Below are positions 1 through 64,000 of a DNA stretch of 64,000 bases, one piece after another. The stretch is from Syncephalis fuscata S228. Its lineage: Eukaryota; Fungi; Zoopagomycota. The translations under genes were made by a program, and so were the position numbers. Position 1 is the first letter of the stretch. Every line of letters starts with the position of its first letter. The DNA is taken from assembly GCA_025786725.1 (NCBI GenBank), contig JAHLTZ010000052.1, positions 1 through 64,000 on the forward strand, in the 5' to 3' direction. The notes beneath the pieces were generated by a model. That model was not told the DNA's origin. It made no database searches and worked only from the letters and a program-made list of their open reading frames with translations.

Positions 1-739
1 TTTGGCCAAGTTTATTATTGCTTTTAACTGTGTCGAATAGAGTAGCCAGCACTGTCTACGGCTACATGGTAAATATACGTACACTTTGTCCTTATGCTCA
101 AGTAGCTATAGCGCAATACATGATTACTCTGCAATAAGCTATACGACACTTTTAAAGCACGTATACATAACACCCATAGCGAATATCTATTTTGTAATAA
201 CAAGCTTTATTTGGTATAATAGCTTATACCAGTTCATCGCTGGCCCGTTCGATACCATTGCAACATATCAGCACTGGAAAACAGCAAAAAGAGCACTAGC
301 AGTGTAAGAAGGCTATTCTACTTGCGCGTTTGTGTGCAAAGAGTAAAAGAAGTGCTCAGAGCTAAACTTTGCAACAAACAGCTAACAAGAAACGTATAGC
401 TTCTGCAAATAAAGCATAGCCATTAAGCATACAATAATATGGAGCAAATAAAATACCAAAAGTAATTGTGTGAATAGCAGCATTAAAGCTATAGTGCGCC
501 TTGGAAAGGAATGACTAAGCGGAACGAGTCAAACTTGTCAATATTAAAGCTGGCGTCAAGCTGGCAGTAGTTATTGATGGCGCATAGTAACTGTACGGTA
601 AAATAGCATAACAGCTATCAGCTATGCTAGTTAAAAGACAACTAGCTTTGTTAAAGCTATCGAGCATATATGCATGAGCAGATAAGCAACTTGTGTGAAC
701 TTTTCTAATAATGGTGCTAGAACCAAACAGACAACGGTA

Positions 740-1345
740 ATAGCTAGCGCGTATTTACTGGATAATAAAACGAATATACAAAGTAAAAAGTATGGACAGC
801 AGTGGTATAGCTACTGAGCATATATGCATAATCAATGAGCGACATTAGTCGACAGTTGTTAATAATAACGCTAGAACAAAAATAAAACCAGTTTTGGATT
901 GAGCATAGATGGGCGAGTGTAAAATGACATATAAACGATGTCAAACTATAGCGCATATAACGCAAGGAGAGAATGAGTAGAGTGTGCTGGTGTACTTAAT
1001 GAACAGAATGTGTCCAGTATGTCGTAGAATGATACATAGAAGTGCGGAATAAAAGGGAGTGGTGTAGGTAGATAGAGATATATGCATACTGGATAATAAA
1101 TCTATAATGACAAGTGTTTTAAACTTTGATGTCGCTCACCATCCAGCTCCATGTTCAATAGGTTGAATGTTTAGTTCAAACGCGTAAATAATCAAAATAG
1201 CCATTTAACCACCAAATCACACCAAATGTGATGATTTGATCGTTAATAAAACTCACCACCCGTCCCCATGTTCAATAGAACAAATGTGCAGGCCAGTTGC
1301 GCGAATATCAAAAGTAGCCATTTGACACAAATCACATTAAATGGT
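740..1345 (-). repeat. Family A repeat: double-unit core (1075-1345) plus internal extension
   Basis: Reverse complement aligns with 4570-5200 and 42300-42850, e.g. TATTGAACATGG..TGGTGAG, TAGATTTATTATCCAGTATGCATAT and GTCGACTAATGTCGCTCATT. Confidence 0.9.
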
Positions 1346-1514
1346 TAATAATTGTAATAAACAGTTATTAATAATAAAAATAACTATAATAAAGCTATAA
1401 CGCACTGAGCGGACTGAGTGAAGCTGATTGAAATGCATAATAAATATAAGTGTTCAACCTGTCATTGACTAAGAGTAAGATATAAAGATACATCTTAATG
1501 ATATTGTTGGATTA

Positions 1515-1600
1515 AAAATATATGCATACTGGGTAATAAATCTATGATGATGGTATTTTGGACCCTGACGCCAGGTACTTTAATTTTATGTTCACTAAAA
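1515..1600 (-). repeat. Family A repeat, partial copy
   Basis: ATGCATACTGGGTAATAAATCTATGATGATGGTATTTT is the reverse complement of the conserved family A block. Confidence 0.8.
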
Positions 1601-1643
1601 GGAATGAAAAGAGAGTGGAGTCAAAAGTGGTGGAAGTGAGTCG

Positions 1644-3693
1644 AACGGCTCAGCGGCTTAAATGTTCAACGGTTCAAATGTTCAACGGCTCAAATGTTCA
1701 ACGGTTCAAATGTTCAACGGCTCAAGTGTTCAACGGCTCAAATGTTCAACGACTTAAATGTTCAACGGCTTAAATGTTCAACGGCTCAAATGTTCAACGG
1801 CTCAAATGTTCAACGGCTCAAATGTTCAACGGCTTAAATGTTCAACGGCTTAAATGTTCAACGGCTTAAATGTTCAACGGCTCAAATGTTCAACGGTTCA
1901 AATGTTCAACGGCTCAAGTGTTCAACGGCTCAAATGTTCAACGACTTAAATGTTCAACGGCTCAAATGTTCAACGGCTCAAATGTTCAACGGCTCAAATG
2001 TTCAACGGCTTAAATGTTCAACGGCTTAAATGTTCAACGGCTCAAATGTTCAACGGTTCAAATGTTCAACGGCTCAAATGTTCAACGGTTCAAATGTTCA
2101 ACGGCTCAAATGTTCAACGGCTCAAATGTTCAACGGCTTAAATGTTCAACGGTTTAAATGTTCAACGGTTTAAATGTTCAACGGCTCAAATGTTCAACGG
2201 TTCAAATGTTCAACGGTTTAAATGTTCAACGGTTCAAATGTTCAACGGCTCAAATGTTCAACGGTTCAAATGTTCAACAGCTCAAATGTTCAACGGCTCA
2301 AATGTTCAACGGTTTAAATGTTCAACGGTTTAAATGTTCAACGGTTCAAATGTTCAACGGCTCAAATGTTCAACGGTTCAAATGTTCAACGGCTCAAATG
2401 TTCAACGGTTTAAATGTTCAACGGCTCAAATGTTCAACGGCTCAAATGTTCAACGGCTCAAATGTTCAACGGCTTAAATGTTCAACGGCTTAAATGTTCA
2501 ACGGCTTAAATGTTCAACGGCTCAAATGTTCAACGGTTCAAATGTTCAACGGCTCAAGTGTTCAACGGCTCAAATGTTCAACGACTTAAATGTTCAACGG
2601 CTCAAATGTTCAACGGCTCAAATGTTCAACGGCTCAAATGTTCAACGGCTTAAATGTTCAACGGCTTAAATGTTCAACGGCTCAAATGTTCAACGGTTCA
2701 AATGTTCAACGGCTCAAATGTTCAACGGTTCAAATGTTCAACGGCTCAAATGTTCAACGGCTTAAATGTTCAACGGTTTAAATGTTCAACGGTTTAAATG
2801 TTCAACGGCTCAAATGTTCAACGGTTCAAATGTTCAACGGTTTAAATGTTCAACGGTTCAAATGTTCAACGGCTCAAATGTTCAACGGCTCAAATGTTCA
2901 ACGGCTCAAATGTTCAACGGCTCAAATGTTCAACGGTTTAAATGTTCAACGGTTTAAATGTTCAACGGTTCAAATGTTCAACGGCTCAAATGTTCAACGG
3001 TTCAAATGTTCAACGGCTCAAATGTTCAACGGTTTAAATGTTCAACGGTTTAAATGTTCAACGGTTTAAATGTTCAACGGCTCAAATGTTCAACGGCTCA
3101 AATGTTCAACGGTTTAAATGTTCAACGGCTCAAATGTTCAACGGTTCAAATGTTCAACGGCTCAAATGTTCAACGGCTCAAATGTTCAACGGCTCAAATG
3201 TTCAACGGCTCAAATGTTCAACGGCTCAAATGTTCAACGGCTCAAATGTTCAACGGCTCAAATGTTCAACGGCTCAAATGTTCAACGGCTCAAATGTTCA
3301 ACGGTTTAAATGTTCAACGGTTCAAATGTTCAACGGTTTAAATGTTCAACGGTTTAAATGTTCAACGGCTCAAATGTTCAACGGCTCAAATGTTCAACGG
3401 TTTAAATGTTCAACGGCTCAAATGTTCAACGGCTCAAATGTTCAACGGCTCAAATGTTCAACGGTTTAAATGTTCAACGGTTCAAATGTTCAACGGTTCA
3501 AATGTTCAACGGCTCAAATGTTCAACGGTTCAAATGTTCAACGGCTCAAATGTTCAACGGCTCAAATGTTCAACGGCTCAAATGTTCAACGGCTCAAATG
3601 TTCAACGGTTTAAATGTTCAACGGTTCAAATGTTCAACGGTTTAAATGTTCAACGGTTTAAATGTTCAACGGTTTAAATGTTCAACGGCTCAA
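1644..3693. repeat. Tandem satellite, 16-bp unit AAATGTTCAACGGYTY, about 127 copies
   Basis: Directly visible; variation is almost confined to two C/T positions; rare variants recur at 192-bp and 640-bp offsets. Confidence 0.99.
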
Positions 3694-3879
3694 CAGTCCA
3701 CTCGATGCGTTTTATACACTACGATCTTAACAATGCTGTTTACACTATTCTCATTGCGTATTCATTTTAAAAGACATCACTTTATGTTTACTTAGCTTTG
3801 CTTCATTCAGAACTGTTGTCCTTTTTTCTAGCTTTATTTTTACAAACCTCAGCTGTTTTCGCTCGTTCATTAAGGCTCT

Positions 3880-4400
3880 TTACACCGAATAACTACGCCG
3901 CTGGCATTCATACTTTTTGCTTTGTATATTCGTTCTATTTTATTTTGTTTCATCAAATAATAAATGCGCTTTATTTAACATTTATATTCATTTAATTCGC
4001 TTTGTTAGTTACAACTTTGATATACTTCGCTTAGTCCGCTCATGATTTATTTACAATGCAGCTTCTACTTCATTGTTCGTTTGCTTAATTGCATACCACT
4101 TTTATTTAATAAGCACGTACTACTCATTGTAGTCTTCTACTTGCTAATGGCTTCATTTGTTGTTAAGTCTGCCAACTGCCACTTCTTTCTCTCTACTTTT
4201 ATTCAATATGCTCAGTGTGGCCTCCACTCTATACTGCCAAATACTTGTAAATAACAACTTACTATTTTATATTAGCCACATATTTTGTTTTATCAAATAA
4301 TGGCGTTTGTTAGCCTACTTAAATCTACTGTTACTATGCCATCTGCTATGTTTGCTGTAGTGCTTTGATATGCGCGTGTATATATACTTACGTAAAGAAC
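3880..4400 (+). repeat. Diverged copy of the family A internal extension
   Basis: TCATACTTTTTGCTTTGTATATTCG matches ~5140, and 4105-4260 resembles 5360-5515. Confidence 0.6.
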
Positions 4401-4544
4401 AACTATGTATTTGATTATTCCTTACTATCAGTAAAGATCTTCCAACGCTTTCTAACTAATATTCTACACATTCATATGCGTATATAATTGTCGTTGTGTT
4501 TTTATAACAATAATTATTTATTTAGCTGTCTTATTAAAGCTATT

Positions 4545-5600
4545 GCATTAATATTAAACAGTTTATTAGCCACTTAGTGTAACTTGGGAGACAAATGACT
4601 TTTTAATAATATTCGCGTAATTGGACTACACATCTATTCTATTGAACATGGGACAAGTGGTGAGTTTTATTTAATCATCACATCATCACATTTGTTGTTT
4701 GCTTGGTGGTCAAATGACTATTTTTAATAACATCCAGCCTATTGAACATGATGATGGGCGGTGAGTGACGTCTATCATCAAAATACTCATCATTATAGAT
4801 TCATTATCCAGTATGCATATATCCTCTATTCACGTATACCATTCTTTTATATCCCACACCTCTATATACCATTTTATAACATACTAGGTACATTCTATCA
4901 TCTGTTTGTCCCAATACACTTTTCTCTCTCCATTCATTGCGCTATATACACTATAGCTTTGATGTCGTTTTACATGCTTTCTTACCGTACATTTATCATT
5001 CTATACATCACTCTATACTCGTATAGCCTTGCTCTATCCAAAAATATGTTTATTTCTGTTCTAGCTTTATTATTTATAAATGTCGACTAATGTCGCTCAT
5101 TCACTCATGCATATATGCTTAGTAGCTATACCACTGCTATTCATACTTTTTACTTTATATATTCGTTTCATTCTGTATCGTTCTGTCATATGATAGCCAT
5201 GCGCTACTCAAAACTGCTGTTTATTTGGCGCTAGGTCTATTGGTTGTAAAGCTCAGCTCATTCCTTTCTTATCTCTCATTGGTCCATATACACTGCAGCA
5301 GTTACTTTCCTGTCTATACACTTTAGCGTGTCTACTCGTCTTATTGCGTAGTGCTTTGTTTTCTAATAAACGTGCGCAGTTTGTTACAGTGGTTCACTTG
5401 TTAGTAGCTTTATTTGTTGTAAGATCTGCCGCTTGTCGTTCATGTCTACTTTCATTCAGTCTATTCAGCATGGCCTTCTTCTATGCTGTTGAATATTCGT
5501 AAATAGCAAGCTACAGTTGTTGCAGCGGCTACATAGCCTTTTGTGGTATATAAGCACGCTTGTTAATTGGGTCGAGATTTTTATTACGCCGTCAGCTATT
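4545..5600 (+). repeat. Family A repeat: double-unit core (4570-4830) plus internal extension
   Basis: TAATTGGACTACACATCTATTCTATTGAACATGGG...AAAATACTCATCATTATAGATTCATTATCCAGTATGCATAT; collinear with 42300-42950. Confidence 0.9.
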
Positions 5601-5699
5601 GCTACACGCCGCTACAAATCATTAAACTGTATTGTATATTGTATATTCTGGTAAATCCGTGTTTTGTTTATTTTGAAGTTACAAGGATTATTCAATCGA

Positions 5700-6900
5700 C
5701 AGCTTTTGTTGGTGGTTAATTTGGACTGTCAGCTTATTTATGGCGTAATATGCCAATAACGGCTAGATCAGCGACCACTTCTATACAATACGCGGCACTG
5801 CTCAATTAAATTTGTATACAAGCACTGAAAATTGGATTTATGACTGGAGGATGTTGAATTTGATTCAGCGCTATTAAGTACAGCGGACCGGTGTAACAGC
5901 TTTGCTTTAGCAATGTCGGTTGATATTAGTTCAAATATGCGGTGACAGCATTATTGAAAAGCTGTATTGCTTCTGCGAAAAATGAAGCCATAATATTAAT
6001 GGATATACATTAGACAACCAATCTATTGCGCAAAGCTTTGTTCCAAGTGGATGCAGTAACATCCACTGATTCAGAAATACGTGCATTTGTTAATGTAATG
6101 ATATAGAATAGACAATTAATCAGAATTAAAGTACATTGAATACTAGATATTCCGTATACATCCATTGACGACTGATGCTATTAAGATCGAGGATACACGT
6201 GAGAAATGCTAACTACCTTGTAGCTACTATTTATTTTGTTTCCGTTCATCTTATACTAATACACAGAGTGGTAATTATTTAGAACCATTGTCAGTATTTA
6301 TGACATTGATGCGTAAAGGTATCATTTCATTTCAGCATTGATTAACGTAACATGCACACAGCGTATTACGTTGTATCCAGTAGCTGATCAATTATGTTGC
6401 TGTTCTACTTAATGTAATTGATCATGTAATTGTCGACGATATATCTGATGGATTTGCACTGCTTATTGGCAATCTACAACTGGGAATCGGTGGTATTGGT
6501 GAGCTGTTGTTGATTCATAATTAAACAGAACAAAGTAATATGTTCCGTTGAATTAAGCATATTCAAAAGAAGATAACAAGATTAATATAGCTTCTTAATA
6601 TTAAAGCCAATGTGATGGTGAATTAATTAAATAATGCAATAAATAAGTTGACAGTGAAATTAGACCACACCTTGGCAATAATCAAGACACGTATGAGTAT
6701 ATTTAGCATATGGTATGATAGTGATACTTTGACATAGATTATTTGATTAATGTATTACAGACTATAGAGCATTACGAAAAGACTATTGTGCATGTGCACA
6801 GCAACTATTTTGGTACAGATTAATATTGAGCTAATACAGCTATTTAAAGTTTCCAACGATGTTATGACGAAGTTAATAGTTTTGACACTGGAATAGTGCC
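5700..6900 (+). pseudogene. Degenerate spliced gene relic, product unknown
   Basis: Coding-like patches (TTNLLRKALFQVDAVTSTDSEIRAFVN; VAVLLNVIDHVIVDDISDGFALLIGNLQLGIGGI) end at GT donor-like sites and are interrupted by stops. Confidence 0.3.
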
Positions 6901-8349
6901 AATGAACGTTATTACAGAGCGCTATATAATGAATATGTATTAATTATAATATATAAACAGCTACATTACCAGTATGGATAATTGTATAATATGTATAAAC
7001 ATTAATAACCAATTAAGCAGGTGTCAATGGCTGGTAGTGAATATGAAAACATTAAATTACTGTTGTCATCAACGTATAGACAGTTATATTAGTTAGCTGA
7101 CAATGACAACATTGTAATATTGCTCATGATTACTATAAAATTAGCATTATTCTATTGACAAAATCATATTGTTAATATCTATTTAAAATAGAAGAAGTTA
7201 ATAGCAAGTGTTATTGGCATATAGCTAACCAAACGCTATTAATCCATGTTGTTTACCAACTAGCCGGTTGAATACTATCTACTAATACCCGCTAATTAGC
7301 TATATCAACTGATTAAAAATAACCAGTATGATATTGTATCAATGCTTTGTTAAGCAAATATGCTAGTAATTGCGCGTCAACATTAATAAATTATGGATAT
7401 TTGATTATTTCGATAGCCAGCATTATATTAACTGACCATATAGTAATCAAATAAGACACAGTATCGATAACAGCCGGCTATAGGTTAATAGACATATAAC
7501 ATGGGTATCAGTTAATTATATGGTTACATTAGTACTATCTGCTATTGTGTATTACTGGTTGCTGGTCGACAGTTAGTGTTGAATATACTGCGTGAATCAT
7601 TGGCATGATATAGCTACTGATACTAACAGTTAGCAATTGCTATTATACAACTTAATACCATCATAAACTAATGCTATATATTGCAGTGCAACAACTAGGA
7701 ATTGGCAAAAAGTCGCTATTTGTATTGCCAACGGCAATGGTGAGCTGTGTTTAATAAAATGCCACAATTGAAATTATTGTTCAAGATTACCAATCGTCAA
7801 TATAAACACGTATACTAATACTGGCTATTGAGAATTGTTATACCAGTTTTTACTGGTTAATTGGTGACACAGGTAGTAAAGCTAGTATTGGTACTTGCCA
7901 ATTTGAAACATATCTACAAATAACATGAACAGTTAACGTCTGCTTGTTTAGTAAGTGGCAGCATAATATGCACTGTTACTAGCTGATGACTATGCATAAA
8001 ATTTGATTTTGTATACCAGCAACAGTATGGTGTGCGCACCAATGGACAATAATATACCAATGGCTGTTATTGTTATACACACCATTACATAATTGTATAC
8101 GGTATGTAGCCAAAATCATCATTGCCTGTATAACACATTTATAGCCATTAACATTGTCAGTACTATTACTGATGACTGATAGCATCTGTATAGCTGCCAG
8201 CGGCAATGCCACATAACATGATCTACCAACAATGCAGGCTACACTTAATACACGTCACCACCAATGCTAATAAAACAACCAATATACATGATTATTATAC
8301 CGTTCATAGCACGTGTGGCCAACGGTGTACCATTGCGTGCTATTGTGCT

Positions 8350-8770
8350 ATGATACACATACTGTAGCTATATGCAATACCAATCATTAATATATTTATT
8401 AATTATATTATGTCACCGACTTTATTAGTTGGTCAACATAATTAGCAAATCGACAACAATTATTAACGGCCAGTTATGGCTGCATAAATGAATACTGTCA
8501 AGTTACAATTGATTGGCTATTAAGCAATCGATACATTTTTTAATTAGTATTTGTGTGGGCTTTTATTGTCAAAATAACAAAAAAAGGACTATTATAGCTT
8601 TTATTAATAATTTTATCAAATTTTGATTATATCAATAATACAGCTAGAAATACGTAATAGCATCTACTATAACCGCATGGCCTTGACGCATTGGCGCATA
8701 TAAATGACTTATGTTGGAAAAATCGTGAAAAGGCACTCAAATAGAAATGGCAACATTATCATTAAAATAT
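8350..8770 (+). repeat. Family B dispersed repeat
   Basis: Aligns with 29830-30230 (GCCAGTTATGG..GCATAAAT, TTAGTATTTGTGTG, ACCGCAT..GCATATAAAT) and with the reverse complement of 30235-30600. Confidence 0.8.
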
Positions 8771-9439
8771 TAATAATATTTAATATATATTGGCCGTCGG
8801 CACGTATTTTGATTACAATCAACCATAATGACGCTACTATTTATTTTGTAATTATAGCAATTAGTTTTATTGCTGGTGTTGCATGCGTACTAACATACGT
8901 TTCAACAGCTGTATGCTGATTTATGTTGCTTAAATATACTGCTTATTAATACAGCAGCCAATATGTGCATCTTGCTGGCGTGTATTGACATTGATCGCCT
9001 TTGATGTCAGTTAAATATTATCACCAACATTGCAACTATAACGAGCGGTGATTGCCGTATTTATACTTACTAATAGACATTGCCATTGCTGTTGCTTTCT
9101 TGTATCGTTGAATGTGTATGTATATGGATATCAACTATTTGACATGATGTTTATACCGTGATGCTGATTCCCATTGTAATTCCATGCCTAACCTGATTAT
9201 AATTATTAGCAAATACAGCTATTTTTTACAAACGTTTTAACATTTAGCCTACCTTAAATACGTTACAAAATTAACATTAGTATAATATCTAGTAGCTTTG
9301 TTATGCCATTCAATTATTTGAACTGTACTATACTGCTAGCATACTAAAATTAGCTACAGTTTATATAGTTACACCTACACTAGTTATTTTAATAATAACA
9401 ATAATAATTTGTTTGATTGTTTTAATTGTGTTAAGGCTA

Positions 9440-9640
9440 GTATAATAATATTAAATAGTTTATTAGCAATATAGTGTGATGTGAAAGTTAAATGCTTAAA
9501 GCTATTGATACTTGGACAATTGAACTACGTGTTTATTTTATTGAGCATGGAACTGTGTGGTGGATGGCATCAGTCATTAAAATACTCATCATCATAGATT
9601 TAGTAGCTAGTATGCATATGCCTTTCTATCCACCCATATC
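9440..9640 (+). repeat. Family A repeat, single unit
   Basis: CAATTGAACTACGTGTTTATTTTATTGAGCATGGAACT...AAAATACTCATCATCATAGATTT..AGTATGCATAT. Confidence 0.88.
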
Positions 9641-10084
9641 ATTGCTATTCTGTATTTATTAGGTCATATATTGCTTGATCATATAATGAGCACAACCTAT
9701 TTACAGCAGGTATTTTATTGTCACTAGCTTTATTTGCTATAGTTTCAATTCATCGTACTTACTTAATCGTCTATGTATATCTTCACTATTATTTTAGCAA
9801 TTCATTCCGTTCTAAACTGTTCTATACTCTACTCATTATGTCTTATTGATAAAACTCGTTTATCTGTTACTAGTCGTATTATCTGTAGATTTTGACATAA
9901 TTGCTTGTGCAATACGCATACTATACCTTTATTACTAGTATTTTACACTTTATTTGACCATTCATTTGGATGTATATTATTCCATAGTATAACACGGTAA
10001 GAAAAGACGGCTTGTGATCTTTTTAAAGGTTAGTATTATTTGAAAACAAAACACAGTGCATGAATTCAAACAGCAACACTAACA

Positions 10085-11080
10085 CTACATACCTAAATAT
10101 CTATGTAAGAATAACAGTTGATTAAATAGTAAGCAGTTTGAAGTAAAAATAAGCAAATATTTATTACATAGCAGTGCCAGTTGTCTTACCATAGTAAACA
10201 GCCGATTATAAGAGCGTACATAGCTATTTGTGCTATACCGTCTTTGTCCGCACAATAACACATGGTTCAATAAAACATAACAATGCTTACCTGTAACTTC
10301 AAAGAAACGGTAAATGCTTCAGATGTAGACTGATAGAACATAGCTAGAAACTGACAAACAGCAAACCGTCACAAACATTGACACCAGTTACAGTACCGGC
10401 TCACGACAATTAGTGCAATAATTAGAATGTAAATAAAGCACCGTACAAGCACCGCTGGCTACATACTAAGCAGTATGCTATGGAAGATGCTGGCAATTAA
10501 ACGACAGCATATACACCAATGTCCGCTCATAGATTACAGAGCCTGTAGCCGTTAGTGATAATGATCAAATAGCAACATTTGCTTAAATATACTACAGTCC
10601 ACAAAGTTAACGTGTTAGATCTTGCATTAGTTGTTGCATTTGAAAACGCCAATGTTTAGAAAGAAATAGTGTTGAGCGAAAATGTTCAGGTAATGGAATC
10701 AAACAAAGAAGGTACTTGGTAGAGAAGTAACAGCGCATATAGCCATCACAGTCCTCGTATTGATAGCTGTGCACATACAGTAATAGCAACAGTAGCAACC
10801 CGCGCTGGTACTGGCGCTGAAGACTTACTTAGCGACTATACTAGCAGTTTGATCTACTAATATTGGTGGTGTATGCATACAGCAGCTGTACCTGAAGACT
10901 GTGCTGGCTATATGCCGCCAGAATCACTGTATACGCTGTTTTTTCTAGAGAATGCCACCACAGATCGTACTGACAGCAGCTTGTACCGGCTCGACAGTAG
11001 TAGATCACACTGCCACTGTTGAAATAGTAAAGCTGTTGCCAGATGACTTGTAGTGGCAATCTATAGCAAAACATAGCATA
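10085..11080 (-). pseudogene. Possible decayed paralogue of orphan gene X (44926-45700)
   Basis: Weak collinear peptide similarity: LPLQVIWQQLYY vs MPLPVVQKRLFS; APVPARVATVAI vs APAQPTKAAVAI; NRLFTMVRQ..LLFNQL vs NKQLTAVHR..YLFNGL. Many stops. Confidence 0.35.
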
Positions 11081-11430
11081 TGCTTAACACAACATAAAAA
11101 CAAGCCAGAAATGTGCTTTACTGTGCTAATAAAGGTGCTAACGTTAATGACCAAAGTGAAAAAGCTGTTTTGCAAAAAAAGGGTTTAGATTACAAAAGAG
11201 TAATGCAAGAGAATAATGTAAATAGTGTTTGTACTTGACTAGTAGTCAGGCAACTACTAACACTATCTAGTTAGCATATATGGAGTGTACAAGTATATGC
11301 AATGGGTATATGTTGTCAAGTGTAAAGAAAGAGAAAGGAAAATGTGATGACGTAGATTGTGAGCTGTGAGCCTGTCAGTCAATATTTATAAACAGCCGAG
11401 TTTAATTCATTAATAAATGGAGTGTAAATA

Positions 11431-11680
11431 ATAAAAGTCAATCTACCCAACATGTCGGTACATCATAGAACAGATTAATAGTAAATGAAGAATAAAAGTC
11501 ATTTTACCACCAAAACTACTCGTTATTATAGAACATATATTCAGTATATTAAAAGATCAATTAAAAAAATAAAAATCATTTACACCCAAAAAACACTCAT
11601 CATCATAGAACATGTTGTCAGTATAACAGCGAATGTATTAAAAGAATAAAGTCATTTGACACCAAAATCATTAAAACATA
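11431..11680. repeat. Degenerate ~60-77 bp tandem repeat (3.5 units) made of family A pieces
   Basis: Units start AATAAAAGTCATT..ACC.AAA (reverse complement of the family A left arm) and contain ACTCATCATCATAGA (forward family A block). Confidence 0.7.
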
Positions 11681-11849
11681 TCAATTTTATTGCATTATAA
11701 AAATGAAACGATGATTTATATACTAAATAAAATATTTACAATATTTATTGGTAACATACAGGTAATGAATAGATGATGTAAAGCAACTAAGTATATTAGA
11801 TAGTTAGCATTATGATTTGCTTGACTGTTAATGAGTTCTTACCTTTTAA

Positions 11850-14252
11850 CTAATATGCACCTTTATTGAGGCGGCATTTTCGGAGGGGAATCGACCGTTT
11901 GGCAGCACCTTGTGATTTGTATTTTGAGTAGCATCGGCGTTTTAGGCGGCGTCGCTGTAAAAGCTTAGGCGCTAGCCGCTGCTTCTTTGTTGTTGGCCCA
12001 GATGCTGCTTGTGTTGTTGTTGTTATTGGTGGTGATGGTGATGGTGCCGTTGCTGTTGCTGTTGCTGGTGGTATTGTTGCTACTATTGGTGCAACTACTA
12101 TAGGTGTAGCAGTTGCTGATGTTGTTGCTACTGGCTCTTCTGCGGCTTCTGGTGTCAAGTCTTCACCAGTAAGCCAAGGGCAGGCCAGTGCCTGCTCGGC
12201 CGTAGGCCGCTTGTCGCTGTTGATATTTAGCAACTGCTGCATCAGGTCAACGGCTGCGAAATATTAGTTACTGTTAATAAAGACATAGTAAGCTTACCTT
12301 TTTTACTTGGCCCATTTGTTTGTTCCTGGCCAAACGGGACCGAAGCTTGCAGTATATTTTTCATATACTGTTCCACATCACCACCGTCGCCGTAAGGACA
12401 CGTTTCTAAATGGCAGTATGTAATAGTTAGTATAGTATTTTGCTTTTATTTGTACTTACTGAAGAACATTTTGTAGAGCACCGCGCCCAGGCTCCACATG
12501 TCCGCGGCCTTCCCACAGCCACTAACATCCAGCAGTGCTGGTGTTAATTGGCTTTTAAGACGCGAGTCTTCGTTGATGATATCAAGCAAAGACTCGCGCT
12601 TGTTTGTCCCAAACAGCACCTCTGGTGCCATATAGGGAGTGGTGCCGCCAAACGTGTCGACAGTTGTCGACGAGCGCAGGATGTGCGCAATCCCAAAGTC
12701 TGCATAAAGAACATTGGGACCTTCGCAACCACCTAGCAGCAATATATTGCTAGGCTATTCAAATGTTAATAATGGTCATGTATATCAAATAATTACTTAC
12801 TTTTATGTCTAAATAGTAATAGTAATAACAGTAATAACAGTAGTTAGTAATTGTGCTAATAAATATATAGTGTACTTACCACGGTGGATTACATCTTTGC
12901 TGTGAAGGAACTAATAAAGTGTTAGTGTTTTAATTGATATTTTGTAATAATACTTACTTGAATCCCTTCAAGCAACTGTTTGAAGATATGTTTTATTTCC
13001 ATCTCTGGAAGTGAAGCATGATGCTTCAGGTAGTGACTTAGGTCACCGCCCGCCACGTATTGAAGAATTAAATACGTGTTGACGGGAGTGGCCTTGGCAT
13101 CCAGCAGCTTTATGATTCGAGAGTGGCTGCCCACCCACTCCAAAGCTTTAACTTCATTGTCGAAGCTGCTGGTGTCTTCATCAGCCGGTGAGATCTTGAT
13201 TGCGACGCGCTCACGCGTCGCTCGGTCTCTTCCCAGGTACACTGTACCATACCCGCCCCTGTTACAAATAATATATTATTTATCTAACTATTTGTTTAAT
13301 TTAAGTACTTACTTGCCAAGGATTTCTTCCATGATCAAGTATTTCATGTCGATTCTCTACAGCATAATAAAAGTTATATGCTAATGATATTTAAATATAT
13401 TATAAACCTACTTGTTTTGATATTGAGTTGTCATTTAGTTGGGCAGGGGGAGTGCGTTTAACAACATGTATATTGAACACAGCTGTTTTACATGGTTAAT
13501 AATGATTATAATAAAAATAGTTACTACTTACTCGTACAGCCAGGTATTGTAATAACACAATTACCAATGGCTGTTTTTGCTTGGTCCATACGAACTTCAG
13601 CGTCGTTTACTAAACCAAATGTTAGCAATTTAATTAACATTACTATTCAAACTAACCCATTACTATTGGTAAACCGCAGTTCTGAATATTTGATTAGTAA
13701 TAAAGCTGTTAAATAACCATTTACTTACTGCAATTGTAATGGTATCATTGTGCTGTGCCTATTAATAATTAATATTGGTTTGCTAAAATATATGGTGTAC
13801 TTACTACTGATACTTGAAAACAAAACTGAGGCTGGAATTCAGCATCTAGTTGATAGTCGCTATTTGAAGTACAATATACTGTTAATTTACCGTTATGTAC
13901 ATTTTTTAAATAGTTACCAGCAGATACCAGGTCCAGCGTAGAATTGTTTATCGGCGGCCAAAACAAATTCTAAAAATCCAGTACTTAGCTATACAGATAC
14001 TCAGTGCTAGCATAACATACCTTTGGATGTCAAGTCGCATACTTGAATCCATGCAACAGCGCTAGCGCGCTTTTCTGCAGACAAATCATTCCAGCAGTTT
14101 GGAACATTTGTATACATAAGGTCTTCATTTTGTAAAAGACCCGAAGAGTGTCCAGCAGAAGCTACTGCTACGACACGAGGAGTGGAAAGCGGCATGTAAA
14201 TACTAGCATTTGAAAGCGAAATAGAGGATTGCTCAGTATTTGAAGAGTTCAT
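11850..14252 (-). CDS. Multi-exon Ser/Thr protein kinase (CAMK group, Chk2/Dun1-like layout) with degenerate N-terminal FHA-like region and a Thr/Ala-rich then basic tail
   Basis: Spliced motifs LGKGGYGTV, VAIK, HRDIKPSN (via an 8-nt exon at 12801-12808), DFG, APE, DMWSLG, KRPTAEQALACPW; small 5' exons AGPGICCDYQL, VNDAEV, CVITIPG. Confidence 0.9.
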
Positions 14253-16800
14253 GATGGTACAAATATCAAATACAAGTGGTATGAATGACTAGTTTTAACG
14301 TAAAAAAAGAGCACTGAAGTAAAGTGGTAGCAAAAGATAAAGCGAAAGATGCAATACGTTGTGTTATTCATAAATTTAAAGACACACAATATTATAATAT
14401 CAACCAGTATTGAGGGTAGTAAAGCAATAATACTTTATTGTACAAATAGTCTAGCGCTGCATTTGCTGTAGTATGTTCTGCTTACTGATGCTATAGCTCA
14501 GTCCTAAGCTGTATAGCAAACTATTGCGCATATCGGTATTTTATATAGTCACTTGGCTAAGCATGCATGTGCCACATCATACTGGTTTTCATGTTGGCCT
14601 TTGCAGTCGATATGGTTACGTGTTTATTCCTGTTTTTACTTCATAACTTTAACGGACTTTGTAGTGTAATATGAACAACGTGTATTTTATTTCTATTTAG
14701 TGGCATTGAAACTCAATCGGTGAATTATGCTATAGACCATATTTCTAAAGAAAAGTAGTCATTTTTATTTAACTAATACAGTAATAAATTGTGTGGATCG
14801 ACTGATTTAATTGTGTGCGAATGGCAAGAATACTTGGGGGAAAGCAAAAATACCCGCTAGACCCTGAAAATATTGATAGCATCGGAAAGAGCCGCTATTA
14901 TAGTGGTACAACTGATTAAGAATGGTTGCATTTGGCTATGTTTCAGTTGTATTGGCCAATTGATTCAACTAGCCAGTGTAGATATGCTGATTATGCGCGG
15001 AAATGACCAGCAAATGGAAGGCAAAAAGTGATTGAATATGGAAATAAGGAAGGGATTATAATCCAATTTACTGATAAGATGGTATCTGGCATTAGAAGGT
15101 TTCAGTCAGTTGCAATACGCCAATGAGCAGCTACCACATACTATTTACCAATATTGTCCATTCTAATTGGTAGATATGTTTTGGGGCAATTTTATAAGGC
15201 TGTGTTGAGATTACTTTTGCTCATTACTTCGCCTTCTCCTGTTTCTAGTTGTTAATGTGCTGTAAACCGTTTGTTAATGGTTAGCATTAAATCTAGTAGT
15301 TACATCCAGTGGTGTGGGGTCCCCTTGTTGGTTGATCACGATATACTGTGTTCTTGCTTTTGAGCTGTGTTGAATGTGCAATACAGTATTTGCAGACTGC
15401 TGTATTATACTGGCTCAACAATTATATGGCTGCCCGTAATAGGCGGCTGTATACTAGTGTAGTGCGGAGATATGTGGGATGCTGGAGCGTGCAGTGATAG
15501 GACATAAGTCGGTATTGCTGCACGCTCTCTCATGGGGGACGCTAGGGCGCACAGTATTAGCTTAATACTGCTCTATGCTCCCTCCTGTAAAGGCTAGAGC
15601 GCGCAGCAACAGTATTTAGCAAGTCAGTTATTGCTGTGTGTTTCCCTCATATGGATGCGGCGACCTGTGATGGGTGGCCATATGTTAGTGCTCACCTGTT
15701 TGTAACGCGCGCTGGAGGTGTGTTGGTATTGTTCAACTTGCTGAACACTGCCATCACACACTGGATTGATGAGATATGTGGTTCATCTGGGTGGATGTGT
15801 CCATATATCACCTACTGTTTACTTGCGGGTGTTGTTAAACGATTGTGATATAGCGTTAGTCTCAAATATCATCTAAAGTGCTTGCATTACACCGTAGGAG
15901 GATTGAACTGTCTGAGGCTGCCTTCATTGTGATTAAGCATAATATGATATTTCTGCGGCTGTTTACAACGTGGCAAAAGCTGCGTTATTTTGCAGCTTTA
16001 ATAGCGCATCAGCATATGACATGTGTTGTTTAGTTGTAATACACTGCAACATCTATGTGTGCTTAGCTTTATACATTAGCTACAATTGGGTGAACCAGTA
16101 GTTTAGTGATGTTTATTGCTGCACTTGAATTGCTACATTGCATTATAACATTATTAAATAACATCGTCATCTTGACGGCAGCTGGTAGAAAGCTATGTGC
16201 TTCTGACGAATGTTACTTATGCCCGAGTTGTAGTACTATCAGTATTCCAGGTGGACATATAGTTTTTTTATCAGCTGTCATCTCGATTAACAACTTTCAA
16301 CAACTTTTTTAGTTTAATTTTTATAATGTTTGTATAATACTTAGTAACAATAGCCAAACAACAAACAATCACATCACATGTGCATTATAGACTACATATG
16401 AACAACGACCAACTAAATGTATAATACTTTATTACTACTAAACAACACTACAAATCTTGTTATAGTCCTTCAAATATTGGTGCCAAATCGACAAGTTATC
16501 TGGATCGCATTTATCATCACTTTGCATTCAATTTACAATACCAATTATTGCTTTCATCAGCACAAGTACTAACAGTAGTATTATGCATTGTTGTTGATGC
16601 TATCACTTGACATGGTTTTCCAGATGGAGGGAGTGAATATATACCCATTTGGTTTTTTATCCGGTCAAGTGTCAATTGATATTGTTATTGCATGCCTGTT
16701 AAGTTTGTTAATCAATAAACAAAGTGGCAGTGGCATAAATTAGGAATTATATGTTAAACTAAAAGAATTTTAATAAAGTGTATGAATGTTTATTAAAGCA
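13345..16800 (-). repeat. Segmental duplication, inverted copy of 60545-64000
   Basis: Near-identical reverse complement; matching ORF pairs 14007/63093, 15636/61503, 16106/61038, 13492/63630. Confidence 0.97.
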
Positions 16801-16964
16801 ACATAGTATTAGCACAGCGACTCTACCACCACCATTTATATATTTTCTTGTTATATTTATTTGATTAAAAAAGTTATTGGTATTTGAATAACTAAATTAC
16901 AATAAATTACATCTTATATAACTATATCACATTACACAGGTTATCTAATAAACGGCTTGTTGAT

Positions 16965-17160
16965 TTCTAGTATGATTTGGGAATCAGATGAGTGACACTA
17001 AATAGCTTTTGTTTTATTGAACATGGAACTAGACGGTGAATAACATCAACTATCAAAATACTCATTGTTATAAATTTACTATCCAACATGCATATATCCT
17101 CTATCCACATAAATCATCTCCATTATATATTCATACTATTATGTTACATTTTTATTAAAA
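16965..17160 (+). repeat. Family A repeat, single unit
   Basis: TTTTATTGAACATGGAACTAGACGGTGAATAACATCAACTATCAAAATACTCATTGTTATAAATTTACTATCCAACATGCATAT. Confidence 0.85.
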
Positions 17161-18357
17161 TATAGCTAAAATGACTATGTCATCGAACAAATGTAATATA
17201 AAAATGGATATATTGGTTTTAATCAGTTTTTGATAAACAGTAATAACTTGATAATAATCAACAACACAGTAACTAATTTAGTGATTGAATGATAAATAGA
17301 TGTGATATATTAAACGAAAGTAATAAAGTCTAAATGAATGGCAAGCTTGAATGGTAGCATTGCATATAAACGATATTCACTACTCTGACAATCCTATTGT
17401 ACGGCACTGGATATTATAAAAGCAATGCATAGTTGTATTCTTGGCTCTAATTTAATAATATACAGTTAGCATATTACATTTGTTAGAAATACCGCATTTG
17501 CGTCGCATTCATTGCTCTTCTATAACTAATACTGGTATAATTTACCAAATATAATCAACAATCCCCAACAATCCATTAGCAATTTTTTAATATAAAATTT
17601 TACATTTTACATTATTGAGACAATACATTCGTTAGCAAATATCATAGCTATAAAACAACTTAACAATTCACGCTTTCCAATAAACATCAATTTGTTCATA
17701 TTCATATTCTTCTCTCCAGTATCTCCTTAATCTAAACCATTAAGAGTTTCAATGTCTTTAGCACATATAGTTTATCTTGCTCTACTTCAATATATTTTCT
17801 ACATTCCATTCAAATTGTTTTCTTAATCTTTTCTTTTCTTCAGCGGCCATATTAGACAAGCTCATCTAATAGATAATCTCTACTGGCTTGATTTTTGTTG
17901 TACTTTTTGGATACCTCCTTATTTGCCTTCATCTCTGCTATCGCAAACAATTATAATTTATAGCATGAACGCTATATTCATCTAAATTAAAACTCGTTAC
18001 AGCTACTAAGTAGCAAGTTAGCTAATGGTTTAGGTATGTCAAATGATGATGTCTTATTAAATTGTATTGCATATGTACATAATAAGCATCATTGCATTCC
18101 TATCAAAAAGCTCCATCTCCTCGTCGCTCATCTGTGTCACTTGCACTTTGTTACGCTGCTATGCGAACAGTGGGTGGACCACGACAGTAGTGGCTATAAA
18201 TGAAGAGAGGCAGTACTTTTTAAGTACTATTGTAGATAAACTAATCGACATTTTTACATTGATATTATTGCGCAAAATGTTAATCAATTATTAATTAAAG
18301 TGTATTTATTCACTATGTTAAATAAAATAATGCAATATATATATGCGTGTGTGCTTA

Positions 18358-21188
18358 TTAAACAGTTGTTTGTCGTTCAGCAAACGATACAAATACTTGA
18401 CCTAGAGTTGTTTGTCCGACAGAGTAGTCAACAATACCACAGGATGCACGCGATCCTTCTAGTAAGTGGAATATGCGAGCTAGCATACCAGCAGCATCGG
18501 CAGCCGTCGTAGCTTGAGCGTTACTGCGCTCGCATTCCATTTCCAAATGGCAGCCAAGTAGCTGGACGGGTTTAGCACCTAGTTGGGTATACAACTCATG
18601 CTGGATAGTGGCTGCACCCTGCGGATGGGTTGTCTTTACAAGAATCTTGTAACCGGCACCATAAACATTTTTCAACCGCTGTGGTGTACCGATAGCCTGT
18701 ACTTTGCCGTTCACCATCACGGCAATACGGTCACACAGTGCATCGGCTTCTTCCATACTGTGTGTGGTAAGTACTACACTTGCCCGCTCCTTTAAACGTC
18801 GAATACAGTCCCAAATCTTGCGACGTACACCAACATCAACGCCCGTCGTAGGCTCTAAATTAGTGCATTAGATTAGATACTGGCTTAATGATTAATTATA
18901 CTAATTTACCATCAAGGAAGACAACGCGCGGGTGACCAATGCAGGCCATGGCTAGACTTAAACGGCGCTTATTACCGCCAGAGTAGCGCTCGGCTGATCG
19001 ATCAGCAACGGGCACTAGATCAAGCATTTGTATCATTTCTTCAACGGCGCCTTCAATTTCGTTAGAAGCAACACCTTTGATACGGGCAAAGTAGCGTAAA
19101 TGCTCGCGTGCCGTTAACTTCTCCCATAGGATATCATGTTGTGGACACACGCCAAGCAACGAGTGGATGCGCGTGTCATAAGGCTGAATGGGCAAACCGC
19201 ATATGTTTGCCGTACCATTCGTTGCAGCCAATTGTCCCGTAAGAATCTAAATAAATAGATTGGTTATTGACATTAATAAAAGTATTATTAGTATTTGTTC
19301 AATTCATACCTTTAGAGTTGTTGTTTTGCCAGCACCATTTGGACCCAAATAGCCAAAGCATTCACAAGTACGAGTGGCCATCCAAATACCATCCAGTACT
19401 GTTTTTGGTCCAGTTCTAGTAGGAAATTCCTTGCACAGACCCAATAAGCGAACAGCATCTTCTTTACCATCGGTTGGCTTGCCGCCTTGCTGTAATCGAT
19501 GCATTTCCTCCAATGCTTCTTCGTCGGTTTGTTCATTATCGGCAAGCTTGGATGTGCTTTTTGCAGGCTTTGATTTGCTAGACAGACGCTTTTTCAAATA
19601 GCTAGCAATAAATGATCCAGATTGACCAGATTGGATACGTGCATCGATACGCACTTCCAAAACCCAGTAGAATATTGCACTGCCTATCAATGATAGCAAA
19701 ACAGGAAATACAGTACGGTTAATGTTAAATGTATCGGCAGAAGAATAGGGCCGCAGAATAGATGTATCAATAGCAATGCTCTAAATAGGCATAATAAATG
19801 GTACAATAGTTAGCAATACTGCCTAATATATAATGTGTATGTATACTTACACTTAGTGCTCGATCAGCACCAAAAGTGGGCAGAAATATAGCGACAATAC
19901 AAATGGTCATAAGACTAATGGCATCTTGAAACACAAAGTGCACAATAAAATAAGGCACAAAAACAATAACGGCCATACCAATACCGATGGTGGCACCGAC
20001 ACTAGTACTGCGTTGAAATAGATTCGAAATAAGATAAGCTTGGCCAATCATTGGAATGGCCAATAAAAGTTCAACAAAGATCCACGGTAGTGCACTGCCT
20101 TCAGCAAAGACAGGTAGTTGTGTAGCGGCCAGTAATACAATGCTTGCAACAATCGGTATAAGCGATAAAACAAAATCACGAATAAAACTGGCCAGTAAAT
20201 AGACACGTGATCCAATACCCATAGAGGATAGGTGAGCGCGGTGGCCTTGTTCACGTTCACGAACAACCGTCGTGGCATAAAATGCTGTAAAATAGGAAAA
20301 GCCTAATGGGTAATTGGTTGGTTAATGAGTAACAGTATAGAGTGTGATCCAACTTACCATAAATAACAAATGTAGGCACAATATAGGCCGACACGACTAC
20401 TCGCTCTTCTTTAAGTGTGGGGAATGTATTGATGCTTGTTTGTATTTGCAATTGATCACTACTACTACTAGCAACAGTGCTATCGTTGCCAGTGAGTGAT
20501 TGGGCAGCTATGTTCATTGCATTTAAGGCAATAGGGGCTCGTATGGCTTCATCATCATCGAATAATAATGTGAAGCCATAAGAGAGTTGACTGCCATCGC
20601 TGCTACGCGTTAGACTAGATAGATCGTAGCCAATCACTGCACCTCCCGGTGCATTGGTAATACCCTTTTGGCGTTGCTGTTGCATTGTATCCACCAGGTT
20701 ATTCGCCAATTGGTCCATTGTGTTGTAGCGAGTGAATTTAGGCTGCAGTGTAGACGAACTGCTTAGTGTGCGGCTCAATGAACCTTGCAGCTGACTCCCC
20801 ATACGCTATTGAGTGCATCGGTGGCGACATACGGATAACTATAGTCACCAGACATGTTGCCCGCTGCCGCGATAATAGGAATACGCGTACGGGCGCCCAC
20901 ATCAATCTTTGGTGCCGAACTCTGAAAAGCTGCCGACTAAATAGCAGAAATAGGTAAGTAGGGTGGATTAGTGTGATATGATAGTGTACTTACCATACCA
21001 ATGGCTACGCCAATCATCATGATAGGAAAGAAGATGCCGCCAATAAAGTAGGCTGGACGACGTCGTGCCGCTAGTAGATTAAGCGATAAGAGGGCCTGCA
21101 ATTGCTGTTGCCAGTTAGTGGCACTAATCGGTTCCGTCCCTGCCTTCATGGATGGTACTGGATCTGTAGCGCTAGAGGGTGTAGACAT
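18358..21188 (-). CDS. Half-size ABCA-subfamily transporter resembling the C-terminal half of full ABCA
   Basis: TMD exons then NBD: ECFGYLGPNGAGKTT, GVCPQHDIL, YSGGNKRRLS, FLDEPTTG, THSMEEADALCDRIAVMVNG, YSVGQTTLGQVF; canonical introns. Confidence 0.93.
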
Positions 21189-21958
21189 GTTGAGAGTGCG
21201 GTCGTGCAAATGCTATGTGTTGTTGTTGATAATGAGAGTAATAAACAAATAGGAAATTAATACTATTGTGGACTTCAATTACAAGTCGATTCCTTTATAG
21301 TAAGAGTTATTATTAGCAAATCTACCCTTTGCTATGGCTGAATCAATTAGCAATGACGTCAATTGCAATGTGGTATTATTGGATAAACGAATTTGCCTCC
21401 AACGTGGCTTGCCAATGCAAATTATTGTAATCGTAATCGTAATACAGATAGTAGTACTGATAGATGGCGATGATCAGTAAGATAAGAATAGAGGCCTGTT
21501 ATGTCCAAGTCCGTCCATCCATTTATATATGTGAAAATACGTACCCATTAATAATAATTACTCACGCCCTTCCGATAGTTACATTTGGCCAATTAAACAG
21601 CATCGCCAAGACTTCAAATTGGGTCTATTTAGCAAATCACTAATGGTTATTGGTATGACAAATGATATAAAAGGCATATTCTTGGCTATTCTTGGCATGG
21701 CCTTTTTGGTTTCCTTTGGAGTCACCTTTGCGATAATTACGACCTACAAACAATTGATCTGTTTTATCTCTCTCTGTCTCTACTCCCCACCCATCCAATC
21801 TATTAGTTTTTATTATATAATGATAGCAAATTAAACAGTTTATTTGCCTATTCACATAACATCATACGATATTGTTTATTAAACCATTGCTACTCCTTTT
21901 TACTCCTTTATTGCATTTCTCATAGTCATTTAGTTGGATTCTTACCAGCATTAACAAT
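21189..21958. promoter_or_regulatory. Probable bidirectional promoter region
   Basis: 770 bp between two divergent ABCA start codons; positional inference only. Confidence 0.55.
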
Positions 21959-24900
21959 ATGTCAAGTGGCAGCACACAAGGTAAGTAGCACTCGTTGTAC
22001 ATTTATCAAAATAATCTAATATAATGATGTTATAATAGCTGCCATTGGTGGCGAACGTGGTACCTGTAATGTTATCTATGAAGTGGCCACTGAACCAAGT
22101 GTCTGGCGACAATTTTACGCCCTCTTTGTTAAGAACTTAAAAATTATGTTGCGTGACTATGCGCCAACGGTCAATTCAATTCTTTCCGTAAGCTAATTAG
22201 CTAAATCATTATCTTGTTATTTTATTAATGAGCATATTATATTAGCCTGTTTACTTTCTAGTAATTCTGATCTTTCTCAATCTTGCCACAATTAAACCAG
22301 ATAAAGGTAACATAATAACTTTATTAAAAACATGGTATTTATCAGCATTACTAATGTCCATTTATAGAATTCAAAATCAATTCACTTCCTTACTTAACCA
22401 ATGATACTTGCTCGCCAACTACTACGCCTGACTGTGTCCATTTGGCCTACACAAATGGTAATAGCAATGCTGATCTTACACCGATCATCAATCAACTACG
22501 CAGCTTCTTTGATGCATCCGAGCCTAATAGTGTCGTGATTAAATCATTTGCTTCAGCCGATGATATCATTGCTCAGTATAACAAAAACACCCGTTCAGTA
22601 GTGGTGGCCGTTGACTTTCTCGGTGCCAATGTCGCCAGCCTTACCAGCGGTGGCCGTAGTCAATACGAAATTCTCGCCAACCACACATCGATCTACAGCA
22701 ATTACATCGACACACGTTTTTTGACGGCCCAAGCTTATATCGATCGGGCATTAACGAATGTGGGTCGTGCCGCTAAACAACTACCGCTGCTTAACTCGCC
22801 ACTGCCTCCACGCGACACCAAGCTAAAGAATGATGCTACCGACTCAACTGGCTTCCCATTCATTACTTATGCACCCTTTATCGGCAAGTATAAGGCCGGT
22901 ATGAGTGTGGTCAATCCTTATTATATGTTATTCTGCTTCCAGCCCATTTGGCAAATTGTACTAGCCTGGCTAGCTCGTGATAACGAAACAAGCATCAAAG
23001 CCAGTCTAATTTCTATGGGATTGCGGCCAGCCATCTATCAATTATCCGTATGGATTACTCAAGCTGCATTAAGTATACCCATGTCGGCCATTATGGTAGG
23101 CATCGTTTATGCGGGTCAGTTATTCCGCTTCACAGCATGGTATATTGTGCTGGGTGTATTTATACTATTCTCGTTCACTGCAGTCGGTATTGGCCTTCTA
23201 TTGGCCATTCCCTTTAAGGCCGAGTCTTCCAAAGCCAGTACTGTCTCAATGATCTTCACTGTGCTATTCCTCGTGTCATTCGGTCTTACTTTTGCCTTCT
23301 TATTCAATAAGAGCGGCGGACCAAGTGTGGCCGCAGAAACGGCTACATTCCTTATTGCGCCCATTGCTTTTGGACGAGCCATTGAGCGAATTACTACGAT
23401 GGAAATGACCGGTCATGGTGTAACACCGGACAACTTTGTCGGTAGTGCACTGGACCGTGTCTACTATATGTTAGTGATTGATACCGTTCTCTACTTACTA
23501 CTGGCCATTTACCTCGATCGCATCTTTCCTGGTAAAAATTGCCACCCATTGCCGTGGGACTATATCTTCCGACCAAGTTTCTGGCGTACCAGTGAACATG
23601 AAGCTTCAATGCGTAGAAAACACACAGAACTTGCTCGGTCACCCACTGCACTAAGCGAGGGTCTTCAAGAAGACAACAACGATGCTAAACTGGCCGATTG
23701 TGTTGAGCCATTTGATGTAATGAGCATACCCAGTGAAGATCGTGGTATTATTACTATTCGTCGATTGAAAAAGTCGTTTAAAATACCTGGCAAAGGATTA
23801 TTCAACCGTAAACCCACTATACATCATGCAGTTAATGGATTTACTATGCAGGTGCATCGCAATGAAATATTTGGTCTACTTGGTCATAATGGTAAGTTTT
23901 AGTAACATATCATGATCATTTACTAGATTTAACCACACTATTTATTAGGTGCTGGTAAGACAACTACCATTTCAATGATGACTGGTGGTCTTCAACCAGA
24001 TAGCGGTGAAGTACTCGTTGACGGTTATGCTCTACCGTCGGCTACCATGGCCCGCAGTGATGTCAATCTTAGTGCATTGTCGATTGTTCAAAGCATGTTG
24101 GGTATTTGTCCACAGCATGATGTATTATTTGAACACTTGACGGCCACAGAAACATTACAGCTATTTGCCGATATTAAAGGCGTGGTCATTAAAGGACGTC
24201 GATCCACCAGCGGTGCTTCTTCAACGGCTAGTGGATCTGCTTCGCTCCAAGACTATATTAGCCACTTGCTAGCCGATGTCCATTTGACGGAAAAGGCCAA
24301 TCAGCAAGTGTGGACGTATAGTGGCGGTATGAAACGCAAGCTTAGTGTAGCCATTGCCTTCCTAGGCGATCCCAAAGTAGTGCTATTGGATGAGCCGACC
24401 ACTGGCATGGATGTTTATACACGCAAACAGATCTGGCAACTCATTCAAGACTCAAAGAAGGGACGGGCTATTGTGCTCACAACGCATAGCATGGAAGAAG
24501 CCGATGCATTGGGTGATCGGATTGCTATTATGTCCAAGGGCGAACTACAGGCCCAAGGTACCACGCTCTTTCTTAAGAACCGTTATGGTATTGGCTACCG
24601 TCTTCATGTTGAAAAGAAGCGTGGTGTTACTTGGGATGGCTATATACTTGATGACATTGTAAAAAGACAGTTCCCTGGTAAGTGCAAATAATCACAATTT
24701 AATTAGCTATGAGGCTTTATTAATAAGTTTAAACATTCTAGATGCGGAACTGTTATCGGATACACCACAAGAATTGACCTATCTTGTAGCATCTCAACAA
24801 CACTCATCGGATGGCATGGGTCATGGCACTGCACGATTGCCCTTCCTGTTCGACTCGCTTAATATAAGTATGAGCAAAGGCGAACTGGCCATTGCCTCGG

Positions 24901-25098
24901 TCGGTCTTTCTCTGACCACACTTGAAGAGGTAAGATTAACACATAGAAATCACAGTGCAAATAGTAACACTAACAACACTATCGTCATAGGTATTCCTTG
25001 CGCTGCAAGACCAAGAAAAGGAGGCAGAGGAGGAGGAGAATAAGGCCTCATTGTCTGCTACGACTATGAACAACAGCGCATCCCAGCGCATTGCATAG
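21959..25098 (+). CDS. Half-size ABCA-subfamily transporter resembling the N-terminal half of full ABCA
   Basis: QFYALFVKNL start, extracellular domain, TM helices, then EIFGLLGHNGAGKTT, GICPQHDVLF, YSGGMKRKLSVAIAFLGDP, LDEPTTG, LGDRIAIMSKG, FLKNRYGIGY, SLTTLEEVF. Confidence 0.94.
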
Positions 25099-25268
25099 AC
25101 ATAATAAATTATTTTTATAAACAATTAACAGTAATGTATATATAGATGAAACATGAACTAATTTATTCGTATATTCAAAGTGCTTGATTGACTATGTATA
25201 ATGTAAAAGGAAATGTACCAAGTAAAATAAAAGCGTTGAGTTAATTGGTTAATTGATTGGTCAGTATA

Positions 25269-25598
25269 CTAAAGGGCCATACATATGCCATCTAGTCGAC
25301 CATTTTGAATACTGCAAGTAAGACCGTTGGCACACATCGTGTAGTCATTATCGCATGGAGAGCCTTGTATCGACACTTTAACACAGATGGACTGGGACCG
25401 ACCCGGCATTGTGGCACACACCGAATTAGATTCGGCGTCACATGAATAATAGATATCATCAATGATGCCGCATAGCTTGCCACCTTCAACAGAAACACGA
25501 CTACGACCATAGCTAGCATCAAATGGGACGGCTCCAACCGCCAGGAATGCTGAGCAGGCCATAAACATCATTGTTTTAATAATTGTGGATGATAACAT
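25269..25598 (-). CDS. Small secreted cysteine-rich protein
   Basis: Single-exon ORF with a hydrophobic signal-like N terminus (MMFMACSAFLAVGA) and 8 Cys in the mature part. Confidence 0.7.
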   Translation of the reverse strand: MLSSTIIKTMMFMACSAFLAVGAVPFDASYGRSRVSVEGGKLCGIIDDIYYSCDAESNSVCATMPGRSQSICVKVSIQGSPCDNDYTMCANGLTCSIQNGRLDGICMAL

Positions 25599-26463
25599 GG
25601 TATAGATAACACGCAATCAAATATATATATATCTATATAGATGGAAAGAGATCCGGTATCTATCTATCTATTTATCTAGGTATGTAGAGTAGCTTATATA
25701 TAAGACGACGGCAATGATAGTTTAATCAAATGAAATGTCCGGCAATCGTTTAAATGATATGCTAAATGAAAAGGTCAAGTGGAAGAGATAGGCAGACAGA
25801 TAGAAAGAGCGAGAACGAGAATGAGAACGATAAAAGAGCGGGTATACGCATGCATATGTTTTATAACACTGGCCTTACTGTGCATGTACAGGTATGTTAT
25901 TTATATTTATATTCATATTGGCAATAAGGACAAGGAGTAACTAAAATCCGGCATACACACATTGCAGCAAATGAATGTTCTATAGATAATACATGTAGCT
26001 AAACTGAACTACAAGCTGTAGTTTAATTGGGCTGATAAGCGACTAGTAAGTTAAAACTAGCCATTTAGAAACAAAATGTGTAACTGGACAATGGTCGTTT
26101 CATAATATGAATGCTATGGTGTATACAGTTCTCTTTCTTAGTAAGAGTTGTTAGCAATGGCTTTGTGTATTTTTAGCTATGTGTTGTTTGAGCCTGTACT
26201 AAGGGGAAGAGGGAGGCATCAGTAGTCCCTATCACCGCTACAAGCTGTAACAGTTGCCATTATCATTTGGTGGTAGTTAGCAATGGACATGTTTGACATT
26301 TTGGTAAGTGCGCCTATTAATAGGCACAACGAGTAAAACACTAATGTTTGACTACACATCAACAATAACAGCAGTAATAACCACAATAGTAATAGGGACA
26401 ATAATAATGGTAGTATACGAGTTTACAAATGAAGTTATTCGCCATCAAAAAAGCGGCCAATCC

Positions 26464-28334
26464 TTACATTGTAAATAAGAAACTGGCCGCCATTTCTACG
26501 TTGCCTTCACAAGCATGTAAGCATTAATAGCCTGTTCGCGCGATACACCAAGACCAACCAGCGTAGTGATTGATTCTTCAGGATAAGCTGGCAGAGAGGT
26601 CGGGCGGCAGTGGCCGTTGTAGGCTGTGTCGTAGTCGGCAATAATGGTGGTGCCGATGAGGCTATCGATTGTGTTAATAAATATTAGTATCAATATTGAG
26701 TTTAATCAAGTTATTATGTTACTACTTACCACTGGTAGATTGGCCGGCTGCGGCATTTTCAGCACTTGCCTTGATGGCCGCTTCAATATCCTCTTCAGTT
26801 GCCCCTATGCGTGCATAAGGTGGCAATTCACGTTCTGGTAAGAATGGAATTTCTCGACCAGCAATAATCAATGCATCTTTGGACAAATCAATACAAGCCT
26901 ATTATTATAACATAATAATATAACATCACAATTAATCAATTTATTTGTTAATGGTAACACTTGAATTTAATGACACGTCACTTACTTGATGGCGTTTTAA
27001 CATATCAAGTCCAAATAAGATTTCCACGCCCTTCCCCTATATATTAAATAAATATCAAAATACATCTAAATCTTTAATATTAAACATACCTCCATGATGG
27101 TAAATGAACATGGCAAATACAAATCACTACCTAGACGAATCTGGGCTGAATGCACTCGTCCAAGAATATTGGCCGTTCCTACACCTTTGGCAATACCGGC
27201 AAAGCGTCGATCCAATAATCGCATTAGTCTAATGATCAATGGCCATTAATACGTAATAAATAGTTTAATGATATAAACTGTTGCTTACCCACAGGATGCT
27301 GCACAATCAGGACTCACTTTTAATAGTCAGTACTAATGAATAATAAACTAGTTTATTGACTTTCGCTTACTGATGGTAACTTGGGCACCCGAGTCAACAA
27401 ATGCCTTTATAGGTTTTCCATTTACTTCTGTGTTCACATAGAGCATATGTACCTATATATACCCATTCATTAGTATCACAGATTCCTACAAGCTTGTTAG
27501 ATGCAACTTACACTGCCAAATGCTTCAGGATTGTATTCTAGCGCTGCTTCCATATTCGACATCACATTCTCTTGTCGAATTGCTTCTTCAATACGGCGTT
27601 GCGCCTCTACATCGAATGGATCGGCATTTAGAGTTGCCTATTAGCATTAATTAGTTAATTAATGCCATTATTCTTTAATTAAATAGCTCTACTCTCTTCT
27701 AGCCACTTACAATTTCCCGTTGACGTGCCATGGCCGCTTGTTGCCGTTGCCGTTCCATATTAGCAAGCAATTCGGCAAATCTTTGGGGATCATTAACCGC
27801 ATTGGCCAAGTCTGGTTGCGTCTATAACAGCAATAGCAGTAGTAGTATACACAATTAATTATAAGCTTCTTATATATAATGTATATAATAATGACTTACA
27901 TCTCGTAACTGTTGCAATAGTCGACTATCGCCTAGCACGTGTTGCCGCATTAATTCCGGATTTAATTGGCGATGGTCAGTTCCGCTGCCATAGGCCGAGC
28001 CAGCCATTGGTCTTGCTGACGTAGGCGCGGCGGTTGAGACCGGCGATTGCCGTTGAAGCACAAGGACATCGTCTCGCGCAATACCCAACTCGCGCAGTGT
28101 TTTGGCTGGCTCATTAAGCCATTGCCCATTGTACGATAACCGCTGTTCAGCCATCGGTACACCCGTCTATATGAATAGATGTACATGCACCATTAGTTCA
28201 TTGTAACACTATAACCTTATAATGTCATTAAATACCTCTATTTCTACGACTAGCTGAAGATTCTCTATTGTTGTGGCCAATTCAAGTTCGACCGCATATA
28301 ATTGGCCATCTTCTGTAGTTATAGTCAAAGGCAT
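26464..28334 (-). CDS. DDI1: DNA-damage-inducible protein 1 (UBL, retroviral-like aspartyl protease, UBA)
   Basis: UBL exons; [20 protein letters not shown]; [22 protein letters not shown]; FAGIAKGVG; [11 protein letters not shown]; UBA ([12 protein letters not shown]). The last exon needs two +1 base corrections. Confidence 0.95.
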
Positions 28335-28637
28335 TGTAAACAATATGTTTTATAACAATAACACCGCTAGCAACAACAAATATAATAGGAGTAGTAATCA
28401 GTATATAGCTGTTCTTAGTAAGTAACTATGCAATCAGTATTTGGCTGACGAGAAAGTGTAAGATGAATGTGTTGGAATAAAAGGAGCTGGCGTTTTAGCC
28501 GGTCATAATGGATGCATGCTCGTATGGTTTATGGTGACGCTATGAATTGTGCCATCATGTGAAAATTGTAGTAATGCGAATTTAGTAATTCTATAACGAT
28601 TTATTATATAATTTATTATACAACTTAATGGTCGCAA

Positions 28638-29105
28638 CTACTTCTTTTTCATTCGGCCAAAGACGGTCGTAATTTCTTCTGATGGCTTGCCAACAGTCTT
28701 TTTAATCGTATCCATGATTTCTTTGGCTTGTGCCTTTTCAATATCATCTCGTTTGGCCAGAATCTTTTCGGGTAGCCAGTTAGGCGTATCGGGGAAGCCG
28801 TTGCGTAGTTGAATAAACTCTTCAGCCATTTGTTCGGGTGGCGCCGTTATAAATAGACGTAGTGCATCGATAGGCATAAATGACTCGCTCATACGTTCAT
28901 GGTCGAAATATTCGCTGAAAAAGTCATATATTCTACTAAGATCGTCCTGTATACGGTCGTCCATCTCTGGCATATGCAATACTGCTTCTTTATTGCGTGG
29001 TCCGCGTAGATATTCGGCCAAAAAGCGATCAAGTGTTTTATCCATTAAATTATTGAATAGATATTCTTTCATATGAGCACGGAAATCGCGTAGTGTTACA
29101 ATTAA
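28638..29105 (-). CDS. SEC6: Exocyst subunit Sec6 C-terminal exon; 5' part of the gene not found
   Basis: LIVTLRDFRAHMKEYLFNNLM..FLAEYL, DDLSRIYDFF and FPDTPNWLPEKILAKRDDI resemble the Sec6/EXOC3 C terminus. Confidence 0.75.
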   Translation of the reverse strand, partial: LIVTLRDFRAHMKEYLFNNLMDKTLDRFLAEYLRGPRNKEAVLHMPEMDDRIQDDLSRIYDFFSEYFDHERMSESFMPIDALRLFITAPPEQMAEEFIQLRNGFPDTPNWLPEKILAKRDDIEKAQAKEIMDTIKKTVGKPSEEITTVFGRMKKK

Positions 29106-29829
29106 AACTTAATATAGCACGTATATAATAAATTGTGTTTTGCATGAACACACAATATTAGAATGGTATTTTGCCCGTAAATTAATCGTTATTTGTATAT
29201 CTTTACAATTTCACTTTTATTATATAAGCACAGCTATACTATTAACATATAAAAACAGTTTATTTTCTCTTATTCAACTGCCTTTACATTTCTCAATAAT
29301 ATCTTAGGAAATAATATATACTAACACTAATGCATCCACAGTTGTAATCATAAATAATGTCTTATTGTTATTATATTTCATGGTTAGCTGTATAGTTAGC
29401 TGATATTTCTACAGCCAATTATACATCAAGTACATTGCGGTATCTGTTATATAACAACTGCTATTGTGTATGGGATTGATCAATACGGCATTATCGTTTA
29501 TAATTAGTAATATTAACTACTTGATCCGCCTAGTGTACCGCTGTATAATAACATTATAGTAATGTAATACATAAGTACAATCCTAATTAAATGTATAATA
29601 TATTGACGACTATTAATACCATTGGTACTGTTATTGGTGGCTGATAGTAGTTATATTGTAGTCAGCAGTTATACTATATAATTACATAGCTCGCCAATAG
29701 TATTGATCATGTTTGCTAAACGCCACCATTAATACTAATAACATAATTAATATACACAGTTAGTATACCATTTGTAGCATATGTAGCTGATGATTTATCA
29801 GCGTGTTATTATATACACGCTGTATTTAT

Positions 29830-30620
29830 AGACAATATCAACTATTAATATATTTATTAGCTAATATTATATGAATAACGATGCTAGTTGGTTAGTATGG
29901 CCCACAAATTAACAGCAGTTACTATCAGCCAGTTATGGGCGCATAAATTAGTACTAGCAAAATTTGATCAAATTTTTAGTAAATAACTGATTGACTAATT
30001 GCCACATCTTTGGTTAGTATTTGTGTGTGTATATTACCAAAATGACGAAAAGAGGCTATTACAGCATTTTGATTAATCAAGAGATTTCACCAATTTTTAA
30101 TTCCATCAGTAATATAGCTATAAATACATAATATCATTCATTATGACCGCATAGTCTTGGAGCATCGATGCATATAAATTATGTATTTTTGAAAAATCAT
30201 GGGAAGGTGCTAACAATTAAAAGTGCTTAAAAGTGCCATTTTAATAATAATATTACTGTTTTTATTTCCAGCGCCTTTTCACAATTTTTCAAAAATACAT
30301 AACTTATATGTGTCGATGTTCCAAGACTATGCGGTCATAATGAATGACATTATGTATTTATAGCTATATTACTGATGGAATTAAAAATTGGTGAAATTTC
30401 TTGATTAATTAGAAAAGCACACATAAATACTAGTAAAAAATGTATAGTTAATTAACTATAATTATTAAACAGTCAAAACTTTTGTTGCTATTTATCATTT
30501 ATTTATGGCCTAGCTAGTTTTGCTAATAATATGGTTGGTCTGTTAACATCTATTAGTAGTATACATACATATACTACAAGATTGATATTATTCAATACAT
30601 AATGGTTGCTGACACGTATT
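29830..30620. repeat. Family B foldback (two inverted copies; inner arms 30073-30210 and 30270-30408 nearly identical)
   Basis: TTAATCAAGAGATTTCACCAATTTTTAATTCCATCAG... has its reverse complement ending at ~30408. Confidence 0.92.
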
Positions 30621-31534
30621 TGATTAAAATGAATAGCAAAAATAATGCTAGCTATTGCATGTCCACTAGCATATACTTCAACAACTGTAGATTGCTTAAC
30701 TACATTTTTTGCTAACACAGCATCTAACATGTGCAACCTATTAGTGCGTATTAGTATTAGTCATAATTAATGTCGACTAGCTGCTACCAACTTTACAAGC
30801 ATACTAAGCAGCAGTTACTATACTTTTATTTGTTACTTCCCAGTACCAGTGGTGCTATTTTGTATTAAGCACAGCTAGCGCAAATCTGTAGTATGTCCAA
30901 CAATGCCAACTATATCTACAGTTGCCAATGTTGTTAGTAACAGCTAGTTGTCAATAAACAGCAGTTCAAACATCAAGCAATTACAGTAGTGTATATGTTT
31001 ATTTGAGTGTATAGCAATAGCTGTAATAATAAGCTAGTATGCAGCATTTTGTTATTGCTAACATTAATGATATTGGTATTATATTAATTAAAAACCAATC
31101 AGCATACTAGACAGCAAGCCATAATTTAGATGGCATGTTGTTAGCCGTATTGCATATACATCAGCTATTGTATATACCGTTTTATCGGTATATCACATCA
31201 TAAGCATTGTCATATCTCATTGATTTCCATCGTGGTATCATGTTTATTTTGACTATAGCACTAGCAAATACGGTCAATTTCTTATAACTATTTCAACAGT
31301 TAGCATTTGTATAAACAAGTTGTTTACGTTATTGCAAAATCAATAAAACTAGAATGCTGGTAGCTGTAGAGTATCATTTATTTACCTGAGTTGTATTGTA
31401 TTACTAAACATTATAATTTTTTATATTTGATATAGCACACCAGCGTTATGTATGTAGTTGATAATAACACTAGTTTATTTGGAATGTGATTTGTATTAAA
31501 TTTATTAAATTATTACTAAGCAACTTATCAGAAA

Positions 31535-31720
31535 TCTAATGCAATGGAGCTTGAATAATTACATTTAATAGCATTCGTGTAGTTGACCTACATATTCGGT
31601 ATATTGAACATGAAACTGGATGGTGAGTGACATCAGCCATTAAACGTTCATTATCATAGATTTACTATCCAGTACGCATATATCCTTTTTCTAATTATAT
31701 CATTTCTACGTGTATTTATT
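31535..31720 (+). repeat. Family A repeat
   Basis: TAGTTGACCTACATATTCGGTATATTGAACATGAAACTGGATGGTGAGTGACATCA...ATCATAGATTTACTATCCAGTACGCATAT. Confidence 0.88.
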
Positions 31721-31974
31721 ACTATATGCAATTTATAGTATGCTAAACGCATTTATTTATTATAGTTTGCGATGCGTTTTAATCATTCCACTCATTGGTG
31801 ACATGCACTATAGCTTCAAACTGCCGATTTTGTAAGTATCGCTGTATACTAAATATACCGCATATTGTTTTAGCATATGACAATGCAATTATCTATAAAT
31901 TGCTGCCAGTTTGGCCCTGGATTTATTGATAGTATATCGCAACTCACATGTGTATAGAATGTTAATAGTATGTG

Positions 31975-32140
31975 TAGCTAGAGGATATGTGCATACTGGA
32001 TAATAGATCTATGATGATGAGTATTTTGGTGATTGATGTAACTTACCACTTAGTTCCATGTCAATAAAACGAATGTGTAGTTTAATTACACAGATATGAT
32101 CAAATATAGCCTCTTGATCTTTAAAACATATTAAATGTCT
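31975..32140 (-). repeat. Family A repeat
   Basis: GCATACTGGATAATAGATCTATGATGATGAGTATTTTG...TTCCATGTCAATAAAACGAATGTGTAGTTTAATTAC. Confidence 0.88.
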
Positions 32141-32452
32141 GGTGAGTTATTTATAAAAACAATTGTGTATTATTACACGCAGTTAGACAAAATAAAGTAT
32201 ATAAACTTGTCATTATCATATTGCATATTATGTCAGTTGTATAGTTGAGCTGTTATGATTATTATGCAACGTCCTTGTACTAGTCAAATATATTTGTACA
32301 AATGAATGCTGTGTATCTAATTGTTGTAAATGCAATAAAATCATTAATTAGATTAATGTAATATTTAATACTCATCCAAATATTACTTCATAGCCAGATT
32401 ATTGCCTTGAATCAGCTGCTAGTTCAAAATTGTGTTGCTGTATTTTGTTGCC

Positions 32453-35400
32453 CAAATAATGATTGCTTATGGTTAGTATTCGTATTAGAGTACACTGATG
32501 AGTAATGCTTATAAACTGATTTATTGATACAAAAATATAAAACTAACATAAAACCACTTGTGATACTGCGAATATGGGCTAGCCCATTAAACAGGTAGCT
32601 GCTGTTCCCAGTCCCTATCAGTTCCAATATAGAACGACGGGCCCGGTGTACAGCAGTTAGTTGCTTATTGGTCCCGCCCAATGTACTATTGCCTAGAATA
32701 AAGTTAGCACTGTTTTAGTTAATTTTGCATTAACTTACCATGTTGTACAGACTTGCATTTACTTGCCTTAATGGCGCAAGTGTTCCTTTTTAGCGTTGCG
32801 CACAGCAGTGCGACGGCGCAGTCTTGAGGCGGCAGTTCGGCGAGGTCCCCCACCCCGCGGAACTACCCGATAAGTGCTGTTGATCGCAACAGCAGCCTTG
32901 GTTGGTTGAGCCGGTGCCAATTTGAGGGCGCCGGTGTATTCCACACCATCCATAGGAGTGGTGTGGATAGAGGAGGAGGAGAGGAGCAGTAGTAATGACT
33001 ACTGAATGAAAAGCCGGAAAGGCTAGTGATGGTGGTGTTGACTGCTTTGTTGCTGCTCAAAACCTCCTCGGTTTGAACAGCAACGCTGCACAAAGCAGTC
33101 TCCGCTTGCGTTCCTACGCAGCGGATATTTGGAGGCAATAGAGCCTGTGTTGCGACTGGCACAGACTCTGGCAGCTTGGCTTTTTTCAAAGCCGGCTTAC
33201 TGCCTGCCTCAATGTCCGTCTCAGAAAACAAACGTTTCTGGACGACAGGCAATGGCATCGTAGCATAAATAATGCTACGGGTATAAACAACTGTAGCAGC
33301 CATCGCTAACTACTTTACGCTATAAAAACACACAATACATACAATTAATACCATGTAAATAGTATATTTAATGCGAATACAAACACAGCATAACCAAATA
33401 AACTATTCAATTCAAATGGATGAACAGTTTTAAGCAAACGCCAAGAATGCACTGCACGGCTAAACAAATCAAACACAGGTGCAACGCAACGTGTTATGCA
33501 ACAGCGCAACTTGGCGCAGCAATAATATTCCCATTCACTGACAAACGTAGACGCAAACGCAACACTTGCTTACCTTTAAAAAAGTTTTTATAACAAAAAA
33601 CAAGGAAATGAAACTACAATATTGTAGTAGAACAAAAAGACAAGATAAAACAAACAAGATGAAAGCGTTATAGAGATCTAAATATCAATCTTGCGCGGCT
33701 TTTTACACAATAAATTGCCACTCAACTATTTTACACTCACACACCAGTAGCTTGTACCATCATTTATTCGTATCGAGTATTTGTATGTACAACTTGTAGT
33801 ATCACTATTGTCTTGTGTAGTTCAATACGAGCTCACTAACCAAAACAGGCCTGCATCGGACATGAATATCAAATGGTCCGTGTACACCTTGCTAAACCGG
33901 TAAGTAGTCCAATAAACTAGATGGCGTGATCACAACAGCAAATAGACACATAACACGTGATCTTGTGTTTACTTTTCATAAATACGCCACCACCATGATT
34001 GTCGCGTATTAATAACGCGCGTACACGGCTGAAACAATAACAGACCATTTATACAATACATGTAGCTGTAATAATATATAATAATATTTATTCAAGTCAC
34101 TTGTACAAATTCTGATAGTCATAATACACAGTGTATTGCTATTTATACGATTGCTTCATTACTTAGTTGATTGATTTATATTCCAGTATATCTGTATATT
34201 TCTAACAACCATAAACAATGTCAATGCTTTATACAACACGTTTATATTGAAACGTGGTTTTAAAGGTGGTTTGTTGATAGATGCGTTGTAGTCACCGTAG
34301 TCTTGTTATTCATATAGATAGACGTCATTTTATCTTACTGCAACAAGCTCATTGTTACAGCAGCTTTTACTAGCTTCATTGTTATATAAAAACAATAGTT
34401 GTTATTATCTATCGTATGTGAGCCTTATAACATAAACGTGTATTTAGTGGGTATAGTTGTAGTGGATTTGATATACTAGATACAATATTGCACAAGTACT
34501 TGGCAGTATATTTATGTATACACAGGCAATTATGTACTTAGTTATACTCGGCAGCATTATTAGTAGTAGCTGCCTTTGCTTTGTGCTTTAACATAAATTA
34601 TAAGCTGTCCGATTATCAGTAGATTATTGATGTATTAATAGTTTAGTTGCTTGAATGCGCTGGTATCCAGATCGGTTGGCATTATACCAAAATAACTAGC
34701 TTGTTTTAATAATCTCGAATGTTCAAGCATAATTATAATTTGTTGATATCGTATCCTAAACAGCATATGTTTGCTATTCTGCCTATATGGGAACGAAGTG
34801 TGAGACTGCATTTGGTTGGTTATCGTAGCGTTGCAACGTCACCAACTAAGCTATACCTTGATCGACATTATTAGTGGTTCTGTTTCTATTGCTTATACGT
34901 TTTGCTTTTGTTTAAGTAGCTATGAAGCACGTTGTGATTATTTTCTAATGAGCAATATAAAAGGCTTGTAACACCTATTTACTTCACCTCTTTAACCGAC
35001 ATTATACTATAATAGCAACACCTACTTTAAATGGTGCATGCTATTAGCGGCAAAGTTCTATGCATACACGTAATGAGCAATTGAAGCGGCCTAGGTCGAG
35101 CCTTTCAACAAACATAGTTAGCAACAAGTAGGCTACTTTTACGAATAACGCATAGCTATTAGACTATGCAGCGTGTAAATAAACAATATGGAAAAGAAAA
35201 GTGTATGAATAGTAGTATTAACGTTATAGTGTTATACATGCATGAACGAACGGGTGAAATAAACAAAATGCATAACGAGTAGGGCTAGCGCCAGACGGTA
35301 AAACAGTTTCAAAAAAAGTACAGTTACTATATACTAAAGTGAGCATAAAATGGAAAGAATATGAAAACGGTGTTTGAGTTATTAAGCATATATGCATGAT

Positions 35401-35882
35401 CAATGAGCGGAATTAGTCGACATTTATAAATAATAAAGCTAGAACAAAAATAAAAGCAGTTTTGGATAGAGTGATGCCAAGAGATTATGGAACGATATAT
35501 AAAATGATAAACGTACGGTGAAAAAGTATATAAAACAATATTAAAGTTACAGTGTGTATAGCGTAATGAGCATAATGAGCAAAGTTTATTGCAGCATATA
35601 ATGAATAAAATGTACCTAATATATCATAAAATGATATATAGTAGTGTGTAACAGAATGGGAATGATATAAACAAATAGAGCATATATACATACTAAATGA
35701 TAAATCTATGATGATGGGTATTTAATGATTGATGTTGCTTACCACCCATCATGTTCAGTAGATTGTATGTTATTAAATTTAGTCATTTGACCACCAAGCA
35801 AACAATAAATGTGATGATGCGCTGATTAAATAAAACTAACCACTTGCCCCATGTTCAATAGATTGAATGTGCAGTTCAATTA
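32453..35882 (-). repeat. Left arm of a ~3.43-kb near-perfect inverted duplication (partner 42346-45779), including a family A copy at 35270-35882
   Basis: Reverse complement matches throughout apart from a few substitutions and 1-bp indels. Confidence 0.98.
32768..33303 (-). CDS. Orphan gene X, second copy (1-bp frameshift as assembled)
   Basis: ORFs 32863-33303 and 32768-32953 together reproduce the 178-aa ORF at 44926. Confidence 0.55.
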
Positions 35883-35976
35883 CATTATTATTTATACATA
35901 AAAACTATTGCGCTGCACTAAAATTTGATATTTATTAATAAAACTAACAAATAGAACAAATAGTTTGCAGAGTGAT

Positions 35977-38706
35977 TTCTAACAATTGTTCAGTAAGTAC
36001 ACGAAGCAAATAATTTGATAAGTACTTACAATTTTTGTTATTTTTTAACGAAGGTTGATCGCTGCTTGCATCTGACGAACGCGCCCGTTTAATACCATGT
36101 TGATCCACAGGAACAGCAAGATGGTCTTGAGCTGCACTTTCCACGTTTGATGCAATTGAATTTTCGCCTGATTCTTCGACACTGTTTATTGCTATTTCTT
36201 CTTCCTTTTCAACGGGCTCTTCCTTTTCTACTGCCACTTCTTCTTGTTGTTCAGCTTCTGTATTTTCATTTGCATCTACATTCTCAACGTTCTTTACTTT
36301 TCTTCTTCTTTTTTATCCAATGTCTCTTGAATTGATTTTGGATTGCTGGATTCTTTTAAAGGTTCTGTAAACCAAGCACTCTCTAAGGCCTGTTCCACTG
36401 TCAAGCGTGAATTGCGATCAATGGCTAGAAGACCGCGAACTAAATTGCGTGCTATAAAAATTAAAATTAGCTCATTTGTAGCATTGTTTTAAAATATACT
36501 TACCTTCTTTGGATACACTCTTCCAAAGATCGCCAAATACCAATGGGCTATTTAAGACATTGATAATGTAGCTTCCATACTTGTTTTTGGTATCATATGT
36601 ATATGGCATCGTATCTAAATTAAAACAATAAATTAACAAGCTTATCAATTTACAAATACTTACTTGACAGAAGAGCATGTAATGTAACACCAAGGCTCCA
36701 TTGGTCTGCATCCTTGCCGTATCCTTGCTCAGTAAATTGTGATCCACATAGTATATTCTTTAAACTGCGCTTTTTTTTCAATATATCTTTGATTAACTGA
36801 TTACTATTCTTGGACCGAAGAATAACGTCCGGTGCCATATATCCAATAGTACCACATATGCCATTAATCGTTGGATTTTTTAAAACAAGTTTGCGCGCCA
36901 AACCAAAATCTGTAATAACGATAGACGGATATTTGGCATGTTGTCGGAGTAAGATATTCTCCAGCTAGCATATGGTTAGAATTAAAGATAATAAATTTAA
37001 GCCTTCATTTAGTTAATTACCTTAATATCTAAATAGTAGCAATAGTAGCAATAGCAATAATAAATTTGTTAATTATGTAAATAAACACTGTTTTTAACTT
37101 ACCCAAATGTACAATGTTTCTATCGTGAAGATGCTAGTTCGACGTTAGTAACTGATTATTAATTAGAATTATTGCTTACTTTAACACCATTTAATATTTG
37201 TTGAAATATGTATTTGGCCTCTTGTTCGGGTAATGGGCCGTGGCACATGCAATAATTGAACAAGTTGCCACCATTTAAATATTCAAGTATCAAATAGCTG
37301 TGCAGTTCTGTGTTGTGTGCACCAACTAGTTTGATAATACTTGAATGTTCTTGTGCTGCAATGATCATATCTTTTTCTTCATCAAAGATATTAAAATGAT
37401 CATTATTTGCTGCGCCTTTGGCCTTTTGCTTTTTAGATATTTTGGCAGCAATAGGCATTTTATTACAGCGCGTCTCGCCGTAATAAACCTCGCCAAAGCC
37501 GCCACTAAATTGGAGTTAGAAACAATGTAATTTGAATAATAAATACTTACGCGCCAAGCTGCTGAGTTGTGACGGCATATCGACTGTTAATGACCTATAA
37601 TTGTGTTAGTTGTTATAATTAGCGTTACTGTAATATTAATGACTTACGGCGTCGAAATCATGGCTTTGCTCGTCAGTTTTTAGCGCTAAGCTTTCAACTT
37701 TGTATGCAATGTAGCATACTGCTATTGTTGATTAGTTTGATTACTATATGTTGATGAAACTTACCGTTAAATCCAACAGGATTTATAAAACTCTTATTCT
37801 CAATGGTGCATGTGATGTTGGGCGAAACAGCAACACCATTTACTGAATATATAATTAGCATTTTAATAATTTTAATGATTGCTATTTACCCAGTATATCC
37901 TTGGTCATGAAATTCTAATTACACAATTAGCATTATTATTAACTATTATGATGAATACTTACTGAGATCATTAGAAGATCATTAATCTAAATATACATTA
38001 TCATTGTTATTACTGCCATTTTAACACAAATTTGCGTGATACTTACTATAAATACCGAAAACCACCCGTTTTGATATTCCTTTTGTTCATCAAATTTGCT
38101 AAATAGCACAAAAATTATATTAATAAATTTATACAATATGATTCATTAATATCATGTGTAGACTAAATAAACAATTATTTAGTGTCTCCACATCTCTTAT
38201 GCAGCAATGTGCCACAGTATTATAACAATAAACACTACTACCACACATCGTACAACTTACTTTGCCGTGTTTTGCCCAAGAATGCATATCTCGTCTTTTT
38301 TTAACAAATACTCTTTGAATAAATGATTATTTTAAATTATTCATTAGCAATATATCCACTTACCTGTTCTATCTTCATCAAATGTTTCTACCCAGCCCAC
38401 TACCTCTAAACGCTCTGCTTCGCTCAATTGCGACCATGCCGCAGGAAGCTTCTCATATATGCCTTCTACAGCATTGTTTGATGTGGCAAACGGCAAAGCA
38501 AGAGCAGGTATACGAGCCGTGTTTGTCACTTGAACTGCTGAAGATGATTCCAATGAGTCATCTTCAGCAGTAGAATGTGTAGTTGGTTCAACTACGTTTA
38601 ACTCGGATAAAAAAAATGATGACGATGACGAGGATGAGGATGAAAAAGAACTAGCTGCATCTGAAGTAGCGGCCGTAGAAAGAAATGGATTTGCTAAGCT
38701 ATCCAT
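35977..38706 (-). CDS. Multi-exon non-RD Ser/Thr kinase, paralogue of 11850-14252, with FHA-like region and acidic tail
   Basis: LGAGGFGEV, IAAK, HLDIKLEN (via an 8-nt exon at 37021-37028), DFG, APD, DQWSLG, RLTVEQALESAW; matching intron positions in the kinase domain and a similar exon 1 end (AWSQLSEAERLEVVGWV). Confidence 0.9.
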
Positions 38707-40168
38707 AGTGTTTATGTGTGATTTTAGATATTCAAAGATTGTTCAAATACTGCAAGATAAAGGCAGAATGTAAGTACACTATGATAAAGCAAGTACAATG
38801 TCTTTGCAAAGATGAAAATGTGTATACAGTATTATATGATTTCAACTGACGCACACGCTTATTTTTGATAATATCGCTACGCTGGCAAACGCTGCCTGTG
38901 ACTCATGGCATATTTGCGAGAGCAATATTCGCGTAACTCTGATTAAAAGCACTAATGTATTTTAAAATTTTAATTGGCTAGTATATGAAACATACACCAC
39001 CAAGCTACTGATAGCTGGACTTGCGGTTTTGTTCGCGATAACGCCATCGACCAATTAGGATACGAACAGTGCGCGCACATACACTAGCGCAATTTACCCA
39101 CTTCCGGTCTCAACATTCTAACTATCATCTGCGCACCAATGATGAATTATTTGCATCAGAGTTTGAATACCAAACAATTTTATGAAATGTTGCAGATATA
39201 AGCAATACGAGACAACAGCCCATTTGAATATTAAATAGTGTTTATTAGTCTCATTTTGTAGCCACAATGCAGTAGAATGCTTATATGAAGTTATATAAAC
39301 ATATACTATTGATGGTGTACGATAAAGCGGTCATGAATATGGACGATGTTGCAACATTAGTGCAATTTAAACTCCGATTTAAACAGTTCGGCTTTTTGAC
39401 AAAGAAAGTCGTCAGCTGGATGAAACTGTCCGTAAATGGACGGTTACACGTACTCGGGAACGCAACTTTGAAAAAACCCCAGAAATTTGGTTTATGAAAA
39501 ATAAAGTGTTTGGTTTTATTTAAGGTCACTAAATACCGGCTAATATGTCAGGTATTAATTAATTTTAAGTTGATCGTGCATATTCATCAGCTGATGATGT
39601 TATAGATAGCATAATTGTTTTTAAATTCTAATACACAATACACACAGTGTGATAATCTTTCTAATTAGCTTGTATATTTGCTGGCACTAGTATATGCACG
39701 CTCATTAAAAAAAGGTGTTACCCCGATTCAAAAGCAGCTACCCTGATTCAGTTAGTTCCGCGATTGTACTACCATGATAGGCAACTCGTATCGGCATTGC
39801 CTGTCCACACACACTGAACAATTTTCCAGTAGAGCTCTACATCCGCATTCGGACATTTTTTGTTTCGCCGAACCATCGCACGGTTCAATTGGATAAAGTG
39901 GCACTCTGTCTTATAATGACGTGCTTTCTTAGTGAGTTAGCCATGTACGCTACACGATATCACACAGCATTCCCTTCTTTAAGCCGGTTTATTCCGCTTT
40001 TTGTCTGTCTCATTGTGACGATGGATTCAATTCATTGGATGGTATTACATGCCTGCTTTCACACTAATACATACAATGGCCTATATAAAGCACTTGCATT
40101 ACTCACTGAATCCACAACCTCAACTACGCCTTTATTTCTACGCTATTTTTTAACTAATTACCAAACAC

Positions 40169-41337
40169 ATTCCGTTATTTTATACATTCGTAGACTGTAA
40201 TGCTAAGTATTATTCAAATATTTATATGGCGCATTGTAAACTGCTTGCTTGTGAAGCCATACACTATACAACTGCTTGGCATATTTAACTTGTTTAAAGC
40301 AAGTAAAATGGTCGAATAAACCACTGTGCAAAGATCGACAGCACGATGCTAAAGCATTTGATCTATGCTGTAGACCACTGTGTATTGTATGGCGGTGTTT
40401 GTATATATACGCTCAGGTGAGCATTATGCATATCAACACTCCTTGTTTGCGGGCAATGCTAGACAACCATCATAGTGGCATCATTGTTTTTAACAGTTGA
40501 AGTACCTTTATTGGCACAGCTTTGGTTTAAAGTATTATAATGTTTTTACTATCTAAACTGTTGTCTTTAACTGTCTAGAATGGTGGTGTAGCTGTGTTGG
40601 CTGTTTAGTGTTGTAACAGTGTGCTATTGTATTTTAAGTTGTCTGTTTGCCGTTGCCGCTTCATCATGTTTGTATTTGGACTGTCGCATGTTATTAGATG
40701 TTTATTTAAATTCATCAGCAAAACAACATAATGGTCATTGTAAAGGTAAATACTAATGCATGATATTGATTAGTTACTAATACTAAATAATGTATATTGA
40801 TAAATGCGTATACTCTGTTAATATTTGTAGTCTTATTTCTTTTGATTTTACATTTATTCTTTAGCTATTAACCATATTCCGTTATTTTATACATTCGTAG
40901 ACTGTAATGCTAAGTATTACTCAAATATTTATATGGTGCACTGTAAACTGCTTGCTTGTGAAGCCATACACTATACAACTGCTTGGCATATTTAACTTGT
41001 TTAAAGCAAATGGAATAGTCAAACCAGTCCCAGTGAACTGATCGACAGCACGATGCTAAAGCATTTTGATCTATGCTGTAGACCACTGTGTATTGTATGG
41101 TGGTGTTTGTATGTATACGCTCAGGTGAGCATTATGCATATCAACACTCCTTGTTTGCGGGCAATGCCAGACAGCCATCATAGCGGCATCATTGTTTTTA
41201 ACGGTTAAAGTACCTTTATTGGCACAGCTTTGGTTTAAAGTATTATAATGTTTTTACTATCTAAGCTGTTGTCTTTAACTGTCTAGAATAGTGGTGTAGC
41301 TGTGTTGGCTGTTTTGTGTTGTAACAATGTGCTATTG
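40169..41337 (+). repeat. Direct duplication of ~460 bp (40169-40629 and 40876-41337)
   Basis: Both copies begin ATTCCGTTATTTTATACATTCGTAGACTG and end GTGCTATTG; high identity. Confidence 0.93.
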
Positions 41338-42289
41338 CGCTGTCATTGTTGTATTCTAGATTTCTTGTTTGTATGTAGATGGCCTAGACGTGGGTAAGTG
41401 GTCAGTGCTATTGGTTGTTCGTTTGTGTTTATCTAATCATGTATGTCGCTTGGCTGAGTAGTTTTCTGATATTGCTTGTGTTATAAGCAATGACAAAACA
41501 GCAGCCACAGCGCATCGTGATTATGATAGCTGAAGACCATATAGATCAGCACTGATGGGTGGGAGTCCAGGTTATCAACATACATCAAGTAGGCCATTCC
41601 TGGTGCAGTTGTTTTGCTATGATTGCATGTAGACTGTTGAATGCTACAGATATTTATTTAAATTTAGCAACAAAACGACGTAGTGACCATTATAAAGGTA
41701 AATATCATTGTTTTTTACTGAACACTTGCTAATACGGAACAACATGCATTGATGAATGTCTGCTAAAATTGTGCTTATGCATACTGTACTAGCATGCACA
41801 GGTCGTAAGAATCAACATATTACTAACTGTTCAGCAATCTAATATGATCACTGCTGGAAACTTGAGCCAACGTGAATTATGCACTCTACTCGATATTATT
41901 TCGACTTTATTTACTTATGCTAAAGATGTATATGTAAACTGGAATTTAAACAGCTTTTCTTTTTCACCATGGCCCATATCTTTATTAATACAATAAAGAT
42001 ATTTTGGTTATATTCTATAACATCTGTGGACAATGCAATGTCACAATGCCACTTCTTTGAATCATGAGTTAGCATGCTAGTACAGCTACAAATATATTAT
42101 CTATTTAGCAGTAATATCAGTAATTTGTTTAGTTAGCTGTATTATTTATACTAATAAGCATGTGTTGTGTGATATTCCTTTTAGTTGTAATATAAAAGTA
42201 TGTGAACCATGTTATTCATTAAATTAAACGACATACATGATGTGCTTAAAATATTTTATGTATTTTATTATAAAACTATTTTATAACAT

Positions 42290-42950
42290 CTATTAACTAT
42301 TTAATGTAATTTGGGAACAAATGAATAAATATAGCAGTATTCGTATAATTGAACTGCACATTCAATCTATTGAACATGGGGACAAGTGGTTAGTTTTATT
42401 TAATCAGCACATCATCACATTTATTGTTTGCTTGGTGGTCAAATGACTAAATTTAATAACATACAATCTACTGAACATGATGGGTGGTAAGCAACATCAA
42501 TCATTAAATACCCATCATCATAGATTTATCATTTAGTATGTATATATGCTCTATTTGTTTATATCATTCCCATTCTGTTACACACTACTATATATCATTT
42601 TATGATATATTAGGTACATTTTATTCATTATATGCTGCAATAAACTTTGCTCATTATGCTCATTACGCTATACACACTGTAACTTTAATATTGTTTTATA
42701 TACTTTTTCACCGTACGTTTATCATTTTATATATCGTTCCATAATCTCTTGGCATCACTCTATCCAAAACTGCTTTTATTTTTGTTCTAGCTTTATTATT
42801 TATAAATGTCGACTAATTCCGCTCATTGATCATGCATATATGCTTAATAACTCAAACACCGTTTTCATATTCTTTCCATTTTATGCTCACTTTAGTATAT
42901 AGTAACTGTACTTTTTTTGAAACTGTTTTACCGTCTGGCGCTAGCCCTAC
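42290..42950 (+). repeat. Family A repeat: double-unit core plus extension
   Basis: TAATGTAATTTGGGAACAAATGA..TTCGTATAATTGAACTGCACATTCAATCTATTGAACATGGGG; collinear with 4570-5240. Confidence 0.9.
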
Positions 42951-45779
42951 TCGTTATGCATTTTGTTTATTTCACTCGTTCGTTCATGCATGTATAACAC
43001 TATAACGTTAATACTACTATTCATACACTTTTCTTTTCCATATTGTTTATTTACACGCTGCATAGTCTAATAGCTATGCGTTATTCGTAAAAGTAGCCTA
43101 CTTGTTGCTAACTATGTTTGTTGAAAGGCTCGACCTAGGCCGCTTCAATTGCTCATTACGTGTATGCATAGAACTTTGCCGCTAATAGCATGCACCATTT
43201 AAAGTAGGTGTTGCTATTATAGTATAATGTCGGTTAAAGAGGTGAAGTAAATAGGTGTTACAAGCCTTTTATATTGCTCATTAGAAAATAATCACAACGT
43301 GCTTCATAGCTACTTAAACAAAAGCAAAACGTATAAGCAATAGAAACAGAACCACTAATAATGTCGATCAAGGTATAGCTTAGTTGGTGACGTTGCAACG
43401 CTACGATAACCAACCAAATGCAGTCTCACACTTCGTTCCCATATAGGCAGAATAGCAAACATATGCTGTTTAGGATACGATATCAACAAATTATAATTAT
43501 GCTTGAACATTCGAGATTATTAAAACAAGCTAGTTATTTTGGTATAATGCCAACCGATCTGGATACCAGCGCATTCAAGCAACTAAACTATTAATACATC
43601 AATAATCTACTGATAATCGGACAGCTTATAATTTATGTTAAAGCACAAAGCAAAGGCAGCTACTACTAATAATGCTGCCGAGTATAACTAAGTACATAAT
43701 TGCCTGTGTATACATAAATATACTGCCAAGTACTTGTGCAATATTGTATCTAGTATATCAAATCCACTACAACTATACCCACTAAATACACGTTTATGTT
43801 ATAAGGCTCACATACGATAGATAATAACAACTATTGTTTTTATATAACAATGAAGCTAGTAAAAGCTGCTGTAACAATGAGCTTGTTGCAGTAAGATAAA
43901 ATGACGTCTATCTATATGAATAACAAGACTACGGTGACTACAACGCATCTATCAACAAACCACCTTTAAAACCACGTTTCAATATAAACGTGTTGTATAA
44001 AGCATTGACATTGTTTATGGTTGTTAGAAATATACAGATATACTGGAATATAAATCAATCAACTAAGTAATGAAGCAATCGTATAAATAGCAATACACTG
44101 TGTATTATGACTATCAGAATTTGTACAAGTGACTTGAATAAATATTATTATATATTATTACAGCTACATGTATTGTATAAATGGTCTGTTATTGTTTCAG
44201 CCGTGTACGCGCGTTATTAATACGCGACAATCATGGTGGTGGCGTATTTATGAAAAGTAAACACAAGATCACGTGTTATGTGTCTATTTGCTGTTGTGAT
44301 CACGCCATCTAGTTTATTGGACTACTTACCGGTTTAGCAAGGTGTACACGGACCATTTGATATTCATGTCCGATGCAGGCCTGTTTTGGTTAGTGAGCTC
44401 GTATTGAACTACACAAGACAATAGTGATACTACAAGTTGTACATACAAATACTCGATACGAATAAATGATGGTACAAGCTACTGGTGTGTGAGTGTAAAA
44501 TAGTTGAGTGGCAATTTATTGTGTAAAAAGCCGCGCAAGATTGATATTTAGATCTCTATAACGCTTTCATCTTGTTTGTTTTATCTTGTCTTTTTGTTCT
44601 ACTACAATATTGTAGTTTCATTTCCTTGTTTTTTGTTATAAAAACTTTTTTAAAGGTAAGCAAGTGTTGCGTTTGCGTCTACGTTTGTCAGTGAATGGGA
44701 ATATTATTGCTGCGCCAAGTTGCGCTGTTGCATAACACGTTGCGTTGCACCTGTGTTTGATTTGTTTAGCCGTGCAGTGCATTCTTGGCGTTTGCTTAAA
44801 ACTGTTCATCCATTTGAATTGAATAGTTTATTTGGTTATGCTGTGTTTGTATTCGCATTAAATATACTATTTACATGGTATTAATTGTATGTATTGTGTG
44901 TTTTTATAGCGTAAAGTAGTTAGCGATGGCTGCTACAGTTGTTTATACCCGTAGCATTATTTATGCTACGATGCCATTGCCTGTCGTCCAGAAACGTTTG
45001 TTTTCTGAGACGGACATTGAGGCAGGCAGTAAGCCGGCTTTGAAAAAAGCCAAGCTGCCAGAGTCTGTGCCAGTCGCAACACAGGCTCTATTGCCTCCAA
45101 ATATCCGCTGCGTAGGAACGCAAGCGGAGACTGCTTTGTGCAGCGTTGCTGTTCAAACCGAGGAGGTTTTGAGCAGCAACAAAGCAGTCAACACCACCAT
45201 CACTAGCCTTTCCGGCTTTTCATTCAGTAGTCATTACTACTGCTCCTCGTCCTCCTCCTCTATCCACACCACTCCTATGGATGGTGTGGAATACACCGGC
45301 GCCCTCAAATTGGCACCGGCTCAACCAACCAAGGCTGCTGTTGCGATCAACAGCACTTATCGGGTAGTTCCGCGGGGTGGGGGACCTCGCCGAACTGCCG
45401 CCTCAAGACTGCGCCGTCGCACTGCTGTGCGCAACGCTAAAAAGGAACACTTGCGCCATTAAGCGCAAGTAAATGCAAGTCTGTACAACATGGTAAGTTA
45501 ATGCAAAATTAACTAAAACAGTGCTAACTTTATTCTAGGCAATAGTACATTGGGCGGGACCAATAAGCAACTAACTGCTGTACACCGGGCCCGTCGTTCT
45601 ATATTGGAACTGATAGGGACTGGGAACAGCAGCTACCTGTTTAATGGGCTAGCCCATATTCGCAGTATCACAAGTGGTTTTATGTTAGTTTTATATTTTT
45701 GTATCAATAAATCAGTTTATAAGCATTACTCATCAGTGTACTCTAATACGAATACTAACCATTAAGCAATCATTATTTG
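42346..45779 (+). repeat. Right arm of the ~3.43-kb inverted duplication
   Basis: Identity with the reverse complement of 32453-35882 starts at TAATTGAAC and ends at CATTATTTG. Confidence 0.98.
44926..45462 (+). CDS. Orphan gene X, 178 aa, low complexity, basic C terminus
   Basis: GC-richer ORF preceded by an intron-like GTAAGC(44656)..TTTATAG(44909) and followed by GTAAGT..TTCTAG; no family recognised. Confidence 0.6.
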   Translation: MAATVVYTRSIIYATMPLPVVQKRLFSETDIEAGSKPALKKAKLPESVPVATQALLPPNIRCVGTQAETALCSVAVQTEEVLSSNKAVNTTITSLSGFSFSSHYYCSSSSSSIHTTPMDGVEYTGALKLAPAQPTKAAVAINSTYRVVPRGGGPRRTAASRLRRRTAVRNAKKEHLRH

Positions 45780-45870
45780 TGTAATTGAACCAGGAATTTG
45801 TTTTATTTACTATGGGACTGGATGGTAAATAGCATAAAATATCAAAATAATCATTGTATACGCACTCTAT
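45780..45870 (+). repeat. Family A right-arm fragment at the duplication breakpoint
   Basis: TGTAATTGAACCAGGAATTTGTTTTATTTACTATGGGACTGGATGGTAAATAGCATAAAATATCAAAATAATCATTGTATA aligns with the 17000-17070 copy. Confidence 0.75.
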
Positions 45871-46030
45871 CATAAAGCATTCCATTGTTTACTAATTACA
45901 CGATATTAATAAATTAGTAAAGAAAATGAAAAAAGTTCTAGACACAGCTGAAAAGTATAATGTTAAAATATTAGTAACGTTTATTTATAATTTACAACAA
46001 ATGTAGTAAATTCAGGCTACATTACGTAGT

Positions 46031-47079
46031 TTACTGTTTGGTGTTCTGTTTAAGCTTTTCATTGAAAAGAGATTGTGTAAACGTCCATAAATTATCTTGT
46101 AGAGTTTCATCTTGTGCATAGCTACTGGGAGTTGATAGTTTGCCGTATGGAATAAAGTATTTGCCATTGTACCCTTTTTCCTTTACTTCATCCGACGTAG
46201 CAGCATAAAGCGAAGTCAACGCACCATTTGCCGATGACATAGAAAACAAACCATAAAACAATTTGTTTCCTTGGTTTACAATCCAGCCATGAGAATCTTC
46301 AACATTGCGACCAAGGTCAGAGCTGACTATTCCTGGATGCACTGCGTTGACTAGGACTGTTGGACGGTCAGTGCCCTGTGAAACTTGTCTGGCAAATTGG
46401 CTAGAGGCTAGGATATTGGCCAATTTTGACTGGCCGTAGCATCTCATCGATCCAAATGCTTTTTTGTCATTAATAGCCTCCAAAGTAAGACCAACACCGC
46501 CACTGTACGTATAATAATGTCCCATGCTAGCAGTAAAAATGATGCGTGCAGGATCGTCAGCGGTGCCGCTATTAAGGATGGTTGGCAATAGGCGATGCGT
46601 AAATAGCGTTGGACCAACGTGGTTTACTCCAAATTGCGATTCAATCCCGTCTTCAGTCAACGAATAAGGCATTGCCATTATACCGGCATTATTGATAAGT
46701 ATATGAATCTGTGATTCGGCAGCTATTAACTCCTTCGCCGCAGCATCAACTTTAGCAAGACTGTTTAAATCCAAAGCTAGAAATCGAAGATCGGGTTCTG
46801 CTTTGTTTTCAGTACAGTTCTTTTTAATGTCCTCTTTAATCTTCTCAATGGCCGTTTGTGCACGCTCTTCATTGCGGCAGGCAACATACACTCGGCTCCC
46901 ATTCCTGGCTAGCTCCAAGGCAATATGGTAGCCAATACCCGTGTTGGCGCCAGTAACAACAGAGACCTATGGAATAACAAATAGATTAGAGAGTAGCCAA
47001 GAATAAATACACTAAACTATACCTTTCCCGTTAGGTCTGGAATCTTTTCAGTGGTATATTCTTTGCATAACCAACCCAT
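46031..47079 (-). CDS. Short-chain dehydrogenase/reductase, retinol dehydrogenase/WWOX-like
   Basis: IPDLTGK / VSVVTGANTGIG (TGxxxGxG), NNAG, YGQSK (YxxxK), VHPG; one intron. Confidence 0.95.
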
Positions 47080-49068
47080 TGTAAAGATTTAATAAACTGT
47101 ATTTAATTCAAGTGCTGCTAATCGAGAAAAATAGAAGTGATAACTAATAAATGCTTACGCTTAACTCGTCAAATAAGCAAGTATTTATACACGGCCAATT
47201 ATGTGATTTAGGTTGACGTAGAAAACAGAAGAAATACCGGGAGTGGAACAACTGAAAGAGCCGAAGCGTTTTACCCAGCAAGTTAAGCCAAGCTAGTTGA
47301 GTCATGGGCACCACCCTATTGAGTGGCCTAATCAAAGCCAAATTATTCTACGTGGAAATCATGTGCTCGTCGCTGTCGTTTTAACATTATTCCGATTCAC
47401 GTGTGCGCAAGTAAAATAGGCGGTGTTTCAACATAACCAGTTACAGCCTTTCTCATTGCATCACATTTTAAAAAACATTCTTATCTTAGCATGTAATCAT
47501 TAGATGATTATAGCGTGCAAATTAAAATATTGGTTATTTTGGAGTTTAAATATTACCTAACTGAAATTCCCATTATACATCTAATTAGCTAGTAATAACT
47601 AATCATCATTTAATAATCCACCGTCGAAATTACATCATATGAACACTGGCAATGTAAATTATTATTGTCATTACCATCATTATCAGAATATCAACACTAT
47701 TATTGTATCCAATGAACAATTGGTATGTAAATTTGGCTATTTATTAAACAGATAAACATTATTTTATATCAAATCACAACATGCTTTGTTTATTTCTGAG
47801 ACTACTTTTGCTAGTAAGTGTACGCTATCATACCTAAATATAACGACTTTAGCTATAAATAAAAACAGTAATTACATATGCATAATCAAGTTGTTTTTAT
47901 AATAAAAATACAGTAAATAAGCATAATTTATTTTGTGTCAAATGCCAGAACAAATAAAATAATGAAGGCTTTTGACAGAAATTATAAAGGCGTCGTCATT
48001 AAATGGCAAGCATTACAAAACATGGCATATAAATAAACAATGTAATTTGAAAGCAATGGCATGTAAAGTAAGATATCTAGCCATGGCCTATCAATAAATA
48101 ATTTAGTTTGTATTATGGCAGAAGTATTATCACTTGCATTATCAGTAGCAGTATGTGTTTGTAATCAAGTGGAAAATGCTGCATTAAGTGCTGCTTCTAC
48201 ATCAAATCAAATTATAAATTAAATTTTGTTAGCTGGATTACTGAGGACTTTTTGGCAATCCAAAACAACTAGCCATTGCTTAGATAATACCATTTGAGCA
48301 GACTCATTAATCGCGCTAGTTTAGGCAAAAAATAAATGATTTACTATTTAAAATTGCAGCATACTATGTTCAAAGGCGGTACAGAATAATGGCACATAGC
48401 TATTTGCAACACATGCAGTATTATTATATATTTAGACATGTATTATTCAAGTATTTACATTGTTGAAATTAGTAACATGGATATAACAAAATACTATAAT
48501 GTATTAACAACTAGCGCAATATTTTATTACTAATGTTTCACTGCGATCAGTTATTATTAAGAATGAATGGATACATACAAGTATAGATAAATTAAAGATG
48601 ATACAAAAACTTGATAAAATGCTACTGTGTCTTTGTTTTGGATACAAAAGAATCATAATTAATCAACTAATCAATTAATTTGGCTATCTTGTGAGCAAAG
48701 ACATAGCAAAGTATCTTTATTATATCTTGGCTGGTCTGGTATAATTCTAGCACGTAGAAAGCATGTTATTTTAGTACTGGAGCAATATGACATGCGCTAT
48801 ACTACATTCGCTTTCAGCTGTCTGGTACCAATTACATGACATGCCTTGACAAACATTTGCATGGCAATAAGACTAGACATGAACGGCTTTAACTAATGTC
48901 ATGCCGTCAATGATTTGACTGAAGCCAGGCAAAAAAAGCATATTGATAGCACAAATAACTGCAATCATAGGATATAAATAAAGCTTATCATGCATTTCTA
49001 TTGATATGTTGTAGGACGACTACAATTCAAAATCTTGTTAATAGTAATTGCTCATTGATTTCTTCAGC

Positions 49069-49272
49069 ATGGATTTATTGCATAGCAGCGTATTCTATAT
49101 CTGCATCTTTGTTGGAGTTTTTGCTATAGTAACACCAATGTTCATTTTTGGATGGTGCCGCAAGAAAAGAGTCCCACCCGACACTGCTTCAGAAAGAGCA
49201 CGCACCGATTTTCAAGCTTGGTTGGCAGACAATAATGCCGGAAACCGTCGTGAATCTCAGATTGCTGTGTAA
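49069..49272 (+). CDS. Putative small single-pass membrane protein
   Basis: Hydrophobic segment followed by CRKKR and a polar tail; short ORF only. Confidence 0.45.
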   Translation: MDLLHSSVFYICIFVGVFAIVTPMFIFGWCRKKRVPPDTASERARTDFQAWLADNNAGNRRESQIAV

Positions 49273-49616
49273 ACGGCTGATGAGCGATGATATGCCATGT
49301 GTGTCTGTTATTATACCACAAATATAAATGCTTTCTTTTAATAAATAAGCGCGAATTATGCCCAAAAGAAGTCAAACTGCCATTTTAGTGTGTATAATCT
49401 ATCTATAGATTTTTATCTGGATCCTCTAGCGTTTTATTGTCTACTGTACCCATATTTAAGCAAATCTATCTACAATCTGCGTAACTATATTTCAACTATG
49501 CCACAAACTCTTTTAACTGATTCATATACTACAACCATTGGATATAACTAATACCAATATGGCGAATTATAAAAAACAATGACATACTACAATCACTGCT
49601 TTTTATTTGTTTTGAT

Positions 49617-50198
49617 CATGCATTTTATTTCACATTTGTCGATGCAACATTCATGATGTCAGGTGCAGTTAGACAAATAACTCATAATATAGTATTATAC
49701 TAAACTCTGATTCTTTACGGATTTAAAAACCACACTTATTCATCGACATGGCTTCTTGGCAAAAAGATGCATTTAATCAATCCAGAATTAATACCAAATC
49801 ATTAATAAAAATAAAACAGAATTTGGTTGTTGCAAATGCTAAATATACAAAAAATGGGAAAACTAATGACACAATCGTTAAATATTTTGAAAAAAGTACA
49901 TAGATTATAGAAAATCCAATTCATGGCCAATATATGTAACACTCTACCATGTGCTTGCTGGTAGATTTCCATACAATGATCTACTAAAGGCAATTTTGAT
50001 TATAGTACGCTTGGTTCTATACTTAAAGAACTTGAAAGCCAAGAACTATGTGCGCTGCCACCAATATCAGAAGATGCAAAGACACTTAAGACATTGCTGT
50101 CATTAATAGAAATAATAAACAATATAGCGGTTTCTGACCCATCAAAAAGACCAACTTTCGAGAAATATTTGCAGTATGCCAGAGTAAAGATGGCATGA
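49617..50198 (+). pseudogene. Internally deleted protein kinase relic
   Basis: DYRKSNSWPIYVTLYHVLAGRFPY (subdomain IX-like) and DPSKRPTFEKYL (subdomain XI-like) follow a short N-lobe-like piece; frameshifts; no HRD or DFG. Confidence 0.55.
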
Positions 50199-50466
50199 CT
50201 AATAAGTTGGGAAAGAGATCGAATAAACGCCCAGTTAAAATACATGATTCTATAAATGATACAGCAATAAAAACGCTATTTTTTATATAATCATTATTTA
50301 TTATTGTGTAAATAATATCAAATACGAGTCATTAAGTATATCGTATAAAAGATTTAACAGGTTGGTAGCATTTGCACTAATTCGCCTATGCATTTAAGCA
50401 ACCTGAATATCTAGATGGCCAACTGCGCTTTTACTAAAGCACAGCAATGATTGGGCATTATTAGAT

Positions 50467-50973
50467 TTAAATAGAAATGCTGACACTTTTTTGAGCAGAA
50501 GTAAGACGAGAGCCGATGTTAATATCGGCACAGTTTTCGTAGTGCTCAATTTTGCCTGGGCCCAAATGAGCGGCATTCCACACCCAGCGAATGACCTTGC
50601 GACCGCTAATACCAGCTGGAATGTTGACGGTCCATGGGCCAACCTTGCCTGGAGCAGCACAGTTGTTCTTTTGGGCAATACGACGGGCATTGCCGAGATT
50701 AGTGTCTAAGATATAGACCTCGCACATACCGATATGTGGAGCAGTGATGGTAAAACCGAGCGTAACGCTGCGGCCCACGTTGGTGACTCGGCCAGCCGGC
50801 TCACCACGACAAACGCCTCGAGTGTTGGGATTTTTCAAATCGTCAATTCTGGTTGATGCTTTTTCGATAGCACGCGGAGTTGGGCTGGACATGTAGCCAT
50901 GGGCAGCAACATCCGAGATTGCAGAGAGTGCCACAATGGCAAACAGGCAGAGAGTGGCACCAATGCGAACCAT
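50467..50973 (-). CDS. Secreted LPMO-like protein (His-brace; AA10/AA11/AA16-like)
   Basis: Signal peptide ending VAA then His1 (HGYMSSPTPR), second His (APHIG), VIRWVW, EHYENCAD. Confidence 0.8.
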   Translation of the reverse strand: MVRIGATLCLFAIVALSAISDVAAHGYMSSPTPRAIEKASTRIDDLKNPNTRGVCRGEPAGRVTNVGRSVTLGFTITAPHIGMCEVYILDTNLGNARRIAQKNNCAAPGKVGPWTVNIPAGISGRKVIRWVWNAAHLGPGKIEHYENCADINIGSRLTSAQKSVSISI

Positions 50974-52279
50974 TTTAATAGCTGACTAGAGGGAAATAGC
51001 AGTAGTTTGTAGGGCGACGAATTAGCTGATAGGAATAAAAAGATTAAGTTAGTGTTGCTTTCGAGTGTTTTTTGAATCAATCAATATCGATAGCAGAAGA
51101 AGTGTTTAAAATCGTTAGACTACTTGAGTGTTAATAGCTGAGTAATGAGCGTATGAATGTTATGCGGAACTAGAGAGAAGTATTTTATGACTTTATTTAT
51201 AGCTTTCCAAGTCCATATAGACATGGCCTTAAGATACATTAATAATCCTGCAGCATCAGTAAATAATTGCTCCTGTAGCATAGGCTGTAGAATAGATACA
51301 TATTACAGTAGTAGCACAAATGGACAATGATGTGGCTGCTTTTCGTTAGAATACACCAACCGACTCCCGTTCCATCTTGCGACTCCTCTGCAGAAAAGCC
51401 GTCGTATTCACTCAGTGGATTTGTAAAACACAAAATAGTAAAATGTTTATTCATTTAAGCCTTAACTAGGTAAAACAGCCATTATCCAACCTTGTAAATG
51501 GCTTTTAGAGTACTGAGAATAACAAATGGCGTGATATGTAAATGTTACATTGATACTATTATGTGGCTGTGGCCAAGGATTTTCATAAAGTGCAGATTCT
51601 GATGCAATATGATAATTGTCAAGTTTTTGTGTCTATGTTAAGACAGCACGGTACTCCAAGGCCTATATGTTAAAATAAAACTACTGCAACCAGCTTGTTG
51701 TATATAATTTGTTCATATTTTACTTACTAGTGTATTTTATTTCTATTAAAATACAGGCTAAAAATAAAAAAGCATAAGCACCATTCGAGTATATACTTTT
51801 ATCCATTATTTTGCTTAGTATTTCAGCTAAATTAAGCTTTTACTGGACATTGTATTAATTGCTCATATTTGTGTTACAGTGTATTTAAAAAACTGAAAAA
51901 TATGCCTGTGTAGCTTATAACTTGTTGACGGTACACGGCCCTCAACGGTATTGTTTCCATCACTCGAGGACCATATGTTGGCCCATGATCTCAATAAGCG
52001 TATTATTATGGTTTCTTAGTACTACCAAGCCTTGTGGTTTAATTTGCCCCTTCTACAGCGTTGCACTATATCGGTTCATCTATTTAGCTAATTTTGTAGC
52101 CATTAGCCAGTTGAACGTGAACGATTATAATAAAAGCCAATAATAATAATGGATAGTATTATTGTATTAATACAATTCATAGTATTGCGTTAAGTATCCA
52201 AGTTTAGCTACAAGTACCTTTATTACAATTGCTTGCTTGCTTAAAAGTATAATTAGTAATAATGGTAACACATCTCAAA

Positions 52280-52670
52280 GTTAAATAGGCTGGTATTGCA
52301 GCGCTGTAGGATGATTCAATGCACGGTTAACTGAAACAGGTCCAAATGCTGGTCACTTGCTCAGCCAATGTCTATTCCCGTAACATGGTTTTACGTCGAC
52401 CAAATAATGGGCAGGACCATGTCATCTGTTCGCAGGATATCCAATCAGAATGTGACCTCTAATGCCGCCTCTTCGATAGGCTATGCTGCCGTCGCAGTCA
52501 TTATTAAAACAGCCATTTCGAATATTCGATCAATACACAAATATATTGCGGAGAAGGATATAGGCCAAATGTGTAGCACCTGGTGATCTACAGCAATTGA
52601 CAGTATGTTCAAACATATCCGAGTTAATACAGTCTCAGTCTGTACAACTTTTAGACAAGTGACTATCCTT
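52280..52670. pseudogene. Two degenerate copies of the COG2-like exon 53219-53476 joined in opposite orientations
   Basis: 52405-52665 (+) encodes MGRTMSSVRRISNQNVTS vs MGRTMSPVRRIPSRNATS; 52280-52405 resembles 53240-53360 in direct orientation. Confidence 0.8.
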
Positions 52671-53124
52671 ATTAGCTATATGCTTAACTAAATAGCTAGT
52701 TAAGTATAGTAAAAACTCGTTTAATATACTCGCTATTATACTAACGATATATTCTATGATAATAACTCTATTGTATTAACACTTTATTATGCACATTATT
52801 TACTGATTAATGCGTTCTATTATAACAGTTCTTGGTGTTAAATAATCATTTATTTTTCATACTACATTCATTGATTTATTACTAATATTTTATCTCAAGT
52901 TTTTATACATACTGCTTGTCAAACATATAGCTTAAAATCTATACTGCTAGTCTTTTTTCTTCTCCTTCACACTCGGCGGCAATGAATAAATGAAAATAAA
53001 CAAAAGTTATTTGATATCAAAACCGTTATCATAATATGTATCATTGGTTATTATTAGTAGTCCACTAGTAGCAAAATGGTAGTTTATTAAAAGTGCAATT
53101 GTTTGTCTGGCTTACAATCCAGAC

Positions 53125-55562
53125 TATTGGCGTTCAGTATCCAAATCTAATTGGTATACTCTAGCCATAAGGGCCTCTTTATAAAACTAATTAGTTAGTT
53201 ATATAATTATAATGGCAATTACCTACCCAAAAACTGTACAGCTTGAGACTGTAGTGACTCTGGTATGGCTGGACGCACGGTCAGCTGTAGCAAGTCCACC
53301 AGCTGGCCACGCACCCAGTCTATATCCATCTCCGTAACTTGTTTACGCACCGACTGAACATCCGAAATAAACGTCTCAGTGGTGGCTACACCGGCAACAG
53401 AAACTGCTGGAGAGGTAGCACTGGATGTCGCATTTCGGCTGGGTATCCGACGGACAGGTGACATGGTTCTGCCCATTATTTTGATTTGCTATTAAGTCTC
53501 GTCAGCAGATATCATCTCATACTTTTAGTTACCTTTTCGTTTTCTATTGTGGTACGAATAGAGGCCTCCGAACACCACTCAAGAAGCCAGGCACCATAAC
53601 GCAGCATTAACTAGCAATAGTTTAATCTTAATCTAATAGAAGGCTAATTGTATACAGCATAATAAATACCTGACAAGATAGCTTCCAAAAACGTGCCATT
53701 AACGGCGGTAGATTTACTCGATTTGACCAGCATAGCTCAATCAAAGTTAGCGTGGCAGAAGTAACAGGTAGTATAGGTTTATCATTTTTATCGTATGCCG
53801 TATTAGATATATTCATTTGATTACTCTTCAAAATTGCTGTCTCCAACATTTCTGTTATTTCATTAAATCTAATCATCGTACTATCCATTAGTAATTGCTT
53901 GTATATATTCTAAAGCGTTTTTGTTCTTTACCTGGCCTCGAAATACTGATCCAACGGCCAATGGCGAATAAGACTGCGCAATGCATTCGCAGCAGTAGAA
54001 TCTTTTATACATTTAATCCGACTGGATGTATCGGCCCGTTTCAATAGCCATTGTTGAACTAGTTGATAATGCTAATATTCTACAGTTAAATAAATCAGAT
54101 CTATATTTAATTATATAAACTACCTCTGAAAATCGATCCAAATCTTCTAAGCTAAAAAGGAATGGCATTTTCTCTTGTATACCACGTAGAAATTGTGGCC
54201 ACATCACTTGTGGCAATAATTGTGGATCCTCGTCTATTATTGGTGTTAACTGATCTAAAAGTGCTTCATAAGCTTCGTCTAACAGCACTGGCAATGGATG
54301 TTCGCCCTTCTTTAATGTAGCAACCCGTTTTTCTGCATAGGATTTTAATGACAAACGCTGGTATCTAATAAGTAACTTTTTGAAATAACTATCATATAGC
54401 ATCATTTATTACCGTGGATAAATAAGGTGCCAAGTATTCGGATATCAACAATGTATGGGCTATTGATGATTTGCCTATTTGTTTAAATATTTGATAATAC
54501 AATATCAATACATCCCATGCTGCCACATGATCTACAGACTTGCTATGTTGTACATTGTTTGAAGTATAAATGGTTCGCAGTCCTGATCTTAGTTTTTGAA
54601 TAATGCTATCACTCAAATTATTTTGTATTTTGATCAATCGCTTTATCATAAATATATAAGTAATGCACAGTTTATTATAATCACCATTTTGCCTACCTCG
54701 TTCATTTGATCGGCTATAGCATATCCCACTAATGCTTTACATGTTTGCGATATGTGTTCGTATAGATTGGATGCCCGTTCCAGTGATGTTTCCTGTAAAA
54801 TAGCATCGCTATACAATATTAATTAGCTTTTTGTAAAATATGCCACTTTTAAATCTTACACATCATCCGTGCTATTTAGTGATGCCACCTGCTGAACTAC
54901 CGTTTCGAGCTGATCATATCGTGTGATAGAGTTATTAATTGGTTAAGGCGTGTCTATATATCATCCACTGTCATTAAATAAATTTAAACGCTTGTTAAAT
55001 GATTGCTTACTGATACCAGCTGTTGCTGTCGAAATGCTTCCTCTGTACGTTTCCAATTAGTATGAGCACCTTTGATCTGAGCCCGTATATTCTGCCAATA
55101 GTAATAGCGACAGAAGCGACAATAACTATCAATCTACCTAGCCATTTTTGTGCCCTCTATTACTTACCCCTAGACGTTTTTTAATATGCACCGATACTTC
55201 TTCCACATCCTGAACTTGAGTTGGAAGGTGTTCTACCACGTTAGGAATACGTACAAACTGTTCACAATCCGCGACAATAGTATCGAGTCGACGTTCAACA
55301 ATATACTCTTCCAGCTTCTCTAATTCGCCGCGTAGTTCTTCTAAAGAGTGGCGTGGCCGTTGCTTCAAAAAACTTTCAAATTCAAACATAGCAACGAATC
55401 TTTAACAGGTAAATGTAATTTCAAGTGACTTGAATCTAACAACAAGGGAGCTGGTTTTTCTCGACGTGTCGCAATCTGGTTGCTAACACGAGCATGGTCA
55501 TTGTCTGTATTGCTAGACGATGAATAACGATTTACAGATTGCTTTGACCAATATTCATCCAT
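53125..55562 (-). CDS. COG2: COG2-like Golgi tethering subunit, divergent, 3' end unresolved or truncated
   Basis: FEFESFL..RHSLEELRGEL..IVADCEQFVRI (COG2 N domain); MWPQF..KMPFLFS; QWPLDQYFEARF.EI; CWSNRVNLPPLMARFWKLSCQ; LRYGAWL. Confidence 0.75.
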
Positions 55563-55629
55563 AACAGTTAATATGACTAAATGAGAGAATTATGGTAACG
55601 TCATTAGTATTAAAAAATGGCACTTATGT

Positions 55630-55960
55630 ATCATAGATTTATTATCCAATACACACATATTCTCTATTTATCTATATCATTCCTACCGCATGCTCATACT
55701 ATCCTATATCAGTTATAATACACTGGCTACGCCATATTTTATAGGTTTCAAACAAATATAGACCGATGAGTGGAATGAGTTGAAATTAGGTACAGGTTGT
55801 TGAGAATAGAACTAGAAATAAACAAACTACAGTTGCGAGTAAACATCAAATAGTAGTTAGTAGAATGGATATTCAATGGAAAGAGTATAAACAACGTTGA
55901 TATAGCTGTAGTACATGGAGCGCAATGAGTAGATTGCGTAAAGTACATTGCAACATATAG
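55630..55960. repeat. Family A fragments (55630-55700 on +; internal extension 55750-55960 on -)
   Basis: ATCATAGATTTATTATCCAATAC; GAACTAGAAATAAAC and GCGCAATGA resemble the reverse complement of 4930-5110. Confidence 0.65.
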
Positions 55961-56430
55961 CAAATATAGATGCTGTTATTACTGTTTATTGAAGCATGCT
56001 CATTACTAACCAACTATCTATCTTTAATAAACATGTAATTTACTATATTTGAGTACAGTATGGCAAAAGTAACAGTGTACAGCGATAGTAGTGTTAGCTA
56101 GTTTATGCATGCTAGATTACTATGCATAAGCAATAGGTAGCGGAAGCTGTAACACTATGACTTGTTTTGTTAAATAAAGTCAGCCATGTTATGCTTATTT
56201 TCTAAAGTCTTTTGTCACTTTTTACTTAATCGTGCTATCATGTATTTCTATTGTATTTGATTATTCTATTTTCAATTGCTATAAATTATACATGACATAT
56301 TTAAATTTGTTCTAAACTGTTTATCAAAATAACTATGAGATACAGTTTATTTGTTTTTTGCACATATAACAGTTCTGAGGCATGATGATCAGATTTTTTG
56401 GGCTACCATCTGGATCGCGCATAAACATTT

Positions 56431-56720
56431 GGGCGACAATGTTAGTAGAGTCGTATGAGTAAGCTATTCCTACGCGTAGCTGTCGGAGATCAAATCTGGT
56501 TAAAGACACCGACGAGTTAAGAATAAGCCCCACCAGCACAAATCGCCTTTTTCGTATAATAAAAAATTCAAGTTACAATAAAGTAGTCTAATACGAAAAA
56601 GACGATGCAGCAAGGCTGGTGGGCCTTGTTCTTAAGATAATCGGGAGAGACAGATTTGCCAACTGGCAGCATAAGGAAAGCTTACAAGTACAGCTCTACA
56701 AAGCATTGTCGCCCTTTTTT
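56431..56720 (+). other. 284-nt imperfect foldback followed by T6; candidate structured RNA or palindromic element
   Basis: GGGCGACAATG/CATTGTCGCCC, GTAGAG/CTCTAC, GTAAGCT/AGCTTAC, CAAATCTG/CAGATTTG, CCCACCAGC/GCTGGTGGG and CTTTTTCGTAT/ATACGAAAAAG pair in nested order. Confidence 0.8.
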
Positions 56721-57829
56721 AAAAATGCAAAAACAATTGTCATGTCTATGTTATTTTATATTTTGCATGATATTTTGCTTAATATTAATATGCTAATACA
56801 CTTCACTGGTAGCATGCCACGTCATTTAATACATTTACTTGCACTATTGTTAATTAAACAGTAGTATATTAATTATTGTGTATTGCTGAAGTATTTATCG
56901 GTGTGGCTATAGTTATATTGTGCCGACCAATAAACGTCCACCAATCAAGTAGCTGATGATAGTATTATCAACACGCAACATACCTCAGTATCGAAATAGC
57001 CGATCAGTTATTCCTTAATAAAATACCAATTTCTATTCTTACTTTCGTTTACTGTGTTGAAAGATGATTGTTAGAATGAGCAGTGTGTTTATAAATTACG
57101 CTGCCCCAACGACTATATAAATAACCTATTTTGGTATCAAGGCTATAATAATATCGTCTTTTTTTATTATTTCATCACTTAACACAATAGCTGTACTCTT
57201 GGTTTTTCAATTGCTACTGAAAACATAAGAGTAGCTGTCTGCTACTACGGTGCTACCTAAGTACGCGTTACAAGTGCAGCTGACTAATCATTCATATAGC
57301 TTCCACACCTACACCATCTTTTTCTCTGCCCTTAAAGTGTTGCAGCCGTATACAGTAGCAAATAATAAACTGTCTATCATGCTTCAAAGGCAACTGTTGC
57401 TATACAAGAGCAGATAAACCTTACTATATAACTTATTTTGATACGCACTACTTTTTAATTAACAGATACTATTTTTATTTATGTATAAAGCAGCTTCTAT
57501 TGTCACTATTTTATTTGTAGTAGCAATATTCTAGTATATCCAACCGTATTGTATAGCTAATCGTTTAGTTATTTACGTATTTATTTATACTTGCTTAGTT
57601 ATATACGATACATTTGCCCATGCACTATACATAACTATTTATTTATATAGTACTACTGTTTTATTATGTCGTACAGCTCAATTGTATATATAGCTGCGTA
57701 ATGTAGCCATTTACCATTTTATTCGCCTATGTAATAATTTATCGATACAATCATTTTGTTGTGTTATATATAGTTGTCCAATTACATCGTATATATTTGA
57801 GTTTCTTTATTTTTACCTGTATTTTATTA

Positions 57830-58040
57830 ACAAAATAGTGTAATTTAAAGGCTAAATGATTACATTCGATATCATTTGCGTAGTTAAACTACACATTTGT
57901 ACTATTGAACATGGCACTGGGTAGTGAGCGACAGCAGTCAGTAAAATACTCATCATCATAGATTCATTATCCAGTACGCATATAGCATTTATTCATATAA
58001 ATTATCCCCATTATATACCCCATACTATCATAGATCATTT
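57830..58040 (+). repeat. Family A repeat
   Basis: TAGTTAAACTACACATTTGTACTATTGAACATGGCACTGGGTAGTGAGCGAC...AAAATACTCATCATCATAGATTCATTATCCAGTACGCATAT. Confidence 0.9.
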
Positions 58041-58489
58041 TATTAATGCTGGAAGCCTTTTAATTTTTATTTGTTCTAATAAGTTTTGTACATTTCACTT
58101 GTTGAATTATATACACAATAAATTCAACGCCAATTATCACACTTTTTCAACTGTATGCTCACTATGTTGTATATCGTTTTATATTTGCATAGCTTTGTTT
58201 GGCCCAAAGCTGTTTTCCTCTTATTCTGGTTATATTCCTAATAAAATTGTATATATTTATACATTTTTATTGATTTGTTCTATGCAAGCTACGGGTTGTT
58301 CAGAACCGTTGTTCGTTTAATTATAGCCATATTATTAATAAATAGCAACCTATTGAACCCATTAAAATATATGTACTTAAAAGCTATAGCAAGTAAAATG
58401 TATTTGATAAGCGTGAAATAATATATAATAATATAAAGATATAATGGTACTTATATCAATTTATAAAGTATGTGTGTGTGCAGGGCAAT

Positions 58490-58650
58490 GTTAATAATGA
58501 TAAGTATATGGTTATTATTTCAATGGTGCCATTTACCACCCGGCTTAATATTTAATAAAATAAACGTTTAGTTCAAATTGCGCAAATGTTATTAGTTTTA
58601 GCCATTTGACCACCAAAGCCATATTAGACTGTTAATAGACTGTTTAATAT
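58490..58650 (-). repeat. Family A repeat, diverged
   Basis: Reverse complement reads TTGGTGGTCAAATGGCTA..TTTGCGCAATTTGAACTAAACGTTTATTTTATTAAATAT..GGGTGGTAAATGGCACCA. Confidence 0.75.
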
Positions 58651-59249
58651 TAGCGTAATAATAACAGTGTAATAAATAAAACAAGAACTGAATTGCTGCT
58701 ACTACTGTCAAAGTGATTGGTGTTACGCATTTGTATTGAGCATAATTTATTTGATAAGCTGATAGCTGCAAAAAAAATTTTAATTGGTAAGAATCAAGGA
58801 CTTGATAAAGTATCAAAAGTTTACAATAAACGATAGTATATATTTATAAATAATATTCCATTTAAGTATAAAAATAATATTCTTTATTCAACATGAGAAT
58901 TTGTAGCAGTATCTACTAGATTAGTCCGTATCAGTACAGCATAATATAGGCCATTGGAATATATATGCTACAATCCAAATAAAAAACTCTAATAGACCAA
59001 TAAAGCGCTTGTTTTGCTAACGATTTGCTAATCTTGCTTAGTGCGCTTTATTTCGTCCCATTAGTCGAAGTCGTCAAATGTTGTTCACTTAATGATAACC
59101 AACAATCGGTGATCAGTAAGAAATCTTTGTCAAGTAGTGCTTGCTCACTTTGTAATGATTCTAATTCAAAGATTACTAGGTTCGATTATTGTTGTACATC
59201 AAATCTTGATATAACAAATGACAACCACAGAATTACCGGCGACGACTTA

Positions 59250-59650
59250 TAAGAAGGACTATAATGAAAGCTGCTTATAAAACTAGATTTCTATTAAAAA
59301 GCTCTTCAAGTCAAAGCCAAGATTGGCGCTAACAGCGATTCATTGGTAAAAAACACCTTTGAGACGAAGCCATGAGCAGCGCTGGCAACAATTCTTAAAA
59401 GGAAGTCTAATGAAATAACTCATAAAATAAGTACCCATTAGGTAAATCCTTTGAATCAAAGCCAGAAACCGTATCGACAACAGCTCATGGATAAAAACCT
59501 AAGAAAATATGTTCATAAAAATGGACTTTCAGTAGGAAAACCTTTTGAGTCGAAGCCGGTACGGCGCTGGCAACAACTCATAGGAGAAATTCTAGTGAAA
59601 AACTCATAAAAATAAGCGTTCACTAAAAAATCTCCTTGAGTTAAAGCTAT
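59250..59650 (+). repeat. Degenerate ~92-bp tandem repeat, about 4.5 units
   Basis: A recurring CCTTTGAGTCRAAGCC..GCGCTGGCAACAA..CTCATAAAA-like motif at ~59300, 59355, 59447, 59540 and 59632. Confidence 0.7.
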
Positions 59651-60544
59651 TAAATGCTCCAAGTAACTCCAGGGCTCCGGGACGAATCCAAAAGAATTCG
59701 GGCGGCTCCACGCGGCTCCGGGAGACTTGACGCGACTTGAGACGGCTCCAGGGACGGCTCCAGACAGTCACAGGTATATCGGCACCAGGCGGCACCAGTA
59801 TACCTATAGTAATACACTGAAAGGTTATACATATAATATAAACACACGTGGTAAGCTTATCTTGTGATATATTAATAAACCACAAGAGTCAACGCGCTTG
59901 TTAAGCGGTTGGAAAGTCGGAGCTACAATGTTGGAAGGCAGGTGTAGAAGCGGAAGAAAGGAATAAGATGGAAGAGCATCATTCAGGGCATTCAAACTAA
60001 ACTTATACTATAATAATTACGACAAATGTCGTAATAGGACATGTTTTACTTGGCTGTCCAAATACCTGTAACTTTTACGCAGTTATTTCTGATCTGAAGT
60101 AAAATTGATTGAATTAATTATAGTGTTCTGATAAAATAACATAACAATGATAAAACAAACTTATGTGCCTAAGTAGGATTAAAAAATGCTTCATTATTTA
60201 TTTGCTATGTAAGTAGAGAATAACGACAGAAATACAAGTAGAACATTTTATTCAAGAAACAGAACCGTAGGAAGAAATATATGTTTTATTGCTATATCTG
60301 GTAATAGCAGTATGTCATAATGGTAAAGGTACGTATACGCAATTGAAAGAGTGTAGTGAGCGATATAAATCAGCCTCTGTAGCAAATACAGTTAGTAATA
60401 AACAAACGATTTTTGATAGTATGCAGTTATTTAAGCATAATATTTTTTTAATTAAACAAATGATGCTACTTTAATCTTAAAACAAACATTAAACATAAAA
60501 CTAAATAAACAACAGTAATAAAATCATTACCATAATATCATGTC

Positions 60545-63500
60545 GCTTTAATAAACACTCCTACACTTTATTAAATTCTTTCAGTTCAATATATAACTCT
60601 CTTTTCTCTCAGCCGTCACTGCCACTTCATTTATTAGCTAACAAACTTAACAGGCATGCAATAACAATATCAATTGACACTTGACCGGATAAAAAACCAA
60701 ATGGGTATATATTCACTCCCTCCATCTGGAAAACCATGTCAAGTGATAGCATCAACAACAATGCATAATACTACTGTTAATACTTGTGCTGACGAAAGCA
60801 ATAATTGGTATTGTAAATTGCATGCAAAATGATGATAAATGCGATCCAGATAACTTGTCGATTTGGCACCAATATTTGAAGGACTATAACAAGATTTGTT
60901 AGTGTTGTTTAGTAGTAATAAAATATTATACATTTAGTTGGTCGTTTTTCATATGTAGTCTATAATGCACATGTGATGTGATTGTTTGTTGTTTGGCTAT
61001 TGTTACTAAGTATTATACAAACATTATAAAAATTAAACTAAAAAAGTTGTTGAAAGTTGTTAATCGAGATGACAGCCGATAAAAAAACTATATGTCCACC
61101 TGGAATACTGATAGTACTACAACTCGGGCATAAGTAACATTCGTCAGAAGCACATAGCTTTCTACCAGCTGCCGTCAAGATGACGATGTTATTTAATAAT
61201 GTTATAATGCAATTTAGCAATTCAAGTGCAGCAATAAACATCACTAAACTACTGGTTCACCCAATTGTAGCTAATGTATAAAGCCAAGCACACATAGATG
61301 TTGCAGTGTATTACAACTAAACAACACATGTCAATGCTGATGCGCTATTAAAGTTGCAAAATAACGCAGCTTTTGCTACGTTGTAAACAGCCGCAGAAAT
61401 ATCATATTATGCTTAGTTACACCCGAGGCAGGTTAACGCGTTTGACATCCCCGCGATGCCGAAGCACTTTAAATGATATTTGAAACTAACGCTATATCAC
61501 AATCATTTAACAACACCCGCAAGTAAACAGTAGGTGATATATGGACACATCCACCCAGATGAACCACATATCTCATCAATCCAGTGTGTGATGGCAGTGT
61601 TCAGCAAGTTGAACAATACCAACACACCTCCAGCGCGCGTTACAAACAGGTGAGCACTAACATATGGCCACCCATCACAGGTCGCCGCATCCATATGAGG
61701 GAAACACACAGCAATAACTGACTTGCTAAATACTGTTGCTGCGCGCTCTAGCCTTTACAGGAGGGAGCATAGAGCAGTATTAAGTTAATACTATGCGCCC
61801 TAGCGTCCCCCATGAGAGAGCGTGCAGCAATACCGACTTATGTCCTATCACTGCACGCTCCAGCATCCCACATATCTCCGCACTACACTAGTATACAGCC
61901 GCCTATTACGGGCAGCCATATAATTGTTGAGCCAGTATAATACAGCAGTCTGCAAATACTGTATTGCACATTCAACACAGCTCAAAAGCAAGAACACAGT
62001 ATATCGTGATCAACCAACAAGGGGACCCCACGCCACTGGATGTAACTACTAGATTTAATGCTAACCATTAACAAACGGTTTACAGCACATTAACAACTAG
62101 AAACAGGAGAAGGCGAAGTAATGAGCAAAAGTAATCTCAACACAACCTTATAAAATTGCCCCAAAACATATCTACCAATTAGAATGGACAATATTGGTAA
62201 ATAGTATGTGGCAACTGTTCATTGGCGTATTGCAACCGACTGAAACCTTCTAATGCCAGATACCATCTTATCAGTAAATTGGATTATAATCCCTTCCTTA
62301 TTTCCATATTTGCTCACTTTTTGCCTTCCATTTGCCGGTCATTTCCGCGCATAATCAGCATATCTACACTGGCTAGTTGAATCAATTGGCCAATGCAACC
62401 GAAACATAGCCAAATGCAACCATTCTTAATCAGTTGTACCACTATAATAGCGGCTCTTTCCGATGCTATCAATATTTTCAGGGTCTAGCGGGTATTTTTA
62501 CTTTCCCCCAAGTATTCTTGCCATTCGCACACAATTAAATCAGTCGATCCACACAATTTATTACTGTATTAGTTAAATAAAAATGACTACTTTTCTTTAG
62601 AAATATGGTCTATAGCATAATTCACCGATTGAGTTTCAATGCTACTAAATAGAAATAAAATACACGTTGTTCATATTACATTACAAAGTCCGTTAAAGCT
62701 ATGAAGTAAAAACAGGAATAAACACGTAACCATATCGACTGCAAAGGCCAACATGAAAACCAGTATGATGTGGCACATGCATGCTTAGCCAAGTGACTAT
62801 ATAAAATACTGATGTGTGCAATAGTTTGCTATACAGCTTAGGACTGAGCTATAGCATCAGTAAGCAGAACATACTACAGCAAATGCAGCGCTAGACTATT
62901 TGTACAATAAAATATTATTGCTTTACTACCCTCAATACTGACTGATATTATAATATTGTGTGTCTTTAAATTTATGAATAACACAACGTATTGAATCTTT
63001 CGCTTTATCTTTTGCTACCACTTTACTTCAGTGCTCTTTTTTTACGTTAAAACTAGTCATTCATACCACTTGTATTTGATATTTGTACCATCATGAACTC
63101 TTCAAATACTGAGCAATCCTCTATTTCGCTTTCAAATGCTAGTATTTACACGCCGCTTTCCACTCCTCGTGTCGTAGCAGTAGCTTCTGCTGGACACTCT
63201 TCGGGTCTTTTACAAAATGAAGACCTTATGTATACAAATGTTCCAAACTGCTGGAATGCTTTGTCTGCAGAAAAGCGCGCTAGCGCTGTTGCATGGATTC
63301 AAGTATGCGACTTGACATCCAAAGGTATGTTATGCTAGTACTGAGTATCTGTATAGCTAAGTACTGGATTTTTAGAATTTGTTTTGGCCGCCGATAAACA
63401 ATTCTACGCTGGACCTGGTATCTGCTGGTAACTATTTAAAAAAATGTACATAACGGTAAATTAACAGTATATTGTACTTCAAATAGCGACTATCAACTAG

Positions 63501-64000
63501 ATGCTGAATTCCAGCCTCAGTTTTGTTTTCAAGTATCAGTAGTAAGTACACCATATATTTTAGCAAACCAATATTAATTATTAATAGGCACAGCACAATG
63601 ATACCATTACAATTGCAGTAAGTAAATGGTTATTTAACAGCTTTATTACTAATCAGATATTCAGAACTGCGGTTTACCAATAGTAGTGGGTTAGTTTGAA
63701 TAGTAATGTTAATTAAATTGCTAACATTTGGTTTAGTAAACGACGCTGAAGTTCGTATGGACCAAGCAAAAACAGCCATTGGTAATTGTGTCATTACAAT
63801 ACCTGGCTGTACGAGTAAGTAGTAACTATTTTTATTATAATCATTATTAACCATGTAAAACAGCTGTGTTTAATATACATATTGTTAAACGCACTCCCCC
63901 TGCCCAACTAAATGACAACTCAGTATTAAAACAAGTAAGTTTATAATATATTTAAATATCATTAGCATATAACTTATATTATGCTGTAGAGAATCGACAT
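60545..64000 (+). repeat. Segmental duplication, inverted copy of 13345-16800, running off the window end
   Basis: Near identity from ~60640 onward; lower identity over 60545-60640. Confidence 0.97.
63093..64000 (+). CDS. 5' exons of a third kinase copy (recent duplicate of 11850-14252), truncated by the window edge
   Basis: Exon 1 differs by 2 amino acids; downstream small exons and splice sites are conserved. Confidence 0.88.

Follow-up and report, generated by a model that had tools for sequence, protein, structure and literature searches.

Family A, a sequence repeated across the window (the whole 64,000-nucleotide stretch of Syncephalis fuscata S228 DNA analysed here), proved to be only the head (~240-270 bp) of a repeat unit that measures 650 bp or more, both in the window and in copies from the rest of the genome. 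We put at roughly 60% the probability that it forms the conserved head of an abundant, non-coding repeat of mobile-element origin, which would have spread as a non-autonomous element of the foldback/MITE type, decayed roughly neutrally and left dispersed homology behind. Mobility and element class are what we infer from the features described below, and we treat family A as an unclassified non-autonomous repeat of foldback/MITE type rather than as a dedicated cassette system.

Extent, abundance and decay of family A

The unit runs from two subrepeats of ~100 bp through a body into tail repeats of ~150 bp, and each subrepeat consists of GTCAAATGAC, an AT-rich stretch, CTATTGAACATG and GGTGAGT. 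About 650 bp of homology is shared over ~20 independent loci, and no ORF was found in family A. Many copies take the form of compact foldback units of 0.65-1.4 kb, made of a long arm and a short arm in inverted orientation, both heads pointing outward, and such units are bounded on both sides by unique DNA at L018 1482-2518, L020 1473-2417, L029 831-1784 and L015 656-1797. The two arms of a unit resemble each other (88-95% identity) more than they resemble the average copy elsewhere (80-86%) in seven of ten units. One subfamily carries an extra 250-480 bp, which we call U, outside the head, which may therefore itself lie subterminally or internally.

A 26-mer from the head matched the 29-Mb genome 1,013 times (505 forward and 508 reverse; control 0), and a first look gave 1,229 candidates genome-wide. 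Indels are close to zero over the entire ~240-bp head, the 21-bp spacer discussed below included. An initial comparison of head and body was biased because the loci had been fetched using the head as query; in copies not selected in this way, conservation was 84.6% for the head and 78.2% for the body, and given this small difference we rejected the idea that the head is under constraint. Its outermost 60 bp are its least conserved part, which is unusual for the ends of terminal inverted repeats (TIRs), and a hypervariable 60-80 bp gives way to a conserved core that begins at TAATTGAAC. We infer that the copies now decay roughly neutrally. Known or structured RNA was ruled out, as no Rfam family matched in the window and RNAalifold returned a weak fold with no covariation support (term 0.03). 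A metagenome scan with the head gave no match.

An nhmmer profile of the unit (model positions ~2-649) identified 13 loci or fragments on both strands of the window, in good agreement with the roughly 14 copies in both orientations that a sequence-only reading of this DNA had counted. At the left end, a full-length minus-strand unit at 458..1369 (model 20-640 at 762-1369; E=4e-148; extra tail repeats at 458-727, same strand), which is 72% identical to the copy at 4563-5172, is followed by a partial minus-strand copy at 1395..1572 (model 235-415) that adjoins a 16-bp satellite. This satellite, detected by TRF at 1650..3693 with ~128 copies, contains TTGAACAT and sits between two inward-facing family-A heads. 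Genome-wide it occurs only on contigs C320, C159, C225, C237 and C287, all of which repeat this locus. Being confined to the locus and its duplicate contigs, and having only an 8-mer in common with the head, it was rejected as a general partner of family A. The edge of the satellite looks derived from local sequence.

On the plus strand, a partial copy at 3694..3949 (model 394-648) is followed by the full-length reference copy at 4536..5356 (model 2-649), which has an extra tail repeat at 5193-5356, and by a full-length variant with a single subrepeat at 9436..9980 (model 5-120 joined to 208-647). The copies at 4536 and 9436 do not form a pair of long terminal repeats, as they are direct copies only ~70% alike with no coding DNA between them. 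A plus-strand head fragment at 16976..17151 (model 170-342) starts 165 bp past the edge of a 97% inverted duplication at 13346-16811. An old compact foldback unit occupies 31512..32159, its long arm (31512-31924, plus) and short arm (31953-32159, minus) pointing their heads outward and being 77% alike. Further right are an inverted pair of fragments at 55629..55966 (model 258-378 on the plus strand, 364-573 on the minus strand) and a compact unit at 57816..58656, whose long arm (57816-58245, plus) and short arm (58383-58656, minus) show the outward heads and unique flanks of a foldback unit.

The 3.43-kb inverted arms and a possible promoter role

Two 3.43-kb arms, 32453..35882 on the minus strand and 42346..45779 on the plus strand, form a 99.8% inverted match, and each comprises family A and a 2.9-kb body. 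Family A in the left arm begins at model ~81 (35328-35886), and the body there holds a frameshifted orphan ORF (32771-33303); the ORF in the right arm (44926-45462; 178 aa) is intact. The near-identical stretch starts at TAATTGAAC (42346), within a full-length plus-strand unit with a tail repeat at 42277..43185 (model 16-643). Directly 3' of the right arm lies a degenerate plus-strand head (45780..45854) that is 74% like the short arm at 32017-32100.

The 2.9-kb body is a member of a dispersed gene family, and at least 14 of its 23 diverged copies have family A directly upstream in the same orientation, at a divergence equal to that of the body (72-79%). From these alignments, the apparent 3.43-kb insertion is better read as a recent copy or conversion event that would have homogenised two old inverted paralogous units, and one old family-A copy may have become the fixed 5' flank of the gene family, being copied along with the body.

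This association could also mean that family A is a functional module, comprising a promoter, first exon and first intron, that drives the downstream 2.9-kb unit, the other copies being decayed duplicates or a mobile promoter cassette. On this view, a subrepeat would hold everything from the factor site and TATA-like stretch to the ATG and the GTGAGT donor, and TTATCCAG would act as acceptor. In addition to the upstream position at the diverged bodies, the head contains an ATG, and GT and YAG are each kept in 18 of 19 aligned head copies; these signals, together with the fixed place 5' of a gene family, would be compatible with a transcriptional role. However, splice-consensus positions +5 and +6 are as variable as their neighbours in the same 19 heads and the copies decay almost uniformly. 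Moreover, there are ~1,000 head copies to only tens of bodies, and most full copies, such as 4536, 9436 and compact units, are not followed by one. We consider this explanation unlikely. An extension of it, which we regard as improbable, is that a mobile promoter and first-intron cassette seeded transcription units, that one landing founded a 2.9-kb RNA or orphan-ORF family travelling with kinase genes, and that inverted copies would drive the frequent palindromic duplications of this genome.

Element class and candidate enzymes

Foldback elements and MITEs, such as Drosophila FB and MITEs with long TIRs, are the known systems that the preferred reading draws on. Like them, family A is non-coding and is dispersed on both strands in ~1,000 copies, its units are ~1 kb long and mostly made of two inverted arms with internal subrepeats, the arms are most alike within a unit, and copies are associated with local inverted rearrangements. 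Under this explanation, family A would have spread by means of an enzyme encoded elsewhere, and its numerous, similar and often inverted copies would then serve as dispersed homology for rearrangements. Copies are also found nested in other dead elements, namely the tails of Fanzor elements. Against this assignment, the arms are unequal, the outer 60 bp of the head are poorly conserved, and no sharp termini, target-site duplication (TSD) or autonomous partner with a transposase was found.

Comparison of ends defined neither a terminal motif nor exact termini. At the approximate, rather than exact, ends of eight units we found no consistent direct repeat, and none of the Helitron features (5'-TC, CTRR-3', a 3' hairpin and insertion between A and T) was seen at approximate ends. 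TTAA precedes many heads, but it is part of the conserved family-A sequence. Three apparently sharp ends (L026:1077, L023:1036 and L023:985) were discarded, as each turned out to mark where a neighbouring or nested repeat (a Fanzor tail) or the query copy stopped.

The sequence-only reading had placed the responsible enzyme in trans and pointed to tyrosine recombinase, Rep-helicase and DDE genes as neighbours to look for. In the weak sense that non-coding DNA was almost certainly spread by an enzyme encoded elsewhere, the first part holds, but the recombination site or origin on which such an enzyme was to act is unsupported. No partner with family-A ends emerged from the Helitron Rep, DDE_3 and MULE searches. 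Tc1/mariner elements were set aside, as no DDE_3 match was obtained in the genome. A profile search of the genome with PF14214 gave no Helitron Rep candidate; the same profile was silent in control genomes too, so this negative is weak. Helitrons, including the Helitron2 carriers of Fanzor1, make no TSD, and none was found at the approximate family-A ends; they are reputed to capture genes, but family-A copies lie in inverted pairs, and with no Rep domain found in the genome we rejected this class. MULEs and Pack-MULEs, which have long TIRs, 9-bp TSDs and captured host DNA, share the long inverted arms. The genome has a seemingly intact resident MULE family of 2.4 kb with 205-bp TIRs and 9-bp TSDs, which was excluded as a partner, as its TIRs have no similarity to family A and no 9-bp TSD was found beside family-A units.

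Six DIRS-like loci in the genome (C34:4025-6534, C201:365965-368555, C344:44838-47428, C90:123599-126096, C312:60572-63069 and C314:20339-28094) encode, in long open frames, a reverse transcriptase and after it a Phage_integrase-type domain. DIRS-type elements are bounded by inverted terminal repeats and integrate without a target-site duplication. The tyrosine recombinase of a DIRS-like or Crypton-like element might move family A through a circular intermediate, which would account for the inverted arms and for no TSD or sharp ends having been found; here the idea in the sequence-only reading comes closest to a workable form. The absence of a TSD at approximate family-A ends is consistent with it, as are inverted repeats. 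On the other hand, six loci stand against ~1,000 head copies, a copy number far higher than in these elements, there is no conserved core site of the recombinase type, the candidate dyad is not conserved, and junctions do not fall at a single fixed position. We give this possibility little chance.

We hold out similarly slim prospects for a link to Fanzor, in which family A and U would be the non-coding part of a transposon that once carried a Fanzor1 gene, the present copies being deletion derivatives. Zygomycete carriers of Fanzor1 have been placed in the MuDR superfamily (Bao and Jurka 2013, PMC3627910). U is patchily similar to the Fanzor 3' region, Fanzor end pieces lie 0-510 bp from U in ~7 of 30 U copies, and at L017 a U-A segment sits between a Fanzor right-end piece and a Fanzor C-terminal piece. 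However, only 6 of 30 tail loci have a family-A piece within 1.5 kb, which is near the expectation from copy density, and the three junctions examined all differ. In tail remnants, to which this comparison is confined, family A lies inside or adjoining the remnant and not at its ends, with variable junctions. It is oriented antisense and placed between the Fanzor stop and the right end, the arrangement expected of a nested insertion, and the compact units in unique DNA have no Fanzor sequence nearby.

The 21-bp spacing, rearrangement edges and implications

The sequence-only reading had singled out a short site, with two motifs at a fixed 21-bp spacing, as a rolling-circle origin, or a site of iteron-like or recombinase type, that delimits and shuffles gene blocks. 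The motifs themselves are real. The pair TTRRAC-N15-TTGAACAT has seven matches in the window with at most one mismatch (0.27 expected), at 1151(-), 4621, 9520, 31583, 35851(-), 42349 and 57884, and a 36-mer from the conserved block has five with at most three mismatches (0 expected). TTGAACAT alone has 137 matches in the window, 126 of which fall in the satellite at 1650-3693. Among 19 aligned copies drawn from the whole genome, 18 retain the 21-bp spacing. The motif, however, is part of the opening ~270 bp of a repeat that is at least 650 bp long, and the spacer, predicted to be depleted of indels, is no freer of them than the rest of the 240-bp head; as indels are near zero throughout the head, the spacing is not special. 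Judged from the aligned copies, it is an inheritance by descent from the ancestral repeat, and it probably originated in a small internal duplication of a TTGAAC motif. The TTGAA-N7-TTCAA dyad is present in some copies but in only ~3-4 of 19, and is thus not conserved.

The claim that the site punctuates accessory blocks has a single exact duplication edge (35882/42346) behind it, and the edge of another duplication (16811/60533) lies outside family A. Nor do breakpoints gather at one motif position: in this small sample, edges fall at model ~-18, 59, 81 and 593, or lie 165 bp away from a copy. Since family-A copies are numerous, similar and often inverted, local inverted duplications or conversions sometimes have their edges in them. 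Iteron arrays and integron attC sites also have short motifs at helical-turn spacing, but here the motif pair is embedded in a 650-bp repeat conserved throughout, the dyad is not retained and, unlike for attC, the genome is eukaryotic and lacks cassette structure. A dedicated recombination site or origin that delimits and shuffles cassettes is thus highly improbable: the 3.43-kb duplication does start exactly at TAATTGAAC, with another TAATTGAAC after its right copy, and the inner edges of palindromic contigs fall at or near the head start, but TAATTGAAC is simply where the conserved core starts after the hypervariable stretch, the second TAATTGAAC is part of a short arm that is paralogous and 74%-diverged, the block comes from an old dispersed family already carrying a 5' family A, other duplication edges lie elsewhere, no Helitron Rep was found and descent explains the spacing.

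Annotation of this genome should treat the ~1,000 family-A copies, U and the Fanzor tails as repeats to be masked, and the many inverted-repeat cassettes flagged in it should be examined first as possible products of repeat-mediated duplication or conversion. The 3.4-kb arms around a kinase gene belong to a dispersed family, in which family A is combined with a fast-evolving orphan ORF and a stretch of conserved non-coding DNA. If the promoter and intron link or the recombinase link were true, family A would provide, in an early-diverging fungus, a useful example of a regulatory cassette that is mobile.

A high-copy repeat with a two-part head

The window is positions 1-64000 of contig C320 in an assembly of 29.4 Mb and 371 contigs; its GC content runs from 30 to 42% and long ORFs are scarce. 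Genes for an ABC transporter, a protein kinase, an SDR and an LPMO are present, each in pieces, and hence the source is a eukaryote with split genes. No tRNA genes or Rfam families were found in the 64 kb scanned.

We examined the diverged copies of family A, which the sequence-only reading had taken for a recombination site or rolling-circle origin with a fixed 21-bp motif spacing. The conserved 36-mer block that it described is real, with 5 window matches at ≤3 mismatches against 0 expected, and TTRRAC-N15-TTGAACAT recurs where it had been reported (7 window matches at ≤1 mismatch against 0.27 expected). TTGAACAT alone is misleading, as a 16-bp satellite at 1650-3693 accounts for 126 of its 137 matches. 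Searching the window with a profile of about 13 full copies gave 13 loci or fragments, confirming copies on both strands. The 21-bp spacing is kept in 18 of the 19 aligned copies, but the spacer is no special feature, because the whole head model from 60 to 290 is nearly indel-free, deletions and insertions both ranging over 0-0.03 per site. Common descent accounts for the spacing. The proposed TTGAA-N7-TTCAA dyad occurs in only about 3-4 of the 19 aligned copies.

Homology depth along the copy at 4300-5500 revealed that about 20 independent loci share ~4553-5142, not merely 270 bp. The head, of ~240 bp, consists of two tandem subrepeats of ~100 bp, both of which contain GTCAAATGAC, an AT-rich segment, CTATTGAACATG and GGTGAGT. 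The first is longer by ~21 bp, where the TAATTGAAC motif lies, and a one-subrepeat version is a common variant. A body of ~250 bp follows the head, and then ~150-bp tail repeats in variable number. A head 26-mer gave 505 forward and 508 reverse genome matches (control, 0), and the 271-bp head as query gave 1,229 first-look candidates in the genome. Family A is thus the head of a larger repeat, which is dispersed, abundant, non-coding and of no assigned class.

In a first comparison the head had fewer shared variants than the rest, but that set was biased, its loci having been found by searching with the head itself. Among copies found for other reasons, identity to consensus was 84.6% for the head and 78.2% for the body, and most copies kept both equally well; decay of the repeat is uniform. 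We found no covariation supporting an RNA fold in family A. A promoter or intron role is a minor possibility: GT and YAG are each kept in 18 of 19 copies, but neighbouring consensus positions vary like background.

Foldback units and the paralogous 3.43-kb arms

Many loci pair a long arm (model positions ~5-650) with a short arm in inverted orientation (model ~15 to 290-380), 100-500 bp further on, the heads facing outward. Two such loci lie in the window (31512-32159 and 57816-58656) and others at L015, L016, L018, L020, L026, L027, L029 and L030. Both flanks are unique, relative to all sequence compared, in L018, L020, L029 and L015, and the two arms of a unit share 88-95% identity in 7 of 10 cases, compared with an average of 80-86% to arms elsewhere. 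Such loci form discrete ~1-kb foldback units. Arm homology starts in an AT-rich region near TTAAACAGTTTATTAG, conservation along the arms is lowest over the first 60 bp, and no consistent target-site duplication was found at the family-A units examined.

The window also holds two recent inverted duplications, 32453-35882 versus 45779-42346 (99.8%) and 13346-16811 versus 64000-60533 (97%). The first, comprising the left and right 3.43-kb arms, begins exactly at TAATTGAAC within the head, and after its right copy comes TGTAATTGAAC, an arrangement that suggested insertion into a site. The 2.9 kb behind family A (42867-45779 and 32453-35360) is a member of a dispersed family with no fewer than 23 diverged copies (72-87%), of which at least 14 have family A directly upstream, in the same orientation and equally diverged; several end 3' at a common query position, 3569-3580. 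This 2.9-kb body contains a 178-aa orphan ORF, at 44926-45462 (+) in the right arm and, frameshifted, at 32771-33303 (-) in the left, that 20 or more paralogues, at 30-66% amino-acid identity, have kept open. The short arm beyond the left arm, at 32017-32100, has a 74% match in 45769-45854, just past the right arm. On these three results both arm loci were old paralogous units of family A, body and short arm, and a recent conversion or duplication made 3.43 kb of them alike; this reading replaces that of an insertion at a site. A kinase gene sits between the arms, and contig C74 carries a 99% copy of the arm locus. In the spacer between the arms, about 485 bp are also duplicated in direct orientation at 92% identity (40144-40629 and 40855-41337).

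The ORF had no match in Pfam or Atlas; its C-terminus is basic. DNA upstream of it (query 700-2740) is conserved at 72-78%, and the ORF itself has about 30% amino-acid identity in distant copies. This better conservation upstream suggests that the body may make a conserved non-coding product.

TAATTGAAC is the start of the conserved core after a hypervariable 60-80 bp, and weaker alignments begin there too (5 of 14 matches in the 2.9-kb family search). Other breakpoints lie away from the motif: 165 bp separate the end of the 97% duplication from a family-A fragment, a duplication in L022/L024 ends at model ~593, and palindromic contigs, C26, C99, C217 and others, break at window 4518 and 4593. 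The 97% duplication (13346-16811 and 60533-64000) extends for at least 3.47 kb, up to where the window stops; it begins at the 5' end of a kinase gene on the minus strand (12446-13384), and its edge lies outside family A.

Satellite, Fanzor remnants and candidate enzymes

The 16-bp satellite TCAACGGCTCAAATGT (about 128 copies, 94% matches, 1650-3693) is flanked by two inward-facing family-A heads, and occurs genome-wide only here and on small contigs C159, C225, C237 and C287. Satellite and head have only the 8-mer in common, and the satellite edge looks like an amplified stretch of local sequence, GAGCCGTTCGAC. Window 1-10357 recurs, as large palindromes at 89-100% identity and with varying satellite length, on at least ten small contigs, among them C26, C99, C217, C237, C225 and C159 (L061-L066); their inner edges lie at window 4518 and 4593. 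Either a real palindrome in several copies or assembled haplotigs may underlie them.

One subfamily has 250-480 bp more outside the head (U; 156 first-look candidates as query). Its apparently sharp ends proved to mark where it adjoins remnants of the tail of a dead Fanzor1 element. Nesting is evident in L017, where a Fanzor right end (1066-1191), U-A-tail (1191-2255) and the Fanzor C-terminal region (2255-2852) follow in order; junctions in L023 and L027 differ. Fanzor Zn-ribbon remnants are common (87 candidates), and family A lies within 1.5 kb in only 6 of 30 such loci, near expectation from copy density. Several tens of Fanzor1 tail remnants (L031-L060; L017) comprise the Zn-ribbon and about 400 bp of 3' non-coding end; their stretch from CACAATAAA to CATTTAAATAAA comes as 0, about 90 or about 1,060 bp, the longest being a U-A-tail insertion. 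A separate repeat at window 10994-11667 is 78-84% common to loci adjoining Fanzor tails (L041 293-715, L053 2656-3183). The family-A profile has no match there, although 11431-11680 had been described from sequence alone as a form of family A.

DDE_3 was not found in the genome. A compact 2.4-kb MULE family (L067 596-3021, G000:C90:22407-24832, and L068-L076) has 205-bp TIRs beginning GGGAAATTTTG, 9-bp TSDs (TACTTTTTA in L067) and a MULE domain covered by open frames of 204-243 aa; because its copies are 92-99% alike, it may have been active recently. Its sequences are unrelated to family A, and we rejected it as a partner. Six loci in the assembly (C34:4025-6534, C201:365965-368555, C344:44838-47428, C90:123599-126096, C312:60572-63069 and C314:20339-28094) encode, in long open frames (540-991 aa), an RT and after it a tyrosine-recombinase domain; they are DIRS-like retroelements and fall into two families, each with three copies.

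Nature of the repeat

That a tyrosine recombinase acts in trans on family A is a minor possibility. The cassette or rolling-circle reading is unsupported: spacing reflects descent, few copies have the dyad, edges are scattered, and no Helitron Rep was found in the genome, a weak negative, control genomes likewise being without a match. Derived from a mobile element, the repeat is most like a foldback or MITE-type non-autonomous element, with both its mobility and its class inferred.
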